In this document: positions 1 through 35,122 of the stretch, piece after piece
How positions within the stretch are numbered: position 1 is the first letter of the stretch
Layout of the letters: the number at the start of each line of letters is the position of its first letter
Virus record (IMG/VR): IMGVR_UViG_2713896901_000010
DNA: 35,122 nt
Source of the DNA: a virus
Lineage: Duplodnaviria > Heunggongvirae > Uroviricota > Caudoviricetes
Strand: one strand, 5' to 3'
Translations under genes and position numbers: made by a program
The notes under the pieces: generated by a model
Database searches by the model: none
What the model was told of the DNA's origin: nothing
The model's input: only the letters and a program-made list of their open reading frames with translations

Positions 1-258
1 ATGCAGCAGTATCACTATCCACTGGAAGACGGATTTACCGAAAGGATTCACACGCCGGGAGGCGTCAGGTCACTGGTGGAGGGATCGCACTTGATGAAAT
101 TACTCCGGGATCTCAATAAGGATGGATTTAATGTCGATGGCCCACTTGCCGAACTGACTGCACTGATTAACTACGTCACCAGCTCACAGATGTCTATGCA
201 GGATCTGCAAACACATCTCGACTATTGTGCCGAACAATTACGAAAACAAACCAGATAA
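1..258 (+). CDS. C-terminal fragment of an antirepressor-family protein (5' end upstream of window)
   Basis: Frame open from window edge to TAA 256-258; its ~80 aa share ~45% identity with the C-terminal module of the two complete antirepressor genes (576-1226, 2008-2952). Confidence 0.5.
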   Translation: MQQYHYPLEDGFTERIHTPGGVRSLVEGSHLMKLLRDLNKDGFNVDGPLAELTALINYVTSSQMSMQDLQTHLDYCAEQLRKQTR

Positions 259-261
259 GGT

Positions 262-290
262 TTGAAATTACCAAGTGGAGTGCTTATATT
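262..290 (+). promoter_or_regulatory. sigma70-like promoter TTGAAA-N17-TATATT
   Basis: -35 TTGAAA 262-267, 17-bp spacer, -10 TATATT 285-290; last T of -10 is first T of operator 290-304. Confidence 0.5.
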
Positions 291-304
291 TACCTTTGCG
301 GTAA
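290..304. promoter_or_regulatory. operator dyad TTACC-N5-GGTAA (site A)
   Basis: Perfect 5+5 inverted half-sites ttacc tttgc ggtaa. Confidence 0.6.
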
Positions 305-394
305 ATTTACATCGCACTCCTCTTGTGCCATAGTAATCGGGCACTGGCAAAATCCAGTGTCGGGATTGGTCTCCCGGATTACTAAGTGGCGCAT

Positions 395-417
395 ACCACG
401 CCAGACGTGGTTTTTTT
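395..417 (+). terminator. rho-independent terminator
   Basis: Stem accacg/cgtggt with 5-nt loop followed by T7 run 411-417. Confidence 0.6.
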
Positions 418-575
418 ATGCGTATAGCACAGTCATGCCAGAATTATGGTGGGCTGAATGGGGGTCCGAAAGGACGCCGGTACCACTTAGGCCGGTAAGA
501 CCAACTCCGTTCAGTTCACCACCATCTGATTGGTCTCAGCGGTGGTGATGTAATTCGCTAAGTGGAGACGCCATA

Positions 576-1226
576 ATGAACGCTCAACTCATCCCCGTAT
601 TCAACGGCACTATATCCAACGAAACCGCTCTTCTCGTTAATGCCCGTGATTTACACACTTTCCTCGATGTGGGTAAGCGATTTGCTTCGTGGATTGTCGA
701 ACGAATTGCTGAATATGGTTTCGTTGAAAATCAAGACTTTATGATTATTTCCCAAGTTCGGGAAAAAATAGGCAGAGGCCGTCCTGCAAAAGACTACCAC
801 CTCACCCTCGATACAGCCAAAGAGCTGGCGATGGTCGAGCGTAACGAAAAAGGTCGTCAGGTACGACGCTACTTCATTGAATGCGAGAAACGTTTAAGAC
901 AACAAGAAACAAAAGTGGAGAAGGTCTTGTCAGGCTTCATGCCCGCCATTATGGAGGCGATCAAGCTGGAAGACAAAAAAGAATACAGCGCCCCGCTGAA
1001 GCCCGGCTACCGCAGTCTGATTCATTCTCCGTCTGGTGTTCTCGGCCTGACGGAGAACTCACTGCTGATGAATCTGCTGAACCAGTTACAGGACGACGGG
1101 CACGACGTATCGGGCGCGGCGGCGGAGCTGACAACCATGTTCTGCTACATCGTCGGTGTGAGCAAATGCCTGCGTGATATCCAGACACACGCGGAGTACA
1201 TCAACGACAAGGCAGGATTCTTCTGA
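576..1226 (+). CDS. phage antirepressor, KilAC-type N-terminal domain plus shared C-terminal module
   Basis: ATG 576 with GGAG 9 nt upstream; N-terminal ...DYHLTLDTAKELAMVERNEKGRQVRRYFIECEKR matches the KilA-C/ANT antirepressor signature; last 80 aa identical to the C-terminus of the 2008-2952 product. Confidence 0.8.
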   Translation: MNAQLIPVFNGTISNETALLVNARDLHTFLDVGKRFASWIVERIAEYGFVENQDFMIISQVREKIGRGRPAKDYHLTLDTAKELAMVERNEKGRQVRRYFIECEKRLRQQETKVEKVLSGFMPAIMEAIKLEDKKEYSAPLKPGYRSLIHSPSGVLGLTENSLLMNLLNQLQDDGHDVSGAAAELTTMFCYIVGVSKCLRDIQTHAEYINDKAGFF

Positions 1227-1248
1227 CGGCGGCGGCACAGGGATGTGC
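994..1248. repeat. inverted repeat arm 1 (~255 bp, ~95% identical to reverse complement of 1985-2241)
   Basis: Direct comparison: only a handful of synonymous third-position differences plus one 3-5 nt indel just after the stop codon. Confidence 0.8.
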
Positions 1249-1260
1249 CTTTAAATAATT
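1234..1260 (+). terminator. weak hairpin terminator after antirepressor gene
   Basis: ggcaca-ggga-tgtgcc hairpin followed by tttaaataatt; lies inside the inverted repeat. Confidence 0.35.
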
Positions 1261-1290
1261 CTGTACAGATTGCAGGTGAATAGCGTACTA

Positions 1291-1305
1291 TTACCCCAAA
1301 GGTAA
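1291..1305. promoter_or_regulatory. operator dyad TTACC-N5-GGTAA (site B)
   Basis: ttacc ccaaa ggtaa; abuts a -10-like TACTAT (1286-1291), 14 bp upstream of ATG 1319. Confidence 0.6.
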
Positions 1306-1318
1306 ACCGAGAGTTTAC

Positions 1319-1534
1319 ATGAGGGGGGGAAGCATGGAACTGAACATCATCACATTAATGAAAGCGCTTATTGGCGGTGCAGGAAGTGGCTTTGCTCTTT
1401 CTGGCGGGCTGTCTATGATCATACCTACTTTCACAGTGACGACTGGCGTTGCCTACCTTTTTGCCATTACTGGCGGTCTGGCTATGGCAGGTACTTACAT
1501 TTTAAAAAAAATGAGTTCCGGTAGTGCAGACTGA
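1319..1534 (+). CDS. small glycine-zipper membrane peptide (66-71 aa), function unknown
   Basis: ATG 1319 or ATG 1334 preceded by GAGGGGGGG; product MELNIITLMKALIGG/AGSGFALSGGLSMIIPTFTVTTGVAYLFAITGGLAMAGTYILKK is hydrophobic with repeated small-xxx-small motifs; AT-rich. Confidence 0.55.
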   Translation: MRGGSMELNIITLMKALIGGAGSGFALSGGLSMIIPTFTVTTGVAYLFAITGGLAMAGTYILKKMSSGSAD

Positions 1535-1871
1535 GATCGTACAAGAATCACATTGGTACAATCCACAGACCGCTCAGGAGCTGGCGATCTTTTATTGTAT
1601 CCTTTGCATTGTGTATATAGTAATCCACCTGATATGGGATTTTCTCTCAAAAGAGACTGGTAGGTTTTCTGTTGTTAACCTTCAGTACAAACTGAATGAG
1701 GTATATTCATCAACCACATTCGCAACGAGTGGTTTTTTCCTCGTTATGTTATGCGACATGAATAACCCTCTTAGAACATCAGATGCGTTTATCATACCGC
1801 TTATCTTGGCAATGCTTACTGGATTCATGATATCAATATCCGCAATAGCGCCAAAAAAAGTTAACATTTAA
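1524..1871 (+). CDS. predicted 3-TM membrane protein (start uncertain, GTG 1524)
   Basis: Overlaps stop of upstream gene; three hydrophobic segments; no ATG before residue 75, so the start is unresolved; stop TAA 1869-1871 sits at the foot of a strong terminator. Confidence 0.4.
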   Translation: MQTEIVQESHWYNPQTAQELAIFYCILCIVYIVIHLIWDFLSKETGRFSVVNLQYKLNEVYSSTTFATSGFFLVMLCDMNNPLRTSDAFIIPLILAMLTGFMISISAIAPKKVNI

Positions 1872-1893
1872 GCCCGCACTGCGGGCTTTTTTG
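1871..1893 (+). terminator. rho-independent terminator
   Basis: agcccgc-act-gcgggct hairpin followed by TTTTTT. Confidence 0.75.
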
Positions 1894-1930
1894 TGTCTGC
1901 GGATTCCCGCCCGGGCGGCGGTGGCATTCG

Positions 1931-1956
1931 TTAAAAACAAGGCCGCGAAAGCGGCC
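1931..1956 (-). terminator. rho-independent terminator for the minus-strand ant gene
   Basis: On minus strand GGCCGC-tttc-GCGGCC followed by TTGTTTTT. Confidence 0.6.
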
Positions 1957-1957
1957 T

Positions 1958-1969
1958 GTGACATGTCAC
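1958..1969. repeat. 12-bp perfect palindrome GTGACATGTCAC (copy 1 of 2)
   Basis: Identical 12-mer recurs at 22609-22620; both copies sit just 5' of a minus-strand terminator. Confidence 0.5.
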
Positions 1970-1984
1970 GATAGTTCCGTTTTG

Positions 1985-2241
1985 CACATCCCTGTGCCGC
2001 CGTTCTGTCAGAAGAACCCTGCCTTGTCGTTGATGTACTCCGCGTGGGTCTGGATATCACGCAGGCACTTGCTCACACCGACGATGTAGCAGAACATGGT
2101 GGTCAGCTCCGCCGCCGCGCCCGATACATCGTGCCCGTCGTCCTGTAACTGGTTAAGCAGATTCATCAGCAGTGAGTTCTCCGTCAGGCCGAGAACACCC
2201 GACGGCGAATGAATCAGACTGCGGTAGCCGGGCTTCAGCGG
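1985..2241. repeat. inverted repeat arm 2 (partner of 994-1248)
   Basis: Reverse complement matches 994-1248 at ~95%. Confidence 0.8.
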
Positions 2242-2952
2242 ATAACCATAACATTTTGTCTGTGTTTTAATTGCCTCACGAAGCGCATCTAACATCTTGA
2301 CTGCCACTTCATCATTCTCTGATGCAGATCCAGCAGGGAGATGCTCCCCTTCAAGCGGAACCCGAGCAACAAGAGACAACGCTTCGGCGAATTGATCTTC
2401 ATCAATTTCTTTGTACGAACAGCCAAAATGAGATTTCAGTGACGACCACATGGTGATCATCGCCTTAGCCTGTTTTTCTTTTGGCAGAGACTGACCGCGA
2501 CTCATGACGAGTTGTTTAATGGCTTCCTGCTGTTCAGTGGTTATTTTACCCGGCAGCGCCTTTTTAGCTTTGCGTGGGTTAACCACATGGCCTTTAGTCC
2601 AGTACTCGTAGAGCACATCGTCACACTCTTCCTGATACTGGATTACCTTGTCGCGGATTTCAGGGCGGACTTTGTTAGGGCTGATGGTTTGCAACCAGCC
2701 AGCAAGTTTGCGAAGTGCCAAACAAATAATCTCACGGCGCTGTTCATCCCCAGGAAGCTGCATTGTGATTTTCACAATGCAGGTTTTAAACCGCTGCTTC
2801 ATTTTCGTAAACTGTGAAGCCCAATCCATACCCATGCCTTCAACGATAGGTTTCATTGGGGTGTACGGTTCTCCGTTGTGATTGACAACATAAAGTTCTG
2901 CGCCGTGGAATGGCACGTTGATAGTAGATACCGCTGTTGCTATACTCGCCAT
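2008..2952 (-). CDS. ant: antirepressor Ant (P22 Ant-like N-terminus plus shared C-terminal module)
   Basis: ATG 2952 with AGGA upstream; N-terminus ...INVPFHGAELYVVNHNGEPYTPMKPIVEGMG resembles P22 Ant ...SYVPFNGQQVRTVLIDGEPWF; sits downstream of arc as in P22 immI. Confidence 0.8.
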   Translation of the reverse strand: MASIATAVSTINVPFHGAELYVVNHNGEPYTPMKPIVEGMGMDWASQFTKMKQRFKTCIVKITMQLPGDEQRREIICLALRKLAGWLQTISPNKVRPEIRDKVIQYQEECDDVLYEYWTKGHVVNPRKAKKALPGKITTEQQEAIKQLVMSRGQSLPKEKQAKAMITMWSSLKSHFGCSYKEIDEDQFAEALSLVARVPLEGEHLPAGSASENDEVAVKMLDALREAIKTQTKCYGYPLKPGYRSLIHSPSGVLGLTENSLLMNLLNQLQDDGHDVSGAAAELTTMFCYIVGVSKCLRDIQTHAEYINDKAGFF

Positions 2953-3024
2953 GTCGTTAATTCCTATACGTAGTTTTACGATACTGAAGCCCTGACGGTC
3001 TGGCCACCGTTGGGCTTCGCTGTT

Positions 3025-3192
3025 TTATGCCACGCTATTCTTCTCACCAGTGAGTCCATACACTTTCCTCAGCTGATAGATAATCTCTGTATTGAACTTT
3101 CGGCATTCTTTTTCGCCATTTCTTTCAATAGCTAACTTCACATCGTCCGGAAAACGAACTCGTCGTTGACACATCTCTTTTGCTTTTTGCAT
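3025..3192 (-). CDS. arc: Arc-like ribbon-helix-helix repressor (55 aa)
   Basis: Internal ATG 3192 with AAGGAG at 7-nt spacing; RRVRFPDDVKLAIERNGEKECRKFNTEIIYQL parallels P22 Arc RWPREVLDLVRKVAEENGRSVNSEIYQRV. Confidence 0.75.
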   Translation of the reverse strand: MQKAKEMCQRRVRFPDDVKLAIERNGEKECRKFNTEIIYQLRKVYGLTGEKNSVA

Positions 3193-3206
3193 TTCATATC
3201 TCCTTG

Positions 3207-3266
3207 GCCCCACCGTGGGGCAAAACAATTGTCACACCGTGCGTCATTGATGTCAAGCACACGGTG
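3207..3266. promoter_or_regulatory. divergent arc/mnt control region with three spaced CACCGTG/CACGGTG heptamers
   Basis: caccgtg 3211-3217 (inside palindrome gccccaccgtggggc 3207-3221), caccgtg 3235-3241, cacggtg 3260-3266; spacing 24 and 25 bp. Confidence 0.5.
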
Positions 3267-3312
3267 AGGCATACTTCAATCATTGCAAGTAACTCAATAT
3301 TTGGTGAAGAAC

Positions 3313-3744
3313 ATGAGCAGAGAAGATCCACAACTAAGGATCAGACTTCCCGTTGAAGTAAAAGAAAAAATAGAAATTTCTGCAAAAGCCAATAAGCGAT
3401 CAATGAACGCTGAAATAGTACAACGTCTTGACACCAGCTTTCTGAAAGATATTCATGAAGATGACGTAATTTCTGCTTATGAAGCAAAAATTATTGCAAA
3501 CAATGCACGGCATGAAATATCAAATATTATTTTCAAAAGAACTTTTAATGAAATCAATAAGAAAATAACACTTGGACATACAAGTTTTTATATAAACCTT
3601 AATGACCTTGAACTGGAATCACTTGCAGATAATGATTACCAGATCATCTTTGAAAAAACATTTAATAAGCTCAATGAACTAGGTTACATCATCTGTGAAA
3701 ACTCATGGGATGCAGATGGTTTTGGAATTGAAATACCTGAATAG
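3313..3744 (+). CDS. mnt: Mnt-like RHH repressor with ~60-aa extra C-terminal extension
   Basis: ATG 3313 (table start 3283 is TTG); MSREDPQLRIRLPVEVKEKIEISAKANKRSMNAEIVQRL closely parallels P22 Mnt MARDDPHFNFRMPMEVREKLKFRAEANGRSMNSELLQIV; divergent from arc-ant as in P22. Confidence 0.8.
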   Translation: MSREDPQLRIRLPVEVKEKIEISAKANKRSMNAEIVQRLDTSFLKDIHEDDVISAYEAKIIANNARHEISNIIFKRTFNEINKKITLGHTSFYINLNDLELESLADNDYQIIFEKTFNKLNELGYIICENSWDADGFGIEIPE

Positions 3745-3786
3745 GAAGAACAAAAGGCGTGTACATATTACACGTCTTTAATACAA

Positions 3787-4398
3787 TTGAAAAACGCCAC
3801 ATTACTGATGTATGTTACAACAAGGAGCGATATTTTGAAAACCATATCTATATTAAAGGTTGCATTAGGCGTCGCTATTATTTTGACTCTCTCAATATTG
3901 TTTTATTTTTACCACAAAAAAACTGCTATTGCTCTTGATGGTCACGCGGCAAACTCATTTTTCTCAGAGTACATAGTGCCGCTATCAGGAAGCGGTATAA
4001 CAAATAAATATACTGACTATGACATCAAATATGGAATTGATGATGGGGAGACTATTGCATTACATGTAATCATTAAAAACCTAATGACAGTAAATAAAAA
4101 TACAGACTTCAACGATAAAAATACAATACATCACAACAACAGCAAAACATTAATTTCTTATAGTAGCAACATCTATACGGATAAATACCTAAAATACATC
4201 TCAGAAGATACAATAAAAGCAACCAGCGAAAAGTTAAAAAACATATATTGTGCATCCGGCAGTTTTCACAAATTATCGCCGCAAGAGCGTTTATTCTACG
4301 AAGCAAGAAAACAACGTAAGTCAATAATATTCCATTATTATGCTGATTCAGGGGAGTCACTCATATTTAATATTGGGGTTTCCCCTGAATCATGCTAA
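3787..4398 (+). CDS. membrane-anchored protein of unknown function at the sieA position
   Basis: Most likely start is TTG 3835 (AAGGAG 3822-3827, 7-nt spacer), alternative ATG 3808; one N-terminal TM helix then an Asn/Lys/Tyr-rich domain; very AT-rich. Confidence 0.55.
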   Translation: MKNATLLMYVTTRSDILKTISILKVALGVAIILTLSILFYFYHKKTAIALDGHAANSFFSEYIVPLSGSGITNKYTDYDIKYGIDDGETIALHVIIKNLMTVNKNTDFNDKNTIHHNNSKTLISYSSNIYTDKYLKYISEDTIKATSEKLKNIYCASGSFHKLSPQERLFYEARKQRKSIIFHYYADSGESLIFNIGVSPESC

Positions 4399-4409
4399 AG
4401 GCGTTTAAC

Positions 4410-7400
4410 TCACCGCATCACCGGATCCACCTGGTTTATTAGTGGCGCAATCCAGAACAGGTTATTGCCTGGTATCAGGGTTCGGACATTATGCACAATA
4501 CGATCACCGGCATCACCATTCAACACTCCTGCGGTCACATCAATGATGCTATCCGCAAGACCAAATGACGGTCCGAATAGAGATCCTACGAATCCACGAC
4601 TGGCATACCTAGACTGTGTGCCAGTGCCAAATAAAGCCCCCAGCCCAACAGCACCACCAGTAGCCTTTTCAGCCATGTTGTTATATTCCATCAATGGCCC
4701 AAGAATACCGGATCTATCTATACCCTCAAGCACCAGCTTCTCTGGTGACCAGTCAACATTTTTCCCTTTCGATGCTTCTTTTAGCGCATAGACCAGTGAG
4801 CCAAGAGCAATCTGAAATGCAGTGCCATAATAAAATTGCGCAGTTCCTTCCTGTAACCCACCAAGTAGCGCACGGTTGTATGAAGCCGTTGTGAATGATT
4901 TAAACTGAAATATCGTTCGCCCCATTGGAGTACTCGCCCATAAAGGTGTGTCACCAATACCGGGGGTGATGATAGTGTTATTAACGTCTTTCAGAACCGC
5001 TGACTGGAATACTCCGGCAACGTACTGATCGTCCCATTTATCAAAGTTACCAATGTGCCATCCATCAATTACCTCACCATGTTTCTCGAACTCACTGCGA
5101 ATACGCGCAGCCATATTGTCGTTGATACCGAGTTTTGCCATGCGACGTGCAGAAAACGCACCAGACAAAATACCGTCTGACGTGAGCATTCCGTTCATGG
5201 ATTTGTTTATGTCATTAAATCGATCCATGAGTGTCAGCTTGCCGAAGGCATCAGTAATTCGCTCCATTCCTGCTTCGACTGCTGTTGTCCTGGAAGAACT
5301 GTCAACAAGATCACCAATTGCACGAGAACGTGAATGTAGTACAGCTTCCAATCCAATCCCCATCTTCAACATCTCTTCTTTGCTGGCCTTAAATGCCGGT
5401 GATTGGGATATCTGAGAAGCATAGCCTTTCATGGTGTTACGGAAACCATTAACCATAACCCCTCTGGCCAGATCTGGAATAGCTGATACTGTCATTCCAC
5501 CGAGTTTGGTCGTGAAGTTCACATCCCGCAGAAAAGCGCCAGCACGAACAAAAAACGAAGACGGATCATCAGGCATACCATATGTACCAACAAGACGATC
5601 GCGTAATGCTGTTATGTCTCTGAGATCATTTGCTCTTGATTTTGAAAGTCTGGACTGTTCTTTCCGTAATTCCTTTTCGTACTTTCGCATTAATGAATCG
5701 AGTTTACCCTGAGGAACAACTTCACCATTGCTCTCATAACGTGCTTTCAGATTTGCCACACTTTCGTCATATTTCGCCTTTATTTTTTCAGGCACTTCCC
5801 GTAACAGACTGTCATATTCGTCCTCAATTAATTGCAGACGCTCAGTCATAGTTCGTTTGCCAAATGTTCTCGTCAACTCAATTTCTGCTGCCGCTTCACG
5901 GATATGACGTTGCAGCACGTAATTCACATCACTTTCAAGATAATCCCTGATAAGACTATCAGGAACATTTAATGTTCTTTCTTTCGTACTACCTGCGGCT
6001 TTTACAGAAAATACGCTGACAAAATCCTGTGGAACCTTAGCACCAGTAATTTTATTAATTACGATATCCGCTGCAATTTCAGCATCCTCAGGATCCAGTG
6101 TTTTATTTCCTCTCGACCACCAGCCAACCAAAATACGTCGAAATTTATCGCGTTCACTGATTATTTTTCCAACTTTATATATGCGTGGGAAATAGCTTGC
6201 CTGGCCTAATGCTTTCAGTTCTTCATCTGGCGGCAATAAACCAAGCTTTTGCATTTCAACTTTCACCCGATTTAATACAGTTCGCATCGCCTGCGCCGTT
6301 TCCTGAACAACAGGATTAGCATGCACATCACCGCTTCGCATAGCATTCCCAACCTGCTGACGAAATGAATCAAAACTCATGTCACCACCATCAGCTTTAT
6401 ACTTTGCGTATGCCTGTTTATTTCCGACAACAACAGCAGCTTCTTCACGCTGCCATCCACGTGTACGGGTTTCTACAGCTACCGGTGTTTCAATCCCCCT
6501 TTCATTTCCTTTAAGGGTGAAATTATTTTCGGCTAACTCCAGCGTTGTTTTTCGCACCGTCTTGGACGGAGACTCCATTAACCTTGTCAAAGGAGTAAGA
6601 TAGCTCCCTGCTTTCCATGCAGCCTTTCCAACCCACCCACCGGAAACAGGGGTTAAATCATCCAGAGTCGCTGTATCAATTTTCATAGCACCAACACTAC
6701 CACCATCGGAAAGCGAAGCGGCAGCCCTGTCAGTCGCTGATGTAATGCTCATATTATCAAGAGCATCAGCAACCTCACGTGTGGCTGCAGCCCGGACGGA
6801 TGGCGAAAGCGCAACACCAGCACTGGCAAACACGCCGCTCATCATCGCACCCGCTGCAACGTGAGCGGCACTTTCACCCCATGAGCGTGTTATTTGCTGA
6901 TTATTCAGTACAACCTCGCTTAATGCTGTACCGGCAGCACCAATCGCAATCTGTGAGCCAATACGCGCCAGTGCCCCTCCTTGAGCACCGGGAATAAACA
7001 TTGACGCAACAGTAACCGGATCCATTCCCGCAGCAATACTGGCAAGGGTTCCAACTACGCCAGCATCAGACAATAAACGTCTGTCTTCATTTTCATCATC
7101 TATCTGCTGCTTAATCCACGCCGTTTCCTCTGGCGATCGGGAATCTGCAAATTTCGCCCCCCAGTATTCATAACCGTGCAACTCATTTTTATCAGCATAT
7201 GGGTTATAACCCTCGACCGGTTCAAACTGTCTGGCTGGGCGGAAAAAACCAGACAGAATATTGTTCTGTCGCATTGCAGCCCCCCATACGGAAGGCTCAG
7301 GTGGCAATGGCTCAGGATTAGCCCCTTCCGGAAGGGCAACATCAAACCCAGTTTGTTCCGGCAAAACATTACCTGACGGGATCAGTCCGTTATTAAGATC

Positions 7401-7424
7401 TTCAGCTTGTGCATAAACTGGCAT
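4410..7424 (-). CDS. internal virion / ejection protein (1004 aa)
   Basis: Long ORF ending the structural operon; Ala/Gly-rich hydrophobic N-terminal third; size and position analogous to T7 gp16 / P22 gp16-class ejection proteins. Confidence 0.7.
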   Translation of the reverse strand: MPVYAQAEDLNNGLIPSGNVLPEQTGFDVALPEGANPEPLPPEPSVWGAAMRQNNILSGFFRPARQFEPVEGYNPYADKNELHGYEYWGAKFADSRSPEETAWIKQQIDDENEDRRLLSDAGVVGTLASIAAGMDPVTVASMFIPGAQGGALARIGSQIAIGAAGTALSEVVLNNQQITRSWGESAAHVAAGAMMSGVFASAGVALSPSVRAAATREVADALDNMSITSATDRAAASLSDGGSVGAMKIDTATLDDLTPVSGGWVGKAAWKAGSYLTPLTRLMESPSKTVRKTTLELAENNFTLKGNERGIETPVAVETRTRGWQREEAAVVVGNKQAYAKYKADGGDMSFDSFRQQVGNAMRSGDVHANPVVQETAQAMRTVLNRVKVEMQKLGLLPPDEELKALGQASYFPRIYKVGKIISERDKFRRILVGWWSRGNKTLDPEDAEIAADIVINKITGAKVPQDFVSVFSVKAAGSTKERTLNVPDSLIRDYLESDVNYVLQRHIREAAAEIELTRTFGKRTMTERLQLIEDEYDSLLREVPEKIKAKYDESVANLKARYESNGEVVPQGKLDSLMRKYEKELRKEQSRLSKSRANDLRDITALRDRLVGTYGMPDDPSSFFVRAGAFLRDVNFTTKLGGMTVSAIPDLARGVMVNGFRNTMKGYASQISQSPAFKASKEEMLKMGIGLEAVLHSRSRAIGDLVDSSSRTTAVEAGMERITDAFGKLTLMDRFNDINKSMNGMLTSDGILSGAFSARRMAKLGINDNMAARIRSEFEKHGEVIDGWHIGNFDKWDDQYVAGVFQSAVLKDVNNTIITPGIGDTPLWASTPMGRTIFQFKSFTTASYNRALLGGLQEGTAQFYYGTAFQIALGSLVYALKEASKGKNVDWSPEKLVLEGIDRSGILGPLMEYNNMAEKATGGAVGLGALFGTGTQSRYASRGFVGSLFGPSFGLADSIIDVTAGVLNGDAGDRIVHNVRTLIPGNNLFWIAPLINQVDPVMR

Positions 7425-10141
7425 TATTTAGATCCCCACGAAAAGTAATCTTTAAATTTGTCCATACGTTCGTTATGCAGGCGCTGATACTGCTCATCCA
7501 GAGCGCGATGCTTGTCTTTGAAGTTTCGTATAGCCTGTCCACGCATAATTTCTTCCTGCTCGTACTGCTCCCGTTCCTGCTGCATTTTCTTATAGGGTTC
7601 CCAATCTTCTAGTGATGGTTCCCAACGCATAGGACGCCCATGTTTGTTATAAAACGGCTGGACCCGATCGATGCCATTTTCATCCTTAGTTCTTACCATA
7701 ATGGCGTAATCACCATTACGGGGTGTTAACACGTCAGGGGTTATGAATAATTCTCCATTAATACGACTCTCAGGGGTTTTTGTCTCAACTACAGGAGCAT
7801 TACCTGACGTGATCCCAAGCAACGTCGGGCTGGTTGTTATAATCTCTTTGCGCTCACCGTACATCAGCCGTTCTTTTTCAGCTTTCCACTGCGCCGCCTG
7901 CCAGCCTGACGGCCCATATTGATAAAGCGCCTCCGGTGCATATTTCATAAACTGCGCTTCTCCGTTAACCTCGCTGATACTCCAGGTGCGGGCTATCTGC
8001 TGGTTGGTCATTTGCTTCGCTACGTCAGCGTTACCACCAGCAACGCGGTAGTTAATGTCATACAGCGTCTGATAGTCATTACGGAATCTAGCTGCTTCCG
8101 GCGTCTGGTCATCCGCAGACGGATCCCAACGGAACCACTGCGCCATATTGCTGACAGCAGAATTCATCGCCTTGCTGCGATCATTTTTGTACTCTTTTGA
8201 ACTCTGCGTTGATGCCAATTGAGCTTTAAGAGCATCGGTCTGGTTGTACGTAAGGTTCTGCGCCTGCTCGATAGCCGCATCAGCAGACATGCCAGAATCA
8301 GTTAGTTGCTTAACAGTCAGATAAAAACCCTGCATATCCTTCGGCATATTTCCAATAGATGCATTGTCTGTTTCATATAACCGACTAAACAGTTCCGCCG
8401 CATTTTTAACCACTTCCTGATTGCTGGATCGGGATACTGCTGAAAGCTGCGTGATGACCTGCGAAGGCATTATGCCAGTCTGAGCCACAAGCCGAACAAC
8501 CCCATCATGAGTGGAGGCATCATTAATACGAAAGTTCTGCGCCATTTCTGTGTAATCAGCAGCTTTCTGCATTGACTTGTTGCTTGGGTCTAATTTTTCA
8601 CCTATTGTCAGCGCCTCATTGAATCTGCGTGAATCCCGTTGCGCCTGAATTGCTTCATTTGATCTCTGAAGCAATGCAGACAATTTTCCGTAAGCATCGA
8701 GTTTTAACGCATAGTGAGGATCGTTAACCTCAGGCTTCACTTTCTGCATTTCTTCTTGCTGCTGAGAAGGAGGCAAATACTGAATTGCCTGGAATATTCT
8801 CGCGTTATCAATCGCTATATCCAGTTGATTGATTATTTTATCTGCGTTTTTTCCATACCCCCTGATGATGGTCTCCTGAGCCGGTATATAATCTGGAACC
8901 TCACCGTTATATAGCTGGGCCATGGTGTTATTAATAGCTGGCTCAAGCTGTTCTAATATTAACTTCCTTTGCTTTTCTATCTGACTATTAGCAAGGTTAT
9001 CTATTTGATAAATAGTCAGCGGATCCATTCCAGTTTTATTTTTTCTATATCGGGAAAGCCACCCTTGTGTTTCTGATGGAAGATTTCGGATAAATTCTTC
9101 TTCTGATATTTCACCTTTACGTGGATCACCGACTTTGGCGATCAGTTTATCCACGTTACCCATCCCCCAGTTATATGCTGCTCCGGTCAATATTTCGGAA
9201 CCGTACTTACCATACAGTTGATTTACATAGTCACTGGCGAGCATTTCATGCTGTTGTTCGTCCGTAGGGTTGTATTCAACGCCACGCTTGGCCGCCAGTT
9301 CTTTTCCTGTGCCCGGCATTAACTGGTATTTCCCCTGGGCTCTCTCTCCAGAAGATGTTATCGGTCCCTCAAGAAGACTACCATCAGGATTAAAATGTCG
9401 ATCACCTGATTCAACAAGGCGTATGGCACGCATGTCCATGCCTCCAGAATCATTTTTCTGAAACAGACCATTTAGCCATCCTTCTGGATTGGCAGCGGCA
9501 TAATTCTTCGCCCGCATTTCTGTGGCACTGCGATCATCACTTTCTATTTCTTCCAGAATGCGTTCTTGTGACCATCCCCTGGCAGCTCCATATCTGGCAA
9601 TGGCTACCATTCTGGAATTTCTGGCTAAAGTGGCAGTTTGCGGGTCATTCCAGGCATCCGCTTCATTTTGTATCCATAATTTTCTCGTTGCCTGATATTG
9701 CTCATCTTCATAGGCATTTGTCTGCCCTATCTCATGTCTGAGAACTCCAGTACTGAACTGAATTTTCTGTGTTCTGGCTTGTTGCAAAAACATATTTCTT
9801 GCAGCTTCATCAGTCAATGAAGCAGCTATTTCTTCCACATCCTGATCAAATCCAGATATGTACTCTTGCCCCTTACCAATCGCATTTTTGCCTTGTTGTG
9901 CATAAAAACCGGTTTGAGGGTTATAAAGACGTTCATTGCTGCGCTGATTAAGCTGAAGGATGGCATCCTGAGACAATGCAACATTCGCTTTCTGCCTGGC
10001 TTCACCATATGCCACCGCATACTGATCTGCGACATTCGCCAGCACCTGACCTGCTTGAGGAACATCGAAGGTCTGAAAACCACCGGTTTGCACACCACGA
10101 CTTTGCACCTGGCGTCCGGATGTAGTAGGAACAACAGGCAT
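7424..10141 (-). CDS. internal virion protein with soluble lytic transglycosylase (SLT) domain (905 aa)
   Basis: Residues ~235-330: LVESGDRHF...SSGERAQGKYQLMPGTGKE...AAYNWGMGNV match the SLT E-S...S-x-GA-x-G-LMQ...AYNAG signature. Confidence 0.8.
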   Translation of the reverse strand: MPVVPTTSGRQVQSRGVQTGGFQTFDVPQAGQVLANVADQYAVAYGEARQKANVALSQDAILQLNQRSNERLYNPQTGFYAQQGKNAIGKGQEYISGFDQDVEEIAASLTDEAARNMFLQQARTQKIQFSTGVLRHEIGQTNAYEDEQYQATRKLWIQNEADAWNDPQTATLARNSRMVAIARYGAARGWSQERILEEIESDDRSATEMRAKNYAAANPEGWLNGLFQKNDSGGMDMRAIRLVESGDRHFNPDGSLLEGPITSSGERAQGKYQLMPGTGKELAAKRGVEYNPTDEQQHEMLASDYVNQLYGKYGSEILTGAAYNWGMGNVDKLIAKVGDPRKGEISEEEFIRNLPSETQGWLSRYRKNKTGMDPLTIYQIDNLANSQIEKQRKLILEQLEPAINNTMAQLYNGEVPDYIPAQETIIRGYGKNADKIINQLDIAIDNARIFQAIQYLPPSQQQEEMQKVKPEVNDPHYALKLDAYGKLSALLQRSNEAIQAQRDSRRFNEALTIGEKLDPSNKSMQKAADYTEMAQNFRINDASTHDGVVRLVAQTGIMPSQVITQLSAVSRSSNQEVVKNAAELFSRLYETDNASIGNMPKDMQGFYLTVKQLTDSGMSADAAIEQAQNLTYNQTDALKAQLASTQSSKEYKNDRSKAMNSAVSNMAQWFRWDPSADDQTPEAARFRNDYQTLYDINYRVAGGNADVAKQMTNQQIARTWSISEVNGEAQFMKYAPEALYQYGPSGWQAAQWKAEKERLMYGERKEIITTSPTLLGITSGNAPVVETKTPESRINGELFITPDVLTPRNGDYAIMVRTKDENGIDRVQPFYNKHGRPMRWEPSLEDWEPYKKMQQEREQYEQEEIMRGQAIRNFKDKHRALDEQYQRLHNERMDKFKDYFSWGSK

Positions 10142-10716
10142 CAGTAACCTCCTATTTTGAATCGGGAGTCAGAATTCATAAAACCTGAGTTAGATAACAT
10201 TGGCGTCCCACCACTAGATGTACTTCCTTTAGAGAACGGACTCCACGTCCCACCAAACATCTGGTACGCACCGTATGCCTTCAGAGGCGCAGTGAGCAAT
10301 GTTGTTGCTGCTCCCACATTCCCCTGTTTACGGGCTGAACTGGCTTCTGCTTTATAGTTGGCAGCCTGAACCTGATAACCGTAAGCCTCGCGTTGCGCGT
10401 TATTCACCGTCGTCAGCGCATCAAGAGCGCCAAACTGGGCAGTGTCGCCAAATATATCCAGCGCGTTACCTGTAGATAAATCGGCGCCGGTCGCCCCCAT
10501 TGTCGCCGCCTGTGTACCAAGCCGCTGTCGGATCTCTCTGCGCCGTTGCTCAGCTTCAGCGTTACCTCTGTTTATTGCATCATTTGCCTGAGCTGTGGCT
10601 ATATCTGCGTTCGCTTCTGCAACCTTCGAGGCATACTTTCCCTGTTGGTACTGGATGTATGCCTGAATGCCACTCATGGCGAGCATTGCGCCACCAGCAA
10701 TAACCGGATCGCACAT
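10141..10716 (-). CDS. internal virion protein (191 aa, T7 gp14-size)
   Basis: Position and size within the gp13-gp16-like series; Ala/Gln-rich. Confidence 0.55.
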   Translation of the reverse strand: MCDPVIAGGAMLAMSGIQAYIQYQQGKYASKVAEANADIATAQANDAINRGNAEAEQRRREIRQRLGTQAATMGATGADLSTGNALDIFGDTAQFGALDALTTVNNAQREAYGYQVQAANYKAEASSARKQGNVGAATTLLTAPLKAYGAYQMFGGTWSPFSKGSTSSGGTPMLSNSGFMNSDSRFKIGGY

Positions 10717-11180
10717 TATTTTCTCTCCATGTGAAATCTGTGGAAATTAAGACCAAGAGCACCATAAGGCGCGGCTTCTTCAAGCCTGAATCCAAGCCAG
10801 TGCAGCCATGCTTTGGCAACATGGTTTCGCTCGTCGACGTAGTTTTCCAGGCGCGGATAAACTGCCAGCATCTGCTGCAATACAGGGCGGCAGTGGCGAA
10901 GAAATGTCTTCTGATATTTTTCAATACGGCTGGTTCCGACCAGCCAGGGCGTACCATTGCCACCGATCATTGACGCCGGAGATACACCAAACATGGTTAC
11001 CAGTTCTCCGTTCGCGAACCCTGACCAGGCCATAGTCGCAGTGCGAAGACCAACACGCAGCGCATCTTCGGTAGTCATCAGTGATACCGCATACAGTTCG
11101 TCAATATCAGCCTGACGAACATCCGGCAAAATCATCTGAAGATGCTCTTCGGTAGCGGGAATAATTTGAACGTCGATCAT
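10716..11180 (-). CDS. internal virion protein (154 aa, T7 gp13-size)
   Basis: Start/stop overlap with neighbours; position immediately after the nozzle gene. Confidence 0.5.
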   Translation of the reverse strand: MIDVQIIPATEEHLQMILPDVRQADIDELYAVSLMTTEDALRVGLRTATMAWSGFANGELVTMFGVSPASMIGGNGTPWLVGTSRIEKYQKTFLRHCRPVLQQMLAVYPRLENYVDERNHVAKAWLHWLGFRLEEAAPYGALGLNFHRFHMERK

Positions 11181-13651
11181 CAGAATCCCCCAACAGTAAG
11201 GCGAGGAATAACGGCAAGAACAGACAGAGGCAACGGGTCAAGCTGACGGATTCTTACGCGTCCGTTTTTACCCCAGTTACTGTCCAGTTTCACTTCTACT
11301 TTTCCGGTAGCGTCATCAACAGGATCATCGTAGAACTCGAATTCACGCTGTGGATATTCGTACCATTTACCGCCGGGCGTAGTCGCCCAGATGCCGCGAC
11401 TGGCATTCACAACCAGAGTAACGGAGGGGATCACCTGTTTTTTGTCCAGCAGCGTTTCCTGTCCGTTAATGTTGATATCCAGTGTTTCGAATTCAGCAGT
11501 TATTGGCAGGCCGATGTGCACTACAGCCCCCGGAGATTCCAGCGTGACGGCACCTCCGGAAACCACTTTCTGTGGTTCCACGTTCGCATCAGAGAGAATG
11601 TTTACGGTCTGGCCTTCAAGATGAGACAGGCCTCCAAATGTCCGGCGCGCCATCTGCCAGTTCGTGGTGGCCACATTCCTGAGGGATGGCGGGACGTTCC
11701 TGTTAGCACGAACCACTACAGCGGTATTGCTGGTTACAGAAATAATGTCGCAACGTAATTCTTTTGACACCTCATCGCCAGTATCAGGATCAGTTCCGGT
11801 ATAAGGGAACTGTAGTTGCGCGCCGACATCACTACTGGTGAAGTACGCACCACCAGAAACACTGATTGTATATTCCGCGCGGTAATCCCATTCGCCAGAA
11901 CCACCAGTGATGATCATCGTTCTGTCAGACGTATTTCTTCCATCATAGCTAAGGCCAGAATCAACAAAGAAAGCATCTTCATCGCTGGTAAATAAACGGC
12001 TGGACAGTCGCTCGATGTATCTCACTGTTTGCCCGTTAACGGTTCGGTTAACGACGAAATACACCGCATCTTCATTGCCTTCGCTGATACTGCATGTGCT
12101 TTCATATTTTCCGGTACTGGATTGTGGTGCCCATGCAAAAACCTGCTGATCACGCAAATAGGTCATCACCAGTAATTTACCGTCATCACGAATGCAGAAG
12201 GCGCTGGAGTAAGGGACAATCGAGAAGCACCAGTCAACAATGCTGTGCTTCTGAAAAAGATGATTAGCAAGGATGGTCAGGTCGTTCCCCTGATAGCCGT
12301 CAACATCGAATGAGTAGGCCAGATCACGGACAACGCTGCCTTTCTCCTGGACGAACAGAGCAATATTCGCCACAGCAATTGGTGGGACGTTGCTTGAGCC
12401 ATTTGATCCCTGAGAGCTGAATGCAAATGATGATGGGGTTAACACTTTGTTCTGGTCGCCGGTGATGACGTACTCACCTCCGGAAGTCAGCGCCACCAGC
12501 GAACCAACATCAATCAGGTGGCGGATCTCATTAACCTGACGCCCGGCATAGGTGTAGATAATTCTGTCGTCATCCTGCGTAGGATTGCTTTTGCCAAAAT
12601 CCTTATAATCCCCGGTACGGCTGGCCCAGATAGTCTGAGGGAACGCAGTCGATGCGGCGAAGTAAAGACGTTGTTGATAATAAACAACAGTGCCAGGATA
12701 ACCATTAACACTGTTCCAGGCATATTTAGCCCATTTATAGCTGGCATTATCCTCGCCAACTACCTGCGAAGGGATATAGGAAATCACCTCGGCAGTTGCA
12801 GTAGTTCCATTTGCAGCAGTGATACGGGCAATGCCAAAACCACTGTGCAGATATTCCCACTCAATGCCAGTATCATCATCACCGGATCCACCCCAGCCAT
12901 CCCATGATGTGCCTTCTGTATGCGAAGGGCGCAAAGTACCTGTTTTGCCTGCTGTAACGGCGCGATAGTAGTTACTGTCTGCACGGCGAATATCGCCAAT
13001 CGACGTACTCTTACTGGTTTCCCATACCGGCACCGAATCCACTGCAGGCTGTTCCAGATAGAACAATTTGCCTACCTGCTCCGCGCCAAAAATAGAGGCG
13101 CTTGCCGTTAACGTAATTGTCCCGGTGCTGGCGCTGGCATAAACCGTCACTGACTCGTCAATATTGATATCTTCAAATGGCCCGTTCTTCGTTACCACAT
13201 CAACCAGTTGCCAGTTGTCATGCGCATAGCGGCGCAACTCTTTCGGCGGGTATGAAGGGTGAACCAGCGTAAGCACGTCGGCGCTTTGCGTGAATTTAAT
13301 TCGGAACAGATCGGCTTCAGTATATGGCGTGGCAATTTCATAAATAACATTGCTGCTGTTCAGCACCAATGCACCATCTTTGATAACGCGCATGTACTGG
13401 TGCCCGAACTCCAGAGCATAGGTCTGAACCGTCGAGAACTGGAACGGGATCAGGCGGCATTTCCGATTTGGGTATTTGGCGGCACCGACAAAACGCGTAC
13501 CAGGTCGATTCTCAACGCCGCCATACTGCCGCACGATAAAGTTATCGCACTTGCGCAATGCCACCTGGTACTTCGCCATGTCGATACGACCGTACAACGA
13601 CGGTCCAATCTCACCACCGGCAAAGCTGGGCTGGATCCAACTGATAGCCAT
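11180..13651 (-). CDS. tail tubular protein B / nozzle-like (823 aa)
   Basis: Immediately follows the tubular-A-like gene with overlapping stop/start; size close to T7 gp12 (794 aa). Confidence 0.65.
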   Translation of the reverse strand: MAISWIQPSFAGGEIGPSLYGRIDMAKYQVALRKCDNFIVRQYGGVENRPGTRFVGAAKYPNRKCRLIPFQFSTVQTYALEFGHQYMRVIKDGALVLNSSNVIYEIATPYTEADLFRIKFTQSADVLTLVHPSYPPKELRRYAHDNWQLVDVVTKNGPFEDINIDESVTVYASASTGTITLTASASIFGAEQVGKLFYLEQPAVDSVPVWETSKSTSIGDIRRADSNYYRAVTAGKTGTLRPSHTEGTSWDGWGGSGDDDTGIEWEYLHSGFGIARITAANGTTATAEVISYIPSQVVGEDNASYKWAKYAWNSVNGYPGTVVYYQQRLYFAASTAFPQTIWASRTGDYKDFGKSNPTQDDDRIIYTYAGRQVNEIRHLIDVGSLVALTSGGEYVITGDQNKVLTPSSFAFSSQGSNGSSNVPPIAVANIALFVQEKGSVVRDLAYSFDVDGYQGNDLTILANHLFQKHSIVDWCFSIVPYSSAFCIRDDGKLLVMTYLRDQQVFAWAPQSSTGKYESTCSISEGNEDAVYFVVNRTVNGQTVRYIERLSSRLFTSDEDAFFVDSGLSYDGRNTSDRTMIITGGSGEWDYRAEYTISVSGGAYFTSSDVGAQLQFPYTGTDPDTGDEVSKELRCDIISVTSNTAVVVRANRNVPPSLRNVATTNWQMARRTFGGLSHLEGQTVNILSDANVEPQKVVSGGAVTLESPGAVVHIGLPITAEFETLDININGQETLLDKKQVIPSVTLVVNASRGIWATTPGGKWYEYPQREFEFYDDPVDDATGKVEVKLDSNWGKNGRVRIRQLDPLPLSVLAVIPRLTVGGF

Positions 13652-14259
13652 CAGGACAACCTCGCAATGGTAAACTCGTCAACCGGTGGCTGTGGTTCCT
13701 GTGATTCATTCTGGCTATGCGAGCCAGCACTAAGAATCACGCGATTGTACATATTGAGGGCAAACGTACCGAGGTCTGCATTCCCAGTCAGCGCCATGTT
13801 AATAGCTGCCGCAAGACGCCAGGCCAACGCCTCCATAAAAATGGCATCAAACATGTTCACATCTGAAACGCGAGATACATACTTGAGCCATGCCTGCGGC
13901 TGGTCTGTGTAGATCAACTTTCCTGTTCCGTTGGTGTCTGCACCAACTTCGTACTGAACGCGCATTGCTGCTGTTGGATTGCGTACACCAGGAAGCATAA
14001 TTTCAGTAATGCGCAGACAATCTGACGGGTACTGGTACGCATATTCCCAGTCAGGCGGTGGATTGTTCGTATCTGCAAGCGCCACGCGTTTGGTAGCAAA
14101 GTTCCAGTCAAAATCAGAAAGCACAGCATCACGGCAGGCCTCAAAGTGCAGCGAACATTCCCCCGCTTCCTTGCTGGCTTCCGTCAGGCTGTTAATGCTG
14201 CGGCTGTTGCCAATATTGGACAGTGCACGATTACAGATCTCTACTACAGAGGCCATCAC
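13651..14259 (-). CDS. tail tubular protein A / adaptor-like (202 aa)
   Basis: N-terminus ICNRALSNIG...SINSLTE...DWNF follows the T7 gp11 pattern (VNDILASIGEPPVSTLE...GWTFN); size matches gp11 (196 aa). Confidence 0.7.
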   Translation of the reverse strand: MMASVVEICNRALSNIGNSRSINSLTEASKEAGECSLHFEACRDAVLSDFDWNFATKRVALADTNNPPPDWEYAYQYPSDCLRITEIMLPGVRNPTAAMRVQYEVGADTNGTGKLIYTDQPQAWLKYVSRVSDVNMFDAIFMEALAWRLAAAINMALTGNADLGTFALNMYNRVILSAGSHSQNESQEPQPPVDEFTIARLS

Positions 14260-14585
14260 TCCCCCCCGTTACCGTAGAGGGTTTCAGCCGCTGATTTTTC
14301 TACATCACCGGAAACAGGAGCGATTGCCATATCAGTGATCTGCAGATCGGCGCTGCGATTAACACCATCGTCAGTTTCTCTGGCAGACAGGCCTCGAATA
14401 ACAGCCTTTGCAGTTATCATCACTTCTGTTCCGACGCCCTGAGGTTGCGCCTTCAGCTTATTCAATGTGTCGTTATTAAGAGTGATGCACAGCCCCCACG
14501 GGTATTCATCGCGAGTTCTGGTTTCTCCGCTCTCATCCTGGTAGCTGTCAGTGCCGGTTTTGAGGTTTACGAGTTCCATATACAC
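14256..14585 (-). CDS. hypothetical virion-module protein (109 aa)
   Basis: AGGAG RBS after an intercistronic hairpin; 4-bp overlap with downstream gene. Confidence 0.45.
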   Translation of the reverse strand: MYMELVNLKTGTDSYQDESGETRTRDEYPWGLCITLNNDTLNKLKAQPQGVGTEVMITAKAVIRGLSARETDDGVNRSADLQITDMAIAPVSGDVEKSAAETLYGNGGE

Positions 14586-14629
14586 TCCTGCAATAAAGGG
14601 GCCGAAGCCCCTTGTCGGATTCGCGAGGC

Positions 14630-14974
14630 TTACACGCCCAGTTCTTTACGCTTATCTGCGATCTTCTCGCGGAGCGTTTCGGCTTTAGCGTTATGGTGTG
14701 GCTTCTCGTTAAAGAGCAATTCGTACTCTTCACGGAGCTTATCCAGTTCACCATCATCTGACACATCGTTGATGATTTTGGTGCTGGTTGCTGCCATAGA
14801 CACCTTTCCTGCTACCTTTGCTTTTGCCTGTCTGGCTGCATCGTTAACAGGTTCCAGTGCGCTACCAGGCTCACCTTTGTATTCGATTTCTGCCCCCTCC
14901 GGCCACAGTGTGTTATGGATATGAGAGAGGCGCAGAACGCGGTATCTTGGTTTCTCACCTGACATCGATATCAC
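14630..14974 (-). CDS. hypothetical virion-module protein (114 aa)
   Basis: In-operon ORF between capsid and tail genes. Confidence 0.45.
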   Translation of the reverse strand: MISMSGEKPRYRVLRLSHIHNTLWPEGAEIEYKGEPGSALEPVNDAARQAKAKVAGKVSMAATSTKIINDVSDDGELDKLREEYELLFNEKPHHNAKAETLREKIADKRKELGV

Positions 14975-14975
14975 C

Positions 14976-15413
14976 TTAACCAGTTACTTTTGAGCGGATC
15001 GGGTACGGCGTATTGGCATCAACATCCAGACTGATACCCGCAGTGAATTTGCCGGCCGTTAGTGGGCCAGTTGCGACGGAGTAGTTAACACGCAGATATC
15101 GCTGAACACCGGCTGGCACCTTTGCAGAAACAACTCGCTTACCTACTGTCAGGGTGGCCTTTGCCAACGCACCACTATCATAAATAGTGGTCCAAGAGCT
15201 GTTATTCTCACTCGTCTGCAACTGGATGTTTACAGTTGCCTCACCACTTGCCGTGGCAGCTTCGTTAACCAGCGTCCAAAACTCAAGCGGGTAACCCACG
15301 CCAATATCGCGACGGTTTCCATCAATTGGACCGAGATCGATTACGTCAGTAGAAGCCGCGGTATCAGTTACCGCCTGTGCTTCGGAGAACATCAACAGTT
15401 TGTCGGTGATCAT
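14976..15413 (-). CDS. hypothetical head-associated protein (145 aa)
   Basis: GGAG RBS 8 nt upstream of ATG 15413, directly after the capsid gene and a hairpin. Confidence 0.5.
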   Translation of the reverse strand: MITDKLLMFSEAQAVTDTAASTDVIDLGPIDGNRRDIGVGYPLEFWTLVNEAATASGEATVNIQLQTSENNSSWTTIYDSGALAKATLTVGKRVVSAKVPAGVQRYLRVNYSVATGPLTAGKFTAGISLDVDANTPYPIRSKVTG

Positions 15414-15464
15414 CTTCTTTCTCCATTAGTGGGTCTGTTACGACCCACAGGTTAATAACAGGCG

Positions 15465-16451
15465 TTACACCACGCGGGCTTCTGTTTCCAGAAGCGCATC
15501 AGTTTCACGGATTGGTACACCACGGAATGACGTCCACCACTCGCCTTCAGTCTCTTTTACGCTAATCGCCAGAGATGTTTTCTCCAGAGACTGCAAATCA
15601 AGAGCCTGGCCTACAGTGCGGTTCATGTAGAACACCGGGCGACCCATGCCACGATTTGGAATGCGATGCAGTGCTTTAACCATCAACTTCGCAATATTTG
15701 CGGCAGAGGAAGGTTCTGAAAGATTGCTGACATCGATGTTTGCAATGCGAACAACATAACGCCAGTCACGCAGAGCAAGTCCGTTATCCCATTTGTAATG
15801 GGTGCGATAACCTTCGTACTTGCCGCCATTAGCATCTTCCAGTGTCACCTGGCCTTTATCTTCCATCTGGATGCCAGCCTTCTGCCCTTTAGGGAAGATG
15901 CCATGCACGGTGTTTTCTCCCCACACCACTAACCAGATTGAGGTGTTATCTGTACCCGTGCCACCAGCATCAATGATGTTCTGAGCATTACCCGCAGACA
16001 GGCTGGAATAGCGGGAGGACAGTCCCATAAACTGCTGAGGGTTAACGCTGGAATCACCATAAAACAGCGTCTGCGCCATCTGCTGATTCATCGCTTCAAT
16101 AAATGCGCGGTCTTCAGACAGGCGGAATTCGGCGGTATTACCGTTCAGATCAGCCAGTGACTTATCGACTTCAGCATAGGTTTCCAGCATGCCAACGGAG
16201 TCGGTGACCTGCACTGTGGTTGATTTGCTTGGCTGTACGCCATAGTTCAGCAAACGCCAGGTAGCTGAAGGTAAACCAGAACGAATGGTGGTTCGGTGTC
16301 CGGTAGGAAGGTTCCCTTCGACAAAAGGCATATCCTGAAGGATCGGGTTAGTTTGACCGAGAAGCTCGATAATCTTATCGACTTTCCCGTTTGGATCGAC
16401 GCGCTTACCCCAGTCAGCCAGCGTTAGCGCAGTTAAGCCTTTAACAGCCAT
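15465..16451 (-). CDS. major capsid protein (328 aa)
   Basis: Position after the scaffold gene; size typical of podovirus major capsid proteins. Confidence 0.75.
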   Translation of the reverse strand: MAVKGLTALTLADWGKRVDPNGKVDKIIELLGQTNPILQDMPFVEGNLPTGHRTTIRSGLPSATWRLLNYGVQPSKSTTVQVTDSVGMLETYAEVDKSLADLNGNTAEFRLSEDRAFIEAMNQQMAQTLFYGDSSVNPQQFMGLSSRYSSLSAGNAQNIIDAGGTGTDNTSIWLVVWGENTVHGIFPKGQKAGIQMEDKGQVTLEDANGGKYEGYRTHYKWDNGLALRDWRYVVRIANIDVSNLSEPSSAANIAKLMVKALHRIPNRGMGRPVFYMNRTVGQALDLQSLEKTSLAISVKETEGEWWTSFRGVPIRETDALLETEARVV

Positions 16452-16465
16452 TGTTATTTCCTCTC

Positions 16466-17167
16466 TTATTTGCCATAGAGCACTTCGGCCGCACTACGCT
16501 GGCCTTCATTACCACCGGTGACCATGCCATCTTCAGACATCGCCTTTCCGATTTTCACGAACGTTTTGACCAGATCAGGGTGATTACCCAGTCCGGTTGT
16601 GTTCAGATATTCTTTGAGTTCAGGTGTCCCGAACTGGTCAAGCGCACGCTGTGCGGCGCTAAGGTTAGAAATCAACTTGTCGCCACCGATTTCTTTGTCA
16701 GCTTTTACATCAGCAGCCCACTGCTCGGTCGTTTTCTGCCAGGCTTCTGCCTGACGCTGCTGCACACCTGCCAGAATCTTCGGATAAGCATCAACCAGCT
16801 TTTGCGCTTGCTCGTTGGTCAGGTTAAGTTCTCGCGCTACCGGCTCGAATTCCTTCAACGCTTCTGTATCCAGCTCTACGCCTTCGGCAGCATGAAATTC
16901 GTACTTCTCCGGCGCACCATCTGGTTTATCGCCGTCCTTTTTTTCATCCTGCTTATCGTTTTCAGGCTTTTTGTCATCAGCAGGTTTATCGCCATCAGCA
17001 ACAGGTTGTGGCTTATCACCTTCCTGTTGTGATGGATCACCAACTGGGGCAGGGTTATCACCTGCAGGCGCTGACGGTTCTGACGCAGCCGGAGCTGCTC
17101 CACCATCGACTTGTTGCTCATTGCAAAGACGGCGATACAGCAAACGCTCAAATAAACTCATGATCAC
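16466..17167 (-). CDS. scaffolding protein (233 aa)
   Basis: Acidic low-complexity stretch DKPADDKKPENDKQDEKKDGDKPD; located between portal and capsid genes. Confidence 0.6.
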   Translation of the reverse strand: MIMSLFERLLYRRLCNEQQVDGGAAPAASEPSAPAGDNPAPVGDPSQQEGDKPQPVADGDKPADDKKPENDKQDEKKDGDKPDGAPEKYEFHAAEGVELDTEALKEFEPVARELNLTNEQAQKLVDAYPKILAGVQQRQAEAWQKTTEQWAADVKADKEIGGDKLISNLSAAQRALDQFGTPELKEYLNTTGLGNHPDLVKTFVKIGKAMSEDGMVTGGNEGQRSAAEVLYGK

Positions 17168-17460
17168 TCCTGTTCACTGGCCTCTTTGGCCATCTTCAAA
17201 TACTGTTCAGGGCAATGCGCCATAACGCGCTGAAACAGTTCCAGCGCCAGATTGCGTTGCCCCTCATTAAATGCCATTGCCATAGCGTCCATCGGTGAGA
17301 TAGCGGAAAACACACGGCCTTTCTCCAGCACCGACCAGACAACGCGACGCCCCTGTTCACTGCTCATGACAAAGCGAATGTCATCAATTTCACGCTGTGC
17401 CATGTCACGTTGCTTACGGGCGTTTTCTTCTTTCAGTTGATCGTCTTCGTAATCTGTCAT
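17164..17460 (-). CDS. hypothetical protein (98 aa)
   Basis: ATGA-type overlaps with portal stop and scaffold start. Confidence 0.45.
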   Translation of the reverse strand: MTDYEDDQLKEENARKQRDMAQREIDDIRFVMSSEQGRRVVWSVLEKGRVFSAISPMDAMAMAFNEGQRNLALELFQRVMAHCPEQYLKMAKEASEQE

Positions 17461-19136
17461 TGTGATTGCCCACCCTGACCACTAACTGCATTCGCCATAG
17501 CTGACAAAACACTCGGATCCGAAGTTTTAGCTTCGCTTAGCGTCTTGGCACCCTGTGCCGCCGCCATCCCCATCGCCATCATTTGTTGCTGCTGTTGTTG
17601 CTGTGCCCGTTGCTGGCGAGCCTGCTCAACCTGTTCCTGCGGAACAATGACGGTTGGAGACACTCCGGACATATCAGCGAATGCATCGATCGCCTGATCA
17701 ACGTTGAGTTTGTCGAGAGCTTCTGGTTTCGCTTGCGCAAGTTGACCAATGAAGTTGACCGTGGATGCCAGACTAGACAGGCCGATAGACTTCTGCGCCT
17801 GAGCCATGACGGAAATGTATTCGACCTTCAGGGGCATACCTTCCATCGCGTCAGGCGGTGGCGGCAGCATGTTTTTACGCACCATCATCGAGAAAGCGCG
17901 GTCAATGAGAGGATTAAGACATTCGTCGTTCAGACGCTCCAGAACCGGCCCCAACATCAGAAGTTTTTCTTCTTTCATTTCGATCACCGCTTCAACAGGC
18001 ATCGAGCGGGTATTGATGTTCTGCAACATCATGAACAGATCGACAAAGTAGGCGCTGTTAATGATTTGACGAGTGTCCTGAATGTCTGCCACCAAATCTG
18101 CTGTACTGGGGTTAACCAGATAAGCAGGCCTGAAACCATCCTGACCAGTAATCTGATCGATATACGTGATGTCGCCAGGAAGAAGGGAGGCACGCTGATT
18201 CTTGAGGGAAGTCGGAGCAACCATCGGCGGATTGGTGGCTTTATCAATCAACTGCGACTTGCGCTTCTGGAGAAGCTGCAATGCCTTAACAGGTCCAAGC
18301 GCCAGCATACCCGGGCATGATGATCCATAAACATCTTCGCCGTTAACTTCCCAGCGCGGAGCCATAATTGGAAACTCATCGAATCCGGACTCACGCAACA
18401 ACTTGTCGTTATCGCCACCAACCTCGTAATAAACCGATTTGAATGGCTTGTTCTTGCTATCCAGCTTCGATGTATCGCGGTCAATGTTCGGGTAAACCGA
18501 ATGCATCACTTCAATCCACTTCTCGTAGGTGCCGCTTTCCCACATGCTTTTTACGGATTCGCTGACGTTATTTAGTCCGAATTCCTGAACAAGCTGACGA
18601 ACAGTCATAGAGAACTTACGAAAACAGGTGTCCACACTGCCACGAGGTGAGTTAGCCAGGTAGTAACTTCCTATCGGGAATGGCATTGTACGAATGATGT
18701 CCTCGTCATCCTCCAGCACCGCCATTGCGCCAGTGCTGTATGTGCCGAGGCTTCCGTATAACTGCGGCAGCGACTGATAGAGATTCGACTTATTGAACAT
18801 ATCGTTCATGCGGTTCTGCACCGCCTCAAGCCACAACTTAACAGGGCCATAATCCATCATTTCAGGATCTGGCGTAGCCAGGCGAAACCACGGACGCGCG
18901 GGGCTTGTGATGCCAGACATCATGCCGCTGGCGAGAGTACGCGCCGCCATAGTCCCGGTCGAATCAATAATGCGTGTATTGCGTCGATCGTTACGGTTGA
19001 CCTCAGAAGTCAGAAAGCGGGAACCACGCGGGTTGATGTAATCACTCAACTCGCGCCAGTGCGGCTCGAACGACTGACGCTCGCTTTCAAGTTGTGCGAA
19101 CTGTTTGTTCAATCGCTCTTTAGTTGTTTCCGCCAT
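17457..19136 (-). CDS. portal protein (559 aa)
   Basis: ATG 19136 with GGAG 8 nt upstream; size and position after terminase typical for portal; Gln-rich C-terminus. Confidence 0.85.
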   Translation of the reverse strand: MAETTKERLNKQFAQLESERQSFEPHWRELSDYINPRGSRFLTSEVNRNDRRNTRIIDSTGTMAARTLASGMMSGITSPARPWFRLATPDPEMMDYGPVKLWLEAVQNRMNDMFNKSNLYQSLPQLYGSLGTYSTGAMAVLEDDEDIIRTMPFPIGSYYLANSPRGSVDTCFRKFSMTVRQLVQEFGLNNVSESVKSMWESGTYEKWIEVMHSVYPNIDRDTSKLDSKNKPFKSVYYEVGGDNDKLLRESGFDEFPIMAPRWEVNGEDVYGSSCPGMLALGPVKALQLLQKRKSQLIDKATNPPMVAPTSLKNQRASLLPGDITYIDQITGQDGFRPAYLVNPSTADLVADIQDTRQIINSAYFVDLFMMLQNINTRSMPVEAVIEMKEEKLLMLGPVLERLNDECLNPLIDRAFSMMVRKNMLPPPPDAMEGMPLKVEYISVMAQAQKSIGLSSLASTVNFIGQLAQAKPEALDKLNVDQAIDAFADMSGVSPTVIVPQEQVEQARQQRAQQQQQQQMMAMGMAAAQGAKTLSEAKTSDPSVLSAMANAVSGQGGQSQ

Positions 19137-19150
19137 TTCAATGACTCCGG

Positions 19151-19357
19151 TTACTGACCAAGCAGCGTTTTACCGCTGGTATTAGCGGTTGATGTGTCGC
19201 CATGAGAACCGGTAAGCAGCGTAGAACTACGACCAGCAGCAGCGCGACGGCGACGTGTTTCTTCGTCGCGGGCATCAACAACGGCGGCATCCTGCTCCTG
19301 TGGTGCTGCCTGAACTTCTGGTGTTGCTGGCACTGATGGTGAGCTACCCATGCACAT
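19151..19357 (-). CDS. small hypothetical protein (68 aa) upstream of portal
   Basis: ATG 19357 preceded by GGAGTCATTGAT, almost identical to the portal initiation region. Confidence 0.4.
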   Translation of the reverse strand: MCMGSSPSVPATPEVQAAPQEQDAAVVDARDEETRRRRAAAGRSSTLLTGSHGDTSTANTSGKTLLGQ

Positions 19358-19447
19358 ATCAATGACTCCGTACGCAATTAAATTATTACCAATTTAACCA
19401 CATATGATTTATTTATCGTAGAAGGTTGACATTTGACGCGTGAATTA

Positions 19448-19462
19448 TTACCTTTCAGGTAA
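19448..19462. promoter_or_regulatory. operator dyad TTACC-N5-GGTAA (site C)
   Basis: ttacc tttca ggtaa, with TTGACA at 19426-19431. Confidence 0.5.
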
Positions 19463-19784
19463 CCAAAGAGCTCATTCCGGTTACTAACCTGACTGGCTTG
19501 TCGTTAAATTGAACAGGTGGAGTGAGCTTTTATTTTGAGCAGTACGGCGTATGGCACATGCGACGATAGCGGTCTGGATACGTTTAAGGGGCACCCTCCC
19601 TTGCTCGGGCAAACGAACCAGGTAGCCGGAATGTGCAAGTCGAGCGGTTTTATTCCGCGCACGGGGATTAACCATCCCGGCGATTCGGTGTGACGCCTCG
19701 GAAGAGACGAGGGTACAACGATGAGAGCATTTATGGAGCCGCGACAAAGTGTGGCGCCTTAACAGGCTAAGTGCTCTCAGCGTT

Positions 19785-19861
19785 GTGGCATTAGCTCAGT
19801 TGGACAGAGCAACCGCCTTCTAAGCGGTTGGTCGCAGGTTCGAATCCTGCATGCCACGCCA
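19785..19861 (+). tRNA. tRNA-Arg (anticodon UCU), phage-encoded
   Basis: Manual cloverleaf: acceptor GTGGCAT/ATGCCAC, U8, D-stem GCTC/GAGC with GG in loop, anticodon stem ACCGC/GCGGT, loop CUUCUAA, T-stem GCAGG/CCTGC with TTCGAAT loop, discriminator G, encoded CCA; differs from E. coli argU as I recall it. Confidence 0.9.
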
Positions 19862-19904
19862 GAATCACGCCTAAGGACCGTGATGCCAGAAGTTCCAGGT
19901 GCTT

Positions 19905-19946
19905 GGCGGTGATGGTTTCCCTTGAAGGACTATCACCGCCCTTTTT
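19905..19946 (+). terminator. hairpin terminator downstream of tRNA
   Basis: ggcggtgat...atcaccgcc 9-bp stem, long loop, then CTTTTT. Confidence 0.5.
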
Positions 19947-20118
19947 ACAGCAGGACGCCATTGCGATGACTTCATGCTGTAAACCCGTACAGCCACGGAA
20001 GGCATAACTCATTGCTTCCAGTTCGCCCTGTTCGCCGGGTATTTTTTTACTTGAATTTTACCCTCAACAAACCAACATAGAACTTGGCATTTGCCATAAC
20101 TTTCACAAGGAGTCAGCC

Positions 20119-20418
20119 ATGAATGGTTGGAATAGAAAAAAGACTCAATATTTAGCTGAGTGCATCCACGAACACGAAAAAGCCGACGGAGTAACCTACG
20201 ATCCTAACGGTATGGTTAGCTACTGGAACACAAAATATAACCTCGTTCCGGCTGAACAGTTGCCAGCATTACAAAATCAGGTATCTCTCGAATTAGAAGC
20301 TCTACGCGGTGCTGAGACTAACCATGTAACAATTAGCAACATTGGTGCCGCTAAGTTTGGATTCGACTCTGTAATAGGGAATCATCTACCTAACTTCGAT
20401 CCGGAGCCAGTTAAGTAA
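20119..20418 (+). CDS. hypothetical protein (99 aa), moron between terL and portal
   Basis: ATG 20119 with AAGGAG at 6-nt spacing; opposite strand to all flanking late genes. Confidence 0.6.
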   Translation: MNGWNRKKTQYLAECIHEHEKADGVTYDPNGMVSYWNTKYNLVPAEQLPALQNQVSLELEALRGAETNHVTISNIGAAKFGFDSVIGNHLPNFDPEPVK

Positions 20419-20429
20419 TTTGCTGACCA

Positions 20430-21905
20430 TTATGCATAAGGGTCATAATCCGTTATGGCCCTTCCCTGCTGGCTTTGCTGTCCTGGTATATTTATGCGTT
20501 TCGACACCGGGAAAGCAAACGTCAGCAGTAGCGCATCGCCTTTACCCAGCGAACGCCCAAGACGCTCTTTGATATCTTCCTTCGGTTCGATAACGATTTT
20601 ACCGTCCACACGAACTTTGTACTCTGCCGCCGACAGGTCGTCTGCAGTTTCCTGGTCATCCAGCATGCCGCCCAGCCTCAGCCATGTCTTGCATGAATTG
20701 AACATCTCCCCACGCTTGTTGAGCATCTGCGGGTCAGTAGACGCGCCACCGAACGGAACAAGTTGCCATGTACGACCCCATCCGTCACCGATTGACTTCA
20801 GACCGGTTCCGTAACCGAAGTCGATGAACACCGCGTCAGCCTGGTACTGGTCTTCAAAGTCAGCGATACGCTTCGCCATAATCAGATCGTCAGTGGTCTT
20901 GTTGCCAGTCCACAGCACCTTACTGTGCAGCCCCTGCCTCAGGTATATCACCGCGTCATCAACGCCTGAGTATGCCGGGTCAACGCCGATTATCACCGGA
21001 GCATGTGCAACCTGCACAGCGGTTACCACCCGTTTCATTGCCTCGTCAGTAAGGCCGGTAGGGATAAACTGCAATTCAGATGCATCCGGGAATATGCCGC
21101 GCACACGGATTTTAACGAAGTCGCTGTCTTCCCCGTAGTCATCAACCCATTTCTGCAACTGCTGTTTGTTAGTGCCTTCCACCGTCCGGCTGTCAATCTG
21201 CGCAGTTTTCCAGCGGTGTTTATATTTGCGGAAACATTCGCGGAAACGTCCGGTGTTACGTGTAGGGTTTCCAAACGCCACCCAGATAATCTCAGTGTCT
21301 TCGTCCGTAAGCGCACCCTCAGCAACTTCCCACACCAGATCCGCAATGTTCGACGCTTCATCGAATACCACGATGATGCGTTTGCGCTCGTTGTGTAGTC
21401 CGGCGAATGCCTCAGTGTTGTGCTCAGACCAGGGGATTGCGTCAGCTCGCCACCGCTTGTCGTGCCCAGGGTCATTGCTGTACATCGCGGTAGCGGTACA
21501 GGTAAACCAGTCTTTCGTGATAGCAAGGTTCGACCACTTGATAATTTCCGGCCAGGTCTTCGTTCGTAGCTGGTTGTCGGTGTTGGCGGTCACCACGACC
21601 TTACAATCCTCGCAAGTGGACATGCCCCAGTTGATCAGCATTGAGATGAATGCGGATTTACCAATACCGTGACCAGAAGCGCGTGCCAGCATAAGCGGCT
21701 GATAGCGCGTCTCTGGATTCTGCAGGTGATCACGTATCTCTCGGAACGCATCAGCCTGCCACTGACGTGGGCCGGTAGCATGTGCCAGTTCAGTCCCCTC
21801 TTCCCCCCAAGGGAACGCATAGAGGGCATAGCCAAGCGGATCGTGAGTGAACCCTGCAATATCCTCGATTAACTGCTCTTCAGGAGATAACGCTGTATCT
21901 GTCAC
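20430..21905 (-). CDS. terL: terminase large subunit (491 aa)
   Basis: GTG start overlapping terS stop (GTGA); Walker-A-like ARASGHGIGKS near N-terminus; size and position. Confidence 0.9.
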   Translation of the reverse strand: MTDTALSPEEQLIEDIAGFTHDPLGYALYAFPWGEEGTELAHATGPRQWQADAFREIRDHLQNPETRYQPLMLARASGHGIGKSAFISMLINWGMSTCEDCKVVVTANTDNQLRTKTWPEIIKWSNLAITKDWFTCTATAMYSNDPGHDKRWRADAIPWSEHNTEAFAGLHNERKRIIVVFDEASNIADLVWEVAEGALTDEDTEIIWVAFGNPTRNTGRFRECFRKYKHRWKTAQIDSRTVEGTNKQQLQKWVDDYGEDSDFVKIRVRGIFPDASELQFIPTGLTDEAMKRVVTAVQVAHAPVIIGVDPAYSGVDDAVIYLRQGLHSKVLWTGNKTTDDLIMAKRIADFEDQYQADAVFIDFGYGTGLKSIGDGWGRTWQLVPFGGASTDPQMLNKRGEMFNSCKTWLRLGGMLDDQETADDLSAAEYKVRVDGKIVIEPKEDIKERLGRSLGKGDALLLTFAFPVSKRINIPGQQSQQGRAITDYDPYA

Positions 21906-22498
21906 TGATTGCCATCCTGACGTTCTTTGAGTCGCTTCCTGGCTGCTGCTATGCGATCAGCAATTGTCACACTCACATTAACATCCAGGCGTTCTTTGAA
22001 TGCGTTGACGTCGACGTGCTTACCAATCAGTTCGAGGTTCTTCACCTTGTCAGGCCACTTAATTTTTTTGAGGATTGTCTCTATCGAATCCTCGTTCATG
22101 TTCATGATGGTCGATGACAGATCAAAGCCGCTAAGCGTAGTGCGCCAGATTTTCGGCCACTCGCGGATTGGTTTAAGGCTCCCATCGTCGTTGAGGATGT
22201 CGATCACGTCCATCTGGTCGATCTCCACCAGGCGCATGAGAACGTAATCAGCACTGACGCGCATTCGTTTGTTGCGCTCCTCCATCAACTCGGCAATCCG
22301 TTTCTGAATGCGTTCATCGCGCATCATGACACTGGCTTTAACTGCCGCTGTATTTGGGGAGAATCCTGCGTTAATCGCTGCCTGAGTCTGGTTTTCAGGC
22401 GTTTTGATGTATGACTGGCAATAAGCCTCCTGCATTGCTGTTAGTGGCTTAAATTGCGTTGATTTGCGTTTATAGGTTTTAGGTTCAGCAGGCATCAT
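21902..22498 (-). CDS. terS: terminase small subunit (~197 aa)
   Basis: Immediately upstream of and overlapping terL; basic helical N-terminal region; likely start is the ATG pair 22498/22495 rather than table TTG 22576. Confidence 0.75.
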   Translation of the reverse strand: MMPAEPKTYKRKSTQFKPLTAMQEAYCQSYIKTPENQTQAAINAGFSPNTAAVKASVMMRDERIQKRIAELMEERNKRMRVSADYVLMRLVEIDQMDVIDILNDDGSLKPIREWPKIWRTTLSGFDLSSTIMNMNEDSIETILKKIKWPDKVKNLELIGKHVDVNAFKERLDVNVSVTIADRIAAARKRLKERQDGNQ

Positions 22499-22530
22499 AA
22501 CCACCGTGGTAATAGTTACCGTTGTGGTAA
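22498..22530. promoter_or_regulatory. tandem operator dyads upstream of terS (sites D2 and D1)
   Basis: 22516-22530 ttacc gttgt ggtaa (10/10); 22498-22512 taacc accgt ggtaa (9/10) overlapping the terS start codon and GGTGG RBS. Confidence 0.55.
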
Positions 22531-22540
22531 TAGTACCATG

Positions 22541-22567
22541 CAAAATAAAGCCGCCATAGTTGGCGGC
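22541..22567 (-). terminator. rho-independent terminator upstream of the late operon
   Basis: On minus strand GCCGCCA-acta-TGGCGGC followed by TTTATTTTG. Confidence 0.65.
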
Positions 22568-22608
22568 AGTATTCAAAACACATCAAATTCATCATGCATA
22601 ACCTACTC

Positions 22609-22620
22609 GTGACATGTCAC
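22609..22620. repeat. 12-bp perfect palindrome GTGACATGTCAC (copy 2 of 2)
   Basis: Identical to 1958-1969; overlaps stop codon of 22617-22958. Confidence 0.5.
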
Positions 22621-22958
22621 ACTATTAATTTCGTTTCATGCCAGCCTTTAGTCACCCAGCATTGCGAGTCACCATTGCACGGGCATGAATTAACTGGAAC
22701 TCTCTCGCCGCACTTACCGCAACGTTTTCTGCTGATCGATTTTATACGCCCGTGCACGCGAGCATCATCCTGGCGGATAAGTAACGCAATATACTCACCA
22801 AATTCGTAAGGCACACGCCCGGGGCGACGCGTGGCACAGTTACGCTCCAGCATTTCAATTTCCTGAGCATCAAGCACAATCTCCAGCTTACGTACACCGG
22901 ATGCAGCTTGTCTGGCTCTCTGAGCGGCTTTGCGCTCTGCTGCTGATTTAGCCATCAA
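22617..22958 (-). CDS. hypothetical protein with C-terminal Cys4 cluster (113 aa)
   Basis: AGGTG RBS before ATG pair at 22958; C-terminal CGKCGERVPVNSCPCNG suggests a zinc ribbon. Confidence 0.5.
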   Translation of the reverse strand: MMAKSAAERKAAQRARQAASGVRKLEIVLDAQEIEMLERNCATRRPGRVPYEFGEYIALLIRQDDARVHGRIKSISRKRCGKCGERVPVNSCPCNGDSQCWVTKGWHETKLIV

Positions 22959-23229
22959 TATTCACCTTTATCGCGTATACCTTAACCGGATTCTCTCCAA
23001 AGTGCGGATGTGTAATTGTCTTGATTTCATATCCGTCATACGGAACGTCAATTCTGCGACTGGAATCCTCGCGCTTCGGATATCCCTTTGTGATAATCAG
23101 GCGGTCATATTCCCGGAACATAATTCGCTTATTCCAGTAGTCATTACACAGGCGATACTCTTCCGTTTTCTCCCCGCGAATCATGGCGTCGAAGTATTCA
23201 CCTTTGACGGCAAGTTGCAGGTTAGCCAC
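22948..23229 (-). CDS. ASCH-domain protein (93 aa from GTG 23229)
   Basis: GTG with AAGGAG at 6-nt spacing, overlapping upstream stop; IRGEKTEEYR fits the ASCH GxKxxExR motif. Confidence 0.6.
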   Translation of the reverse strand: MANLQLAVKGEYFDAMIRGEKTEEYRLCNDYWNKRIMFREYDRLIITKGYPKREDSSRRIDVPYDGYEIKTITHPHFGENPVKVYAIKVNIDG

Positions 23230-23857
23230 GGTTAACTCCTTGCTGTGTGGCGTCGAGTAATAAATCCCACAACCGCTGAGAGCAATTTCCGCATGTACAG
23301 CGTTTACCCACAACGTTTATCGCGTTGCTGATTTCCGGCGTTACCTGTTTAGGAACCATAACCCAACCATCCGGAGTTACCGGAGAGTTGCCCGACAGCT
23401 CGTTCAACTTGTAAGTCTGGCTTACAGGTTCTTCACCCTGAAGCATGGCGGCGCGGCAGGCATTCCAGCCTCTCACCTCTGCAATAGCTGCAACCGCATC
23501 AACCGCATATCTGCTAAGAGGGTTCGGCATTGGTTTTTCTTCCGGTACTACTGGAACGGGTGGAGCGGCGTAGACCTCAATAATTCCATTATCAATAGGC
23601 CATTCTCCATCCTTGAGGTAGCCACTTGTACCGTCAACTTGCTGTTCTGCAATGTGGAATGCACCTATTGGTTTTGCCTCAAGCGAGGACAGTGCAATTC
23701 GTGCCAGTTTTAGATCTTGTTCAACCATCTCAAGAACAACTTTGCAGTCCGCACCTTCTTTGCTAACACGTCCTTTCAAGTCTTCCAGATAACTAACGCT
23801 TTCGCGTGCATGGGAGATTAACTGTTCTTTGGTAAAGGTGGTCATTGATAGCCTCAA
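23222..23857 (-). CDS. hypothetical protein (211 aa)
   Basis: Contiguous with neighbours, overlapping stops/starts. Confidence 0.5.
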   Translation of the reverse strand: MRLSMTTFTKEQLISHARESVSYLEDLKGRVSKEGADCKVVLEMVEQDLKLARIALSSLEAKPIGAFHIAEQQVDGTSGYLKDGEWPIDNGIIEVYAAPPVPVVPEEKPMPNPLSRYAVDAVAAIAEVRGWNACRAAMLQGEEPVSQTYKLNELSGNSPVTPDGWVMVPKQVTPEISNAINVVGKRCTCGNCSQRLWDLLLDATQQGVNRG

Positions 23858-24087
23858 TACACGAAATCTGTTTTAAATTCATGGTTGCATTCTGGACAGC
23901 ATGTTTCGTAACCTTCTATTTCTTCACACGCCTGTTTTGCTCCCGAAAACTCCCAAAAATCAGCATCACAAAGCAGATCGAAATTGTGACCACATTTTGG
24001 ACATTCGGTATCAAGTGACAGACTCCAGTAAGCAGGGGTATTTTTTTTACCCATATCACTCTCCTTTGATGCGAATGCCTGTTGCAA
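23854..24087 (-). CDS. small zinc-ribbon-like protein (77 aa)
   Basis: CPKCGHNF...CCPECNHEF paired CxxC motifs. Confidence 0.45.
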   Translation of the reverse strand: MQQAFASKESDMGKKNTPAYWSLSLDTECPKCGHNFDLLCDADFWEFSGAKQACEEIEGYETCCPECNHEFKTDFVY

Positions 24088-24541
24088 TGCTGTTTATGAT
24101 GCTGTCAGTGCATGGGGTAGAAAGCTGGGCATCTCCAGCAATTTTCATGACCTCAACATCTGCATATCGAATACCGAGGTGTATCAGACCGGCTATGCCT
24201 GACTTAAGCCGAGCATTTTCCATAAATAGAACCTTTGCCCGCTGTTTTTCTGCTTCAAGCTCAACACGCAGCTTCCCTACCGTAAGCGCAATATCCTCGT
24301 TCTCCTGGTCACGGCGTTTTATGTATTGCTGGTTTCTTTCCCGTTCATCCAGTAGTGCCAGCACGGTTTCTGGTCCGGCCAGAAATTTGAAGGCGTTGAG
24401 CGCATCAATATCCACACCGTAATCTTTAAGTTCCTGTTCGCTTATCAGATCATCATCAACTGGCAACATTAACAGGCGTTCCATTGCCGGAATTGCACGT
24501 TCTGCCGCCTCACGCAGTGCCTGATAGTTAATTTTGGTCAT
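24056..24541 (-). CDS. hypothetical protein (161 aa)
   Basis: ORF in nin-like block. Confidence 0.5.
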   Translation of the reverse strand: MTKINYQALREAAERAIPAMERLLMLPVDDDLISEQELKDYGVDIDALNAFKFLAGPETVLALLDERERNQQYIKRRDQENEDIALTVGKLRVELEAEKQRAKVLFMENARLKSGIAGLIHLGIRYADVEVMKIAGDAQLSTPCTDSIINSIATGIRIKGE

Positions 24542-24542
24542 A

Positions 24543-24842
24543 TCACATCACCCTGAAGCCGTTGCATTTACGTAAAAAATCGCAGATATAGCCCTTCATT
24601 TTTTCGTGCCAATCTCGATCATTCCCATTGCACCAACCATCAGGTGGAGTCCAGTTTTCTATCAGAGCAGCCATTTTCTTTGCTTTCGCCGGAGTAGCTG
24701 TTGCGGTATCGCAGTAATGACGAGTGTCAACCAACGTATCCATACCATCGATATCAAGTACGCAAAACCATGTGTGATTCGGCATTTCAACAGATGGTAT
24801 TTGTTGCCCACGTCGACGTTTATCAATAAGACATACAGTCAT
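24543..24842 (-). CDS. hypothetical protein (99 aa)
   Basis: ORF in nin-like block. Confidence 0.45.
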   Translation of the reverse strand: MTVCLIDKRRRGQQIPSVEMPNHTWFCVLDIDGMDTLVDTRHYCDTATATPAKAKKMAALIENWTPPDGWCNGNDRDWHEKMKGYICDFLRKCNGFRVM

Positions 24843-25042
24843 GGTTCCACCTTCTCTATTTGCTTAAGGCCGTCTCTCACTGCATTAAGTACGCGTTCCA
24901 GATACTGGTATTTCGGGTTTGGTATCGTTGGCCAGTTGGCACACCACGGATCATCACCAAAGAGATTCAGTAGTTTGTTACCGACGCCGAAACAGCAGCA
25001 GCTTTCTTTTACGTCATCGGCGTTTTCCGCCTCGTCCCACAT
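24839..25042 (-). CDS. hypothetical protein (67 aa), possibly the 3' part of a frameshifted gene
   Basis: Frame is open upstream to 25085 and overlaps the end of 25014-25382 by 72 bp. Confidence 0.35.
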   Translation of the reverse strand: MWDEAENADDVKESCCCFGVGNKLLNLFGDDPWCANWPTIPNPKYQYLERVLNAVRDGLKQIEKVEP

Positions 25043-25382
25043 TTCGCGAGCCAGTACGGCGTCGATTTCTCTCTCTTCGTAACTTTATGATTTCTGACTT
25101 CACGAAAAGCAGATTTGCATCGTTGTCATCGTCGACCGTGCTTAGCAGTTGAGGGTCGAAATTGTCGATTAGATAATCGTTGCTAACTCGCTTAATGAAC
25201 GTCTGCACATCATCACCGCCCATAGCAAACCAAGCCGCAGTCCACGCTTTTCCGTAGCAGGTGATGGTGATTCTTCCCTTACCAGGTTCGTAGTTTTCAA
25301 TCATCACTCGAACCGGATCTAGTCGCTCTGCACCGGTTATAACGAATGACAACACATCAATCTTTTCAACCGTCACACTCAC
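25014..25382 (-). CDS. hypothetical protein (122 aa), possibly the 5' part of a frameshifted gene
   Basis: Ends in an Arg-rich tail (RRERNRRRTGSRNVGRGGKRR) that looks like out-of-frame read-through. Confidence 0.45.
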   Translation of the reverse strand: MSVTVEKIDVLSFVITGAERLDPVRVMIENYEPGKGRITITCYGKAWTAAWFAMGGDDVQTFIKRVSNDYLIDNFDPQLLSTVDDDNDANLLFVKSEIIKLRRERNRRRTGSRNVGRGGKRR

Positions 25383-25951
25383 TGGTTGCCTCCTTTGCGA
25401 AGCTCTGCGGCAAAGTCAGTGGCATGTTCACCGAGTAGTTTCCAGTTATCGCGTATATCAGATGCAAATGACTGTTCGGATTTTGAGTTACATTTCTGTG
25501 CAAACATCTCCAATCCCTGCGCCCGCACTTCAGCCAGGCATTTGCGAAACTCGGAAACGTACTGTTCGACGCTCATTCCCCAGCTAAGTGGACATTCATT
25601 GAATGTTTCGCCTTCGTGCTCTTCATCAGGTAACTCTTTGGTAAAGAACTCACGTTCAATGGCGTGGAGTGTGTCAGCAAAACGACGTAAGTTACTCAAA
25701 CCTGTCGTAATGGAGAATTCAGGAGCATCACATCCGACGCCCATCTGCTGATAAACGGCGGTTTTGAAGGCCTTAAGCCCCGCATTCTCCGCCGCCAGCG
25801 CATTAGCACGCACCAGTTGCACTTCCAGTTGCGTTGCCAAATCGCTGATCAGCTTTGCCACACTGCGCATATCAACGGCACAACATTCTGCTTTCAGTTC
25901 CGAAGCCATCTCATGCCCGGCGGCAACTAACCCTTTGATATTACTTTCCAT
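25379..25951 (-). CDS. hypothetical protein (190 aa)
   Basis: ORF beginning a new transcription unit after the HNH terminator. Confidence 0.5.
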   Translation of the reverse strand: MESNIKGLVAAGHEMASELKAECCAVDMRSVAKLISDLATQLEVQLVRANALAAENAGLKAFKTAVYQQMGVGCDAPEFSITTGLSNLRRFADTLHAIEREFFTKELPDEEHEGETFNECPLSWGMSVEQYVSEFRKCLAEVRAQGLEMFAQKCNSKSEQSFASDIRDNWKLLGEHATDFAAELRKGGNQ

Positions 25952-25991
25952 CTTTACCCTCGCTTATCCACATAACTTATTGATAACATTG

Positions 25992-26024
25992 ATAACTAAA
26001 AAGATCGTCGATTCAGGCCGATCT
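25992..26024 (-). terminator. hairpin terminator at the end of the HNH gene
   Basis: AGATCG-11 nt-CGATCT hairpin enclosing the stop codon, then TTTT on the minus strand. Confidence 0.5.
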
Positions 26025-26621
26025 ATTTTTCATCAGTGATTCATAAAACTTTTGCCACTTATGCCGACCGAAATTAGCCTTCGAGTTACAGCTCGAACAA
26101 AGGCAAATAAGGTTCTCCTGACGACAGTCTTGCTTGTCGTAATTGATGTGATGAGTTGTTAGCCTTTTGTCTGTTCCATCACAACCTGGGTTCTGACAAG
26201 TAAAACCATCTCGCTCAATAACCCTCTTGCTCGTTTCTCGGAAATCCCACGGATACGGAAATCTCGATAATCCACCAGACCAGTTTGGATTTCCTTCCCC
26301 CTTCATCAGAGAAGAACGCATTATGTTGGAACACTGTTTCGAGCAGCATTTGTGACGCTTCTCATGACTCAAGAAAACGGAGAACGAAGATCCGCATACG
26401 CAGCATATTTTTAATACTCGCTTTAGTTCCCGATTTACCGTCTTGCCTCGCTGTGAAATTCCTACACACTGAAGTGAGCAGAACCTTGAAGAGGAGTTGG
26501 CTCGCTTAACCTGATATTGCCTGCCACATACGGAGCAAACCTTTTCGATTTTCCCACCCTTCCAATTCGGGTTTTTATCACCGGATACAATCAATCCCGC
26601 AGCATTGGGCTTCTCATTCAT
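26013..26621 (-). CDS. HNH endonuclease with two N-terminal CxxC zinc-finger repeats (202 aa)
   Basis: ...DGFTCQNPGCDGTDKRLTTHHINYDKQDCRQENLICLCSSCNSKAN fits the H-N-H fold; CSVCG...CSLQC and CCVCG...CCSKQC repeats. Confidence 0.7.
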   Translation of the reverse strand: MNEKPNAAGLIVSGDKNPNWKGGKIEKVCSVCGRQYQVKRANSSSRFCSLQCVGISQRGKTVNRELKRVLKICCVCGSSFSVFLSHEKRHKCCSKQCSNIMRSSLMKGEGNPNWSGGLSRFPYPWDFRETSKRVIERDGFTCQNPGCDGTDKRLTTHHINYDKQDCRQENLICLCSSCNSKANFGRHKWQKFYESLMKNRSA

Positions 26622-26971
26622 AGTTCCTCAATCTCCCATCCACCACCGAGCTTTTTAGGTTTTGGATAAGCAACCTGAAAGACAAACGGATAGCTGTCTG
26701 CCGCAACCTTCATCTTGACTCTCGCATCGTCAGTAAAGACTGACTTACTTCCCTTAACGTCCACCATCACCAACTGCCCGTCAGCCAACATCACGGCAAA
26801 ATCTACAGTCAGGAAGCAGTTATCAGCTAACCGCAGCTTGATACCCTCGAATCGATACCAGGCGATTTCCCCTGCACGTTTACGCTGCTCAAGGTGCTGG
26901 CAATACGCAGATTCTGTTTTGTTCATCTGGCCTGTTTTGAGTCGACCAAGAGCCTGTATCTGTTTTCTCAT
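26618..26971 (-). CDS. DUF1064-family protein (117 aa)
   Basis: ...HLEQRKRAGEIAWYRFEGIKLRL...FLTVDFAVMLADGQLVMVDVKG resembles the DUF1064 pattern. Confidence 0.6.
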   Translation of the reverse strand: MRKQIQALGRLKTGQMNKTESAYCQHLEQRKRAGEIAWYRFEGIKLRLADNCFLTVDFAVMLADGQLVMVDVKGSKSVFTDDARVKMKVAADSYPFVFQVAYPKPKKLGGGWEIEEL

Positions 26972-26974
26972 GAT

Positions 26975-26989
26975 TTACCTCTTAGGTAA
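26975..26989. promoter_or_regulatory. operator dyad TTACC-N5-GGTAA (site E1)
   Basis: ttacc tctta ggtaa, 3 nt upstream of ATG 26971; contains the GAGGT RBS on the minus strand. Confidence 0.55.
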
Positions 26990-27017
26990 TTAAAAACCAC
27001 ATAAGACACGAAATCAA
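26989..27017 (-). promoter_or_regulatory. sigma70-like promoter TTGATT-N17-TTTAAT (minus strand)
   Basis: -35 at 27012-27017, -10 at 26989-26994, flanked by operators E1 and E2. Confidence 0.45.
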
Positions 27018-27036
27018 TAGAGTTTAGAATATTTTA

Positions 27037-27051
27037 TTACCCAACAGGTAA
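27037..27051. promoter_or_regulatory. operator dyad TTACC-N5-GGTAA (site E2)
   Basis: ttacc caaca ggtaa. Confidence 0.55.
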
Positions 27052-27060
27052 TTATCAAGA

Positions 27061-27084
27061 CGTAAAAAAAATGCGCTATCGCGC
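27061..27084 (-). terminator. rho-independent terminator after the P-like gene
   Basis: On minus strand GCGC-gata-GCGC followed by A then T8. Confidence 0.55.
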
Positions 27085-27089
27085 TGGTA

Positions 27090-27890
27090 TTACTTGATAA
27101 ATCCTGCCGCCTTTCCCCGCCTGTATTCCTCCATCAGCCACTGAGCCGGTGTTATTCCCCCAAGGGTGGCGGCGTTAGGCATGCACCCGAAACTTCGCCC
27201 TGGTGGGTGGTAAACGTCTCTCCCTGTGTCCGGAGGTGTACTCATGGGTTCTGGCTTTGCCTGTATGCTGATCACCGGATCGGGTATCTGCTGTCCGGAA
27301 GCCACCTTTTTCGCCCAATCATCGAGCAGCCTGCGCGCGTGTTTCTCAACCTCAATCTCGCTAAGCTGGCGCTGATACATTGCACGGCGGGTATCACATA
27401 CGACCCAGTACATAACCGGATGTCGCCACGGGAATCTTTCGGGACCACCAGGATATAAACTTTTTTCCTTGCTGTACCGGTGAAACTCCGCCATCACATC
27501 GTCAATGGTGACGCCAAGAACCATCTTGCTGTCTTTGCACCACTTGATAAATTGCCCTGGCGACGGCCAGAACGGAGATTCACTGGCGCGGGCGTGGCGC
27601 ATACCAGCAGAAACCTGTTCACGGGTTCGGATCCCCCCTTCGGCAAACGCAGCAATCCACTGCTGTTTTGCAGCAACTTCCTGCTCTGGCGTCTTCAGGT
27701 TGGTTACCACTGCCGCCGGAAACAGTTGTTTCAGCTGTTTGAAAAGGGCATCAACAAGCCTCTCTGCTGACATGTTCACCACGTTGTCATTGTTGGTGTA
27801 CTGATGCTCATAACCTGACATGCGAGAAAGGGCTTCTCCGTCACGGTTTTGTATCGCGGTAAAAACGTTGTTCACAAGAAATCCTCCCAT
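27090..27890 (-). CDS. replication protein P-like helicase loader (266 aa)
   Basis: ...VAAKQQWIAAFAEGGIRTREQVSAGMRHARASESPFWPSPGQFIKWCKD parallels lambda P ...RRQWVLAFRENGITTMEQVNAGMRVARRQNRPFLPSPGQFVAWCRE. Confidence 0.8.
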   Translation of the reverse strand: MGGFLVNNVFTAIQNRDGEALSRMSGYEHQYTNNDNVVNMSAERLVDALFKQLKQLFPAAVVTNLKTPEQEVAAKQQWIAAFAEGGIRTREQVSAGMRHARASESPFWPSPGQFIKWCKDSKMVLGVTIDDVMAEFHRYSKEKSLYPGGPERFPWRHPVMYWVVCDTRRAMYQRQLSEIEVEKHARRLLDDWAKKVASGQQIPDPVISIQAKPEPMSTPPDTGRDVYHPPGRSFGCMPNAATLGGITPAQWLMEEYRRGKAAGFIK

Positions 27891-28687
27891 GCTTCAGGGC
27901 TGTTCCAGTGCGGAACGTTGTTATCAGGTAATGTTGATTGCTTCTGTCTGCTAATCTGCAGCCGCCTTGCCAGCTTCTGCTCCCACTGTGCCTGATGGTA
28001 TGCCTTACCCTCAGCCATCCAGTAAATTCTGAACTCTGCAAGTTCCTGTGCCGTTGGCAGAGTGTCCAGGTAGATCCCCTGCAATGAGCTTTTCCGAAGA
28101 AAGTCATCTGATGGCTGCCATTGTTCATGCATGACAAATTTGCCTAATTGCCCTGGCCCACCAGGAGGAACAAAGTTATTCATCACGGCGTTGTTTGCGC
28201 CGGGGTCATGAGGCACAGAATTCCCGGTTTTTGTCCCGCTCTCCCTCTCTTGGTTAAATGACTGGTTATATGACTGGTTCTGGATCCCGTTTTTGGGATC
28301 ATTCAACATCCCGTTTTTGGGATCATTCAACATCCCGTTTTTGGGTATATTCCCGTTTTCGGGAACATTACCGTTTTCGGGTTCATTCCACCCTTCCCGG
28401 TTGCCTTTAATATTCCCGTTTTTGGTTATATTAAGAGAGAAAACCCGCACTCTTTTCGTCGCTCCCTTTCTCTCTCCGGTATCTGAAATAAGCCCCATTT
28501 TCATGAGCGATATGAGCCCGGCCTGCACGGTTTTTTTATTCAGGCAAGTGTCTTTAACGAGGCGTTCTATGCTGGGGTAGCAGAGGTTATCTTCATCGGC
28601 TCTGTCAGCCATCGAGAGCAGTATGAGCTTTAATGACGAGCTACCTGGATCTGTCTCCCAGGCCCAATCTGTTGCATGTCTGCTCAT
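27872..28687 (-). CDS. replication initiator, lambda O-like, with iterons inside the coding sequence (271 aa)
   Basis: N-terminal winged-helix-like region; central PENGNVPENGNIPKNGMLNDPKNGMLNDPKNG encoded by DNA iterons; immediately upstream of P-like gene. Confidence 0.65.
   Translation of the reverse strand: MSRHATDWAWETDPGSSSLKLILLSMADRADEDNLCYPSIERLVKDTCLNKKTVQAGLISLMKMGLISDTGERKGATKRVRVFSLNITKNGNIKGNREGWNEPENGNVPENGNIPKNGMLNDPKNGMLNDPKNGIQNQSYNQSFNQERESGTKTGNSVPHDPGANNAVMNNFVPPGGPGQLGKFVMHEQWQPSDDFLRKSSLQGIYLDTLPTAQELAEFRIYWMAEGKAYHQAQWEQKLARRLQISRQKQSTLPDNNVPHWNSPEAWEDFL
28286..28433. repeat. origin iterons (5-6 tandem units, core CCCGTTTT(T/C)GGG)
   Basis: Two perfect 24-bp units cccgtttttgggatcattcaacat at 28286-28309 and 28310-28333, degenerate units to 28433; direct repeat atgactggtt x2 at 28259-28279. 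Confidence 0.7.
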
Positions 28688-28702
28688 GATTAATCTCCGC
28701 TA

Positions 28703-28903
28703 TCAGCTTGAATGTTGTGGGGAGGAATTAATCATGATCTGCTTAATCTCTGCCCTGATGCGACGGTTTGATTCCATGGTGCACTCAACACAGTGTCCGT
28801 TGTAAACCCAGCGTTCACTGTCATGTCCGTGCTTACATGGTTTTCCGGTGTAGTAGCGTTTAAGCCCGCGCTTTGCGGCATCAATACGTGTAATGATTTC
28901 CAT
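28703..28903 (-). CDS. small Cys/His-rich protein in the cII position (66 aa)
   Basis: Internal ATG 28903 with AGGG upstream; YTGKPCKHGH...GHCVEC; lies between the cro-like terminator and the O-like gene. Confidence 0.45.
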   Translation of the reverse strand: MEIITRIDAAKRGLKRYYTGKPCKHGHDSERWVYNGHCVECTMESNRRIRAEIKQIMINSSPQHSS

Positions 28904-28983
28904 GGTAAGCCCTGTTATTAGTATTGGGATTACGGTTATTTTGTGCTGACACAAAAAAAAGATCAACCAGATTTGGTTTTTTG

Positions 28984-28998
28984 TTACCTTTGAGGTAC
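28984..28998. promoter_or_regulatory. near-perfect operator dyad (site F, 9/10)
   Basis: ttacc tttga ggtac. Confidence 0.35.
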
Positions 28999-29003
28999 GA
29001 ATA

Positions 29004-29031
29004 GATATGAAAAGACCGCCGGATGGCGGTC
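29004..29031 (-). terminator. tR1-like hairpin terminator after the cro-like gene
   Basis: On minus strand GACCGCC-atcc-GGCGGTC followed by TTTTCATAT. Confidence 0.5.
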
Positions 29032-29053
29032 TACAGAGGTTTGTGGCTGGATA

Positions 29054-29284
29054 TCATGAGTAGAAGAAGTATGCCAGTTCTGCTTTTGAGCGCAGCCATT
29101 GTCTTGTTTTACAGGCTTTAAAAAGCCCATTCATCAATACCTTACCTGGCATTTTGCGCTTACCTGTTAAGTGAGTCTGGATATAGTGACTCGTCGTTCC
29201 GGCTTCCTGTGCGAAGGCTTCACGCTCATCCGGAGTAAGTGCAAGCCAGTGCTTTTTGAAATCGAAATGTCCGTTATCGCTCAT
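29054..29284 (-). CDS. Cro-like HTH regulator (76 aa)
   Basis: Divergent from the repressor gene across an operator-rich region; TPDEREAFAQEAGTTSHYIQTHLTGKR has helix-turn-helix character. Confidence 0.55.
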   Translation of the reverse strand: MSDNGHFDFKKHWLALTPDEREAFAQEAGTTSHYIQTHLTGKRKMPGKVLMNGLFKACKTRQWLRSKAELAYFFYS

Positions 29285-29320
29285 AGCTATTGCCTGATAT
29301 TTATTTCAGATAATAAATAT

Positions 29321-29383
29321 TCACCCATAAGGTAACAAAAATCAAGGATAGTTACCTATGAGGTGCATTTACCTGTTGGGTAA
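29321..29383. promoter_or_regulatory. OR-like operator cluster (three dyads)
   Basis: 29321-29335 tcacc cataa ggtaa (9/10); 29352-29366 ttacc tatga ggtgc (8/10); 29369-29383 ttacc tgttg ggtaa (10/10). Confidence 0.6.
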
Positions 29384-29438
29384 TATTGCTTTAAATTGAA
29401 TCATCTACTGATTCATATATGAGGCGATTTTCCAGAAA

Positions 29439-30023
29439 ATGAAAAGTATCCAGGACGTCCGCAGGCAAAATCTCAACGACTTGATCGACCGTGAATTCAA
29501 TGGTGTTCAGACGCGGATGGCAGAAAAACTTGGAACTCAGGCAAATCTGGTAAACCGCTGGGCTCTTGGAAAGAAGGTTATCGGCGACCAGGTTGCGCGA
29601 AAAATTGAAGCTGCCGCCAATAAACCCCGTAACTGGCTTGATATCGATCGCTCGCTTTCTCAGGAAGGTTTTCAGCCTGTCGGCCCAAGCGACATTGGTC
29701 AGCTGGCGGCTCACAACCTGGAACGCTGGATGAGCGAAAGCCGCGACCTTTCAACACAGGGAAAACTTCACCGCGCATCCGGCGTCGCCCAGGTGACAAT
29801 CAGCCGCCTGTTAAACAATGAGGTCAGCGTTTCCATTTCCACCTTGGAGAATGTTGCATCCGCATTCGGGCGTCACGGCTATGAATTACTGATTCACCCG
29901 CACGACCCTGCGACCATCAACTATGACCGCTCGCGCTACGCATTGTTACCCGAAACCGAGAAAGCAAAGATCGAAAGTTACATTGAATTTGTCATCAATC
30001 AGAACGAAAAAAACAAACAATAA
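29439..30023 (+). CDS. CI-like repressor with two HTH motifs and no S24 peptidase domain (194 aa)
   Basis: N-terminal XRE-type HTH (MAEKLGTQANLVNRW) plus second HTH (SGVAQVTISRLLNNEVSVSISTLENVA); no Ser/Lys autoproteolysis domain visible. Confidence 0.7.
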   Translation: MKSIQDVRRQNLNDLIDREFNGVQTRMAEKLGTQANLVNRWALGKKVIGDQVARKIEAAANKPRNWLDIDRSLSQEGFQPVGPSDIGQLAAHNLERWMSESRDLSTQGKLHRASGVAQVTISRLLNNEVSVSISTLENVASAFGRHGYELLIHPHDPATINYDRSRYALLPETEKAKIESYIEFVINQNEKNKQ

Positions 30024-30044
30024 GATCATAGTTTTCAGTAAGTA

Positions 30045-30068
30045 AGCCGCCTTCTGGCGGCTTTTTTA
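30045..30068 (+). terminator. rho-independent terminator after the repressor gene
   Basis: agccgcc-ttct-ggcggct followed by TTTTTT. Confidence 0.8.
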
Positions 30069-30080
30069 TTGCCTGTTCGA

Positions 30081-30095
30081 TTACCTGGTGGGTAA
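30081..30095. promoter_or_regulatory. operator dyad TTACC-N5-GGTAA (site H1)
   Basis: ttacc tggtg ggtaa. Confidence 0.6.
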
Positions 30096-30114
30096 TTTTT
30101 TTAACTCATATCTA

Positions 30115-30143
30115 TTGACATCAAACCAGATACGCATAATTAT
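30115..30143 (+). promoter_or_regulatory. pL-like promoter TTGACA-N17-AATTAT
   Basis: Consensus -35 at 30115-30120; -10 at 30138-30143 whose last T is the first base of operator H2. Confidence 0.55.
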
Positions 30144-30157
30144 TACCTCAACGGTAA
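30143..30157. promoter_or_regulatory. operator dyad TTACC-N5-GGTAA (site H2)
   Basis: ttacc tcaac ggtaa. Confidence 0.6.
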
Positions 30158-30176
30158 CAGACCGAGGTAACAAGTT

Positions 30177-30329
30177 ATGCAGTGGAAAATCATCAACGGT
30201 TGGTACTGCGTTACTGCATGCGGATTCATGAGCTGGAAGTTCCGCACCTTACAGGAAGGCATTAAGTGGGCTTTCGTCAGCAAAGAAGCTCGCGATGTGG
30301 CCAACGATAACGAGATATGGGAGGGCTGA
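30177..30329 (+). CDS. small ORF (50 aa) at the head of the pL-like operon
   Basis: ATG 30177 with GAGGT at 8-nt spacing; stop overlaps the next start; below the ORF-track size cutoff. Confidence 0.3.
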   Translation: MQWKIINGWYCVTACGFMSWKFRTLQEGIKWAFVSKEARDVANDNEIWEG

Positions 30330-30331
30330 TA

Positions 30332-30631
30332 ATGAACGTTAATCAGCAGAAAAATCTTCAAAAAATCATGCAGGCATTCGACAAGGACTACCGCCTGTCA
30401 GAACAGCTATATGACCGACAAGTCGAACTGATTGAGAGTATCCGGATTCATCAACTGTCCTCAACTTTCGACGTTGTAACAGGCAAAGGCGTTCGTCAGG
30501 AAGTACTGGAGGCTGCTAAAGACAGCCCTGAGTTCGAAGAACTGATGGATGCCTATCGGCGAGAGGCAATGGCAATTATCGCCCGCTGGGATCTGGCTGA
30601 TCGGCTTGATGGACAGAGGGACGCGGCATGA
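30332..30631 (+). CDS. hypothetical protein (99 aa)
   Basis: ATG 30332 with GGGAGG at 7-nt spacing; ATGA overlap with exonuclease gene. Confidence 0.45.
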   Translation: MNVNQQKNLQKIMQAFDKDYRLSEQLYDRQVELIESIRIHQLSSTFDVVTGKGVRQEVLEAAKDSPEFEELMDAYRREAMAIIARWDLADRLDGQRDAA

Positions 30632-31449
30632 AACCGGGAATTTATTTCGACATCAGCAACGAAGACTACCACGCCGGTGACGGCGTGAGTAAGTCGCAAC
30701 TGGACATGGTTGCCAAGAATCCGGCGCTTCTTAAATGGGTTCAGGCAGCACCAGAAGACGAAGAGAAAAAGTCTGCACTGGATATGGGAACCGCATTGCA
30801 CTGTCTGCTTCTGGAACCTGGAGAATTCGACAAACGCTTCATCGTTTCACCGAAATTCGATCGTCGGACAAAACAAGGTAAAGCTGACGAAGAAGCATTT
30901 CTTCGTGATGTGGCGGATATGGGTATTACGGTACTTGATGTCGAGCAGTGGCGAAAACTGGAGCTGATGCGTGATAGCGCAATGGCTCATCCGGCAGCAC
31001 GCTGGATGTTGGAAGCACCTGGTTACTGCGAAGCATCAATGTACTGGAACGATGAAGAGACGGGTGAGTTGTGCCGAATTCGTCCAGACAAATGGCTGAA
31101 CGAGCACAACGTGATCGTCGACGTGAAAAAGGTTGCAGATATGGACCGTTTTGCACGCCACATCGAGGAATTCCGCTACCACGTGCAGGACGCAATGTAC
31201 CGCGAAGGCGCAATGAGGGTTACTGGTCAGACGCATGGTTTTTTCTTTCTTGCCGTGAGCGAAAGCATTGATTGTGGTCGGTATCCGGTACGCGTGTTCG
31301 AGCTGGACGCGCCGGATGTCGATGCCGGGCACGCTCTGTTCCGCCGGGATCTGAATACCTATCACGAATGCCGCATCAACGATGAATGGGGCGGAGTGGA
31401 AATTATTAAACGCCCTGACTGGGCACGTAAACAGGATATGTACGTATGA
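30628..31449 (+). CDS. PD-(D/E)XK-family exonuclease (RecE/YqaJ-like), partner of the annealing protein (273 aa)
   Basis: N-terminal GIYFDISNEDYHAGDGVSKSQL, HCLLLEPGEFDKRF, and D-x-K in IVDVKKV; translationally coupled to the downstream annealing-protein gene. Confidence 0.65.
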   Translation: MKPGIYFDISNEDYHAGDGVSKSQLDMVAKNPALLKWVQAAPEDEEKKSALDMGTALHCLLLEPGEFDKRFIVSPKFDRRTKQGKADEEAFLRDVADMGITVLDVEQWRKLELMRDSAMAHPAARWMLEAPGYCEASMYWNDEETGELCRIRPDKWLNEHNVIVDVKKVADMDRFARHIEEFRYHVQDAMYREGAMRVTGQTHGFFFLAVSESIDCGRYPVRVFELDAPDVDAGHALFRRDLNTYHECRINDEWGGVEIIKRPDWARKQDMYV

Positions 31450-32327
31450 GCAATGATATCGCAATCACATCACAACCAGGCGCAACTGTAGGCACTGCTG
31501 CGGCAATCTTCAACCCCGAGGGCATGAATCAACTGGTGCGTTTCGCGGAGTTGATGTCACAAAGCAAAGCGACTGTACCGAAACATCTTGAAGGCAAACC
31601 TGCCGATTGCCTGGCGGTGACCATGCAGGCGGCACAGTGGGGAATGAACCCTTTCGCCGTGGCGCAGAAAACGCATGTGGTAAACGGAACGTTAGGCTAC
31701 GAAGCACAGTTGGTAAACGCGGTCGTATCCTCTTCCAGCCTGCTGGCGACACGCCTGAATTATCGCTGGAGCGGTGACTGGTCGAATGTTAACGGCAAAA
31801 CAGATAAATCACCGAATCTGACGGTAACTGTGTCAGCAGTTCTTAAAGGAGAAGCAGAACCACGTGAGCTTACCATCAGTATGGCGCAAGCCGGAGTGCG
31901 TAACTCTCCATTGTGGGAACAGGATCCGCGCCAGCAGCTTGCCTATCTTTGCACGAAACGATGGGCTCGCCTGCACGCTCCTGATGTACTTCTCGGTGTT
32001 TACACCCCTGACGAATTACAGGAAACGGCACCACGCGTTGAACGAGACATTACTCCGCAAACAACTACGGCTGCGGGAATGAATAGTCTGATCAACGCTA
32101 AAACAGTGAAAAAGCCTGATGAGCAAACACGTAAAGCGGATAGCCGTGATCCAGAAGAAATGCTGATGGCCTTTACCAGCGCAGCGATGAATTACAGCAC
32201 TGTCTCCGAACTGGATAAGGCTTACAAATACATTGCACAAAAACTTTCAGATGATGACGAACTGCTGGCAAAAGCCACCGACGTTTACAGCGTTCGTCGG
32301 GAAGAATTAAACGAAACATCTATGTAA
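31446..32327 (+). CDS. Bet/RecT-like single-strand annealing protein (293 aa)
   Basis: ADCLAVTMQAAQWGMNPF parallels lambda Bet AQFIALLIVANQYGLNPW; ERDITP motif shared with Bet. Confidence 0.7.
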   Translation: MSNDIAITSQPGATVGTAAAIFNPEGMNQLVRFAELMSQSKATVPKHLEGKPADCLAVTMQAAQWGMNPFAVAQKTHVVNGTLGYEAQLVNAVVSSSSLLATRLNYRWSGDWSNVNGKTDKSPNLTVTVSAVLKGEAEPRELTISMAQAGVRNSPLWEQDPRQQLAYLCTKRWARLHAPDVLLGVYTPDELQETAPRVERDITPQTTTAAGMNSLINAKTVKKPDEQTRKADSRDPEEMLMAFTSAAMNYSTVSELDKAYKYIAQKLSDDDELLAKATDVYSVRREELNETSM

Positions 32328-32376
32328 CCACCACCGCGGCGCCACGCACGCCGCACTGCAACCAAGGGAGGTATTT

Positions 32377-32625
32377 ATGAAAGGTGCATTAGGTAAGAAG
32401 GAACTCCTGGCGGTGGTGCCACTGTCATGGAGCACTATCGACCGTATGGAGCGCGCAGGGGAATTTCCTAAACGCTGGTATATCACCGATAAACGCTGCG
32501 CATGGAACCGTGACGAAGTTGAGCGTTGGCTTGATGAACGTCAAGCAGCAAGCCCGGCAGAGTTCCAGGGTAAAAAACCTCCTGTTCAGCAACGTGTATA
32601 TCGTCCCGTGAGCAACGCTGCATGA
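32377..32625 (+). CDS. AlpA-family HTH regulator / excisionase-like (82 aa)
   Basis: GGAGG RBS; LLAVVPLSWSTIDRMERAGEFPKRWYITDKRCAWNRDEVERW fits the AlpA pattern. Confidence 0.7.
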   Translation: MKGALGKKELLAVVPLSWSTIDRMERAGEFPKRWYITDKRCAWNRDEVERWLDERQAASPAEFQGKKPPVQQRVYRPVSNAA

Positions 32626-32734
32626 GTGCGCTGCTAAGGCACTGGAGCAAATGGTCAGGATGGTACTTATTCCTGGCCTCTGTTTCAGCATGGCTTTATC
32701 TGCTGGCATTAATTTTCAGAGAGGGTTGGATTAA

Positions 32735-33034
32735 GTGAGAAAGTTAAGCCGACTTGAAAAATATCACATGAACAAGGTTTCAATGCGCAGCCCTTCAAAG
32801 GTTGTTGCCGTTACTCCTGCGGCGATAGAGATCGAAAAACGCGCGATCGAAAGAGAGAAAAAAGGGCAGTTCCGCATTGCCGCCCACCTTTGGCTTCAGT
32901 GTATGGATGTTGCTTCTGGTGATGTTGAGCGTGCAAGGATCGCGGTTCGCAGGGACCAATGTATCACAAAAGGTAACGGCCTTCGCCGTGGCGACTATAG
33001 CGGCATAGGATGTTGTGGGGTGGTTTATGACTAA
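32735..33034 (+). CDS. PerC-family-like small regulator (start uncertain)
   Basis: FRIAAHLWLQCM...ERARIAVRRDQCI resembles the PerC W-R-R-A-A...R-R-x-x-C pattern from memory; GTG 32735 or ATG 32768. Confidence 0.35.
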   Translation: MRKLSRLEKYHMNKVSMRSPSKVVAVTPAAIEIEKRAIEREKKGQFRIAAHLWLQCMDVASGDVERARIAVRRDQCITKGNGLRRGDYSGIGCCGVVYD

Positions 33035-33677
33035 GAAATACACACTAATCTATGCAGATCCACCCTGGGTATACCGGGACAAAGCCGCAGATGGTAATCG
33101 CGGTGCCAGTTTTAAATATCCGGTTATGAGTGTGCTGGATATCTGCCGCCTTCCTGTGTGGGATTTGGCCGATGAAAACTGTCTGTTGGCCATGTGGTGG
33201 GTGCCAACACAACCACTCGAAGCACTAAAAGTTGTTGAAGCCTGGGGATTCCGTCTGATGACCATGAAGGGCTTCACGTGGATAAAATGTGGTAGTCGAC
33301 AACCAGATAAACTGGTTATGGGTATGGGTCACATGACTCGCGCCAATAGTGAAGATTGCCTGTTTGCAGTAAAGGGAAAACTACCTCCGCGCATTAATGC
33401 AGGGATCGTTCAGTCATTTACCGCACCGCGGCTTGAGCATTCAAGAAAACCAGATGTCGTTCGTGAAAAACTTGTGCAATTGTTAGGCGATGTTTCTCGC
33501 ATTGAACTGTTCGCCCGCCAGACGTCTCATGGCTTCGATGTTTGGGGTAATCAGTGCGAAGACCCGGCAGTGCAACTACACCCTGGATACGCGTTGGATA
33601 TTGGCGGATTAACAAATGCATTCGGCAATGCTCCGCTGTCACCAACAGACAACCATGGGCGGGAGCATGCAGCATGA
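33027..33677 (+). CDS. N6-adenine DNA methyltransferase, MT-A70-like (DPPW motif), orphan
   Basis: MTKKYTLIYADPPWVY carries the catalytic DPPW motif; no restriction partner adjacent. Confidence 0.8.
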   Translation: MTKKYTLIYADPPWVYRDKAADGNRGASFKYPVMSVLDICRLPVWDLADENCLLAMWWVPTQPLEALKVVEAWGFRLMTMKGFTWIKCGSRQPDKLVMGMGHMTRANSEDCLFAVKGKLPPRINAGIVQSFTAPRLEHSRKPDVVREKLVQLLGDVSRIELFARQTSHGFDVWGNQCEDPAVQLHPGYALDIGGLTNAFGNAPLSPTDNHGREHAA

Positions 33678-33868
33678 ACAGGGCATCACCAGCAGATTTA
33701 AGGAAATGCCTTGAAACTGCAAACATGCTTGCACACAGCGGGATCAGGTTTGTTCCAATTCCCGCTGTCACTGATGCTGAATTTGCAACGCTGTCAGCAA
33801 TATTCGCAGACAAAATTGAATCACTGGCATCAGAAGCCGAGATGGAAGAAAATCAGCAGAATAATTAA
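33674..33868 (+). CDS. small hypothetical protein (64 aa)
   Basis: ATG 33674 overlaps methyltransferase stop (ATGA); table start 33554 is inside the methyltransferase gene. Confidence 0.35.
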   Translation: MNRASPADLRKCLETANMLAHSGIRFVPIPAVTDAEFATLSAIFADKIESLASEAEMEENQQNN

Positions 33869-33871
33869 ACG

Positions 33872-35122
33872 TTATTCCCCCGCCATCCACTTCTCAAACT
33901 TCGACGGGGAGAACGGAATCAGATCCGTATGCTCCCCGTTAATCCAAGAATCAATCATATCGGCCCACTGCTGCAACATGTAGGCGCGCTGTCTTGCGTA
34001 TTCCGCTTTGTTATATACGGCGCGCACACCTTTCTGTTCATGTGCCAGAGCCTTTTCAATCCAGTCTGAAGGATAACCAGCCTCATGCAACAACGTACTG
34101 GCTGTACGGCGCATATCATGTACAGTGAAGTCCTGAATATGCTCACCATCTTCATTTATTATTTTCACCGTTCTGTCGATCAGAGAGTTCAGCGCGGCAT
34201 TAGATAATGGCTTCCGGAAGTTGTAACGACCAGGAACCAGATATTCACTTCCACCAGCGCACATCTGCAACCCGACCAATATATCCTGTGCCTGTTTAGG
34301 CAGGTAAATAACGTGCGCCCGGCTTCCCTTCATGCGGTCTGAAGGAATTGTCCATGTCCATTTTTTAAAATCTATTTCGTCCCACGTTGCATTGGTGAAT
34401 TCTCCCTTACGAACCATGGTGATAAGCACCAGCTTTAAAGCCATTTTCATAGTGCCCATAGCACCAATGGCATCCAGCGTGCGGAAGAACAGGCCAATTT
34501 CTTCTGGTGTCAGTGTTCGCTCTCGTGGTTTAAATATGGCGATAGACGAAGGTTTAATGTCAGCCGCAGGATTAAACAAACCATGACCACGGTCATTGGC
34601 GTGACGGTATACGCTGCTGATGATCTCCCTGGCCTGTACTGCTGTTGCCCGACCACCGCGTTCGACAATCCGGTCACACAAATCACGAACCATCGATGTG
34701 GTAATTTCAGCCATCATTTTGTTGCCAAGAACCGGAAGTATGTCACGGTCGATCACCGCCTGCTTCATTGCGCGGGTACTGTCAGCCAGGATGACGTGTT
34801 TCATATAACTGTCGGTATGTACCGCAAACGTCTCGGCACCACGAATCTTTTTAATACCGTCACGTTTAGCCGCAGCCGGTGACTGGCCTGCTTTAAGCAG
34901 CTTCTTTGCAGCAATCAGTTCTTCTCGCGCTTCTGCCAGGCTGATACCGTCACGCCCATACTGCCCGATTACCAGTGTTTCGCGGCGACCGTTGATACGG
35001 TAGTCATAGCGAAACGAGACCGTGCCTGACGTAAGCACAGCTACATACAGCCCGTCACGATCGGAGACCTTGTACAGTTTGTCCTGCGGCTTGAGGTTTT
35101 TTAATTTTGTATCGGTAAGCAC
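33872..35122 (-). CDS. int: tyrosine integrase with N-terminal Arm-type domain; start at or just beyond window edge
   Basis: N-terminus (V/M)LTDTKLKNLKPQDKLYKVSDRDGLYVAV is the P4/CP4-57 Arm domain; C-terminal HDMRRTASTLLHEAG...RAVYNKAEY supplies the HxxR and catalytic Tyr; first codon at the edge is GTG. Confidence 0.9.
   Translation of the reverse strand: MLTDTKLKNLKPQDKLYKVSDRDGLYVAVLTSGTVSFRYDYRINGRRETLVIGQYGRDGISLAEAREELIAAKKLLKAGQSPAAAKRDGIKKIRGAETFAVHTDSYMKHVILADSTRAMKQAVIDRDILPVLGNKMMAEITTSMVRDLCDRIVERGGRATAVQAREIISSVYRHANDRGHGLFNPAADIKPSSIAIFKPRERTLTPEEIGLFFRTLDAIGAMGTMKMALKLVLITMVRKGEFTNATWDEIDFKKWTWTIPSDRMKGSRAHVIYLPKQAQDILVGLQMCAGGSEYLVPGRYNFRKPLSNAALNSLIDRTVKIINEDGEHIQDFTVHDMRRTASTLLHEAGYPSDWIEKALAHEQKGVRAVYNKAEYARQRAYMLQQWADMIDSWINGEHTDLIPFSPSKFEKWMAGE

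What the first reader, a model, noticed from the sequence alone, without database searches (positions are those of the whole stretch)
1..2952. Three antirepressor-family genes sharing one C-terminal module but carrying different N-terminal domains and different control regions
The partial gene ending at 258, the KilAC-type gene 576-1226 and the P22-Ant-like gene 2008-2952 all end in a homologous ~80-aa domain (PLxxGxxxxIHxPxGV...LMxLL...DGxDV...AEL...Y...DIQTH). Two copies are identical and the third about 45% identical. One is under Arc/Mnt-type control and one sits behind a promoter with the TTACC dyad. Together with a repressor lacking an autocleavage domain, this suggests induction through several separately wired antirepressors, with the shared module as the likely repressor-contact or oligomerisation element.
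Basis: partly seen in the sequence, partly recalled or inferred. Interest (0 to 1): 0.5.

Follow-up and report, generated by a model that had tools for sequence, protein, structure and literature searches.

The report
Three differently wired copies of one antirepressor domain
An E. coli prophage of the epsilon15/phiV10 type carries the crystallised repressor-binding antirepressor domain of Salmonella phage SPC32H three times. One copy stands alone and two are fused to other proteins, and each sits behind a different classic control circuit (SOS/LexA, P1-type antisense RNA, P22-type Mnt/Arc/sar). It is a clear but not revolutionary example of modular rewiring of prophage induction.

Summary

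- ORF 1-258 is a complete 85-aa gene, not a partial one. It is the orthologue of SPC32H Ant (PDB 5D50 chain E, E=2e-46).
- Gene 576-1226 has an AntA N-domain, not KilAC.
- Gene 2008-2952 lies on the minus strand. Its residues 1-203 are about 90% identical to canonical P22-type Ant, and the P22_AR_C domain is replaced by the module.

**The shared module**
- It is the whole SPC32H-type Ant domain (PHROG 450, no Pfam family).
- The repressor at 29439-30023 is the SPC32H Rep orthologue.

**Wiring**
- Small ant: a consensus LexA box in all six E. coli relatives; the site lies upstream of the window.
- Middle gene: a promoter with a TTACC-N5-GGTAA dyad, then an IsrK-like RNA and a P1-type C4 antisense RNA. 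The C4 loops pair with two target pairs, one of which covers the ribosome-binding site.
- P22-type gene: Mnt, Arc and sar RNA.

**Geometry of the fused copies**
- They form a 256-bp inverted repeat around variable cargo.
- The cargo is inverted in 1 of 28 E. coli genomes.

**Published support**
- Overexpressing the Bro-N::module protein of phage ZX5, whose Rep is identical, reduced lysogeny.

**Verdict:** a new variant of known kinds, of moderate interest.

The parts
1..258 (+). Complete small antirepressor gene (85 aa, A-type module). It is the orthologue of SPC32H Ant, epsilon15 gp19 and phiV10 p24.
   Evidence: PDB 5D50_E at E=2e-46 over residues 2-84. PHROG 450 at 2.6e-47. Annotated orthologues are also 258 nt. 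The promoter lies upstream of the window. Relatives carry a LexA box at -37 and a dyad at about -91.
262..304 (+). Sigma-70-like promoter TTGAAA-17-TATATT (262-290) abutting the dyad TTACCTTTGCGGTAA (290-304), the presumed Rep operator.
   Evidence: The early-left promoter at 30115-30157 has the same layout of -10 hexamer followed by the dyad.
341..417 (+). IsrK-like leader RNA. It holds the C4 target pair a1 (366-372, TTGGTCT) and b1 (382-389, CTAAGTGG) and an intrinsic terminator (395-411 plus a T-run).
   Evidence: Rfam RF01394 at 65.5 bits (gathering score 50). Terminator scan. Complementarity to C4.
442..526 (+). C4-type antisense RNA (P1/P7 immI type). Single-stranded a' is AGACCAA (498-504) and b' is CCACTTAG (483-490).
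   Evidence: Rfam RF01695 at 61.2 bits (gathering score 45). Fold and complementarity. Loops and targets covary across three cassette types.
530..565 (+). Downstream C4 targets a2 (530-536) and b2 (558-565). Target b2 overlaps the Shine-Dalgarno sequence (AAGTGGAG) of the gene starting at 576.
576..1226 (+). AntA::module fusion gene (216 aa). AntA domain is aa 21-90 and the B-type module about aa 135-216.
   Evidence: Pfam PF08346 at 8e-28. PHROG 450 at 4.6e-36 on aa 133-214. Alignment to the small Ant.
993..1248 (.). Left arm of the inverted repeat. It covers the module coding sequence plus about 22 nt of 3' flank.
   Evidence: Arms of 253-258 nt at 95-99% identity are present in five relatives.
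1249..1983 (+). Variable cargo between the arms. Contents: dyad 1291-1305, two small membrane-protein ORFs (1319-1534 and 1524-1871), and back-to-back terminators (1870-1888 on +, 1957-1940 on -).
   Evidence: Relatives carry different cargo (YafO-like, DUF4760, others). The cargo is inverted between L005 and L006.
1984..2241 (.). Right arm of the inverted repeat.
2008..2952 (-). P22-type Ant N-terminal two-thirds fused to the B-type module (314 aa). P22_AR_N is aa 12-123, the swap point follows aa 203, and the module is aa 233-314.
   Evidence: PF10547 at 9.6e-45. PDB 5D50_E at 1.4e-13 on aa 233-309. 89% identity to a canonical PF10547+PF10548 Ant over aligned aa 1-224, with similarity ending after VPLEGE (aa 203). 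No relation between the module and P22_AR_C.
2954..3021 (+). sar-type antisense RNA opposite the 5' leader and ribosome-binding site of the minus-strand ant. It has its own promoter-like site (2918-2946) and terminator (2997-3016).
   Evidence: Rfam RF00262 at 45.2 bits (gathering score 43)..
3025..3192 (-). Arc-like small ribbon-helix-helix gene (55 aa from MQKAKEM...).
   Evidence: PHROG 228 'Arc-like repressor' at 2.3e-5. The orthologue in TL-2011b is annotated Arc-like. No Pfam hit.
3228..3256 (-). Pant-like promoter TTGACA-17-GACAAT in the divergent arc/mnt control region.
3313..3744 (+). Mnt-like regulator with an N-terminal Arc-family domain. The listed ORF runs from 3283; relatives annotate a 432-nt gene.
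   Evidence: PF03869 at 1.2e-14..
29439..30023 (+). Rep, the non-cleavable repressor. It is the orthologue of SPC32H Rep and the presumed common target.
   Evidence: PDB 5D50_A at 4e-42 over the full length and 5D4Z at 4e-20 on aa 89-190. HTH families only. 100% identical to the Rep of phiV10 and ZX5.
29321..29383 (.). Two dyads in the cro-rep intergenic region. One overlaps the cro-side promoter-like site.

Best explanation
The window is an epsilon15/phiV10-like (Uetakevirus) E. coli prophage. Its lysogeny is held by an SPC32H-type, non-cleavable Rep. I infer that Rep binds TTACC-N5-GGTAA operators.

The shared module is the complete SPC32H-type antirepressor domain. In SPC32H this domain forms a tetramer that binds Rep dimers and strips Rep from DNA. 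That part is shown for SPC32H and inferred here.

The domain occurs three times.
1. Stand-alone ancestral Ant (1-258). In relatives its promoter carries a consensus LexA box, so it is the SOS induction arm.
2. Fused to an AntA domain (576-1226). It sits behind a promoter with a dyad at +1, followed by a P1/P7-immI-type leader: an IsrK-like terminated RNA carrying decoy sites a1/b1, then a C4 antisense RNA, then sites a2/b2 covering the ribosome-binding site. Inferred behaviour: the gene is off in lysogens, through Rep at the promoter and C4 at the RBS. It comes on once Rep is removed or on fresh infection, which would give positive feedback or anti-immunity.
3. Fused to the first 203 residues of a P22-type Ant in place of P22_AR_C (2008-2952, minus strand). 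It lies in a P22-type immI cassette (Mnt, Arc, sar). Inferred behaviour: silent under Mnt, with a transient burst on infection.

The clean swap points suggest that the C-terminal domain sets repressor specificity. The N-domains (AntA, Bro-N, ORF6N, Rha, P22_AR_N) and their control cassettes appear interchangeable.

Because the two fused genes converge, their modules form a 256-bp inverted repeat. The repeat undergoes gene conversion and occasional inversion, and it flanks a hot spot for moron cargo.
For: Homology to the solved complex
- Small Ant matches 5D50_E at 2e-46. The fused module matches at 1.4e-13. Rep matches 5D50_A at 4e-42.

Co-occurrence
- The module is in 32 phage records and the small Ant in 35. 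Rep homologues are in 37 records (36 near full length), essentially the same epsilon15-like set.
- The family is very small: 63 clusters among 1.84 billion representatives. Most are stand-alone. The fusions are always C-terminal, to Bro-N, AntA, Rha or ORF6N.

Selection
- The arms differ at 8 sites, all synonymous. There are 30 variable sites across 12 arms, with at most one amino-acid difference between the two arms of any genome.

Domain swap
- 89% identity to canonical PF10547+PF10548 Ants up to about aa 203, then unrelated.

Control elements
- Rfam hits above gathering score for isrK, C4 and sar.
- These are conserved with the genes in seven E. coli relatives and absent from SPC32H.
- C4 loops and both target pairs covary across three cassette types, and b2 always overlaps the SD.
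- LexA box at -37 in all six E. coli relatives and in SPC32H. None near the fusion genes.

Dyad
- 9 exact and 12 near-exact sites in the window, and 18 in SPC32H, against 0.04-0.7 expected. They cluster at the rep-cro gap and at early promoters.

Experiment in the literature
- ZX5 ORF4 is Bro-N plus a module 77/78 identical to this one, in a phage whose Rep is 100% identical. Overexpression lowered the prophage titre from 1e9 to 1e6 and rep transcripts by 75% (PMC9782041).
Against: - No direct binding data exist for the B-type module, which is only 42-44% identical to the crystallised type.
- The ZX5 experiment is a crude overexpression and does not separate the N-domain from the module.
- The dyad-Rep link is inferred from position and enrichment. 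I could not read the SPC32H papers to confirm the operator sequence.
- The small ant promoter is outside the window.
- The small Ant is 87% identical between the E. coli and Salmonella phages, while their Reps are only 42% identical. It is therefore unclear what constrains Ant and which paralogue is matched to which Rep.
- The AlphaFold model of the fusion is of low confidence in the module (pLDDT 55-72).
Confidence: 0.7

Rival explanations
1. The fused module serves only as a tetramerisation domain for DNA-binding N-domains (AntA, Bro-N, P22_AR_N). On this view the two large proteins are transcription regulators in their own right and do not inhibit Rep.
For: - SPC32H Ant is a tetramer (as I recall Kim et al. 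2016; PMC9638917 also describes it so).
- The N-domain of the model weakly resembles the DNA-binding folds of Dachshund/Ski and Mbp1-APSES.
- The B-type module is only 42-44% identical to the A-type.
Against: - Overexpression of ZX5 Bro-N::module shifts the phage toward lysis with an identical Rep (PMC9782041).
- The module occurs only in genomes that carry the Rep family.
- The control cassettes are those that govern antirepressors in P1 and P22.
Confidence: 0.12
2. The B-type module targets the Rep of other, heteroimmune epsilon15-like prophages or superinfecting phages. The fusions would then be weapons or cross-talk devices rather than part of this prophage's own switch.
For: - There are two clearly diverged module types in one genome.
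- The A-type is universal (35 of 35 records) and the B-type is accessory.
- P22 Ant is known to act on several repressors, and Gifsy antirepressors act in trans (PMC7380047).
- The c4 specificity types differ between cassettes, as in P1/P7 heteroimmunity.
Against: - Rep is 98.5-100% identical across all sequenced E. coli phages of this group, so there is little heteroimmune diversity to target in E. coli.
- The ZX5 result was obtained against the phage's own Rep.
Confidence: 0.12
3. The inverted repeat is a programmed invertible switch, like the Gin/Cin/Hin segments, that flips the cargo between two promoters.
For: - A 256-bp inverted repeat is conserved in every relative.
- The same cargo is found in both orientations in two E. 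coli genomes.
Against: - No invertase gene lies in or near the region.
- Among 5,426 complete E. coli genomes the forward junction is in 27 and the inverted junction in 1.
- The arms are long coding sequences rather than short crossover sites.
- The arm polymorphism pattern fits sporadic homologous exchange.
Confidence: 0.04
4. The two fusions are non-functional debris of illegitimate recombination in a mosaic region.
For: - In phiV10 the middle gene is frameshifted inside the module and the P22-type gene is absent.
- The region is an accretion relative to SPC32H.
Against: - Intact ORFs with good ribosome-binding sites.
- Strong purifying selection.
- About 535 of 5,426 E. coli genomes carry the segment, typically with two arms.
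- The regulatory RNAs are intact and covarying.
Confidence: 0.03

Closest known systems
SPC32H Rep-Ant antirepression system (Kim & Ryu 2013, J Virol; Kim et al. 2016, PNAS; PDB 5D50 and 5D4Z)
   Same: - The small gene 1-258 is 87% identical to SPC32H Ant, and Rep is a full-length orthologue.
- Same genome position, next to the tailspike gene.
- Same LexA box and dyad upstream in relatives.
- Same dyad enrichment across the genome.
   Different: - SPC32H has one stand-alone Ant and no fusions, no C4, IsrK or sar RNAs, and no Mnt/Arc.
- Here the domain is triplicated, and two copies are C-terminal parts of larger proteins under other circuits.
- Rep is only 42% identical.
P22 immI region (mnt, arc, sar, ant)
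   Same: - P22_AR_N domain plus middle region, about 90% identical to canonical P22-type Ants.
- sar RNA above the Rfam gathering score.
- Arc-family Mnt-like and Arc-like genes in the same divergent layout.
   Different: - The P22_AR_C domain (PF10548) is replaced by the SPC32H-type module.
- The Mnt-like protein is about 143 aa, against 83 aa in P22 (my recollection).
- The host phage is an epsilon15-like podovirus whose repressor is unrelated to C2.
P1/P7 immI (P51/Op51, c4 antisense RNA, icd, ant1/2). This comparison rests on my knowledge of Citron & Schuster 1990 and Heinrich et al. 1995.
   Same: - A promoter carrying the primary repressor's operator.
- A C4 RNA embedded in the leader.
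- Two loop sequences complementary to an upstream and a downstream target pair.
- The downstream pair occludes a ribosome-binding site.
- Specificity variants, as between P1 and P7.
   Different: - b2 covers the RBS of the antirepressor gene itself. There is no clear icd-like upstream ORF. Only a 37-codon ORF overlaps C4, and ZX5 annotates it as an 'ash family protein'.
- The antirepressor is AntA, Bro-N or ORF6N fused to the module.
Gifsy-1 isrK-orf45-anrP locus (PMC4825925)
   Same: - An IsrK-family terminated leader RNA, followed by a processed RNA or short ORF and then an antirepressor-like gene.
- In Gifsy-1, read-through of the IsrK terminator feeds the antirepressor.
   Different: - In Gifsy-1 the output is AnrP acting on AntQ.
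- No SPC32H-type module or Rep is involved there, as far as tested.
- Here the C4 pairing scheme is explicit.
vB_EcoP_ZX5 ORF4 'anti-repressor' (PMC9782041)
   Same: - Same locus and same IsrK/C4 leader.
- Module 77/78 identical and Rep 100% identical.
- It is the only experimental test of a fused form.
   Different: - ZX5 has a Bro-N N-domain and lacks the P22-type third copy.
- The authors did not link ORF4 to SPC32H Ant, and they left the small ant as 'hypothetical'.

Membership tests
SPC32H-type Ant (PDB 5D50 chain E; PHROG 450) | Sequence homology across the whole ~80-aa domain | tested here: met
   All three ORFs match. PDB hits at 2e-46 and 1.4e-13. PHROG 450 at 2.6e-47, 4.6e-36 and 2.5e-35.
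SPC32H-type Ant (PDB 5D50 chain E; PHROG 450) | A cognate SPC32H-type Rep encoded in the same genome | tested here: met
   Rep at 29439-30023 matches 5D50_A at 4e-42. The two families co-occur across phage records.
SPC32H-type Ant (PDB 5D50 chain E; PHROG 450) | Small stand-alone protein of about 86 aa | tested here: not met
   Met for 1-258 (85 aa). Not met for 576-1226 (216 aa) or 2008-2952 (314 aa), where the domain is a C-terminal fusion.
SPC32H-type Ant (PDB 5D50 chain E; PHROG 450) | LexA-box promoter (SOS control) | tested here: inconclusive
   The region upstream of 1-258 is outside the window. All six E. coli relatives and SPC32H have CTGT-N8-ACAG at about -37. No LexA box lies near the two fusion genes.
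SPC32H-type Ant (PDB 5D50 chain E; PHROG 450) | Tetramer that binds Rep and releases it from DNA | not testable with these tools
   Needs biochemistry or a multimer prediction. The monomer model is of low confidence.
P22 immI antirepressor cassette | P22_AR_N domain (PF10547) | tested here: met
   E 9.6e-45 on aa 12-123.
P22 immI antirepressor cassette | P22_AR_C domain (PF10548) | tested here: not met
   No hit. Similarity to a canonical Ant ends at aa 203. hhalign of the module against a canonical Ant gives probability 0.2%.
P22 immI antirepressor cassette | sar antisense RNA opposite the ant leader | tested here: met
   RF00262 at 45.2 bits against a gathering score of 43, at 2954-3021. Also found in four relatives.
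P22 immI antirepressor cassette | Arc and Mnt ribbon-helix-helix regulators in divergent arrangement | tested here: met
   Mnt-like ORF has PF03869 at 1.2e-14. The Arc-like ORF has only a weak hit (PHROG 228, 2.3e-5; no Pfam).
P1/P7 immI c4 antisense control | C4 RNA | tested here: met
   RF01695 at 61.2 bits against a gathering score of 45, at 442-526.
P1/P7 immI c4 antisense control | Two C4 loops complementary to an upstream and a downstream target pair, the latter occluding an RBS | tested here: met
   Exact 7-8-nt complementarities at 366/382 and 530/558. These are compensated in two other cassette types.
P1/P7 immI c4 antisense control | Operon promoter controlled by the primary repressor | tested here: inconclusive
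   The dyad abuts the -10 hexamer. Binding of the dyad by Rep is inferred and was not shown.
P1/P7 immI c4 antisense control | icd-like ORF translationally coupled to ant | tested here: inconclusive
   Only a 37-codon ORF (435-548) overlaps C4, and it ends 28 nt before the ATG at 576 (sequence).
   The Pfam scan gives only AntA, PF08346.
Site-specific invertible segment (Gin/Cin/Hin type) | Adjacent invertase gene and frequent inversion | tested here: not met
   No recombinase was identified among the principal ORFs of 1-4400; nine were scanned against Pfam and PHROGs. The inverted junction is in 1 genome and the forward junction in 27.

The most novel reading that the evidence does not exclude
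All three proteins are active inhibitors of the same Rep. The prophage would then run a three-input antirepressor hub. One structurally defined Rep-binding and tetramerising domain has been plugged into the SOS (LexA), P1-type (repressor operator plus c4 antisense RNA) and P22-type (Mnt/Arc/sar) circuits. The clean swap points would show that the C-terminal domains of the large Ant, AntA and Bro antirepressors are exchangeable repressor-specificity adaptors. The Rep-controlled middle copy would give positive feedback that makes induction irreversible. The identical fused modules could also co-assemble into mixed tetramers.
Probability: 0.45. Interest if true: 0.6.

Novelty: new variant of a known kind. 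Interest (0 to 1): 0.48.

Why it matters
- The function of the large 'Ant/AntA/Bro-N/Rha' phage antirepressors is poorly understood at the domain level. Here the specificity-conferring part can be assigned by homology to a solved repressor-antirepressor complex, and natural domain swaps mark its boundaries.
- The locus also shows three textbook control systems for antirepressors co-opted side by side onto one repressor. It is a tractable system for asking how a prophage combines SOS induction, feedback and superinfection anti-immunity.
- Roughly 10% of complete E. coli genomes carry the fused module. Several database records still name the small Ant 'hypothetical protein', and PHROG 450 is listed as 'unknown function'. 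Both annotations can be corrected.

Tried and rejected
- **Primary SPC32H papers.** They could not be read by DOI or PMC id. Rep-contact residues and the published operator sequence could therefore not be checked. Statements about the tetramer and the binding mode rest on my recollection and on PMC9638917.
- **Pfam on the module.** Nothing above noise; DUF724 at 17 bits is far below its cutoff.
- **Word-indexed homologue search with the 82-aa module.** It returned only short proteins. The exhaustive HMMER search was needed to see the fusions.
- **Structure.** The AlphaFold2 model of the 314-aa fusion has mean pLDDT 66 and pTM 0.36. Foldseek against the PDB gave no hit at E<=0.001. It showed only a weak resemblance of the N-domain to Dachshund/Ski/APSES DNA-binding folds, and 5D50 was not among the 50 matches listed. 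Neither result carries weight in the argument.
- **Homology of P22_AR_C to the module.** Rejected.
- **Programmed inversion switch.** Rejected on junction frequency and the absence of an invertase.
- **LexA control of the fusion genes.** Rejected.
- **Trp_leader hit at 1801-1894.** It scores 21.6 bits against a gathering score of 41 and is noise; the sequence is a terminator.

Full report
**What is in the sequence**

The region holds three ORFs that end in a common module.
- 1-258 (+), 85 aa.
- 576-1226 (+), 216 aa.
- 2008-2952 (-), 314 aa.

The last 78 residues of the second and third ORFs are identical. The first ORF is 42-44% identical to them over 72-74 residues.

The two large genes converge, so their modules are the arms of an inverted repeat. 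The repeat spans 993-1248 and 1984-2241. It has 235 nt at 97% identity plus a 19-nt perfect stretch beyond the stop codons, and 735 nt lie between the arms. All eight coding differences between the arms are synonymous.

Three details are wrong.
- 1-258 is not a gene fragment. The annotated orthologues in phiV10, TL-2011b and several E. coli chromosomes are exactly 258 nt.
- The N-domain of 576-1226 is AntA (PF08346, E 8e-28), not KilAC.
- 2008-2952 is on the minus strand.

**What the module is**

The 85-aa protein matches PDB 5D50 chain E, 'Anti-repressor protein', 86 aa, at E=2e-46 over residues 2-84. Residues 233-309 of the 314-aa protein match the same chain at 1.4e-13.

The repressor at 29439-30023 matches 5D50 chain A, 'Repressor', over its full length at 4e-42. 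It matches 5D4Z, the Rep C-terminal domain, at 4e-20. 5D50 is the Rep-Ant complex of Salmonella phage SPC32H, and the SPC32H record annotates the same genes as ant and rep.

The module is thus the entire SPC32H-type antirepressor. It has no Pfam family. In PHROGs it is family 450, labelled 'unknown function'.

I could not obtain the two primary papers. [quoted passage not shown] A later paper that was readable describes it the same way (PMC9638917). The same source supports LexA control of ant and the lack of Rep autocleavage only indirectly. Pfam finds only HTH families in Rep here.

**Phage context and distribution**

The window is an epsilon15/phiV10-like (Uetakevirus) prophage, and its nearest sequenced phage is TL-2011b.

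Counts among 50,697 phage records:
- The B-type module is in 32 records.
- The small A-type Ant is in 35.
- Rep homologues are in 37, of which 36 are near full length.

These are essentially the same set of epsilon15-like phages of Escherichia, Salmonella, Klebsiella and Enterobacter.

Copy number differs by host. Salmonella members, including SPC32H and epsilon15, have one copy, the small Ant. Most E. coli members have two. TL-2011b and HEMP4 have three, like this window.

In SPC32H the small ant is followed directly by structural genes. The stretch from about 259 to 4400 in the window is therefore an accretion at that spot.

An exhaustive HMMER search of 1.84 billion cluster representatives found only 63 clusters at E<=1e-3. 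Most are stand-alone proteins of 80-95 aa. Where the domain is fused it is always C-terminal, behind Bro-N, AntA, Phage_pRha or ORF6N domains.

In six E. coli relatives the middle gene carries Bro-N, AntA or ORF6N in front of a near-identical module.

About 535 of 5,426 complete E. coli genomes match the arm/P22-type segment, with a median of two places per genome.

**The P22-type fusion is a clean domain swap**

The aligned residues 1-224 of the 314-aa protein are 89% identical to a canonical 309-aa Ant, P0144, that has P22_AR_N plus P22_AR_C. Other canonical Ants are 88-96% identical over 65-71% of the query. Similarity stops after VPLEGE, at aa 203. P22_AR_C shows no relation to the module (hhalign probability 0.2%).

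This suggests that the C-terminal domain is the exchangeable, repressor-specific part of these proteins. That is my inference.

The N-domain of an AlphaFold model weakly resembles Dachshund/Ski and Mbp1-APSES DNA-binding folds. The model has mean pLDDT 66 and the best fold-search E-value is 0.05, so I give this little weight.

**Three different control regions**

*(i) Small ant.* Its upstream region is cut off by the window edge. All six E. coli relatives have a consensus LexA box, CTGT-N8-ACAG, 37 nt before the ATG. Three of them also have an exact TTACC-N5-GGTAA dyad at about -91, and the other three have a one-mismatch version (GGTGA). SPC32H has the same pair of sites.

*(ii) Middle gene.*
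- A good promoter-like site, TTGAAA-17-TATATT at 262-290, abuts the dyad at 290-304.
- The 270-nt leader contains an isrK-family RNA at 341-417 (65.5 bits, gathering score 50). This RNA includes an intrinsic terminator.
- It also contains a C4 antisense RNA at 442-526 (61.2 bits, gathering score 45).
- Two single-stranded stretches of the C4 fold are each exactly complementary to two sites. AGACCAA pairs with an upstream site at 366-372 and a downstream site at 530-536. CCACTTAG pairs with an upstream site at 382-389 and a downstream site at 558-565.
- The last of these overlaps the Shine-Dalgarno sequence of the ATG at 576.

This is the architecture of the P1/P7 immI operon as I know it from the literature.

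The comparative evidence is strong. The Bro-N cassette (TL-2011b, ZX5) and the ORF6N cassette use different loop sequences, ACGCCAA with CCTTTTAG or CCTACTAG. In each case both target pairs carry the matching changes, and the downstream b site still covers the SD.

isrK and C4 are present in all seven E. coli relatives examined and absent from SPC32H.

The homologous Gifsy-1 isrK locus likewise feeds an antirepressor-like gene through terminator read-through (PMC4825925).

*(iii) P22-type gene.* The following elements reproduce P22 immI.
- A sar RNA hit lies antisense to its leader at 2954-3021 (45.2 bits, gathering score 43).
- An Arc-like 55-aa ORF lies at 3025-3192 (weak hit, PHROG 228 at 2.3e-5).
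- A Pant-like promoter lies at 3256-3228.
- A divergent Mnt-like gene with an Arc-family domain lies at 3313-3744 (E 1.2e-14).

No LexA box lies near either fusion gene.

**The dyad**

TTACC-N5-GGTAA occurs 9 times exactly and 12 times with at most one mismatch in the window, against 0.04 and 0.67 expected. Its positions include:
- the cro-rep gap, where one copy overlaps the cro-side promoter-like site;
- directly after the -10 hexamer of the early-left promoter-like site at 30115-30143;
- other intergenic sites.

SPC32H has 18 such sites. Three are in its rep-cro gap and one lies upstream of ant. I infer that the dyad is the Rep (and Cro) operator. This is not shown here.

**Proposed mechanism**

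Shown for SPC32H and inferred here: DNA damage removes LexA, the small Ant is made, it binds Rep, and Rep leaves its operators.

Inferred from the anatomy for the middle fusion: in a lysogen it is doubly off, through Rep at its promoter and C4 at its RBS. It switches on once Rep is removed or on fresh infection. The terminated IsrK-like RNA, carrying a1 and b1, may act as a decoy for C4. This would give positive feedback or anti-immunity.

Inferred for the P22-type fusion: Mnt holds it off, and it gives a burst on infection, as in P22.

One published experiment bears on the fused form. ZX5 ORF4 is a Bro-N protein whose module is 77/78 identical to this one, in a phage whose Rep is 100% identical. 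Overexpression lowered the prophage titre from 1e9 to 1e6 and rep transcripts by 75% (PMC9782041; identity checks). That paper does not mention SPC32H, and it leaves the small ant annotated as hypothetical.

**The inverted repeat**

Arms of 253-258 nt at 95-99% identity exist in all five relatives that have both fusion genes.

Across 12 arms from six genomes there are 30 variable sites, and the two arms of any one genome differ by at most one amino acid. The arms do not group by position: middle-gene arms are no closer to one another than to P22-type arms. Some variants are shared only by the two arms of one genome. This pattern fits gene conversion plus purifying selection.

The segment between the arms is a cargo hot spot.
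- Here it holds two small membrane proteins.
- Elsewhere it holds a YafO-like toxin, a DUF4760 protein and others.

The same cargo lies in opposite orientation in two E. coli genomes whose flanks are colinear (99% over 1,579 nt). Among complete genomes the forward junction is found in 27 and the inverted one in a single genome. No invertase gene was identified nearby. I read this as occasional homologous recombination, not a programmed switch.

**Open points**

- The small Ant is 87% identical between the E. coli and Salmonella phages although their Reps are only 42% identical. I cannot say which paralogue is matched to which Rep surface. The rival readings are 'tetramerisation only' and 'directed at foreign Reps', and both remain possible at low probability.
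- An 84-aa protein in the databases has an A-type N-terminal half and a B-type C-terminal half (P0014). The two module types therefore recombine.

**Comparison and verdict**

Every component belongs to a known kind: the SPC32H Ant/Rep pair, P22 immI, P1 immI c4, and Gifsy-1 IsrK. I did not find the following described in the searchable literature.
- The triplication of the solved Ant domain.
- Its fusion to AntA, Bro-N, ORF6N and P22-type N-domains with replacement of P22_AR_C.
- The side-by-side use of three control systems on one repressor.

I rate the finding a new variant of known kinds, of moderate interest. It is useful mainly as a natural experiment that assigns the repressor-specificity role to the C-terminal domain of large antirepressors.

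Noticed in passing
window 290, 1291, 19448, 22498, 22516, 26975, 27037, 28984, 29321, 29369, 30081, 30143 (15-nt sites): TTACC-N5-GGTAA occurs 12 times with at most one mismatch, against 0.67 expected. The sites are scattered over early, late and accessory regions. SPC32H has 18. This looks like a scattered-operator regulon, reminiscent of the P1 C1 repressor.
   Followed up: partly
window 435-548 (+): A 37-codon ORF overlaps the C4 RNA. Its equivalent in phage ZX5 is annotated 'ash family protein', and Gifsy-1 has orf45/STnc1160 at the same place. It may be a misannotated RNA gene or a true coupling ORF.
   Followed up: partly
L001, L004, L005, L008 and window 442-565: There are three C4 specificity types. 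Their loop and target sequences change in a compensating way, and each type travels with a different N-domain cassette (AntA, Bro-N, ORF6N). This resembles P1/P7 heteroimmunity.
   Followed up: yes
window 1-258 versus 29439-30023, compared with SPC32H (L009): The small Ant is 87% identical to SPC32H Ant, but Rep is only 42% identical to SPC32H Rep. The antirepressor is far more conserved than its target. This is unexplained.
   Followed up: partly
window 1249-1983: The cargo between the repeat arms holds two small predicted membrane proteins (PHROG 13406 and 36716, unknown function). A dyad precedes them and back-to-back terminators follow. Other genomes carry YafO-like toxin, DUF4760 or other genes at this spot.
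   Followed up: partly
L002 (phiV10) 4571-5250: The phiV10 middle gene is frameshifted inside the module, and the P22-type third gene with its Arc/Mnt cassette is absent.
   Followed up: partly
protein P0014 (84 aa, metagenome/Logan): A stand-alone protein whose N-terminal half is A-type and whose C-terminal half is B-type. It indicates recombination between the two module types.
   Followed up: no
window 3313-3744 and 3787-4398: The Mnt-like protein has about 90 extra C-terminal residues compared with P22 Mnt (PHROG 1388, unknown function). The adjacent 203-aa ORF (PHROG 8033) is of unknown function.
   Followed up: no
window 19785-19861 (+): A tRNA-Arg (anticodon tct) lies among the late genes. 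SPC32H has one at the equivalent position.
   Followed up: no
L003 3780-4508 (-) and L001 3280-4368: Some relatives carry an extra minus-strand gene inserted between the small ant and the IsrK/C4 leader.
   Followed up: no

Follow-up and report, generated by a model that had tools for sequence, protein, structure and literature searches.

A related repressor already described is Rep of SPC32H, which the published accounts portray as a tetramer whose N-terminal domain binds DNA, with paired DNA-binding domains coming from different dimers (PMC9638917, PMC9986798); by these accounts the tetramer binds palindromic DNA sites. In ZX5, overexpression of the repressor ORF21 abolished free phage and lowered holin and endolysin mRNA by more than 99.9% (PMC9782041). 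The RefSeq record of epsilon15 moreover contains seven 'protein_bind / repressor / lysogeny' features reading ATTACC-N5-GGTAAT, which are found at terS, at the head operon, at ant/tail fibre, at the nin-like operon and, three of them, on the pL side of rep. We analyzed a stretch of 35,122 nucleotides (IMGVR_UViG_2713896901_000010, here called the window), with which phiV10 and TL-2011b are syntenic throughout. By sequence comparison it is a phiV10/TL-2011b-like prophage of the genus Uetakevirus, i.e., of the phiV10/epsilon15 type common in E. coli, and the whole-window synteny bears out the view of an earlier note that one phage lies on both sides of the tRNA. We propose, with a probability of about 0.88, that the TTACC-N5-GGTAA dyads of this prophage are operators of its lysogeny repressor Rep (29439–30023). 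The link between Rep and the dyad is drawn from the epsilon15 annotation, from homology and from secondary descriptions. As the epsilon15 record annotates the same motif as repressor-binding, the dyad was already known, and its finding here is a rediscovery.

The dyad TTACCNNNNNGGTAA was found in nine perfect copies when the window was scanned (290, 1291, 19448, 22516, 26975, 27037, 29369, 30081 and 30143), each exactly where the earlier note had placed it. Its near-matches were also recovered, i.e., 22498, 28984 and 29321 with one mismatch each and 29352 with two. In dinucleotide shuffles of the window the mean number of perfect dyads was 0.01, of the same order of magnitude as the 0.03 estimated before, and none of 100 shuffles reached at least nine. 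The ACC...GGT core was unchanged in all 13 sites. When all 5-mer dyads with gaps of 0–12 were counted openly, TTACC-N5 was by far the commonest in the window (nine copies vs three for the runner-up), and it ranked top in all four genomes counted in this way, i.e., the window, phiV10, epsilon15 and SPC32H. A 50-kb stretch of the E. coli K-12 chromosome contained no perfect dyad. According to a gene map built from open reading frames and annotated relatives, 6.7% of the window is non-coding, and all 13 sites lie wholly inside this fraction, as had been claimed; for the nine perfect sites alone, chance placement has a probability of about 3e-11. For the two terS sites to be intergenic, terS must start at ATG 22495, which gives a protein of 198 aa and is the start annotated in epsilon15, ZX5 and TL-2011b; the phiV10 record chose the upstream TTG 22576.

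Scanning of related phages, as the earlier note had suggested, found the dyad at corresponding positions in all relatives covered, which range from E. coli to Serratia and include ZX5, Tyrion, BUCT711, an uncultured contig (Rep 55% identical) and a Serratia prophage (Rep 54%). In five aligned regulatory regions the half-sites and promoter hexamers were invariant while the surrounding DNA drifts. Half-sites were also constant among 73 IMG/VR loci with identical Rep, where one operator occurred with 16 different spacers. One might argue that the dyad is an RNA element, i.e., a 5-bp hairpin masking ribosome-binding sites or flagging sites of processing, given that every dyad is able to fold and that sites 26975 and 22498 contain a Shine-Dalgarno sequence and abut a start codon. 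However, the hairpins are weak (−2.6 to −3.5 kcal/mol), and sites such as 27037, 29321 and 30081 precede the start predicted for the promoter that they overlap. Compensatory changes were absent from 33 of the 34 imperfect sites neighbouring 89 perfect sites (64 different spacers), where the stem would break, and a stem sequence that stays the same from E. coli to Serratia is better explained by base-specific protein contacts than by pairing. We therefore regard an RNA element as extremely improbable and a DNA operator as the preferred reading.

Rep (plus strand, 194 aa) was assigned as the prophage repressor from homology, Pfam matches and domain layout. It is homologous over its full length to SPC32H Rep (PDB 5D50_A, E=4e-42; also 5D4Z) and 100% identical to phiV10 p40 and ZX5 ORF21, which together with the epsilon15 annotation supports the earlier proposal that the 29439–30023 product represses at the dyads. 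The dimeric double-HTH binder envisaged there has to be revised. The published accounts describe Rep as a tetramer (PMC9638917, PMC9986798), and the layout comprises an N-terminal DNA-binding domain, an HTH_3-like middle domain for dimerisation and, at the C-terminus, a domain for tetramerisation. What had been taken for a second HTH (Pfam HTH_3, residues 106–147) is this middle dimerisation domain and hence no second DNA reader. The N-terminal NLVNRW helix is invariant within the genus; across every relative found, the dyad is unchanged although the putative recognition helix varies (NLVNRW, NLINRW, NLVSRW, NLISRW).

Divergent from rep, a Cro-like small regulator of 76 aa is encoded at 29054–29284 (minus strand; phrog_35 'transcriptional repressor' match), the positional counterpart of phiV10 p41 and epsilon15 gp39, with a segment AGTTSHYIQTHLT that is invariant in five genomes. 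A dyad that stays constant while the Rep recognition helix changes might be read mainly by this protein, or by the product of 22617–22958, instead of Rep, and the Cro-like protein is better conserved than Rep across the genus (58–84% vs 43–78% identity). In repressor/Cro switches, operators are normally common to both proteins, and reading by Cro is thus compatible with our main explanation; the Cro-like protein probably shares the operators of Rep. Against another main reader, the bound moiety given in the epsilon15 record is the repressor, published descriptions of SPC32H Rep have the tetramer itself on palindromic DNA, and the identical Rep alone silences lytic genes in ZX5 (PMC9782041). 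A main reader other than Rep is hence very unlikely.

A tripartite operator region is located between cro and rep (29321–29383). The cro promoter, the −35 of which is TTGATT (29345–29340), has site 29321–29335 (one mismatch) in its spacer, site 29352–29366 has two mismatches, and the perfect site 29369–29383 overlaps the candidate −35 of a rep promoter (TTTACC-18-TAAATT). Seven genomes keep all three sites as well as the spacings of 31 and 17 bp. The pL-like and nin-like promoters are each bracketed by perfect operators 62 bp apart. On the pL side, the proximal operator (30143–30157) is at +1 of TTGACA-17-AATTAT (30115–30143; 10/12) and heads the leftward early operon 30177–33868 with recET, AlpA-like, PerC-like and methylase genes; −35, −10 and dyad are invariant in six genomes. 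The distal operator, 62 bp upstream (30081–30095), comes after the rep terminator (30044–30063) and precedes a T-tract, and has invariant half-sites and 13 different spacers among the 73 identical-Rep loci. Nin-like operator 1 (27037–27051) fills the spacer of TTGATA-16-TAAAAT (27058–27031, minus strand; 10/12), and its homologue is annotated as repressor-binding in epsilon15 (35906–35922). Operator 2 (26975–26989) follows 62 bp downstream; within it lies the Shine-Dalgarno sequence of the DUF1064 gene, the operator ending 3 nt ahead of the ATG of that gene (26971, minus strand). Eight of ten genomes and long loci keep the nin-like pair 62 bp apart, and all nin-like site-position pairs tallied among the 73 IMG/VR loci were 62 bp apart with shifting absolute position. 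The rule of 62 bp is not without exceptions, with 63, 75–76 and 18 bp in some relatives. A single site from the near-match scan (28984–28998, one mismatch) lies just past the cro terminator (29032–29013) and has one-mismatch homologues in ZX5 (14207) and Tyrion (35365). The promoter scan found no strong promoter at this site; about 60 bp downstream, TTGATC-17-CAAAAT was read by hand as a candidate start of the replication operon, and we infer a regulatory role for the site.

At the left end, the window opens with an SPC32H-type antirepressor gene, ant (1–258, plus strand, 85 aa; PDB 5D50_E 'Anti-repressor protein', E=2e-46). The phiV10 homologue carries a LexA box CTGTGTATTTATACAG about 20 nt 5' of its ATG. 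The promoters of ant and int are beyond the window ends. The perfect operator 290–304 is at +1 of TTGAAA-17-TATATT (262–290; 10/12), downstream of which are an isrK-like RNA (341–417; Rfam 65.5 bits), a C4-like antisense RNA (442–526; 61.2 bits) and an AntA antirepressor gene (576–1226; E=8e-28). The perfect operator 1291–1305 is at +1 of a weak promoter, TGTACA-18-TACTAT (1262–1291), and precedes two small hydrophobic proteins, as judged from translations (1319–1534 and 1524–1871); it has counterparts in ZX5 (978) and TL-2011b. No sites were found by the window scan in the P22-type mnt/arc/sar/ant module (2008–3744) and the adjacent gene 3787–4398, and the earlier statement that sites head nearly every transcription unit thus applies to most units, but not to these. 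It had also been proposed that in six cases the first T of the dyad is at the same time the last base of a −10. We could confirm this at 290, at 30143, weakly at 1291, and on the minus strand at 22516, but not as described at 19448, 22498 and 26975. Operator positions are heterogeneous: some sites coincide with +1, others occupy the promoter spacer, cover the −35 or fall within the −10, and still others cover a ribosome-binding site or lie about 62 bp upstream. Among the sigma-70 matches overlapping sites in the scanned regions, the three that scored best (10/12) each contain an operator or directly adjoin one.

At terS, the perfect operator 1 (22516–22530) is abutted by a minus-strand extended −10, TGgTACTAT (22538–22530), which ends on its first T and is kept in Tyrion, ZX5, L088 and epsilon15 (there TGtTACTAT). 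The epsilon15 homologue of this operator is annotated as repressor-binding (12–27). Operator 2 (22498–22512, one mismatch) lies at a distance of 18 bp from operator 1, takes in the ribosome-binding site and stops 2 nt short of the terS ATG (minus strand); the 18-bp tandem pair is common to phiV10, ZX5, Tyrion, epsilon15, TL-2011b and L088. The promoter scan found no −35 at terS, leaving the extended −10 as the whole promoter signal. The perfect operator 19448–19462 overlaps the −10 of a conserved promoter, TTGACA-17-TACCTT (19426–19454, plus strand), that is directed at tRNA-Arg (19785–19861) and a gp66-like gene; on its other side, about 90 bp downstream, is the head operon (19357, minus strand), for which promoter scan and alignment gave no convincing promoter. 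Alignment of seven genomes shows hardly any change in TTGACA (none in TTGAC), in the dyad or in the T at spacer position 2, i.e., T6 of the −10, and the epsilon15 homologue is annotated as repressor-binding (2931–2947). Exactly 62 bp from operator 19448, the hybrid element TTACC-N5-AACCACATATG (19386–19406, plus strand) with one Rep half-site belongs to a block of some 60 bp with hardly any change from E. coli to Serratia. The exact pattern occurs in six of nine relatives (full genomes or long loci), and phiV10, ZX5 and TL-2011b have a second copy upstream of their tail-fibre gene. Possibly the element is a degenerate form of a distal operator, or else it belongs to a late-promoter element.

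These late regions bear on whether Rep acts directly on every operon, as the earlier note had it, in place of a lambda-like antitermination cascade. Rep might directly repress early and accessory promoters only, with terS-terL and head-tail genes mainly under a separate late regulator; in that case a cascade would exist after all, and the sites at terS, head and 28984 would serve as roadblocks or as anchors of loops. Several site-bearing units come after the rho-independent terminator of the preceding unit, and this speaks for such a regulator, as do the missing −35 at terS, the lack of a convincing head promoter and the conserved non-operator block upstream of the head gene, whose TTACC-N5-AACCACATATG recurs at the tail fibre. 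The candidate is the conserved, regulator-like gene 22617–22958, which directly upstream of terS holds the position that Q has in lambda. Its product is a PHROG 'transcriptional regulator', modelled as an RHH-like strand-helix-helix followed by a Cys-rich tail, and a second conserved palindrome, GTGACATGTCAC, overlaps its stop codon and a predicted promoter (22620–22591) reading directly into a terminator (22567–22550). However, this product matched nothing in Pfam, NCBIfam or PDB, and with a low-confidence model (pLDDT 58) it is at most a candidate antiterminator or activator. Moreover, directly next to the terS operator stands a conserved extended −10 (TGnTACTAT) in the geometry seen at the pL-like promoter, and the epsilon15 annotators also put repressor sites at terS and the head operon. 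A separate late regulator thus seems rather unlikely to us, and direct control of late genes by Rep is plausible. From the earlier claim, Rep operators at most heads stand; the exclusion of a cascade does not, given these terminators, gene 22617–22958 and the PerC-like activator.

For repression by Rep we propose the following mechanism, which builds on the observed sites, promoter contexts, conservation and protein homologies, and in which physical binding, looping and the choice of actually repressing sites are inferred. As judged from homologues, the N-terminal HTH domains of Rep would read the two 5-bp half-sites, 10 bp centre to centre. With two pairs of DNA-binding domains the tetramer could hold two operators simultaneously, which would account for the fixed pairs at 62 bp (pL-like, nin-like) and 17–18 bp (terS, rep/cro). 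Bound Rep would block RNA polymerase where an operator overlaps the −35, spacer, −10 or start site, i.e., at cro, the leftward early genes, the nin-like operon, the isrK/C4/antA unit, the small membrane operon and the tRNA-Arg unit, and also at terS via its extended −10 promoter. Sites over ribosome-binding sites or just past terminators are probably second anchors of pairs or roadblocks. In lytic growth the Cro-like protein probably reads the sites of Rep. Induction would proceed via the SPC32H-type Ant, LexA-controlled in relatives, which would remove the Rep tetramer from DNA, and all operator-bearing units would hence be released together.

We searched the window for the dyad TTACC-N5-GGTAA and recovered nine perfect copies, TTACCNNNNNGGTAA, at 290, 1291, 19448, 22516, 26975, 27037, 29369, 30081 and 30143, i.e., every one that the earlier note had reported. 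Dinucleotide-preserving shuffles of the window held a mean of 0.01 perfect dyads. When mismatches were allowed, three further dyads with one mismatch (22498, 28984 and 29321) and one with two (29352) were found; all four adjoin perfect sites or occupy positions that are conserved in relatives. A two-mismatch match at 29160 lies inside the cro-like ORF and was excluded as probably a chance hit, about 10.6 matches with at most two mismatches being expected in the window. When all 5-mer dyads with gaps of 0–12 were counted without a preset motif, TTACC-N5 ranked first by a wide margin. The ACC...GGT core is unchanged in all 13 window sites, single changes are tolerated at the outer TT/AA positions, and the spacer is free except for a preferred T beside the left half-site. 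The sites had been described as intergenic, and indeed all 13 fall wholly inside the non-coding DNA, which makes up 6.7% of the window when genes are mapped from the ORF list and from annotated relatives. The chance of finding all nine perfect sites in non-coding DNA is about 3e-11. In 50 kb of the E. coli K-12 chromosome, used as a control for motif density in unrelated E. coli DNA, there was no perfect dyad; together with the expectation of 0.01 this rules out a host factor or chance as the origin of the dyads. Literature text searches with the motif string found nothing relevant.

Alignment showed the window to be about 97% identical to phiV10, TL-2011b, PAS61, phiv142-3 and ZX5, podoviruses of or near Uetakevirus (epsilon15 group). 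Since the window runs from the start codon of an antirepressor gene (position 1) to that of the integrase gene (35122), the tail-fibre, O-antigen and lysis genes as well as the ant and int promoters lie outside it. The RefSeq record of epsilon15, NC_004775.2, carries seven features typed "protein_bind, repressor, lysogeny", all seven of which read ATTACC-N5-GGTAAT. They are located before terS (12–27), before the head operon (2931–2947), between ant and the tail-fibre gene (19895–19911), on the pL side of the repressor gene (three sites, 32479, 32554 and 32616) and before the nin-like operon (35906–35922), and thus correspond in kind to the positions listed in the earlier note. SPC32H, the source of the crystallised proteins Rep and Ant, has its perfect copies at places matching those of epsilon15. 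Operators between rep and cro are absent from the epsilon15 record and clear in the window.

The product of 29439–30023 (plus strand, Rep) is a full-length match to SPC32H Rep (PDB 5D50_A, E=4e-42): its residues 1–190 align with residues 2–197 of 5D50_A, and residues 89–190 align with 5D4Z. It is conserved over its whole length in alignments of 5 and of 16 homologues. HTH families were its sole Pfam matches, Peptidase_S24 being absent; the repressor is an HTH_3/XRE-type protein and a homologue of SPC32H Rep. Its domains have been named as an N-terminal DNA-binding, a middle dimerisation and a C-terminal tetramerisation/Ant-binding domain (PMC9986798), and Rep binds palindromic DNA as a tetramer according to a secondary source (PMC9638917). 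The protein is 100% identical to phiV10 p40 and to ORF21 of ZX5, where overexpression of this repressor abolished free phage and lowered holin and endolysin mRNA by more than 99.9% (PMC9782041). The proposal that the dyads are operators of the 29439–30023 product is essentially correct, as Rep homology, epsilon15 annotation and operator positions agree. Going by sequence, finding the dyad here is a rediscovery, since the type phage of the genus already carries annotations of this motif as sites of a repressor of solved structure.

The ORF at 1–258 (plus strand) matches SPC32H Ant (5D50_E, 'Anti-repressor protein') with E=2e-46 over 83 residues. The ant promoter of the window lies left of position 1, and the region was read in phiV10, which is about 97% identical in the aligned regions. 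There, a strong LexA box, CTGTGTATTTATACAG, is found at 20822–20837, about 20 nt upstream of the ant ATG and just to the left of where the window would begin. A LexA box ahead of ant has reportedly been described for SPC32H as well. Further upstream than this box, phiV10 also has a degenerate Rep-like site, TTACCTTTCAGGTGA.

The dyad was found in every relative examined. Perfect sites number 8 in phiV10, 11 in epsilon15, 10 in SPC32H, 10 in ZX5 (plus four one-mismatch sites), 9 in Enterobacter phage Tyrion (plus six) and 9 in Klebsiella phage BUCT711 (plus four); a 16-kb uncultured contig with a 55% identical Rep has 6, and a 20-kb Serratia prophage with a 54% identical Rep has 7. Operator positions match across 10 genomes and long loci at terS, head/tRNA, the pL side of rep, the nin-like operon and rep/cro. 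In alignments of these five regions, the half-sites and the adjoining promoter hexamers form invariant islands amid diverged DNA. When viral contigs were scanned with the Rep alignment, all loci obtained had a 100% identical Rep, and the half-sites are constant in 73 such IMG/VR loci. Among these otherwise near-identical prophages (L008–L087), spacers are hypervariable in the operators at locus position 600 (16 variants) and 3643 (13 variants), and they are retained where the operator overlaps a transcription start or a ribosome-binding site.

We considered whether the dyads might act as RNA hairpins. The 89 perfect sites in the 10 genomes and long loci have 64 distinct spacers, and compensatory change was absent in 33 of 34 imperfect neighbouring sites. 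Constant half-sites, free spacers and the lack of compensation fit base-specific recognition by a protein, not an RNA stem. Hairpin energies of the dyads are −2.6 to −3.5 kcal/mol; such weak energies, the location of sites upstream of predicted transcription starts and the missing compensatory changes rule out the hairpin reading. Covariation was also used to compare Rep with the Cro-like protein (29054–29284, minus strand) as reader of the dyad. For this, Rep homologues down to 52% identity were aligned, and the contigs of two with altered recognition helices were searched. The motif was unchanged in both contigs, hence covariation cannot separate the two proteins.

Operator geometry in the window is more varied than first proposed. 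A −10 hexamer ending on the first T of the dyad had been claimed for six sites; we find it at four, i.e., at 290 (TTGAAA-17-TATATT), at 30143 (TTGACA-17-AATTAT), at 1291 (TGTACA-18-TACTAT, weaker) and, on the minus strand, at 22516, where a conserved extended −10, TGgTACTAT, has no −35. The operator at 27037 instead fills the spacer of the minus-strand promoter TTGATA-16-TAAAAT, and that at 29321 fills the spacer of the cro promoter, in which TTGATT is conserved as the −35. The −10 lies inside the dyad at 19448, where TACCTT is 17 bp from a near-invariant TTGACA; this promoter reads on the plus strand toward tRNA-Arg and a gp66-like gene, away from the head genes. Site 29369 overlaps the candidate −35 of a rep promoter, and 30081 lies 62 bp upstream of 30143. 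Two sites contain a Shine-Dalgarno sequence, namely 26975, which ends 3 nt before the ATG of the DUF1064 gene, and 22498, which ends 2 nt before the terS ATG. Site 28984 follows the cro terminator, and no strong promoter was found near it. Several site-bearing units are preceded by the terminator-like hairpin of the previous unit.

The tRNA-Arg (anticodon TCT, 19785–19861, plus strand) lies downstream of the operator-overlapped promoter at 19426–19454. With this predicted promoter under the operator, a lysogen would not express the tRNA until the prophage is induced. The DNA ahead of the head gene holds a stretch of about 60 bp (within 19358–19447) that hardly varies from E. coli to Serratia. 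In it, at 19386–19406 and exactly 62 bp from operator 19448, is the sequence TTACC-N5-AACCACATATG, in which the left half is a Rep half-site and the right half is different. phiV10, ZX5 and TL-2011b have another copy upstream of the tail-fibre gene, and the sequence may serve in a late promoter.

Twelve transcription units with promoters inside the window were inferred, and ten of them carry at least one site: the isrK/C4/antA unit, the membrane-protein operon, the tRNA, the head operon (by an upstream-side site), terS-terL, the nin-like operon, the replication operon, cro, rep and the pL-like operon. The earlier idea of one regulator holding every operon would extend to most of these units. 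It does not extend to the P22-type immI module and the unnamed gene (3787–4398) that follows its Mnt-like gene, in which the search, with mismatches allowed, found no site. From its named products this module comprises a Mnt-like RHH gene (3283–3744, plus strand), an Arc-like gene (3025–3228, minus strand), the Rfam-matched sar RNA (2954–3021, plus strand) and a second Ant (2008–2952, minus strand). The C-terminus of this Ant (residues 232–312) matches phrog_450, the family of the small SPC32H-type Ant, so that the domain is encoded twice in the window. Three antirepressor-type genes are present in all.

The first of the site-bearing units contains small RNAs. Rfam matches to the Hfq-binding RNA isrK (341–417, plus strand, 65.5 bits) and to C4 antisense RNA (442–526, plus strand, 61.2 bits vs. 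a threshold of 45) were obtained, and a terminator-like hairpin at 395–411 closes the isrK match. Operator 290 is placed at +1 of the promoter at 262–290, with the C4 match and then the AntA gene (576–1226) downstream. The position of isrK and C4 between this promoter and AntA suggests that a predicted Rep-controlled promoter drives a small RNA/antirepressor unit resembling P1 immI.

For the late genes, the conserved extended −10 at terS makes direct repression by Rep plausible on sequence grounds. A separate regulator may control them instead, the candidate being the product of 22617–22958 (minus strand), a conserved 113-aa protein encoded directly upstream of terS and classed by PHROG as 'transcriptional regulator'. 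Its N-terminus is basic and its C-terminus rich in Cys (CxxC...CxC...C), and a strand-helix-helix segment is predicted. A PerC-like activator is also encoded in the window. However, the candidate has no match in Pfam, NCBIfam or PDB, and its AlphaFold model, made with 20 close homologues, was poor (pLDDT 58). Pfam antiterminator families were absent from ten selected window proteins, regulator candidates included.

In the course of the analysis we noted two further elements. A second conserved palindrome, GTGACATGTCAC, occurs at 22609–22620 and 1958–1969 of the window and at 2142, 19517 and 39612 in the genome of a compared relative, with one to four copies per genome or locus and matching places in other genomes. 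Its copies are at, or close to, the ends of the early-right, terS-terL and tail operons and, where checked, immediately upstream of a terminator; the TGA of the palindrome serves in several cases as stop codon of the final gene. The copy at 22609–22620 also forms the −35 of a predicted promoter running into the terminator at 22567–22550. No match to this palindrome was found in the literature. The second element consists of tandem iteron-like repeats at 28251–28389, inside the replication-initiator gene (27872–28687, minus strand), where 2.6 copies of a 24-bp unit with a small dyad, TCCCGTTTTTGGGA, are followed by 3.2 copies of an 18-bp variant. By analogy with lambda, these repeats are probably a replication origin within the initiator gene.

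Spacing between operators is partly fixed. A distance of exactly 62 bp separates the two sites of the pL-like pair (30081/30143) as well as those of the nin-like pair (26975/27037), and it is kept at both pairs in phiV10, epsilon15, SPC32H, ZX5, Tyrion and TL-2011b; BUCT711 keeps 62 bp at the nin-like pair and has 63 bp at the pL-like pair. Every nin-like pair of site positions tallied in the 73 loci showed 62 bp, despite absolute shifts of up to 50 bp. Other distances also occur. In Serratia the two pL-like sites are 75–76 bp apart, as are, in epsilon15 and SPC32H, the additional third pL-side site and the one beside it. Two compact nin-like promoters have their operators 18 bp apart, one of them occupying the promoter spacer and the following one +1. 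The distance is also 18 bp in the terS pair (22498/22516), and 31 and 17 bp are kept in the rep/cro region. In each 62-bp pair one operator is upstream of or inside the promoter, and the other lies at +1 or over the ribosome-binding site. The distance holds at two different promoters and in most relatives, while intervening sequence, spacers and absolute position drift.

In the Rep tetramer as described, DNA-binding domains pair across dimers, the two pairs of the middle (dimerisation) domain lie about 100 Å apart, a distance relevant to whether a single tetramer can reach both operators of a pair, and the tetramerisation domain resembles that of looping regulators (PMC9638917, PMC9986798). 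From this architecture, one tetramer on two operators can reasonably be inferred. One Rep tetramer might then clamp both operators of a 62-bp pair and hold the promoter inside a very small DNA loop or wrap, a tentative reading to which we give roughly one chance in three. If it is true, Rep would act directly on early, accessory and packaging genes, with no temporal cascade in between. Rco of plasmid pLS20 offers a partial parallel, since it has the same architecture of N-terminal DNA-binding and C-terminal p53-like tetramerisation domains, operator regions that bracket promoters (75 bp in pLS20 vs. 62 bp here) and an antirepressor partner (PMC9986798). In contrast to the single palindromes of the window, Rco binds at arrays of 8-bp direct repeats, for which several tetramers are required (PMC9986798), and looping by Rep is a proposal. 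The repression mechanism of Rep's family has been described as not yet well characterised (PMC9986798).

Judged by every feature tested, i.e., Rep, Ant, and operator sequence and positions, the window system belongs to the SPC32H/epsilon15 Rep-Ant immunity. Shared are homologous Rep and Ant (PDB 5D50, chains A and E), an identical operator core TTACC-N5-GGTAA, sites at terS, head/tRNA, the pL side of rep and the nin-like operon with 62-bp pairs, and the LexA box at ant as seen in phiV10. The window differs in that its Rep shares only about 42% identity with the Salmonella protein, in extra sites at the isrK/C4/antA unit and the membrane-protein operon, and in its additional P22-type immI module. 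Moreover, a third pL operator and a leader terminator are found in epsilon15, SPC32H and BUCT711, whereas the E. coli lineage lacks both.

C1 of phage P1 has operators scattered genome-wide, including Op51 before the immI operon c4-icd-ant; they are asymmetric 17-bp sites read by monomeric C1. As in P1, one maintenance repressor would serve many operators at the heads of separate operons, and an operator of the main repressor precedes an antisense RNA and antirepressor unit (290, C4 and AntA in the window). Unlike those of P1, the window sites are perfect 15-bp dyads with an HTH reader described as a tetramer, and no C1 homologue was found in the window. Because its operators are symmetric and its repressor is unrelated, the system falls outside the P1 C1 family. 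Lambda is similar in its divergent repressor and cro-like genes with a three-site operator region between them, and in a separate operator pair at the leftward early promoter. In contrast to lambda, Rep has no S24 autocleavage domain and induction would go via an antirepressor, operators are also found far outside the immunity region, and no N- or Q-family protein was detected among the scanned regulator candidates.

Motif, repressor and antirepressor have already been described for epsilon15 and SPC32H, hence the view of phage regulation is unchanged. What is added is a complete site map for the phiV10/TL-2011b lineage, a modest addition, and, equally modest, the rep/cro operators, the varied promoter geometries, the conserved 62-bp pairing and the hypervariable spacers. 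The records of phiV10, TL-2011b and ZX5 have no operator site map, and because most other records lack one too, it is useful for prophage annotation. The immunity region was present in 541 of 5426 complete E. coli genomes, many of them from O157 and other pathogenic strains. Immunity specificity and the induction circuit of this very common prophage family would be set by these operators; from their map one can better predict the prophage genes that a lysogen keeps silent, and expression switches under Rep control can be designed with its help.

Follow-up and report, generated by a model that had tools for sequence, protein, structure and literature searches.

Positions 262–417 of the DNA analyzed constitute the control region and the gene of a small RNA of the IsrK family—promoter, operator, and RNA gene—and stand at the head of an operon of the P1-immI type, in which the IsrK comes first, to be followed by a C4 antisense RNA and then by an antirepressor gene (ant). 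The window, by which term we refer to the whole stretch of 35,122 nucleotides, is a Uetakevirus-type prophage of Escherichia coli: when positions 200–1300 were used as a 1.1-kb query, the closest phage record was phiv142-3, at 92% identity, with phiV10 being related; and close copies were present in roughly 460 of 5,426 complete E. coli genomes. The decisive evidence for an RNA gene at this locus is the full-length match of positions 341–417 to the Rfam family isrK (RF01394, model positions 1–77), which match reached 65.5 bits versus a gathering score of 50, with E = 5e-12 in the scan of the whole window. A more permissive Rfam scan also placed the c4-a1b1 motif (RF03163, "a1, b1 targets of C4 antisense RNA") at 328–380, with 38.9 bits, under the gathering score of 46.7. 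The element is located between an 85-aa ORF, adjoining the tail-fibre gene, and ant; among the records inspected, neither the closest phage records nor the RefSeq records listed for those E. coli genomes have this RNA or its C4 partner annotated, and the minus strand of the element gave no Rfam match and no convincing signal. The family being curated and experimentally studied, the IsrK-type element of this phage is already known and constitutes no new kind of system; the useful outcome is a correct annotation and an explicit link of IsrK to the c4-a1b1 motif and to the P1 immI leader. What we established here are the membership in the family, the architecture, the complementarities and how they covary, and the fact that both promoters are conserved.

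An initial annotation of this DNA had proposed a non-coding small-RNA gene with an intrinsic terminator, upstream of the antirepressor gene at 576, which identification was borne out by the isrK match and by the AntA/AntB domain of the latter gene's product. The statement that the interval lacked an ATG-initiated frame was likewise correct, there being no ATG in 297–417 and only TTG or GTG codons at 323, 357, 366, 386, and 407; the coding of a small protein in that interval was considered and rejected, since the TTG/GTG-initiated ORFs listed there are only 20–23 aa long. The second promoter at 306–334, the C4 RNA at 442–526, and the repeated boxes are features beyond that annotation. All the features are given below, the box labels a and b following the P1 nomenclature.

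262–290, plus strand: distal sigma-70-type promoter TTGAAA-N17-TATATT; 10 of 12 consensus positions; predicted +1 at about 297
289–305, no strand: operator, perfect palindrome TTTACC-TTTGC-GGTAAA, covering the end of the −10 and the +1 of the distal promoter and abutting the proximal −35
306–334, plus strand: proximal promoter TTTACA-N17-CATAGT, with TG located one base before the −10 hexamer; 9 of 12 consensus positions; assigned +1 at 341
341–417, plus strand: IsrK-family small RNA (RF01394), 77 nt; hairpin 1 (341–360), hairpin 2 (361–376), linker, and terminator
364–373, plus strand: box a1, GAUUGGUCUC, within the hairpin 2 loop; core UUGGUCU complementary to C4 a'
382–389, plus strand: box b1, CUAAGUGG, in the linker; complementary to the C4 hairpin loop b'
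388–424, plus strand: extended helix GCGCAU (389–394) with AUGCGU (418–423) around the terminator; predicted to form only in the read-through RNA; −14.3 kcal/mol
395–417, plus strand: intrinsic terminator; 6-bp stem ACCACG/CGTGGT (395–411), 5-nt loop, and seven T residues up to 417
442–526, plus strand: C4 antisense RNA (Rfam RF01695); 61.2 bits versus a gathering score of 45
528–537, plus strand: box a2, GAUUGGUCUC, identical to a1 (10-nt direct repeat); predicted target of C4 a'
558–567, plus strand: box b2, CUAAGUGG at 558–565, overlapping the ant Shine–Dalgarno sequence GGAG (564–567)
576–1226, plus strand: antirepressor gene ant, 216 aa, AntA/AntB domain (Pfam PF08346, E = 8e-28)

Promoters, operator, and transcript lengths

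The near-consensus promoter pointed out by the initial annotation at 262–290 is present, and so is the operator at its +1. Considered alone, the match of this distal promoter is no better than chance, in that 5 promoter-like sites were seen in 3 kb versus 4.2 expected; the match gains weight, though, because it is conserved in relatives: a counterpart with at least 9 of the 12 consensus positions, in register with the operator, was present in 20 of the 30 distinct operator-bearing upstream regions versus 3.9% of shuffles, the hexamers being kept and the spacers between them being unrelated. The distal promoter is thus probably real and would constitute a second, upstream start.

The promoter common to the whole family is the proximal one. 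A −10-like hexamer ends exactly 6 nt ahead of the 5' end of IsrK in 99 of 102 distinct upstream regions, and the positions published for Gifsy-1 (C18, G28, G31, A107, C159, C162, and G173) fit the Gifsy-1-type loci only when the +1 is the equivalent of 341, so that homology with the Gifsy-1 IsrK numbering would put the start here at 341. With that +1, the main product should be 77 nt long and not about 115 nt, as the initial annotation had estimated; the distal promoter, with its start at around 297, would yield an additional, longer form of about 121 nt.

The 121-nt form has a predicted fold of −48.8 kcal/mol (z −5.0), and the same fold was predicted in all 28 distinct relatives. In this fold the leader forms a clamp helix on the b1 region, which helix was predicted in 28 of the 28 relatives, with one covarying pair; no equivalent of the clamp was seen in P1 in the folding comparison. 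That the leader of the long form might mask box b1 is nevertheless an idea that we retain at a low probability, since the mean unpaired probability of b1 drops only modestly, from 0.44 to 0.27, and since the proximal promoter imposes a constraint of its own on the leader sequence.

Regarding the operator, its core, TTACC-N5-GGTAA, occurs in the window in 12 copies, counting those with up to 1 mismatch, versus 0.67 expected. Copies at 29321 and 29369 lie in the interval that separates a cro-like gene from a cI-like HTH gene, and those at 30081 and 30143 lie just downstream of the cI-like gene. From this clustering around the cI-like and cro-like genes, we infer that the operator is the site of the main repressor of the prophage, which repressor would be the cI-like protein.

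That protein (194 aa, encoded at 29439–30023) has a clear HTH_3 domain at residues 106–147 along with a weak second HTH-like match, of the YdaS type, at residues 21–61, so that it may hold two DNA-binding modules. An exact copy of the operator core, TTACCCCAAAGGTAA, was also found at 1291–1305, just upstream of a 71-aa hydrophobic ORF (1319–1534) near ant; this ORF, which gave no Pfam match, may be a further repressor-controlled gene beside ant.

Fold, terminator, and boxes of the IsrK RNA

An exact-pattern scan of viral contigs gave 120 related loci, corresponding to 108 distinct 350-nt regions; the pattern fixed the loop of hairpin 1 and also hairpin 2, so that the sample represents a close subfamily. 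The 77-nt IsrK has a predicted fold of −27.3 kcal/mol (z −2.6). Folding and covariation in related phages, which the initial annotation had suggested as a check, supported the structure: the pairs of hairpin 1 covary across 89 distinct sequences—one of those pairs being AU in 51, GC in 21, UA in 11, and CG in 4—where the covariation count covers hairpin 1 because the stem of hairpin 2 was fixed by the search pattern.

The terminator had been described as strong and clean, of which attributes the second one stands, with its 6-bp stem and seven T residues, and the first does not, since the hairpin alone reaches −7.2 kcal/mol. With a terminator of such modest strength, partial read-through is to be expected. 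A hairpin plus a T-run of 5–8 residues (6 or 7 in 117) is kept in 118 of the 120 family copies, as checked sequence by sequence; the MAFFT alignment was poor in the terminator region. The pairs of the extended helix that embraces the terminator in the read-through RNA also covary across the family (CG 39/GC 30 at one pair and AU 39/GC 37 at another), and this helix may be a processing site or signal for the C4. In P1, Hartmann and coworkers (1995) reportedly found the C4 to be freed from its precursor by RNase P.

The C4 RNA carries b', CCACUUAG, at 483–490 in a hairpin loop and a', AGACCAA, at 498–504 in a single-stranded junction, which elements are complementary to the b and the a boxes, respectively. 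Between the boxes and the C4, the complementarity involves positions 483–490 and 498–509, with 498–504 facing 530–536 and 483–490 facing 558–565, the latter pairing reaching the Shine–Dalgarno sequence of ant, 8 nt ahead of the ATG at 576. The IsrK gene ends 158 nt before ant, on the same strand. An ORF starting from the AUGG at the beginning of the C4, which ORF is the counterpart of the Gifsy-1 orf45, has 3 codons in the window, its length in the family ranging between 3 and over 55. The genes at the position of ant in the relatives encode ORF6N, Bro-N, Rha, P22_AR_N, or AntA proteins; at the homologous position of the Uetakevirus ZX5, a Bro-N protein lowers lysogeny by about 1000-fold when overexpressed (PMC9782041).

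The boxes and the C4 change together. The related loci yielded 83 distinct element sets containing 50 different b' loops, and we compared the longest perfect pairing of each b' with its own and with foreign boxes: the median was 7 nt for the cognate versus 4 nt for the non-cognate b1, and 8 nt versus 4 nt for b2. The variable triplet of the a boxes was complementary to a' in 81 of the 83 loci for a1 and in 82 of the 83 for a2; six variants of this triplet exist in the C4, complementary to TCT, CGT, AAC, AAG, CAT, and CCT.

The order of isrK followed by C4 was found by Rfam in all 15 of 15 diverse loci, and in 5 of those 15 the segment recognized as isrK also scored above the threshold of the c4-a1b1 model; therefore, the two Rfam families describe one element. 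Rfam places isrK outside the C4 clan. Like the c4-a1b1 motif (Weinberg et al., 2010; PMC2864571), whose description is that of the C4 targets a1 and b1, the present RNA has the same two hairpins, at 328–380; it differs in scoring below the threshold of that model, which model reaches neither box b1 nor the terminator.

Certain individual loci deserve mention. In two of the relatives (L113 and L024) the hairpin-loop box of IsrK mismatches the C4 of the same locus, and these loci may be recombinants; another contig (L039) carries two IsrK–C4 modules that share the loop box and differ in the boxes at the ribosome-binding site. Elsewhere on the contigs, Rfam matched a type II hammerhead ribozyme (L010, 7644–7710), the RT-15 RNA (L021, 5856–6047), and the sok antitoxin RNA (L113, 4793–4948).

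Comparison with Gifsy-1 and P1

The IsrK of Gifsy-1 is known from experiments. The isrK promoter drives both a short RNA and a read-through isrK-orf45-anrP transcript, which transcript is translationally silent, with IsrK in trans raising anrP translation more than 100-fold; the upstream orf45, which runs through the C4 segment, is translationally coupled to the antirepressor gene; and the compensatory mutants G28A/C162U and G31A/C159U demonstrate genetically a pairing of IsrK G28 and G31 with C162 and C159 (Hershko-Shalev et al., 2016; PMC4825925). The same source mentions a stable RNA, STnc1160, downstream of IsrK and compares the system with the seqA and the CI RNA of P4. Lysogens of Gifsy-1 transcribe both IsrK and the C4-like STnc1160 at high levels (bioRxiv 10.1101/787010). 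When we mapped the published numbering, a1 corresponded to the G28/G31 positions, so that the Gifsy-1 pairing of G28/G31 with C162/C159 would be that of a1 with a'. The alternative offered by the initial annotation, of either a small RNA or a read-through checkpoint, was broadly right, the Gifsy-1 IsrK being both.

The element described here resembles that of Gifsy-1 in the full-length match to the model, in being a three-hairpin RNA, and in having a −10 that ends 6 nt before the +1, as well as in possessing a terminator with read-through, predicted for the present phage, into a C4-like RNA—STnc1160 there—and into an antirepressor gene, with a1 at the G28/G31 positions. The two differ in the a box (UCU here, CGU there) and in the b box (CUAAGUGG here, UCACCG there), the matching C4 loops differing as well. 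Moreover, the orf45 counterpart has 3 codons here, whereas in Gifsy-1 the ORF is coupled to the antirepressor gene; the present subfamily adds the second upstream promoter and the repressor operator; and the host element is a Uetakevirus-type E. coli prophage without an antQ upstream, in contrast to the lambdoid Salmonella prophage Gifsy-1. In three Gifsy-1-type loci (L003, L037, and L117), the C4 loop CGGUGAU is complementary to an AUCACCG situated immediately 5' of the anrP Shine–Dalgarno sequence GGAGG; a direct C4 target at anrP, in the manner of P1, is not discussed in the available part of the Gifsy-1 paper (PMC4825925). In the subfamily studied here, the C4 target is directly on the ribosome-binding site of ant, without an orf45, which arrangement suggests that the Gifsy-1 model could be reexamined in terms of C4.

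The immI region of P1 and P7 (Citron and Schuster, 1990; NC_005856) is similar in the order of its elements, in the sequence arrangement of two tandem promoters separated by some 40 bp, the upstream one of which bears an operator (promoters predicted and operator presumed in the present phage), and in the two boxes that are repeated before and after the C4, the second downstream box being at a ribosome-binding site. In the P1 record NC_005856 the order is: the C1 operator Oc4, P2c4 (P51a), P1c4 (P51b) 40 bp further on, a1, b1, c4, a2, b2, icd, and ant. The arrangement of tandem promoters and operator in the sequence matches that of P1, and the present distal promoter occupies the same position as P2c4/P51a. 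The operator, however, lies on the −10 and +1 of the distal promoter here and on its −35 in P1; the box at the ribosome-binding site belongs to ant here and to icd in P1, where ant is reached by coupling; and a clean terminator follows b1 here, whereas in the corresponding P1 hairpin the loop is 12 nt long and the U-run is interrupted, which features make a separate short RNA less obvious in P1. The P1 leader, taken as starting right after the −10 of P1c4, scored 51 bits with c4-a1b1 and 35 bits with isrK.

At 48230–48311 of P1 that leader has the IsrK fold, with AUUUUUGU following its final hairpin, and P1 may also make a short IsrK-like RNA. IsrK and c4 were handled separately in the literature that we searched; the data presented here join IsrK both with the c4-a1b1 motif and with the P1 immI leader, three descriptions that have been kept apart in the literature and in Rfam.

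Proposed mechanism and alternative explanations

We propose that IsrK mimics the target of C4 ahead of both C4 and ant and thereby favors the synthesis of antirepressor, an account that as a whole we consider likely, with our confidence in its details being lower. Transcription would start at around 341 from the proximal promoter, and probably also at around 297 from the distal one, which start the operator would place under the control of the prophage repressor and which would bring extra transcription in the absence of that repressor. Most transcripts would end at 395–417 to give the 77-nt IsrK, and the remainder would read through to give C4 (442–526) and the ant mRNA. C4 would then block ant translation by pairing of b' with b2 on the ant Shine–Dalgarno sequence, helped by the pairing of a' with a2. 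IsrK, whose hairpin loop exposes a1 and whose linker exposes b1, would be a mimic of that target: in the read-through RNA the IsrK part would pair with the C4 segment in cis, as in the predicted fold of 341–600, where both a1 with a' and b1 with b' are paired; and the free IsrK would compete in trans for C4 or for the C4 segment, so that antirepressor synthesis and prophage induction would be favored. IsrK and C4 would thus probably decide when functional antirepressor is made and hence when the prophage is induced, which role matters for annotation.

By analogy, we would expect C4 to repress ant at that gene's own ribosome-binding site and the Gifsy-1 findings to hold in this phage; nevertheless, since the orf45 counterpart has only 3 codons here, the Gifsy-1 mechanism cannot carry over unchanged. 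The cofolding and duplex energies calculated for C4 with IsrK and for C4 with ant gave a gain of about −1 kcal/mol, which value is uninformative because the nearest-neighbour method cannot model loop–loop contacts.

For the a1 and b1 sites of P1, a role in cis alone has long been assumed. If this were also the case here, the element would be a leader in which a1 and b1 hold C4 inactive, or competent for processing, within the precursor until the C4 is cut out, with the short RNA being a by-product that is inactive in trans. The pairings in cis of the predicted 341–600 fold are consistent with this explanation, as are the limitation of the covarying helix around the terminator to the read-through RNA and the P1 record, where a1 and b1 appear as nothing more than putative targets on the c4-icd-ant mRNA. 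An observation in Gifsy-1 is also in its favor: mutations of a1 in cis change the basal expression, in that they raise basal translation (PMC4825925), a result that a pure decoy model does not predict. That 118 of 120 copies keep a terminator separating the boxes from C4, however, suggests selection for a separate short RNA, and in Gifsy-1 an abundant short RNA activates translation in trans more than 100-fold with allele-specific suppression (PMC4825925). We accordingly regard a function exclusively in cis as unlikely.

Our preferred account of a target mimic acting also in trans could be carried one step further. The two boxes would then form a combinatorial address, and the free IsrK would be a diffusible anti-immunity signal that frees only the antirepressors of those prophages having a matching C4. 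At least 6 variants of the hairpin-loop box and at least 50 of the box at the ribosome-binding site occur in the sample, and the reading fits both the box mismatch of L113 and L024 and the modules of L039 with one shared and one differing box. If this were true, cross-talk or sabotage between coresident prophages would be possible; in the present subfamily, a further level of control might then come from the distal promoter under the repressor, through a 121-nt form whose leader is clamped on the b1 region. We consider the extension rather unlikely.

In a further alternative, C4 acting on the nascent a1 and b1 would set the degree of stopping at 395–417, as does the CI RNA of P4 on seqA and seqC, so that the element would be mainly a regulated attenuator. 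The authors of the Gifsy-1 study liken IsrK to the P4 seqA and raise this idea (PMC4825925); C4 and c4-a1b1 belong to one Rfam clan and the weak terminator hairpin leaves room for modulation. Nevertheless, the same source indicates that a constitutively expressed C4-like segment strengthened, instead of weakening, the IsrK-dependent growth arrest (PMC4825925); and the location of b2 directly on the ant Shine–Dalgarno sequence fits a translational control, as in P1. We hold such a control of termination to be quite improbable.

Finally, that a single RNA of some 115–120 nt from the promoter at 262–290 acts like the lambda 6S RNA or the sar RNA of P22 is the least probable of the explanations, and very much so: the distal promoter is probably real and its product has that highly stable fold common to the 28 relatives, but the family-wide promoter and the mapped Gifsy-1 numbering put the +1 at 341, the locus has neither a Q gene nor a late-operon context, and IsrK is transcribed in the sense of ant without overlapping with it, the real sar being at 2954–3021. 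The likenesses that the initial annotation had drawn with those two RNAs were accordingly not upheld. All three are short phage transcripts ending at intrinsic terminators, and sar also controls an antirepressor. The 6S RNA, however, belongs to the Q-dependent late promoter of lambda, and Rfam gave no match to it at this locus; the sar of P22, for its part, is antisense to ant.

The Rfam sar match (RF00262), on the plus strand at 2954–3021, belongs to a second antirepressor module at 2008–3021, whose P22-type ant is encoded on the minus strand at 2008–2952 (Pfam P22_AR_N); a promoter-like site at 2918–2946 would start that sar RNA. Over its last 80 or so amino acids, this P22-type Ant is almost the same as the C-terminal part of the AntA-type Ant encoded at 576–1226, and the ORF at 1–258 resembles the C-terminal domain common to both. 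The prophage also contains a tRNA-Arg gene (anticodon TCT) at 19785–19861.

Follow-up and report, generated by a model that had tools for sequence, protein, structure and literature searches.

The common end of two convergent antirepressor genes: an inverted repeat around a variable and naturally inverted cargo slot

Why should two antirepressor genes that otherwise have nothing in common end in nearly the same DNA? And what becomes of the genes enclosed between these ends, which face each other as an inverted repeat? The questions are raised by a viral DNA of 35,122 nucleotides (IMG/VR record IMGVR_UViG_2713896901_000010), here called the window. A preliminary description, made from the sequence of the window, had already pointed to the repeat, had attributed it to recent gene conversion or module exchange, and had proposed that its arms can invert the segment between them. 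The repeat and its genes are described first, then the likely function of the shared module, and finally what related prophages reveal about inversion and exchange.

The repeat and the genes that form it

According to blastn, positions 993-1248 of the window are the reverse complement of 1984-2241, with 256/258 nt aligned at 95.7% identity and one 2-nt indel. A repeat search delimits arms of 235 nt at 993-1227 and 2007-2241, which are 97% complementary and separated by 779 nt. A gapped local alignment pairs 993-1229 with 2241-2005 (237 nt, 9 mismatches) and continues beyond the 2-nt indel with 1230-1248 against 2002-1984 (19 nt, 0 mismatches). The arms thus extend ~22 nt 3' of both stop codons, and the longest perfect run between them is 44 nt. 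A 256-nt repeat of 96% identity is beyond the reach of chance. Its arms are the 3' ends of an AntA-type and a P22_AR_N-type gene, as had been claimed for a repeat of ~255 bp and ~95% identity, and it encloses the spacer as an inverted repeat because the two genes are convergent.

993-1248, plus strand: left arm; last 77 codons and stop of the left antirepressor gene, with ~22 nt of 3' flank
1984-2241, minus strand: right arm; last 77 codons and stop of the immI ant gene, with ~24 nt of 3' flank
1249-1983, no strand: spacer of 735 bp; the invertible, exchangeable cargo slot
576-1226, plus strand: left antirepressor gene, 216 aa; AntA domain at residues 21-90, SPC32H-Ant-like C-terminal domain at residues 135-211
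2008-2952, minus strand: right antirepressor gene (immI ant), 314 aa; P22_AR_N domain at residues 12-123, SPC32H-Ant-like domain at residues 233-309
1334-1534, plus strand: cargo ORF 1, 66 aa, hydrophobic and rich in glycine; function unknown (PHROG 13406)
1524-1871, plus strand: cargo ORF 2, a hydrophobic product of up to 115 aa; function unknown (PHROG 36716)
1870-1888, plus strand: terminator T1, predicted end of the cargo transcript (z -4.0 against shuffles)
1940-1957, minus strand: terminator T2, predicted end of the ant transcript (z -4.0 against shuffles)

Eight of the 9 mismatches between the arms lie in coding sequence, and 8/8 are synonymous; the two proteins therefore end in the same 77 residues (PLKPGYRSL...KAGFF). 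The preliminary description was right in calling the differences almost all synonymous and the C-terminal module identical. Its length, however, is 77 aa by alignment and not the 80 aa given there.

The expected membrane operon and two terminators are indeed found in the spacer: two small hydrophobic ORFs and T1 and T2, which are oriented face to face between the arms. Among relatives, the left ~60 bp and the right 88 bp of the spacer are conserved, and the interior is variable. The conserved left end showed no sigma-70-like promoter, and we accordingly assume that the cargo shares a transcript with the gene upstream. A hairpin (GGCACA-GGGA-TGTGCC) that follows both stop codons was examined as a possible further terminator and discarded, its folding energy being like that of shuffles (z ~-0.8 to -0.9). 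PADLOC returned no match for the two cargo proteins, a 203-aa ORF and both antirepressors. The proteins encoded in the slot are toxin-like or membrane proteins (YafO, DUF4760, small transmembrane proteins), and for this reason its orientation and content may affect the phenotype of lysogens in pathogenic lineages of E. coli (the hosts include ETEC, STEC and ExPEC).

The two genes are governed by different control circuits. The left one (AntA, PF08346, 8.3e-28 in Pfam; PHROG 377 and 450) is preceded by an RNA leader.

341-417, plus strand: isrK-type sRNA (Rfam RF01394, 65.5 bits, GA 50)
442-526, plus strand: C4-type antisense RNA element (Rfam RF01695, 61.2 bits, GA 45)

Elements of the isrK/C4 kind are likewise located directly upstream of an AntA-type gene in the immI region of P1/P7 (c4-icd-ant) and in Gifsy-1 (isrK-orf45-anrP), in the latter of which the arrangement gates translation of the antirepressor (PMC4825925). 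Two differences are evident. The small upstream ORF of the window (435-548, 37 codons), as read from the sequence, stops 28 nt short of the antirepressor ATG (576) and does not overlap the antirepressor gene, and the AntA-type protein additionally bears the Ant module of Uetakevirus.

The right gene (P22_AR_N, PF10547, 9.6e-45 in Pfam) is embedded in components of a P22-type immI region, corresponding to mnt, arc, ant and sar.

2954-3021, plus strand: sar antisense RNA between arc and ant (Rfam RF00262, 45.2 bits, GA 43)
3025-3192, minus strand: arc-like small repressor gene upstream of ant (PHROG 228, 2.3e-5, a weak match)
3313-3744, plus strand: mnt-like ribbon-helix-helix repressor gene, divergent from arc-ant (Pfam Arc, PF03869, 1.1e-14)

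As in P22, the sar RNA has a promoter-like site (2918-2946) and a terminator (2997-3016) of its own. The arc-like ORF was called as 3025-3228 from a TTG start; it is 168 bp long in the annotation of relatives and is labelled 'Arc-like repressor' in that of TL-2011b. What differs from P22 is the C-terminus of ant: the position of P22_AR_C is taken by the Uetakevirus Ant module, and neither P22_AR_C nor any other Pfam family matches the last 77 aa even at E<=10. In ant relatives of P22-like and Stx phages, the likeness is confined to residues 1-224. This suggests that an immI module of P22 type, once borrowed, was fitted to a foreign repressor by a swap of its C-terminal domain.

The shared module and its presumed target

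What the module does could not be taken from family annotation. The isolated 77-aa module and an 85-aa ORF at the left end of the window show no real Pfam match even at E<=10, and PHROG 450 is annotated as 'unknown function'. A hit was obtained to a structure, PDB 5d50_E ('Anti-repressor protein', 86 aa), the Ant of Salmonella phage SPC32H. Its residues 3-79 align to residues 135-211 of the left protein (9.7e-14) and to residues 233-309 of the right one (1.4e-13). Judged by these alignments, the arm-encoded module is a full-length homologue of SPC32H Ant. The latter binds the phage repressor Rep and disassembles it (PMC9638917). The window contains counterparts of both partners.

1-258, plus strand: small antirepressor Ant standing on its own, 85 aa; third copy of the module, in diverged form
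29439-30023, plus strand: Rep repressor (PDB 5d50_A 'Repressor', 4e-42 over full length)

The small Ant ORF matches 5d50_E with 2e-46 and PHROG 450 with 2.6e-47, and shares 41% amino acid identity with the arm module. On the basis of this identity, the fused module would bind the Rep of the same phage, presumably the common target of all three Ant-domain proteins. The window thus resembles the Ant-Rep system of SPC32H (PDB 5D50/5D4Z), in which an Ant tetramer releases Rep from DNA, in the full-length Ant homology, the orthologous small Ant and the Rep. It differs in that the Ant domain is also found as a C-terminal fusion on two large proteins, of AntA and P22_AR_N type; SPC32H, epsilon15 and the other Salmonella phages possess the small form alone, at 1 place per record. 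Of the sequenced phages, 32 records contain the module, all of them epsilon15/phiV10-like and infecting Escherichia, Salmonella, Klebsiella or Enterobacter; identity is 79% for the module of Enterobacter phage Tyrion and 55% for the Klebsiella modules. A module without a Pfam family may therewith have received a function, that of the repressor-binding Ant domain of this group. The 'anti-repressor' of phage vB_EcoP_ZX5, which combines Bro-N with the module, carries the latter at 98.7% identity, and its overexpression lowered lysogeny, taking prophage titres from 10^9 to 10^6 (PMC9782041).

The control of the three copies differs. In 9 relatives the small Ant ORF is preceded, at a distance of 35 nt, by a LexA box, TACTGTATAAATATACAGTT; this site falls outside the window. 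It is seen only at this free-standing Ant of the relatives; the arm-bearing genes are under isrK/C4 and arc/mnt/sar control, respectively, and not under that of LexA. One prophage may thus possess three antirepressors of one specificity class with three separate controls.

We therefore read the locus in the following way. In a phiV10/epsilon15-like (Uetakevirus-type) prophage, the Ant domain is fused to the C-termini of two otherwise unrelated antirepressor-type proteins, the left gene having the RNA leader of the P1 immI / Gifsy-1 type and the right one the P22-type immI control. Purifying selection preserves the protein sequence of the module, and general homologous recombination, by host RecA or the RecE/RecT-like proteins of the phage, would make use of the DNA identity of the arms. 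Three outcomes result: patches of sequence pass from arm to arm; phages trade N-terminal domains and cargo cassettes, the arms serving as joints; and the spacer is inverted. With inversion, the cargo is detached from the 3' end of the left operon and becomes the 3'-terminal part of the ant operon. T2 is carried across and becomes the predicted terminator of the left gene, and cargo expression would then depend on orientation. As a whole, the combination of a fused Ant domain, convergent genes and general recombination that exchanges and inverts the cargo is probably the correct explanation.

Inversion of the slot

That the arms can invert the intervening segment, as had been supposed, is now documented by natural isomers. 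The predicted inversion junction, searched with an engineered junction query and a contiguous match required, is present in 3/36 complete E. coli genomes having this layout, namely ETEC1749, ETEC4085 and SCU-387; the isomer evidence consists of consensus assemblies only. The prophage of UTAK-6 is a native-orientation counterpart of that of ETEC4085. The locus of phage HEMP4, interrupted by the start of the circular record, is left without an assigned orientation. No inverted isomer was seen among the 15 two-arm IMG/VR loci and none of the window's own cargo, for which the best inverted matches start at query base 25 instead of base 1.

The clearest case is the comparison of loci L092 and L004. 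Their flanks are colinear at 99.6-99.8% identity, and the block of arm, spacer and arm is inverted at 98.5%. The same three protein accessions appear in reversed order on the opposite strand, and the inverted block starts and ends inside the arms. A further locus, L093, has the cargo of L008, again inverted. In the inverted isomers T1 and T2 change side and strand as predicted, with T2 directly after the left gene. The history of L092 is not a simple one, since both of its arms resemble the left arm of L004 and are not simple reciprocal recombinants of an L004-like parent. A single reciprocal exchange does not fit the arm polymorphisms and was rejected; the inversion was attended by conversion, or else the direct parent was a locus other than L004. 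Another locus, L091, is a mosaic with cargo on both operons and a crossover at the T1 hairpin, outside the arms.

Inversions by homologous recombination are known from rrn operons, IS copies and the paired prophages of E. coli O157; they likewise make use of inverted repeats of high identity and yield isomers in close relatives. The present case differs in scale, being ~1 kb and inside one prophage, in that the repeats are functional gene ends, and in that the segment inverted is a slot of variable accessory genes.

Does the slot switch regularly? The repeat could be kept because flipping provides a useful heterogeneity of lysogens, a programmed phase variation that needs no dedicated recombinase. 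Both orientations do occur among nearly identical prophages, the symmetrical layout of the terminators would yield two properly terminated operons in either orientation, and the cargo on both operons of L091 suggests that the position on the ant side is tolerated. Inverted isomers, however, are scarce: they are seen in only 3/36 genomes and in 0/15 of the two-arm IMG/VR loci. In addition, the arms are 4% diverged and offer perfect runs of at most 44 bp, and sequence divergence with short perfect runs lowers RecA-dependent recombination. We consider a frequent switch unlikely. The same doubt applies to its most elaborate form, in which accessory or defence-type cargo would flip at a meaningful rate between an isrK/C4-gated operon and a Pant operon controlled by Mnt, Arc and sar, the three Ant-domain proteins channelling SOS, RNA gate and immI to one repressor; this, too, we judge to be an improbable toggle.

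Exchange among relatives and the remaining explanations

Both arms, with identical edges, are found in 27 related loci from isolates, phage genomes and metagenomes. The preliminary description had asked whether the bracketed cargo varies among related prophages; it falls into 11 clusters in these 27 loci. The left gene occurs there with three types of N-terminal domain (AntA, Bro-N, ORF6N), which assort independently of the cargo. Behind all of them, and behind P22_AR_N as well, the homology starts at the same base. The Ant module is thus fused to four different types of N-terminal domain, and module exchange, one of the two origins originally proposed, is well supported. Domain shuffling in phage regulators with Bro-N, KilA-N, AntA and P22_AR_N domains was reportedly described by Iyer, Koonin and Aravind in 2002; here, too, one C-terminal module joins several unrelated N-domains. 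What distinguishes the present case is that the shuffling is recent enough for 94-97% nucleotide identity and leaves two inverted copies per genome.

One locus, L009, was taken for an inversion isomer and rejected on mapping. An AntA-type gene together with its leader has replaced the right P22_AR_N gene, of which an inverted, truncated fragment is retained, and the module is the joint of the replacement. Seen together with the isomers, such cassette joints mean that repeats made of coding sequence double as joints for exchange and as arms of an invertible slot.

Exchange probably also takes place between the arms themselves. There is no fixed left/right coding difference, and rare alleles private to both arms of one genome are found at 4 sites versus 0.86 expected by chance; variation is mostly at third codon positions, so that parallel mutation could account for part of the polymorphism the arms share. 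Homogenisation is slow, since the arms within a genome show 10.8 differences, slightly fewer than the 11.9 of random left/right pairs. The divergence of the arms within a genome, ~4%, equals the diversity of the population. The repeat is an old, conserved feature and not a recent event in this genome; of the 'recent gene conversion or module exchange' of the preliminary description, the exchange stands and the 'recent' has to be dropped. In the window, L001 and L024, which have the same cargo, no footprint of a double inversion, with arm segments exchanged between the sides, could be made out, the arms being too mosaic.

Could the repeat simply reflect that both proteins need the same domain, with neither exchange between the arms nor any consequence for recombination? 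Selection on the protein is certainly strong: 43 codons vary across 48 arms, and in 36 of them the variation is silent, in 7 it alters the amino acid. Moreover, both proteins probably target the same Rep. Protein-level constraint alone, however, does not explain why synonymous sites are ~85% conserved between the two copies, the remainder of the two genes being unrelated, nor why the identity runs through 19 nt of non-coding DNA past the indel. It is contradicted by the private alleles in both arms of one genome and by isomer breakpoints inside the arms, and is very unlikely.

A role at the RNA level is slightly less likely still. Transcripts not stopped at T1 or T2 would contain both arms, which could pair as a double-stranded hairpin of ~256 bp, a target of RNase III; such transcripts would at the same time be antisense to the other gene, and the two operons would thus be cross-regulated. 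This follows from geometry alone, and antisense RNAs are already part of both circuits. Two strong predicted terminators between the arms, however, stand in the way; no observation requires such a role, and the post-stop hairpin mentioned above is not significant.

The invertible segments of phages, such as the G segment of Mu with Gin, C of P1 with Cin and P of e14 with Pin, are well known; their invertases act on sites of ~26-34 bp and exchange the ends of tail fibres. The window shares with them the two orientations between inverted repeats and the re-attachment of coding DNA to another transcription unit, and a Gin/Cin/Pin/Hin-type invertase, or the integrase of the phage, might act on a short site within the arms. 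Yet the arms consist of 256 bp of coding sequence, the cargo consists of accessory genes instead of tail-fibre ends, and a gene for an invertase did not turn up. The ORFs of the window that were scanned contain no serine recombinase, resolvase or invertase domain; the only recombinases among them are a tyrosine integrase at 33872-35122 and the following pair.

30628-32327, plus strand: RecE-like exonuclease and RecT-like annealing protein (PHROG 412, 4e-125; PHROG 561, 1.1e-144)

Nor is an invertase gene annotated near the loci L001-L009 and L091-L093. The inversion breakpoints are consistent with general homologous recombination, which the crossover of L091 outside the arms also fits, and the RecE/RecT-like system, as identified by these matches, could act on the arms. 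Site-specific inversion is accordingly given hardly any credence.

Equally little speaks for an assembly artefact, i.e., a collapsed or duplicated repeat and mis-oriented scaffolds: a 256-bp repeat can mislead short-read assemblers, but the same structure with the same edges is present in 27 independently assembled loci, the arms differ at ~10 positions and hence are not collapsed copies, and the three isomers, with different cargo, stem from complete genomes of at least two studies (Belgium and USA).

The inverted repeat and the exchange between its arms

The 3' ends of two convergent antirepressor genes face each other across a spacer that carries the cargo:

576-1226 (+), left antirepressor gene; its 3' end is the left arm
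993-1248, left arm
1249-1983, spacer with two small hydrophobic cargo ORFs (PHROG 13406 and 36716)
1870-1888 (+), terminator T1
1940-1957 (-), terminator T2
1984-2241, right arm
2008-2952 (-), right antirepressor gene, immI ant; its 3' end is the right arm

The inverted repeat noted in the preliminary description is borne out by three approaches. A repeat search of the window finds arms of 235 nt (993-1227 and 2007-2241) that are 97% complementary. Gapped alignment lengthens them: 993-1229 matches 2241-2005 with 9 mismatches, and beyond a 2-nt indel 1230-1248 matches 2002-1984 perfectly over 19 nt. The complete arms (256/258 nt) are 95.7% identical by blastn, with perfect runs of up to 44 nt. 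Their GC content is 58-59%, that of the flanks 44-48% and that of the spacer 38-46%. All eight coding differences are synonymous, so that the last 77 residues of the two proteins, PLKPGYRSL...KAGFF, are identical; an estimate from the alignment, based on some 55-60 synonymous sites, puts dN at 0 and dS at about 0.15. The observation stands confirmed, and the analysis supports its first interpretation. The repeat is accounted for by duplication of a functional domain whose copies also serve as a recombination substrate.

A recent event in this genome, as had been proposed, is not borne out. In 21 distinct genomes the coding part of the arms does not display a single fixed left/right difference, and only 7 of 43 variable codons change the protein. 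The arms differ on average at 10.8 positions within a genome; across genomes the means are 10.6 (left-left), 8.8 (right-right) and 11.9 (left-right). The sides are somewhat differentiated (permutation p<0.0005), and the two arms of one genome resemble each other slightly more than randomly drawn pairs do (p=0.0015). This pattern implies that the repeat is old and kept alike by selection and occasional exchange. The suggested gene conversion or module exchange thus stands, whereas its recent origin does not. Four rare alleles, two sites in locus L016 and two adjacent ones in L002, have exactly two occurrences each, one per arm of the same genome; chance would yield 0.86. Such alleles, private to both arms, are the signature of within-genome gene conversion.

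The shared module and the control of the antirepressor genes

The 77-residue module matches no Pfam family, and its PHROG family, 450, is listed there as of unknown function. A search against solved structures is more informative: residues 135-211 of the left protein (9.7e-14) and 233-309 of the right one (1.4e-13) match residues 3-79 of the 'Anti-repressor protein' of PDB 5D50, nearly its entire 86 amino acids. The structure is that of the Rep-Ant complex from Salmonella phage SPC32H; there, an Ant tetramer engages two dimers of Rep and takes the DNA-binding tetramer apart (summarised in PMC9638917). Orthologues of both partners are present in the window, a free-standing Ant of 85 aa (ORF 1-258, +; 2e-46 vs 5d50_E) and Rep (29439-30023, +; 4e-42 along its whole length). 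Nine relatives have a consensus LexA box, TACTGTATAAATATACAGTT, 35 nt ahead of the small Ant ORF, and the SOS control of the free-standing Ant rests on these. The window begins exactly at the ATG of this ORF, so that the LexA/SOS operator lies just outside.

The N-terminal domains differ: AntA on the left (PF08346, 8.3e-28), P22_AR_N on the right (PF10547, 9.6e-45). The genes are also controlled differently, each by a circuit of recognisable type:

262-575 (+), leader of the left gene
262-290, promoter-like site in this leader
328-380, C4 target-like a1/b1 sequence in the leader, below threshold
341-417, isrK element upstream of the left gene, 65.5 bits
395-411, isrK terminator in the leader
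442-526, C4 antisense RNA element upstream of the left gene, 61.2 bits
2954-3021, sar antisense RNA between the arc-like gene and the start of ant, 45.2 bits (threshold 43)
3313-3744, mnt-like Arc-domain gene, divergent from the arc-like gene and ant

The leader of the left gene is of the type known from P1 immI and the Gifsy-1 isrK-orf45-anrP operon; in the latter, it gates translation of the antirepressor (PMC4825925). It also contains a 37-codon ORF (435-548), which does not overlap the antirepressor start and may be the counterpart of orf45/icd. The surroundings of the right gene are a P22-type immI region. Window 3250-4400 is strongly AT-rich (28-36% GC vs about 47% nearby). The block takes in a 203-aa ORF without PADLOC or Pfam match (3787-4398; PHROG 8033, function unknown), along with the C-terminal extension of the mnt-like gene, and looks like a separately acquired accessory gene. 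One phage therefore has three Ant-domain genes, the first free-standing and SOS-controlled, the second gated by isrK/C4, the third controlled by Mnt, Arc and sar.

Homology, the restriction of the module to certain phages and published work on vB_EcoP_ZX5 suggest that the fused modules act on the phage's own Rep. Among sequenced phages the module is confined to epsilon15/phiV10-like ones (32 records from Escherichia, Salmonella, Klebsiella and Enterobacter). The Bro-N 'anti-repressor' of vB_EcoP_ZX5 carries it at 98.7% identity, and overexpression of this protein lowered lysogeny about 1000-fold (PMC9782041). The right gene has relatives in P22-like and Stx phages, with only residues 1-224 in common and a different C-terminus. 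This fits a swap of the C-terminal part by which a borrowed immI antirepressor came to target the resident repressor.

The cargo slot among relatives

The set of 27 loci that have both arms, with identical outer and inner edges, consists of complete E. coli chromosomes and IMG/VR contigs besides phage TL-2011b and the window. The right gene is of the P22_AR_N type in all but one of them; the left gene has one of three unrelated N-termini (Bro-N 18, AntA 7, ORF6N 2). The junction of P22_AR_N with the module is found in 36 of 5,426 complete E. coli genomes. The comparison with related prophages proposed in the preliminary description shows that the bracketed cargo varies, with 11 cargo clusters in spacers of 735-1818 bp; among the annotated products are DUF4760, a YafO-family toxin and several small membrane proteins. 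Cargo types are combined independently with left-gene types, and homology sets in again precisely where the arm begins, at its first base, which marks the module as a recombination joint. The spacer ends are conserved too (about 60 bp left, 88-289 bp right). Most relatives have a 162-bp ORF ('transmembrane anchored protein', WP_000708858) between T1 and T2, outside both operons (right spacer end of L002-L008); in the window it is deleted, and 88 bp of its conserved block are left (1896-1983).

phiV10 and most module-bearing E. coli prophages have a left-type gene only and no repeat; phiV10 lacks the repeat because it lacks the P22-type immI region. In phiV10 (NC_007804.2, 4078-4757) the module of the Bro-N gene is broken (tblastn recovers 84% of it, split in two; the annotation gives a 194-aa Bro-N protein and a 29-aa ORF). 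At least three genomes, L009 (NZ_CP117008.1, 2342-5700), H79 and H80, have a rearranged locus. In this version arc and mnt are absent, and an AntA-type gene, together with its isrK/C4 leader, stands on the right-hand side. It converges with an ORF6N-type gene and is adjoined by a truncated piece of P22_AR_N, which is inverted and belongs to a different allele (77% identity).

Inversion of the slot

The long cargo ORFs run in the direction of the left gene throughout the first 24 two-arm loci. Complete E. coli genomes were searched with an inverted junction, the reverse complement of 1249-1330 joined to 1984 onward. The presumed ability of the arms to invert the intervening segment is realised in nature: ETEC1749, ETEC4085 and SCU-387 match contiguously from base 25/26. 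The other 33 records match from base 83, i.e., the arm, only and have no inverted junction; the best 25 records listed for the native junction match from base 1. An inverted isomer of the window's own cargo was not found among these genomes. ETEC4085 and UTAK-6 have colinear flanks (left 99.8%, right 99.6%), arm, spacer and second arm being inverted at 98.5% identity, with the same three protein accessions in reversed order on the opposite strand. SCU-387 has the cargo of L008 inverted, next to a different left gene.

In native order, the left gene is followed by cargo, T1(+), T2(-) and ant. After inversion, T2 comes immediately behind the left gene, on the plus strand; on the minus strand, ant is followed without an intervening terminator by the cargo, and T1 closes the transcript. 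Both arrangements thus yield two convergent operons with proper termination of each, and the cargo switches operon. Expression of the cargo would accordingly be predicted to change with orientation; the spacer shows no promoter-like site in its conserved left end.

As to the mechanism, no serine invertase domain was found in the window ORFs scanned, nor is such an enzyme annotated in the related loci whose annotation was read. The locus differs from the Gin/Cin/Pin class, as it has no invertase, short crossover sites or tail-fibre ends. Other recombination genes are at hand:

30628-32327 (+), RecE-like exonuclease and RecT-like annealing protein, downstream of Rep
33872-35122, tyrosine integrase, cut by the window end

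With perfect runs of up to 44 nt, the arms exceed the minimum of roughly 25-30 nt that RecA requires for exchange in E. coli. The most economical mechanism is general homologous recombination between the arms. A single, simple reciprocal exchange starting from a UTAK-6-like parent does not account for the arm polymorphisms of ETEC4085; conversion or an unsampled parent has to be invoked.

All of the parts are known: Ant and Rep of the SPC32H type, P22 immI, isrK/C4 leaders, shuffling of Bro-N, AntA and P22_AR_N domains, and inversion between inverted repeats. In the literature searched, three aspects appear to be undescribed: that the C-terminal module of these large 'antirepressors' is the SPC32H Ant domain, that it occurs three times in one phage under three controls, and that two fused copies frame an exchangeable, naturally invertible cargo slot.

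In ETEC1749 the slot is a mosaic: the T1 terminator, which is palindromic, joins a YafO cassette in native orientation to an inverted one, so that each antirepressor operon has its own cargo. The crossover (NZ_CP122712.1, 3340-3365) falls in the T1 stem (AATAGCCCGCAGCGCGGGCTATT), which implies that the terminator hairpin acted as a second, very short recombination site in the slot.

Follow-up and report, generated by a model that had tools for sequence, protein, structure and literature searches.

A 12-bp palindrome at gene and operon ends of a Uetakevirus-type phage and of unrelated temperate phages, a candidate protein-binding site

The stretch of DNA that was analysed, called the window in the following, is 35,122 nt long and represents an epsilon15/phiV10-type phage or prophage (Uetakevirus). 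Its closest relative is TL-2011b, with 96.5% identity across the first 6 kb. The 12-bp palindrome GTGACATGTCAC occurs in the window as an exact sequence at 1958-1969 and 22609-22620 only. The genes, terminators and other features found beside these two copies are the following:

1940 to 1957, minus strand: intrinsic terminator AGGCCGCTTTCGCGGCCT followed by TGTTTTT, from the terminator scan; directly 3' of copy 1 on the minus-strand transcript
1958 to 1969: palindrome copy 1, GTGACATGTCAC, exact match; the 14-mer TGTGACATGTCACG is on the plus strand
2008 to 2952, minus strand: ant, P22-type antirepressor (Pfam P22_AR_N, E 9.6e-45); last minus-strand gene before copy 1
21902 to 22576, minus strand: terS (Pfam Terminase_2, E 1.5e-29; ORF list)
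22550 to 22567, minus strand: intrinsic terminator GCCGCCAACTATGGCGGC followed by TTTATTTT, from the terminator scan; between copy 2 and terS
22573 to 22599, minus strand: 8-codon remnant ORF (ATGCATGATGAATTTGATGTGTTTTGA; MHDEFDVF*), from the alignment with contig L006 (1850-2060) and the tabulated loci
22609 to 22620: palindrome copy 2, exact match; the 14-mer TGTGACATGTCACG is on the minus strand; perfect in 75 of 80 close relatives
22617 to 22955, minus strand: gene for a Cys-rich protein of 112 aa (“Cys4” protein), phrog_536; homologue of epsilon15 gp49 and N15 gp46

A long run of minus-strand virion ORFs lies between both palindromes; it starts with terS and has the gene order of phiV10 p01-p21. 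Copy 2 separates the end of the early-right operon from terS, and copy 1 closes the virion-gene block after ant, the homologue of which is annotated as “anti-repressor Ant” in TL-2011b. As the initial annotation had it, each copy is located 5' of a minus-strand intrinsic terminator. Copy 1 abuts the hairpin at 1957→1940, and copy 2 is 41 nt away from the one at 22567→22550, which is kept in epsilon15, PAT1 and phiV10. The accompanying statement that both copies overlap or abut the 3' end of a minus-strand gene applies to copy 2, which contains the stop codon TGA of the Cys4 ORF (22617-22619), but not to copy 1, since the ant stop at 2008 is 38 nt upstream and thus near the palindrome without touching it. 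When the RNA is folded, the palindrome forms a 4-bp hairpin of its own beside the terminator hairpin. With such a short stem and no U-tract it was rejected as an intrinsic terminator, the true terminators being the adjacent hairpins. In about 20 of the 80 relatives, a full small ORF of ~70 codons is found between palindrome and terminator, so the 8-codon ORF of the window is apparently a remnant that resulted from an internal deletion.

Two further sequence elements are present in the vicinity. A second 12-bp palindrome, CCGCCCGGGCGG, occurs once in the window, at 1907, between back-to-back terminators (plus strand, 1870-1888; minus strand, 1957-1940). A TTACC dyad, GGTAnnnTTACC, is present in two copies at 22500-22540, just upstream of terS. 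By position and flanking sequence this dyad matches an annotated “repressor” binding site of epsilon15 (12-27), and the earlier view that the palindrome is a different motif from the dyad is upheld. The epsilon15 record lists more “repressor” sites before gp3 and before the tail-fibre gene; together, these sites suggest direct repression of the late operons by the prophage repressor.

Two identical 12-mers had initially been considered unlikely in 35 kb, an argument that did not survive simulation: 93-122 repeated 12-mers were found per Markov-simulated sequence of this length, and the window itself contains 305. A repeated 12-mer that is also palindromic was seen in only 1-2.7% of the simulations. 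The identity of the two copies, which was described as 12 bp, really extends through the flanks to 14 nt (TGTGACATGTCACG, plus strand at site 1 and minus strand at site 2). A copy with a single mismatch, GTGCCATGTCAC, is found within a coding region at 17397-17408, and none of 100 shuffles of the window reached three or more matches at up to one mismatch. Taken by itself, the window thus provides a hint but no strong case. The decisive evidence against chance is the conservation of the palindrome in relatives. By chance, ~0.3 copies of the 12-mer would be expected per 4.6 Mb, and 0.04 GTGAC-N2-GTCAC sites per phage genome.

A search of related phages recovered the motif at homologous positions. 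Epsilon15, with ~75% nucleotide identity here, has exactly three perfect copies (P ~2e-9), all of them in the order stop codon, palindrome, terminator. One copy coincides with the stop codon of the Cys4 homologue gp49; a terminator follows 23 nt later, and then an annotated repressor-binding site and terS. Another is situated between the stop of the convergent p50 and the p50 terminator, just after terL. The remaining one is placed where the structural operon ends, on the stop codon of its last gene, gp18, with just 1 nt between palindrome and terminator. The same three places and the same order were recovered in phiV10, which has two perfect copies and an imperfect one (GTGACATGTTAC). The terminator-plus-palindrome unit of copy 1 is identical in phiV10 and TL-2011b, and in phiV10 it is retained behind a different last gene, p21 in place of ant. 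The window does not have the third copy after terL; instead, a different convergent ORF of 99 aa (20119-20430) abuts the terL stop with no terminator between the two. For the locus of copy 2, a protein search in IMG/VR yielded 80 relatives, 75 with the perfect 12-mer, four with one mismatch, and one in which the site is cut by the contig end. The copy is kept in relatives at 70-75% nucleotide identity. It is perfect in Salmonella PAT1 and in a Klebsiella prophage and has one mismatch in Enterobacter BUCT554; in E. coli phage Chlobot, where the stop codon is 9 nt upstream, it is nevertheless perfect. The suggestion that the palindrome is a conserved 3'-end element next to a terminator is therefore in agreement with all three copies of epsilon15 and with phiV10, but the link to terminators does not extend beyond Uetakevirus: in N15, ZF40, K303 and P2-like phages, copies are found before ribosome-binding sites, inside genes, or far from terminators.

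What is found downstream of the motif differs among relatives and can be the small ORF of ~70 codons, genes with a LexA box, or a terminator. A LexA-box-like TACTGT-N8-ACAGTA together with a promoter-like sequence is present in genes inserted right after the palindrome in BUCT554 (L088, 1190-1260), the Klebsiella prophage (L089, 1140-1200) and N15 (L211, 3060-3080), and in Chlobot an annotated UmuD-like protein adjoins the Cys4 homologue. When IMG/VR was scanned with the 14-mer, terminator hairpin, palindrome and convergent-gene 3' end recurred as a unit, in which the hairpin (at least five different ones) and the gene (many different ones) both vary. The BLAST matches of the window to many relatives end exactly at 1970, which places copy 1 at a mosaic junction. 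The region coding for the C-terminus of ant (window 2008-2100) is inverted in phiV10 (3640-3750), on the far side of the terminator-palindrome unit, where the Bro-N “anti-immunity” gene region ends. A past inversion or exchange across the palindrome is one possible reason. The motif marks swap points of accessory genes (ant, UmuD-like genes, small ORFs) in prophages of E. coli O157, Salmonella and Klebsiella.

Several kinds of matches from the IMG/VR scan were set aside. These were iteron-like GTCACG/CGTGAC arrays in replication-initiator-like genes of high-GC phages, V-T-C-H codons in the zinc finger of lambda-type Q genes, and R-D-M-S codons at the start of other Q-like genes. The arrays, which are dense series of half-sites, are found in contigs L157 (1900-2000), L109 (10760-10860), L195, L138 and L128.

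Beyond the genus, the element can be described as GTGAC-N2-GTCAC with a preference for T before and a purine after it (consensus T-GTGAC-NN-GTCAC-R). Seven phage sequences with a Cys4 gene (278 kb), which include N15, ZF40, Vibrio phage K303 and a P2-like Yersinia phage, contain 17 such sites, compared with 0.27 expected. Each of the other spacers from 0 to 8 gave 0-1 sites in the same sequences, and the everted arrangement gave 0-2. The arms do not vary, whereas the centre is lineage-specific (AT, TG, GC, AC or CT) and mostly uniform within a genome: N15 has three identical 14-mers, and epsilon15 and ZF40 have AT three times each. K303 is an exception, with AC twice and GC once. The abundance of repeated 12-mers in 35 kb would be in line with a chance repeat that has no function. 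However, the enrichment in a single spacer class, the conservation across genera and the P value for epsilon15 leave this explanation with a negligible probability.

In most cases, one copy of the motif overlaps the stop codon of the Cys4-family gene. Gene 46 of N15 (35% identity to the Cys4 protein) ends in CGTGACTGGTCACG, a 14-mer of which this phage has three copies, with coordinates 28549, 33236 and 39268; besides the one at the gene end, there is a copy after gene 33 and another inside repA. One N15 copy is between gene 33 and the annotated repressor/antirepressor genes 32-30. N15 and phiKO2 carry GTGACTGGTCACG at the stop codon of the family gene, and the P2-like Yersinia phage (42% identity) has GTGACGCGTCAC on it. 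In the P2-like group, 51 of the 53 loci identified by protein search have the motif at the gene end, including a subgroup in which the stop is 8 nt upstream. In the myovirus ZF40, GTGACATGTCAC follows the TAA stop after 2 nt, and two further perfect copies are present. In Vibrio phage K303 (31% identity), GTGAC-N2-GTCAC is found three times, in one case 20 nt ahead of the start codon of terS; the copy nearest to the family gene is 226 nt away from it. Altogether, the motif was present in 101 of 110 distinct 3' contexts, a set that is partly biased in that some loci were found via the motif. Some family members have no motif at the 3' end (L115, L122, L275, L277). The linkage of motif and gene spans podo-, sipho- and myoviruses, and the motif persists when the stop codon moves. 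The searchable literature yielded no relevant paper on the 12-mer or its variants. The palindrome is apparently a copy of a previously undescribed signal at the gene or operon ends of many unrelated temperate phages of enteric bacteria and vibrios.

The family of the Cys4 protein, phrog_536, is annotated as “transcriptional regulator”, a label for which we found no experimental basis. Homologues occur in very different phages; there are 712 cluster representatives at E<=0.001, nearly all of which are named “hypothetical”. The Cys4 protein had no match in Pfam at E<=0.01, none among the PDB sequences or in PADLOC, no significant hit with Foldseek, and no similarity to Q families. NCBIfam delivered one weak match (E 0.08), and an hhalign comparison with MatP gave a probability of 0.1, which is not significant. 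An AlphaFold model (pLDDT 72) consists of a basic N-terminal helix, an extended segment, two helices and a Cys-rich loop region. The Cys-rich loop region is probably a zinc ribbon, and a ribbon-helix-helix domain is possible for the N-terminal part. From lineage to lineage, the putative beta-strand changes its residues together with the centre of the site, a correlation that comprises only about three independent lineages.

With invariant arms, a free centre, rigid spacing and few dispersed copies, the palindrome bears the signature of a site for a dimeric DNA-binding protein. The initial annotation had proposed the site of a second factor, and the sequence characteristics (a fixed spacing around a free 2-nt centre, two to three copies per genome) make it probable that the palindrome is indeed a protein-binding site and not a coincidence. 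Due to the tight linkage of the motif to the Cys4 gene, the product of this gene is a candidate for the binder, and the most likely one. Our favoured reading, to which we assign a probability of roughly 0.45, is that the palindrome is an operator of the Cys4 protein, with its putative ribbon-helix-helix fold, and serves as a transcription roadblock or insulator at operon boundaries. The protein would bind the copies of T-GTGAC-NN-GTCAC-R, including the one that touches the stop codon of its own gene, and in the bound state it would act much like a stoperator: where operons meet, beside the intrinsic terminators, it would bring transcription to a halt or keep neighbouring transcription units apart. 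Since the copies are located within or at the ends of transcription units and not at promoters, and in Uetakevirus immediately before terminators, an elongation roadblock or insulator that reinforces operon boundaries would be the most economical model. A gene 3' end would be an unusual placement for an operator.

Binding by the Cys4 protein is called into question by AsXd-1, a complete phage of 39 kb that has two perfect copies of the motif and no family gene even at E<=10. One of the two overlaps the stop of a Cro-like gene that immediately precedes the replication gene, a position of the motif that recurs in other lambdoid contexts. The other is in the zinc-finger codons of a lambda-type Q gene and is explained by those codons. 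Copies without a family gene make it possible that another binder exists, either in the host or in the phage. The labelling of AsXd-1 as an Aeromonas phage may need checking, as 451 nt of it match an IMG/VR contig of lambdoid gene order (L193) at 99.6% identity.

Such another binder could be a host DNA-binding protein of Enterobacterales and Vibrionales (MatP-like or another dimer), or it could be a protein that differs from phage to phage, with the Cys4 gene merely adjacent to one of the copies. Apart from AsXd-1, this explanation can draw on the motifs at Cro-replication junctions in lambdoid loci that have no family gene within -8/+13 kb, and on the occurrence of the same arms, which are those of matS (GTGACRNYGTCAC), in phages of Escherichia, Salmonella, Klebsiella, Yersinia, Pectobacterium and Vibrio. 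A host factor would, however, leave unexplained why a copy follows the Cys4 gene in 51 of 53 and in ~79 of 80 loci from the protein searches despite the moving stop, and why most copies of a genome have a lineage-specific centre in common. MatP itself is probably not the binder, since the spacer of the conserved sites is always 2 and never the 3 of matS, and since prophages avoid matS: 500 Escherichia and Salmonella prophages contain no true matS site, apparently as a result of counter-selection (PMC3603311). We regard a different binder as unlikely overall, though as more probable than the other alternatives. An element that acts in the RNA, where the transcribed palindrome would form a hairpin that aids termination, mRNA stability or translational coupling, seems improbable to us. 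All Uetakevirus copies are transcribed, and a terminator hairpin follows them after 1-5 nt (41 nt at copy 2), with the predicted 4-bp hairpin beside it, and the motif contains TGA, often also ATG, with a ribosome-binding site often immediately after it. Yet the arms are invariant without compensatory changes, the stem has only 4-5 bp, the region of copy 2 folds no better than its shuffles (z -1.6), and the copies of N15, ZF40 and K303 are inside genes or far from terminators.

The mosaic surroundings could also be taken as the mark of a recombination linker or “boundary sequence”; at such a joint, short and conserved, phages would exchange modules. Homology breaks at the edge of the palindrome, many BLAST matches ending at 1970. 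The same terminator-palindrome unit is flanked by at least eight different genes and the same palindrome by several terminators, and accessory genes (“morons”) have been inserted beside copy 2 in relatives. But junctions are to be expected beside any conserved functional site, and fixed arms, a free centre and fixed spacing are the signature of a binding site. We judge 12 bp to be too short for efficient homologous exchange, the motif is also found in phages without any flanking homology, and the boundary sequence after ant in phage CUS-3 (bsq1) does not contain it; we give the linker little chance. Even less can be said for the antiterminator loading site that was initially suggested. The Cys4 protein would then work much like Q, contacting RNA polymerase at the palindrome so that it passes the terminator and continues into terS. 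The order of small zinc-finger gene, site, terminator and late genes does resemble the lambda arrangement Q-PR'-tR', and the window has a promoter-like GTGACA-N18-CATGAT on the minus strand (22620→22591; 9/12 match, with the palindrome as -35). No equivalent of this match was seen in the relatives inspected by eye, for which reason a promoter -35 element was also rejected as the function of the palindrome. The annotated repressor-binding site of epsilon15 is between terminator and terS, which suggests that terS has a repressor-controlled promoter of its own. N15 and ZF40, which have both motif and gene, possess separate Q-like antiterminators elsewhere, and the Cys4 protein is not similar to the Q families. 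Two of three Uetakevirus copies precede terminators between convergent genes, where read-through would produce only antisense RNA. Antitermination at the palindrome is thus very improbable.

A packaging site was rejected as well. The phiV10 record is cut inside the palindrome, right after the stop of the last annotated gene, which could point to a cos or pac end, but we read this as a numbering convention. The large terminase of phiV10 is annotated as similar to P1 PacB, which we take to indicate headful packaging.

A more far-reaching version of the favoured Cys4 operator would be a small, self-contained system of gene plus site in many temperate phages of the clade of bacteria that has MatP. 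Here, a MatP-like protein with ribbon-helix-helix and zinc-ribbon parts would act on matS-like palindromes shortened by one base. These sites would bracket the packaging and structural operons (elsewhere the replication and immunity operons) and the bound protein would bridge or insulate them, as a chromosome-organising or elongation-blocking device that is orthogonal to host MatP via the spacer length. We consider this version doubtful. Should the operator reading hold, a widespread and mostly “hypothetical” family would have a DNA site of its own, and a function that can be tested. The reading would also mean that epsilon15/phiV10-, N15- and ZF40-type as well as P2-like phages have a layer of control that is absent from the annotations we have seen, with a symmetric site at operon ends and not at promoters.

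Among the closest known systems is that of the host protein MatP, which has a ribbon-helix-helix domain. The matS consensus is the 13-bp GTGACRNYGTCAC with a 3-nt spacer (PMC6907758). The arms of the phage motif are identical to it and the spacer is one base shorter, all 17 sites having a spacer of 2; moreover, matS is located in the Ter region of the host, whereas the phage motif is at gene ends in phage genomes. The sole spacer-3 site in the seven sequences, GTGACACCGTCAC at 19491 of K303, fits the true matS consensus and is unrelated to the conserved positions. The resemblance may reflect a related mode of recognition, and identical arms with a spacer that differs by one base provide a clean test case for the separation of host and phage binding systems. 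In the Arc, Mnt, CopG, MetJ and antitoxin systems, a small ribbon-helix-helix protein is likewise paired with a short palindrome beside its own gene. The fold is only a possible one for the Cys4 protein, which has an additional C-terminal Cys-rich region. Its sites, although palindromic, mark gene 3' ends and operon ends; the placement at a regulated promoter that is typical of such operators was not found, none of the sites being at a conserved promoter.

The SopB centromere sites of N15, TGCGACCnnGGTCGCA, are also short palindromes with a 2-nt centre that are dispersed at or in genes. They were rejected as an explanation because the four of them (core GCGACC-N2-GGTCGC; 33481, 35932, 41126, 45563) differ in sequence and position from the three CGTGACTGGTCACG copies. 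In contrast to the SopB system of N15, integration of the window depends on an integrase, as in phiV10, for which no partition genes are annotated. What the lambda Q/QBE-qut system and the Cys4 locus have in common is the succession of zinc-finger gene, site and terminator ahead of the late genes, but the palindrome has no conserved promoter or pause element and the Cys4 protein no homology to Q, and genuine Q genes are present in N15 and ZF40. The boundary sequences of lambdoid phages (bsq of CUS-3, also known from HK620) are likewise conserved at mosaic junctions. The palindrome, which is absent from CUS-3 bsq1, is far shorter than these and has two symmetric arms with a free centre.

Stoperators are asymmetric and orientation-dependent, number ~20-30 per genome and are bound by the prophage repressor, whereas the phage palindrome is symmetric and present in 1-3 copies, and the prophage repressor here has another operator, the TTACC dyad. 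In their mechanism they are nevertheless the closest precedent for the proposed roadblock. Mycobacteriophage repressors stop elongation at genome-wide stoperators, and those of Cluster A (L5 gp71-type) are likewise inside transcribed regions, often at short gene junctions (PMC9283540). The palindrome has the same placement, with sites inside transcription units at gene junctions in epsilon15, phiV10, N15, ZF40, K303 and the window.

Follow-up and report, generated by a model that had tools for sequence, protein, structure and literature searches.

A probable P22 immunity I-type antirepressor switch with three operator-like sites in an epsilon15/phiV10-like Escherichia coli prophage

The stretch of tailed-phage DNA analysed here (the window; 35,122 nucleotides) carries, at 2008-3744, an antirepressor cassette that is a variant of the known P22 system, real and widely conserved, and not a new kind of module. 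The region is probably a P22 immunity I (immI)-type antirepressor switch in an epsilon15/phiV10-like E. coli prophage, in which a long Mnt-like repressor most likely holds the antirepressor gene ant off through three evenly spaced putative sites; as a whole, this explanation is favoured with fair confidence. The original prediction of an immI-like mnt/arc/ant cassette is borne out, given that the mnt-like gene is divergent from arc-ant and all the described parts were found. The assignment draws on the domain content of Ant and its identity to P22 Ant, on the PF03869 match and P22 Mnt alignment of the Mnt-like protein, and on a match to the sar antisense RNA, which strengthens it.

Genes and antisense RNA of the cassette

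The antirepressor gene ant (2008..2952, minus strand; 314 aa) lies outside the range of the original prediction (3025-3744). Its product matches the Pfam domain P22_AR_N (PF10547; 151.9 bits, cut-off 30.7) and the PHROG 'anti-repressor Ant' families, and shares 40% identity with P22 Ant across 217 aa. The sar antisense RNA (2954..3021, plus strand) was detected by Rfam model RF00262 over its full length (positions 1-68), scoring 45.2 bits, above the gathering score of 43 (E 1.1e-7). This RNA is antisense to the stretch between arc and ant and to the ribosome-binding site of ant, and its stem (GAAGCCC...GGGCTTC) is common to the window and P22. It was missing from the parts originally listed. 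A promoter-like site found by consensus scan (2918..2946, plus strand; TTGATA-17-TATACT with TG, 10/12) is the putative sar promoter, placed within the 5' end of ant as Psar is in P22. As in P22, the sar RNA would add antisense control over ant translation. None of 14 related loci from other genera gave a sar match at the gathering score, so that in the wider family sar is not generally present.

The first gene of the arc-ant operon encodes a putative Arc-like small repressor of 55 aa (3025..3192, minus strand). Its ORF is present as originally described, with an ATG at 3192 preceded by AAGGAG, and its homologues are likewise 55 aa long. The protein is 33% identical to P22 Arc over 40 aa (pairwise E 4e-5) and matches phrog_228 'Arc-like repressor' (E 3e-5); it has no Pfam match, and its profile matched Arc in the PDB marginally (E 0.06-0.12). 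An AF2 monomer model built with 17 homologues was of low confidence (pLDDT 59.7) and placed two helices where they are expected. Alignment by hhalign to the Mnt-like family was in register (83.5% probability), with Q9, R11 and R13 of the Arc-like protein corresponding to Q7, R9 and R11 of the Mnt-like protein.

On the plus strand, the gene of the long Mnt-like repressor (3313..3744; 143 aa) was identified by PF03869, phrog_1388 and identity to P22 Mnt. It starts at the ATG at 3313 rather than 3314; in the mechanical list of ORFs it begins at a TTG at 3283. Directly 3' of its stop codon is a hairpin (CGTGTA-CATAT-TACACG, 3758..3774), which a terminator-like scan reports on the minus strand only and which may be a terminator. 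A weak T-run was read from the sequence on the plus strand. A downstream 187-aa membrane protein has no similarity to P22 SieA.

This layout agrees with that of P22 immI, the 'ant moron' of P22-like phages (PMC2629481), in its divergent mnt and arc-ant, its sar between arc and ant, the N-terminal domain of Ant and the Mnt-type N-terminal ribbon-helix-helix domain. The host phage is of the epsilon15/phiV10-like type, not P22-like. The cassette also resembles that of P22 in its genome position: phiV10, a relative without mnt and arc, has a Bro-N gene in the matching place, between the virion structural genes and the tail fibre gene. Among 5,426 complete genomes of E. coli, 36 carry the cassette. 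In TL-2011b, the sole isolated phage with it, mnt is frameshifted by an additional G (+1) at codon 9 or 10; either mnt is dispensable there or the record contains a homopolymer sequencing error. TL-2011b is also the nearest phage, and came from an EHEC outbreak strain.

Operator-like sites and promoters

The arc-mnt intergenic DNA (120 bp) contains three CACSGTG heptamers, exactly as first reported (CACCGTG at 3211 and 3235, CACGGTG at 3260; 24 and 25 bp centre to centre), each centring a 17-bp dyad TGNCNCAC-N-GTGNGNCA. The whole 35-kb window holds five such heptamers against 4.0 expected from shuffles, and three of them fall within 56 bp. By a Poisson estimate about 1e-4 triplets of this kind are expected in the window, and the clustering is not chance.

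The array is interlocked with two promoters. A Pant-like promoter of the arc-ant operon (3228..3256, minus strand; 10/12 by consensus scan) comprises a -35 TTGACA (3256..3251), a 17-bp spacer and a TG-extended -10 GACAAT (3233..3228). A putative promoter of the mnt-like gene (Pmnt; 3247..3275, plus strand) was read from the sequence, with a -35 TTGATG (3247-3252), a 17-bp spacer and a -10 CATACT (3270-3275); at 8/12 it is under the scan threshold in the window and was not detected by the scan, and its -10 corresponds to a conserved CATAAT in most relatives. The -35 hexamers of the two promoters overlap back-to-back.

Site 1 (GGCCCCACCGTGGGGCA, 3206..3222), whose inner 15 bp were recovered by repeat search as a perfect dyad, extends over roughly +1 to +16 of Pant and is kept in related loci as TGCC[CT]CAC-N-GTG[GA]G[GA]CA. 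Site 2 (TGTCACACCGTGCGTCA, 3230..3246), conserved in related upstream regions, overlaps the Pant -10 and spacer and abuts the Pmnt -35. Its flanks (GTCACAC / GTGCGTCA) are invariant and distinct from those of sites 1 and 3, which could mark a second specificity. Site 3 (AAGCACACGGTGAGGCA, 3255..3271), located by heptamer scan, lies within the Pmnt spacer and -10 and touches the Pant -35. In most relatives it is a perfect dyad, AACCCCAC-N-GTGGGGCA, and the form in the window is an E. coli-clade variant; all four bases occur at its centre, as expected at a dyad axis. Among the three forms seen in the window, the dyad is perfect at site 1 and most degenerate at site 3.

The heptamers had been described as unlike the P22 operators, and this does not hold. 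The P22 record annotates O_mnt at 14822-14844, and the 17-bp dyad read from that sequence (AGGTCCACGGTGGACCT) has the heptamer as its core; CCAC-N-GTGG is shared, and site 1 equals O_mnt at 11/17 positions in the same place. Each follows closely on the -10 of the ant promoter, the operator centre lying 14 bp past it in the window and 15 bp in P22. The systems differ in number: P22 immI has only one such heptamer site, its Mnt operator, against three putative Mnt-type operators here. They also differ between the Pant -35 and -10, where the 21-bp P22 Arc operator with its TAGA boxes is absent (no TAGA or TCTA occurs in 3193-3312) and the site 2 dyad is found instead. Furthermore, the P22 promoters overlap almost fully (14793-14821 and 14798-14826), whereas here only the -35 hexamers do, back-to-back.

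Conservation was examined in 59 distinct upstream regions from 89 loci covering many Enterobacterales genera. The three-site array occurs in 58/59 of these regions, and 50/59 have three exact CACNGTG. Sites 2 and 3 are kept in 58/59, at a spacing of 25 bp in 57 of the 58, and site 2 is identical (TGTCACAC-C-GTGCGTCA) in 50/58. A near-invariant block of about 50 bp comprises site 2, both -35 hexamers, site 3 and the Pmnt -10, with variable flanks; both Pant hexamers are inside it across the 58 related upstream regions.

Outside the Enterobacterales, Arc/Mnt-domain proteins of Pseudomonas Pf prophages (PMC7549136) share the architecture of the Mnt-like protein and are 42% identical to it, including the C-terminal module. 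These Pf inoviruses have three CACSGTG-centred dyads (GGGAyCAC-S-GTGrTCCC) and the TTGCTGTCAA block between sites 2 and 3; they differ in their half-site, GGGAyCAC, and in their divergent gene, which encodes an excisionase-like (Xis-like) HTH protein in place of arc-ant. In one Pf prophage class an Arc-family variant replaces the usual Pf repressor (PMC7549136), a class to which the loci compared here may belong. Three sites are also present beside repressors that combine the same N-terminus with unrelated C-termini (87-201 aa) in Acinetobacter, Giesbergeria, Pseudorhodoferax, Xenorhabdus, Serratia and Pluralibacter, and at some of these loci the divergent partner is not a ribbon-helix-helix protein. 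Given its presence in Pf phages and beside repressors with other C-termini, the array tracks, on comparative sequence evidence, with the Mnt-like N-terminal DNA-binding domain; it follows neither the extension nor the Arc-like partner. Any link between extension and triple array implied by the original prediction is therefore not upheld.

The long Mnt-like repressor and its C-terminal extension

Residues 2-46 of the Mnt-like protein form a ribbon-helix-helix domain, followed by a predicted long helix (55-87) and a small alpha/beta domain (88-143). The first of these matches PF03869 with 54.5 bits against a curated cut-off of 20.4. Identity to P22 Mnt is 32%, with a BLAST alignment extending to residue 86; PDB profiles of pArc, AmrZ, Mnt (1mnt) and Arc match residues 2-47 only, and a Foldseek search of the PDB with the protein model returned the Arc domain 1par (probability 0.97). 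The N-terminus (MSREDPQLRIRLP) is nearly identical across 38 aligned homologues, in all of which the putative DNA-facing Q7, R9 and R11 are invariant. The corresponding residues differ in P22, reading Q-R-R here against H-N-R in P22 Mnt and Q-N-R in P22 Arc.

The length of 143 aa, for which a mis-called start or stop had been considered, is genuine: the protein matches phrog_1388 end to end (residues 1-143 against profile positions 1-143, E 5.1e-72), and homologues of 142-150 aa occur across Enterobacterales. It is a full-length member, with no differences, of the family known as phrog_1388 or NCBI 'Arc family DNA-binding protein' of 142-150 aa. In the literature library searched, no characterisation of this long Mnt-like family was found, and the family carries no assigned function. 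The extension was wrongly described as novel: it marks a large family that databases annotate but that is uncharacterised. No characterised relative of the extension was found, and it is not unique, with more than 260 homologues.

P22 Mnt is an 83-aa tetramer that places two dimers at its single operator, and its C-terminal coiled-coil tetramerisation domain spans residues about 52-82. The C-terminal region of the window protein is 97 aa, against 38 aa in P22 Mnt, and shows no detectable sequence similarity to it; searches of residues 47-143 against PDB sequences gave no significant match, including to the Mnt tetramerisation domain. Structure prediction, proposed earlier as a check on the extension, was run with AF2 and yielded the long helix and small alpha/beta domain (pLDDT 79.9 overall and about 90 for residues 70-140). 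Searched for similar folds, the monomer model matched nothing in the PDB (Foldseek) beyond the Arc domain, and in BFVD only uncharacterised phage proteins of ~90 aa, none at E <0.001; none of these matches suggested a function. A profile of the C-terminal 58 residues, searched against 1.84 billion representatives, gave 15 matches and no other architecture. The strong matches (E ≤ 1e-10) all come from the phrog_1388-type long family, whole or as fragments, and the weakest few look spurious, such as a 511-aa protein (P0129) matched in six short stretches. With weak fold matches only, a role of the extension in oligomerisation is a guess from its position.

Proposed mechanism, alternatives and significance

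In the preferred model, two back-to-back promoters would drive the arc-like gene and ant leftward and the long mnt-like gene rightward. The long Mnt-like ribbon-helix-helix repressor would occupy all three 17-bp dyads, two dimers each, as P22 Mnt does at its operator. Residues about 47-143 most likely give the dimer-of-dimers assembly, perhaps a higher one, that would be needed to fill 17-bp sites 24-25 bp apart. Site 1, at +1 of Pant, and site 2, in its -10 and spacer, would silence arc-ant in the lysogen, and site 3, in the Pmnt spacer and -10, would provide negative autoregulation. With a perfect site 1 and a degenerate site 3, the ant-side sites would fill first. The Arc-like protein, expressed from the same transcript as Ant and carrying the same predicted DNA-facing residues (Q-x-R-x-R), probably acts on the same sites as the Mnt-like protein, limiting Ant after infection.

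The geometry resembles that of lambda OR1-OR2-OR3, in which three 17-bp dyad operators stand 24-25 bp apart, centre to centre, between the divergent promoters PR and PRM. The likeness, which is one of geometry only, extends to one outer site within the repressor's own promoter, a second small repressor on the other transcript and a middle site abutting the -35 of the repressor promoter (the centre of site 2 is near -44 of the putative Pmnt). Lambda differs in using helix-turn-helix proteins with a dimer per site, where a ribbon-helix-helix protein and a putative tetramer per site are considered here, and the target here is an antirepressor operon, not a lytic early operon. A speculative extension of the likeness would be a bistable switch built of ribbon-helix-helix proteins only, in which the Mnt-like and Arc-like proteins, as paralogues with identical DNA-facing residues, compete for the same three operators in opposite order of affinity, as CI and Cro do, and the family-specific C-terminal alpha/beta module provides tetramer-tetramer cooperativity over sites 24-25 bp apart. 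With a DNA-binding strand and operators that vary so little, unrelated prophages carrying the module would then repress each other's antirepressors and form a shared second-immunity network; taken jointly, this is considered unlikely.

A P22-like division of labour, with site 1 alone as a Mnt-type operator and sites 2 and 3 as operators of the Arc-like protein, would assign the array differently. Site 2 lies between the Pant -35 and -10, the position of P22 O_arc, it has its own invariant flanks (50/58 regions), the Q-x-[KR]-x-R strand of the Arc-like protein fits a related sequence, and the intergenic DNA has no other conserved dyad to serve as an Arc operator. So read, sites 2 and 3 lie on either side of the -35 region that the promoters have in common and would turn both of them off. 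The array nevertheless persists beside divergent genes for proteins that are not of the ribbon-helix-helix type, Xis in the Pf inoviruses and a 58-aa helical protein in Xenorhabdus and Serratia, and overlap with the Pant -10 accounts for part of the invariance of site 2; the division is judged improbable. Arc-like strand residues and operator variants were compared across loci, and their changes are lineage-bound rather than independent, which makes covariation uninformative.

The original prediction also proposed that the extension might be a sensor or partner-binding domain, and a ligand or protein that lifts repression through it would give the switch an additional input. Among repressors alike in N-terminus and operators the C-terminal module is exchanged, as in a Pluralibacter locus (L020) with the same cassette and an 87-aa protein; a few polar positions (H89, D98, D133) are invariant or nearly so, and the alpha/beta domain is confined to the phrog_1388-type long family. 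No fold or sequence match points to such a role, which is regarded as quite unlikely. At plasmid centromeres, heptad arrays serve as binding sites for some ribbon-helix-helix proteins, and in PHROG and RefSeq the P22 Mnt family carries the label 'partition protein ATPase', so that the heptamers might be read as a partition-type centromere or other non-transcriptional element, if not as a chance cluster. With about 1e-4 such triplets expected, position and spacing kept in 58 distinct loci and promoter hexamers overlapped by the sites, this is very improbable; no ParA-type gene adjoins the cassette, and P22 Mnt is an experimentally defined repressor, which makes the 'partition' label an annotation error.

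Antirepressor modules set the timing of prophage switch-on and allow co-resident prophages to influence each other, including in pathogenic E. coli. To our knowledge, only the P22 version of the immI cassette has been dissected, and the three-operator variant appears to be the commoner design. The three-operator array and the Mnt-type N-terminal domain occur together in a range that reaches from filamentous phages of Pseudomonas to tailed prophages of enterobacteria. If the model of a Mnt-like repressor acting through all three sites is right, they would constitute a compact, portable repressor-operator unit with exchangeable C-terminal modules. The DNA-binding strand and the operators hardly vary across Enterobacterales, and under the model unrelated prophages would be cross-immune at the antirepressor level.

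The immI-type cassette and its surroundings

Three open reading frames make up the cassette: ant (314 aa; 2008-2952, minus strand), the Arc-like gene (55 aa; 3025-3192, minus strand, with its ATG at 3192 and AAGGAG upstream) and the divergent long Mnt-like gene (143 aa; plus strand, ATG at 3313, end at 3744). In the 314-aa protein, which shares 40% identity with P22 Ant, Pfam recognises the P22 antirepressor N-terminal domain (151.9 bits). An Arc-type ribbon-helix-helix domain occupies residues 2-46 of the 143-aa protein (Pfam; 54.5 bits, cut-off 20.4), with which P22 Mnt aligns over its whole length at 32% identity. The 55-aa protein has no Pfam match; it is 33% identical to P22 Arc over 40 residues and matches Arc-like families of PHROG (E 3e-5), and the Arc-like and Mnt-like family profiles align in register with 83.5% probability. 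The AF2 model of this protein (pLDDT 59.7) is too weak to add information.

The opposite strand between the 55-aa gene and ant (2954-3021, plus) matches the Rfam sar family over the full model length (RF00262; 45.2 bits, gathering score 43); this element was missing from the original prediction. A promoter-like site (2918-2946, plus) lies directly upstream of sar within the start of ant, as in P22. The presence of the sar RNA makes the immI identification firm, and together with the likenesses of Ant, Mnt and Arc it bears out the call of a P22 immI-type cassette. No sar was found at the gathering score in 14 related loci from other genera.

The 3′ end of ant (2007-2241) is 89% identical to phiV10 19550-19768, part of a Bro-N gene region in a phage without mnt and arc. 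This identity suggests that antirepressor genes have been exchanged at the same genome position by recombination inside a shared C-terminal segment. Between ~2242 and 10234 nothing in the window matches phiV10 at the DNA level, and the flanks match at ~86-98%; by this comparison, the virion genes there are a diverged allele set. This region includes a 1004-aa open reading frame (4410-7424, minus strand) without a Pfam domain, which is 'hypothetical' in phage TL-2011b and adjoins a gene annotated 'endolysin'. Where sieA stands in P22, downstream of the mnt-like gene and in its orientation, lies a gene for a 187-aa protein (3835-4398, plus) with an N-terminal hydrophobic segment; this is a full-length member of phrog_8033 (function not assigned) and has no similarity to P22 SieA.

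Operator-like sites and candidate promoters of the intergenic region

The heptamers CACCGTG (3211 and 3235) and CACGGTG (3260) were confirmed as exact at the positions originally predicted. Across the window the heptamer is ordinary in number (five matches against four expected); a triplet within 56 bp is not, being expected by chance at ~1e-4 as estimated from the window count. Every heptamer centres a 17-bp dyad fitting TGNCNCAC-N-GTGNGNCA, and the three sites (site 1, 3206-3222; site 2, 3230-3246; site 3, 3255-3271) have in common a 12-nt direct register, CACSGTGNGNCA. Site 1 contains a perfect 15-bp palindrome. On the minus strand, the ant-side promoter (Pant) is a strong promoter-like site (TTGACA, 17 bp, GACAAT with TG; 10/12), relative to which site 1 falls at ~+1 to +16; site 2 overlaps its -10 and spacer, and site 3 adjoins its -35. 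The putative mnt-side promoter (Pmnt) on the plus strand (TTGATG, 17 bp, CATACT) scores only 8/12 in the window; its -10 is CATAAT in most relatives. Site 3 lies in the spacer and -10 of Pmnt and site 2 directly upstream of its -35, and the -35 hexamers of the two promoters overlap back to back.

These sites had been described as unlike the P22 operators, which proved wrong. The O_mnt dyad read from the sequence of the P22 record (annotated at 14822-14844), AGGTCCACGGTGGACCT, contains the same heptamer, and the window sites are therefore not unlike P22 operators; judged by sequence, they are operators of the Mnt type. On the arc strand, site 1 has 11/17 positions in common with O_mnt, and its centre lies 14 bp past the -10, compared with 15 bp in P22. 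However, P22 immI has one Mnt-type site and the window cassette three, and the overlap of the two promoters, nearly complete in P22, is limited here to the -35 hexamers. A P22-type Arc operator is also missing, since the intergenic DNA contains neither TAGA nor TCTA. In geometry, the array resembles the lambda right operator, which likewise has three 17-bp sites ~24 bp apart, divergent promoters and a middle site abutting the -35 of the repressor promoter. In RefSeq and PHROGs, P22 Mnt (14519-14770) and PHROG 795 and 2685 are labelled 'partition protein ATPase'. The label is a poor fit for a ribbon-helix-helix repressor of 83 aa, and annotation transfer will probably carry it further.

Conservation of the array was assessed in 14 reference-genome loci and 74 viral-contig loci, each encoding a full-length relative. 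Sites 2 and 3 are kept in 58/59 distinct upstream regions, with a spacing of 25 bp in 57, and 50 of the 59 have three exact CACNGTG matches, the remainder mostly having a degenerate first site, CAATGTG. Sites 1 and 2 are 24, 26 or 27 bp apart in related upstream regions. Between variable flanks, ~50 bp with site 2, the two -35 hexamers, site 3 and the -10 of Pmnt are nearly invariant; the Mnt-like proteins of these loci are only 57-69% identical to the window protein. Site 3 is a perfect dyad in most other genera, and all four bases are seen at its centre, as expected at a dyad axis. At the protein N-terminus, MSREDPQLRIRLP, the 38 homologues aligned are all nearly identical; none departs from Q7, R9 or R11, and a few differ at positions 8 and 12. 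The divergent neighbour is an Arc-like gene in 14/14 genome loci, and the family of the downstream gene varies among the ten scanned (P22_AR_N, Bro-N or KilA-N).

The C-terminal extension and the distribution of the array

The 143-aa length is no start or stop artefact, as the whole protein matches the 143-position profile phrog_1388 (E 5e-72). A search of 5.8 billion proteins gave 262 relatives. Most of the matches listed have 142-150 aa, and they occur in Citrobacter, Enterobacter, Yersinia, Proteus, Salmonella and others; sources that name them use 'Arc family DNA-binding protein'. The cassette is present at at least 80% coverage in 36 of 5,426 complete E. coli genomes and, among isolated phages, at the DNA level in TL-2011b only (NC_019445; 99.1% identity). 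There the mnt-like gene is put out of frame by an additional G within a run of G at codon 9 or 10 (aligned to window 3338-3339), so that the record annotates a 113-aa hypothetical protein; either the mutation is real and inactivates the gene, or the homopolymer was misread in sequencing.

AF2 predicts two ribbon-helix-helix helices, a long helix at 55-87 and a strand-helix-strand module to residue 140, with pLDDT ~90 over residues 70-140. Helix 55-87 occupies the place of the P22 Mnt coiled coil, a likeness of position rather than demonstrated homology. A Foldseek search of the PDB with the model matched Arc alone, and a BFVD search gave uncharacterised phage proteins of ~90 aa, none below E 0.001. 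Residues 47-143 matched no sequence of a solved structure, the Mnt tetramerisation domain included. A profile of the last 58 residues had 15 matches at E ≤ 0.001 among 1.84 billion representatives; the strong ones were its own family and fragments, with no other architecture. The extension, originally predicted to have no recognisable counterpart, is thus real and conserved; it is already represented in databases, uncharacterised but not unique.

Two groups of loci indicate what the array belongs to. Pf filamentous phages of Pseudomonas have a gene for a long Mnt, 42% identical and sharing the C-terminal module, downstream of three GGGAyCAC-S-GTGrTCCC dyads (spacing 25-28 and 26 bp), and have the TTGCTGTCAA block between sites 2 and 3 in common with window-type loci; their divergent gene is excisionase-like, not Arc-like. 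Eleven further loci (Acinetobacter, Giesbergeria, Pseudorhodoferax, Rhizobium, Xenorhabdus, Serratia, Pluralibacter) encode 87-201-aa proteins with the same N-terminus (MSREDPQL[RK][IV]R[LI]P) and unrelated C-termini; upstream of each lie three such sites, or two in Rhizobium. The divergent gene of the Xenorhabdus and Serratia loci encodes a helical protein of 58 aa that is not ribbon-helix-helix. Because both groups have it, the array travels with the Mnt-type N-terminal domain, independently of the alpha/beta extension and the Arc-like partner; chiefly on this ground, the three sites are all assigned to the Mnt-like protein. A special link between extension and triple array was discarded, given the array beside repressors with unrelated C-termini.

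A Pluralibacter MAG (L020, 3830-4265) has the same Arc-like gene and three operators with an 87-aa Mnt-like protein differing after residue ~37, an apparent swap of the C-terminal module with the DNA-binding domain and operator set unchanged. Five Xenorhabdus and Serratia loci (L018, L021, L022, L025 and L027) have a 107-109-aa repressor with a MSREDPQLRVRIP N-terminus, three CACSGTG sites and, as divergent partner, a helical protein of 57-58 aa that is conserved (M[TSA]IK[VI][ST]QL[NH]H...; function not assigned); ~340-470 bp downstream of its start, the opposite strand has a second ribbon-helix-helix gene.

Proposed regulation

For operator binding, cooperativity and the role of the extension, we infer the following scheme. 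In a lysogen, the long Mnt-like repressor on sites 1 and 2 would block the arc-ant promoter; at a higher level it would also fill site 3 and limit its own synthesis. This order agrees with the E. coli version, in which site 1 ranks first as a dyad and site 3 last; the perfect site 3 of most other genera may make autoregulation tighter there. The sar RNA would act on ant as a further, antisense control. The Arc-like protein would be made together with Ant after infection. Its DNA-facing Q-x-R-x-R pattern is in register with that of the Mnt-like protein, and the intergenic DNA offers no conserved dyad for the Arc-like protein alone, which would probably shut the operon down through the same sites. 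The C-terminal region would most likely supply the dimer-of-dimers assembly needed by a 17-bp operator with two half-sites, and possibly also contacts between neighbouring tetramers. The cassette is a widespread variant of a known system, and its tidy architecture is worth experimental follow-up.

What the first reader, a model, noticed from the sequence alone, without database searches (positions are those of the whole stretch)
3745..4398. AT-rich membrane protein at the position P22 uses for sieA, probably TTG-initiated
The gene lies between the last ejection-protein gene and mnt, co-directional with mnt. It encodes an N-terminally anchored protein with an Asn/Lys/Tyr-rich domain and very low GC, the signature of a horizontally acquired moron. 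The best translation start is TTG 3835 with AAGGAG at ideal spacing. By position it is a candidate superinfection-exclusion or injection-blocking factor, possibly acting with the extended Mnt-like protein immediately upstream.
Basis: partly seen in the sequence, partly recalled or inferred. Interest (0 to 1): 0.55.

Follow-up and report, generated by a model that had tools for sequence, protein, structure and literature searches.

The report
Periplasmic prophage protein beside ejection genes
A real but uncharacterised prophage gene encodes a small protein, tethered to the inner membrane and facing the periplasm, that always sits next to the phage's DNA-ejection genes and most likely blocks infection by related phages, although no experiment has tested this.

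Summary
Window 3835-4398 (+) is a 187-aa gene with a TTG start, AAGGAG 7 nt upstream, 33% GC against 48% for the window, and one N-terminal membrane helix. It is gp39 of E. coli phage TL-2011b (phrog_8033), annotated everywhere as hypothetical. It lies downstream of an Mnt-like gene in a true P22-type immI region (arc, sar RNA, ant) and converges on the last ejection-protein gene.

It is not a SieA homologue, and the ejection module is T7 gp14/15/16-like rather than P22-like. Distant relatives (27-51% identity; Providencia, Proteus, metagenomes) keep two invariant cysteines. Some carry a cleavable signal peptide, so the domain is periplasmic.

An MSA-based AlphaFold model (pLDDT 80) has the AspS/PA3611 pilotin fold, with the cysteines where that fold has its disulfide. 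In 41 of 41 loci the gene abuts the 3' end of the gp16-like gene. The Mnt-like neighbour is not conserved. One natural variant is fused to a copy of the gp16-like protein's conserved N-terminal segment. Sibling prophages carry other small membrane proteins in the same slot.

Best reading: a periplasmic superinfection-exclusion factor aimed at the T7-type ejectosome. This is inferred, not shown.

The parts
3835..4398 (+). Coding sequence of the 187-aa protein (TTG start, TAA stop). It equals TL-2011b gp39, phrog_8033 and WP_059217155.1.
3822..3827 (+). Shine-Dalgarno sequence AAGGAG, 7 nt upstream of TTG 3835.
   Evidence: Read from the sequence. The start agrees with the RefSeq, PGAP and PHROG annotations.
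3844..3912 (+). N-terminal transmembrane signal-anchor helix, residues about 4-26. A sister clade has a cleavable signal peptide here instead.
   Evidence: Hydropathy; AF2 helix 2-26; signal-peptide clade MKKLIPLLLIFPFIAFA|S
3925..4395 (+). Periplasmic domain, residues 31-187, with the AspS/PA3611-like topology a1-b1-b2-b3-a2-a3-b4-b5-a4.
4075..4146 (+). Asn/Lys-rich variable loop, residues 81-104. It is a low-confidence insertion present only in the E. coli, L042 and L030-type clades, and it carries a 21-nt in-frame indel polymorphism.
4249..4251 (+). Codon of invariant Cys139, at the end of helix a2.
   Evidence: Alignment A2; model; equivalent to AspS Cys74
4393..4395 (+). Codon of invariant Cys187, the last residue, in the short C-terminal helix a4.
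   Evidence: Alignment A2; equivalent to AspS Cys111
3753..3779 (+). 11-bp-stem hairpin (AAAGGCGTGTA / TACACGTCTTT) between the Mnt-like gene and the target. It may be a weak or bidirectional terminator, or a processing site.
   Evidence: Function not shown.
3760..3787 (+). Weak sigma-70-like match (TGTACA-16-TACAAT, 9 of 12) that could be the gene's own promoter.
   Evidence: The count is no higher than in shuffled sequence, and one natural allele (L025) changes the -10 A. Weak evidence only.
3313..3744 (+). Upstream Arc/Mnt-family gene. It has an RHH N-terminus plus a C-terminal extension of about 90 aa, equals phrog_1388, and has equally low GC (0.32). It is probably co-transcribed with the target.
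4410..7424 (-). Convergent T7 gp16-like internal virion (ejection) protein gene, 1004 aa. It is the invariant neighbour of the family.
   Evidence: phrog_342 E 5e-209
7065..7319 (-). Segment encoding gp16-like residues 36-120. This conserved N-terminal motif is duplicated and fused to the family domain in variant P0021.
4416..4460 (.). The 45 bp at the 3' end of the gp16-like gene. It contains a small hairpin (4420-4435) followed by a T-rich tail on the + strand, and it marks the boundary of the mosaic cassette.

Best explanation
The gene encodes a type II (N-in, C-out) inner-membrane-tethered periplasmic protein. It belongs to a small family (phrog_8033) that is specific to temperate podophages with a T7-type ejectosome.

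The periplasmic domain of about 155 aa has the AspS/PA3611 fold and is locked by a Cys139-Cys187 disulfide. It has no conserved catalytic-type residues, so it looks like a binding module.

The gene is transcribed against the late operon. Transcription comes either from the Mnt promoter, as the second gene of the mnt operon, or from its own promoter. It would therefore be made in the lysogen.

Proposed mechanism (inferred):
1. A related phage ejects its gp14/gp15/gp16-like core proteins unfolded into the periplasm.
2. The tethered domain captures a segment of them, most likely the conserved N-terminal segment of the gp16-like protein.
3. This prevents assembly or function of the trans-envelope DNA conduit.

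The result is superinfection exclusion at the DNA-entry step. That makes it a functional analogue of P22 SieA but not a homologue.

Shown here: the gene, its start, the anchor, periplasmic location by homology, fold similarity, synteny, the fusion, and the replacement-rate excess. Inferred: expression in lysogens, binding of gp16-like protein, and the exclusion phenotype.
For: 1. **Periplasmic location.** All members begin with basic residues followed by a hydrophobic segment. The clade at about 50% identity has a classical SPase-I signal peptide (AFA|S). Two cysteines are invariant across 14 divergent members.
3. **Linkage.** In 41 of 41 loci the gene ends 0-30 nt from the stop of the gp16-like gene and converges on it. 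Two further members read antisense into that gene's 3' end. Family divergence tracks gp16-like divergence.
4. **Fusion.** In P0021 (locus L049) the family domain is fused in frame to a copy of gp16-like residues about 38-106 (E 1e-12), followed by a second TM helix with a positively charged tail. This is topologically coherent with both parts lying in the periplasm.
5. **Slot behaviour.** Near-identical E. coli prophages carry other small membrane proteins at the same place: a 175-aa protein with an N-terminal TM helix and a 98-aa protein with two TM helices. This mirrors the sieA slot of P22-like phages.
6. **Polymorphism.** Among 20 E. coli-type loci the target has 11 non-synonymous and 4 synonymous changes. 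The Mnt-like gene has 1:7, the gp16-like gene 23:44 and the gp15-like gene 17:48 (Fisher p = 0.009, 0.008, 0.002).
7. **Orientation.** The position in a P22-type immI region downstream of mnt fits prophage expression.
8. **Precedents.** P22 SieA acts on ejection proteins (PMC10883804). A periplasmic effector selects escape mutations in T7 gp15/gp16 (PMC13128918).
Against: - There are no functional data of any kind, and none on expression. The promoter-like matches are weak and no more frequent than in shuffled sequence.
- Fold similarity is moderate. Foldseek E-values are 0.2-0.5. There is no sequence-level support: hhalign against E. coli AspS/YghG gives E 0.08 and probability 0.7%, and there is no Pfam hit.
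- I could not measure the Cys-Cys distance in the model.
- Strict synteny could reflect conserved gene order alone.
- The fusion is known from a single contig and a cluster of two sequences. It could be a rearrangement scar.
- The 11:4 non-synonymous to synonymous ratio is close to the neutral expectation of about 3.8:1. It shows relaxed or diversifying evolution, not proven positive selection.
- The positive-inside rule is ambiguous for the E. coli allele, with K2 and K8 before the helix and H27, K28 and K29 after it. The topology rests on homology.
Confidence: 0.5

Rival explanations
1. It is a lysogenic-conversion or envelope factor unrelated to phage exclusion. The periplasmic AspS/PA3611-like domain binds a host periplasmic or outer-membrane partner, such as a secretin-type protein, and changes host fitness. 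The position next to the ejection genes only reflects a convenient cargo slot.
For: The closest folds are secretin pilotins and a secreted Pseudomonas protein. The gene is AT-rich and opposed to the late operon, as many morons are. Sibling prophages carry unrelated cargo in the slot.
Against: The family is never found away from the gp16-like gene, with only 16 representatives among 1.84 billion proteins and 41 of 41 loci syntenic. The fusion to a gp16-like segment points to the ejectosome. There is no lipobox, so it cannot be an outer-membrane pilotin. The hosts span genera with different secretion systems.
Confidence: 0.2
2. It is an accessory of the phage's own lytic cycle that acts in the periplasm. 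It might protect the already infected cell from its own progeny or from the transglycosylase domain of the gp15-like protein, in the manner of T4 Spackle. Alternatively it might modulate lysis.
For: The adjacent gp15-like protein carries an SLT transglycosylase domain. The architecture of a periplasmic domain with an N-terminal TM helix resembles i-spanins and Spackle-type proteins (the Spackle comparison is from my own knowledge).
Confidence: 0.12
3. It is a divergent SieA homologue, a fourth sequence type.
For: It occupies the same genomic slot in a homologous immI region. BLAST found one chance-level local similarity after a TM helix, AANSFFSEYI against EANGFNKEFI, at E 0.15.
Against: It has a single TM helix, whereas SieA types are polytopic. 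The FxRYPxEAxxFNK motif is absent. All 14 family members hit only phrog_8033, while P22 SieA hits phrog_7745. The SieA motif is cytoplasmic, whereas this domain is periplasmic.
Confidence: 0.02
4. It is a decaying or functionless ORF kept by hitch-hiking with the ejection genes.
For: Polymorphism among E. coli alleles is close to neutral, at 11 non-synonymous to 4 synonymous changes. Some database entries are frameshifted at A-runs (P0003, P0007, P0009).
Against: All 19 E. coli-type loci, 36 complete genomes and all distant loci examined are intact. Sixteen columns, including both cysteines, are invariant down to 27% identity. The model is confidently folded. P0003 differs from the window by two indels, at least the C-terminal one at an A-run, which looks more like a sequencing error than a real allele.
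Confidence: 0.05

Closest known systems
P22 SieA (superinfection exclusion A; Leavitt et al. 2024, PMC10883804)
   Same: It occupies the same genomic slot: convergent with and directly after the last ejection-protein gene, on the mnt side of a homologous immI region (arc, sar, ant). It is also a small membrane-associated protein that is AT-rich and opposed to the late operon. SieA is shown to block DNA injection, with escape mutations in ejection proteins gp16 and gp20. That is the behaviour proposed here.
   Different: There is no sequence or profile similarity. SieA is a polytopic inner-membrane protein with a cytoplasmic FxRYPxEAxxFNK motif, whereas this protein has one anchor helix and a folded periplasmic domain with a disulfide. 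The ejection proteins it would target are T7 gp14/15/16-like, not P22 gp7/20/16.
AspS/EpsS/YghG type II secretion pilotins and P. aeruginosa PA3611 (PDB 4ftf, 6i2v, 5zdh, 3npd; PMC3542185)
   Same: These are the best structural matches. The order of secondary-structure elements is the same, two conserved cysteines sit at the end of a2 and in a4, and both are periplasmic. AspS uses a hydrophobic groove to bind a short disordered segment of its partner.
   Different: There is no detectable sequence homology. There is no lipobox, so it cannot act as an outer-membrane pilotin. It is tethered to the inner membrane or soluble, it is prophage-encoded with no secretin gene nearby, and it has an extra variable loop between b2 and b3.
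HXS system effector HxsA (PMC13128918)
   Same: It is a periplasmic protein that blocks phage DNA entry, and T7 escape mutations map to ejectosome proteins gp15 and gp16.
   Different: HxsA is a host-encoded four-gene system with a peptide matured by an rSAM enzyme. It has a broad spectrum, no gp15/gp16 binding was detected, and its sequence and architecture are unrelated.
Periplasmic or membrane-anchored Sie proteins of other phages: T4 Sp and Imm, P1 Sim, lactococcal Sie2009 (named from my own knowledge; not compared by sequence here except through PHROGs)
   Same: They are small phage-encoded proteins, with a signal peptide or an N-terminal anchor, that act outside the cytoplasm to stop DNA entry by related phages.
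   Different: No family member matches any PHROG annotated as superinfection exclusion. The phage types and targets also differ.

Membership tests
P22 SieA family (types A, B, C) | Polytopic inner-membrane protein with several predicted TM helices | tested here: not met
   The protein has only one hydrophobic segment, residues about 4-26, and the AF2 model has a single TM helix. The SieA description is in PMC10883804.
P22 SieA family (types A, B, C) | Conserved C-terminal motif FxRYPxEAxxFNK | tested here: not met
   The motif is absent from the sequence and from the family consensus.
P22 SieA family (types A, B, C) | Sequence or profile similarity to SieA (phrog_7745) | tested here: not met
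   BLASTP gives E 0.15. All 14 members hit only phrog_8033. P22 SieA hits phrog_7745.
P22 SieA family (types A, B, C) | Located between the last ejection-protein gene and the immI/tailspike region, opposed to the late operon | tested here: met
P22 SieA family (types A, B, C) | Necessary and sufficient to block DNA injection by related phages, with escape mutations in ejection proteins | not testable with these tools
   This requires plating, DNA-entry and escape-mutant experiments.
AspS/PA3611 fold family | Fold with element order a1-b1-b2-b3-a2-a3-b4-b5-a4 | tested here: met
AspS/PA3611 fold family | Two conserved cysteines tying C-terminal helix a4 to a2 | tested here: met
   C139 (end of a2) and C187 (a4) are invariant in 14 sequences. 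hhalign places C139 opposite the YghG cysteine. The S-S distance in the model was not measured.
AspS/PA3611 fold family | Detectable sequence or profile homology | tested here: not met
   hhalign of A2 against E. coli YghG gives E 0.08 and probability 0.7%. There is no Pfam match. No PDB sequence match to 4ftf or 3npd was found.
AspS/PA3611 fold family | Lipoprotein signal (lipobox) and genetic association with a T2SS secretin, which define pilotin function | tested here: not met
   The N-termini are TM anchors or SPase-I signal peptides with no lipobox. The context is always a prophage.
phrog_8033 | Full-length match to the family profile | tested here: met
   E 2.6e-126 over profile positions 1-187 of 187. 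All 14 aligned members match.
Two-component spanin, inner-membrane subunit (Rz-like) | N-terminal TM helix plus a periplasmic domain, encoded in the lysis cassette with an o-spanin lipoprotein gene | tested here: not met
   The architecture is superficially similar, but the gene lies outside the lysis cassette. TL-2011b's spanins are of the Bcep176 type (PMC6139136). Lysis genes lie elsewhere in related loci.
Known anti-phage defence proteins (PADLOC) | Significant match to a PADLOC model | tested here: not met
   The only hit is ThsB TIR-like at E 0.011 and 14 bits, which is not significant.

The most novel reading that the evidence does not exclude
phrog_8033 would be a new class of superinfection-exclusion protein. 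It would be a periplasmic, disulfide-locked domain of the AspS/PA3611 fold, tethered to the inner membrane or secreted. It would capture the conserved N-terminal segment of the incoming gp16-like ejection protein and so abort assembly of a T7-type ejectosome. It would be the first phage-encoded exclusion factor known for T7-type ejection machinery. It would sit in the same slot as SieA but be unrelated to it. At least one natural variant would have gone on to fuse a decoy copy of its target.
Probability: 0.35. Interest if true: 0.7.

Novelty: new variant of a known kind. Interest (0 to 1): 0.55.

Why it matters
Only one exclusion system against short-tailed phages, P22 SieA, has been dissected. 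The authors of that study say so themselves.

A second, unrelated protein in the equivalent slot of a phage with T7-type ejection proteins would show that the position after the last ejection gene is a general home for entry-blocking genes. It would also provide a soluble, foldable periplasmic probe for studying how gp15/gp16-type conduits assemble.

The practical side is that about 0.7% of complete E. coli genomes carry the gene (36 of 5426), as do E. albertii and E. marmotae strains. It could limit the host range of therapeutic or biocontrol podophages that use similar ejection proteins.

Tried and rejected
- **SieA homology.** Rejected.
- **Pfam, NCBIfam and PADLOC.** No meaningful hit.
- **BFVD viral structure library.** Nothing significant. 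The afdb50 library was not available.
- **Single-sequence AF2.** Uninformative, with pLDDT 47.
- **The search for related loci with the full alignment.** It failed for lack of a conserved stretch, so I used sub-alignments.
- **Spanin or lysis role.** Rejected.
- **Enzyme role.** Unlikely. The invariant residues are aromatic, aliphatic, Pro and Cys, with no conserved acidic, His or Ser residues.
- **Functional partnership with the Mnt-like protein.** Rejected as a family property.
- **Positive selection.** Not claimed. The replacement excess is significant only relative to neighbouring genes.
- **Clustering of gp16-like or gp15-like polymorphisms, or co-variation with target alleles.** Nothing informative was seen.
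- **Promoter and terminator scans.** These gave only weak consensus matches.

Full report
**1. What is in the sequence**

The window is an Escherichia prophage whose 3000-4700 segment is 99.2% identical to phage TL-2011b.

AAGGAG lies at 3822-3827 and TTG at 3835, 7 nt further on. RefSeq for TL-2011b gp39, PGAP for E. coli 13E0780 and the 187-position profile phrog_8033 (E 2.6e-126) all use that start.

The gene has 33% GC against 48.4% for the window. The product has one hydrophobic helix, residues about 4-26, and is rich in Ile, Ser, Lys, Tyr and Asn. The exact protein is WP_059217155.1. Its 90%-identity cluster holds 197 sequences from E. coli, E. albertii and E. marmotae, all named 'hypothetical protein'. 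The gene, together with its upstream neighbour, is present in 36 of 5426 complete E. coli genomes.

**2. Surroundings**

On the minus strand to the right lie genes for a tail protein and four core or ejection proteins:
- a 154-aa protein;
- a 191-aa protein that PGAP calls 'virion core protein, T7 gp14 family';
- a 905-aa protein with an SLT transglycosylase domain;
- a 1004-aa protein matching phrog_342, 'internal virion protein with endolysin domain', at E 5e-209.

tblastn with the 1004-aa protein finds Klebsiella, Vibrio, Alteromonas, Pelagibacter and Ralstonia podophages and not P22 relatives. The ejection module is therefore T7-like.

To the left lies a homologue of P22 immI:
- an Arc/Mnt-family gene at 3313-3744 (+);
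- an Arc-like gene at 3025-3192 (-);
- a sar antisense RNA at 2954-3021, scoring 45.2 bits against a gathering score of 43;
- ant at 2008-2952 (-), 40% identical to P22 Ant.

P22 has the same order, 16 > | < sieA < orf59a < mnt | arc > ant > 9.

**3. Not SieA**

P22 SieA is 164 aa and polytopic, with a cytoplasmic FxRYPxEAxxFNK motif. It shows no similarity to the target: BLASTP gives E 0.15. SieA falls in phrog_7745, while all 14 family members hit only phrog_8033. Pfam, NCBIfam and PADLOC give nothing meaningful.

**4. The family**

An exhaustive HMMER pass over 1.84 billion representatives finds only 16 proteins. A profile search adds members from Providencia and Proteus.

The alignment of 14 sequences, at 28-41% identity to the window protein apart from one close allele (P0001, 96%), has 16 invariant columns. 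They are L34, A39, F42, F43, Y46, P49, Y62, I74, L134, Y138, C139, Y168, Y169, F178, P184 and C187. None is a typical catalytic residue.

Every member starts with basic residues followed by a hydrophobic segment. The clade at about 50% identity instead has a textbook cleavable signal peptide, MKKLIPLLLIFPFIAFA|SP. Together with the two invariant cysteines, this places the conserved domain in the periplasm. The E. coli allele is a signal-anchored (type II) version.

**5. Fold**

With the 14-sequence alignment, AlphaFold2 gives pLDDT 80.3 and pTM 0.68. The single sequence gave 46.8. After the TM helix the order of elements is a1, b1, b2, a low-confidence loop (81-104), b3, a2, a3, b4, b5 and a short a4.

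The AspS paper describes exactly this topology. It also describes a conserved disulfide, Cys74-Cys111, that ties a4 to a2 and is present in PA3611 as well. It proposes that a hydrophobic groove between b1-b2 and a2 binds the secretin S-domain. The family's two invariant cysteines sit at the end of a2 and in a4.

Sequence-level homology is not demonstrable. hhalign against E. coli YghG gives E 0.08, although the alignment is in register with the cysteine aligned. There is no lipobox, so the protein is not a pilotin. My conclusion is that the fold and the mode of action (a periplasmic peptide-binding module) are shared, while family membership is not shown.

**6. Linkage to the gp16-like gene**

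I collected 41 loci that carry a family member and mapped the window's proteins onto them. In all of them the family gene ends 0-30 nt from the stop codon of the gp16-like gene and converges on it.

Two further members, P0013 and P0014, have C-terminal tails that are the antisense translation of the gp16-like 3' end. They therefore abut that gene as well.

Family identity falls together with gp16-like identity:

| Group | Family identity | gp16-like identity |
|---|---|---|
| E. coli clade | 92-99% | 99-100% |
| Intermediate clades | 41-51% | 68-82% |
| L011 | 29% | 67% |
| Proteus (L007, L010) and L008 | 27-28% | 50% |
| Providencia | 29% | 33-42% |

The Mnt-like gene accompanies the family only in the E. 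coli clade. L042 has a different Arc-like gene that overlaps the homologue's start, which suggests an operon. Providencia has a divergent 175-aa gene upstream. Other clades have terminase or other neighbours.

**7. A natural fusion**

P0021 (264 aa, locus L049) consists of three parts:
- the family domain;
- about 70 residues that are 38% identical to residues 38-106 of its own gp16-like neighbour (E 1e-12), 50% identical to window gp16-like residues 66-111 (E 1e-11), and up to 61% identical to the Providencia-type gp16-like protein;
- a second TM helix with a Lys-rich tail.

The copy is in the sense orientation on the family gene's strand, so it is an inverted partial duplication kept in frame. 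The predicted topology puts both the domain and the copied segment in the periplasm. The copied segment is conserved across all clades examined (44-100% identity). No other locus has such an extra copy.

I read this as Rosetta-stone-type evidence that the family acts on, or mimics, the gp16-like N-terminal region. The caveat is that it rests on one contig.

**8. The slot**

Forty-six E. coli genomes carry a near-identical gp16-like 3' end, and 36 carry the target. Similarity breaks off within a few bases of the gp16-like stop codon (query positions 5-7).

In the others the same slot holds one of two genes:
- a 175-aa protein with an N-terminal TM helix (WP_000451652, phrog_21690), in the same orientation;
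- a 98-aa protein with two TM helices (WP_001555166, phrog_21905).

The 175-aa protein is unrelated to the family (PHROG assignments). The slot therefore collects small envelope proteins, as the sieA slot does in P22-like phages.

**9. Evolutionary rate and composition**

Counts of polymorphisms among 20 E. coli-type loci:

| Gene | Non-synonymous | Synonymous | Fisher p against target |
|---|---|---|---|
| Target | 11 | 4 | - |
| Mnt-like | 1 | 7 | 0.009 |
| gp16-like | 23 | 44 | 0.008 |
| gp15-like | 17 | 48 | 0.002 |

Three of the replacements lie in a2 (residues 129, 131, 132) and one in b2 (residue 75). In AspS these elements border the proposed binding groove; applying that to this protein is my inference. 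The ratio is near the neutral expectation, so I claim a raised replacement rate and not positive selection.

The family gene is 7-22 GC points below the adjacent gp16-like gene in every clade, including phages with 53-54% GC. AT-richness is therefore a family trait and not a sign of recent arrival.

**10. Expression signals**

An 11-bp-stem hairpin lies at 3753-3779, between the Mnt-like gene and the target. A weak promoter-like match lies at 3760-3787.

No terminator separates the target from the convergent gp16-like gene, because only 11 nt lie between them. Late transcription must therefore run antisense through the target. These features fit expression in the lysogen and silencing during lytic growth, as in P22. 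None of this is shown.

**11. Verdict**

The most likely function is superinfection exclusion at the DNA-entry step, by a periplasmic AspS/PA3611-fold binding domain aimed at the T7-type ejectosome. My confidence is about 0.5.

Rivals and their confidences:
- a host-directed envelope factor (0.2);
- a lytic-cycle periplasmic accessory (0.12);
- a functionless ORF (0.05);
- a SieA homologue (0.02).

It is a new variant of a known kind, the prophage entry-exclusion moron, belonging to an uncharacterised family with a narrow distribution.

Noticed in passing
L049 2958-3752 (protein P0021); corresponds to window gp16-like residues 36-120 (window 7065-7319, -): One natural family member is fused in frame to a diverged sense copy of the N-terminal conserved segment of the gp16-like ejection protein, followed by a second TM helix. 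The copy resembles a Providencia-type gp16-like protein (61% identity) more than its own neighbour (38%).
   Followed up: partly
window 4416-4460; L048 4001-4045: The last 45 bp of the gp16-like gene are 100% conserved as unannotated intergenic DNA in at least 34 other E. coli genomes, including ST131. There they lie in a prophage with different (DUF919-type) ejection proteins, next to the 98-aa two-TM cargo gene. This looks like a mosaic junction or a retained terminator-like hairpin (4420-4435).
   Followed up: partly
L043 and L044 4448-4975 (+); L045 4680-4976 (-): Sibling E. coli prophages with near-identical ejection genes carry other small membrane proteins in the same slot. One is WP_000451652 (175 aa, N-terminal TM helix, phrog_21690). 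The other is WP_001555166 (98 aa, two TM helices, phrog_21905). Both are of unknown function.
   Followed up: partly
window 2954-3021 (+): A sar antisense RNA (Rfam RF00262, 45.2 bits against a gathering score of 43) lies between the Arc-like gene and ant. The region is therefore a true P22-type immI.
   Followed up: no
window 328-526 (+) and 576-1226 (+): isrK (65.5 bits) and C4 antisense RNA (61.2 bits) lie directly upstream of an AntA-type antirepressor gene, together with a c4 a1b1 target match below its gathering score. This is a second, P1/Gifsy-type antirepressor module in the same prophage.
   Followed up: no
window 1-258, 576-1226, 2008-2952: Three antirepressor-like ORFs share a C-terminal domain of about 80 aa (phrog_450/15539). 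It is identical in the 216-aa and 314-aa proteins, whose last 82 residues are the same.
   Followed up: no
window 3313-3744 (+): The Mnt-like protein has an Arc RHH domain plus an AT-rich C-terminal extension of about 90 aa that contains an internal repeat (33-nt copies at 3526-3558 and 3643-3675; IIFKRTFNEINK and IIFEKTFNKLNE). The TL-2011b reference has a 1-nt indel near the 5' end, so its annotated gp40 lacks the RHH part.
   Followed up: partly
window 3207-3271: Three spaced copies of CACCGTG or its complement CACGGTG, 24-25 nt apart and partly in inverted orientation, lie at the start of the Arc-like gene and in the divergent intergenic region towards the Mnt-like gene. They are candidate Arc/Mnt operators.
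   Followed up: no
window 1319-1534 (+) and 1524-1871 (+): Two overlapping small membrane-protein genes lie where TL-2011b has a YafO toxin gene. One encodes a Gly-rich 71-aa protein (phrog_13406) and the other a 115-aa multi-TM protein (phrog_36716). Both are of unknown function.
   Followed up: partly
proteins P0003, P0007, P0009 (database entries): Several database members have frameshifted C-terminal tails, in P0003 at a run of A (window about 4236-4241). P0003 differs from the window by two such indels, so these are probably sequencing errors, though slippage was not excluded.
   Followed up: no
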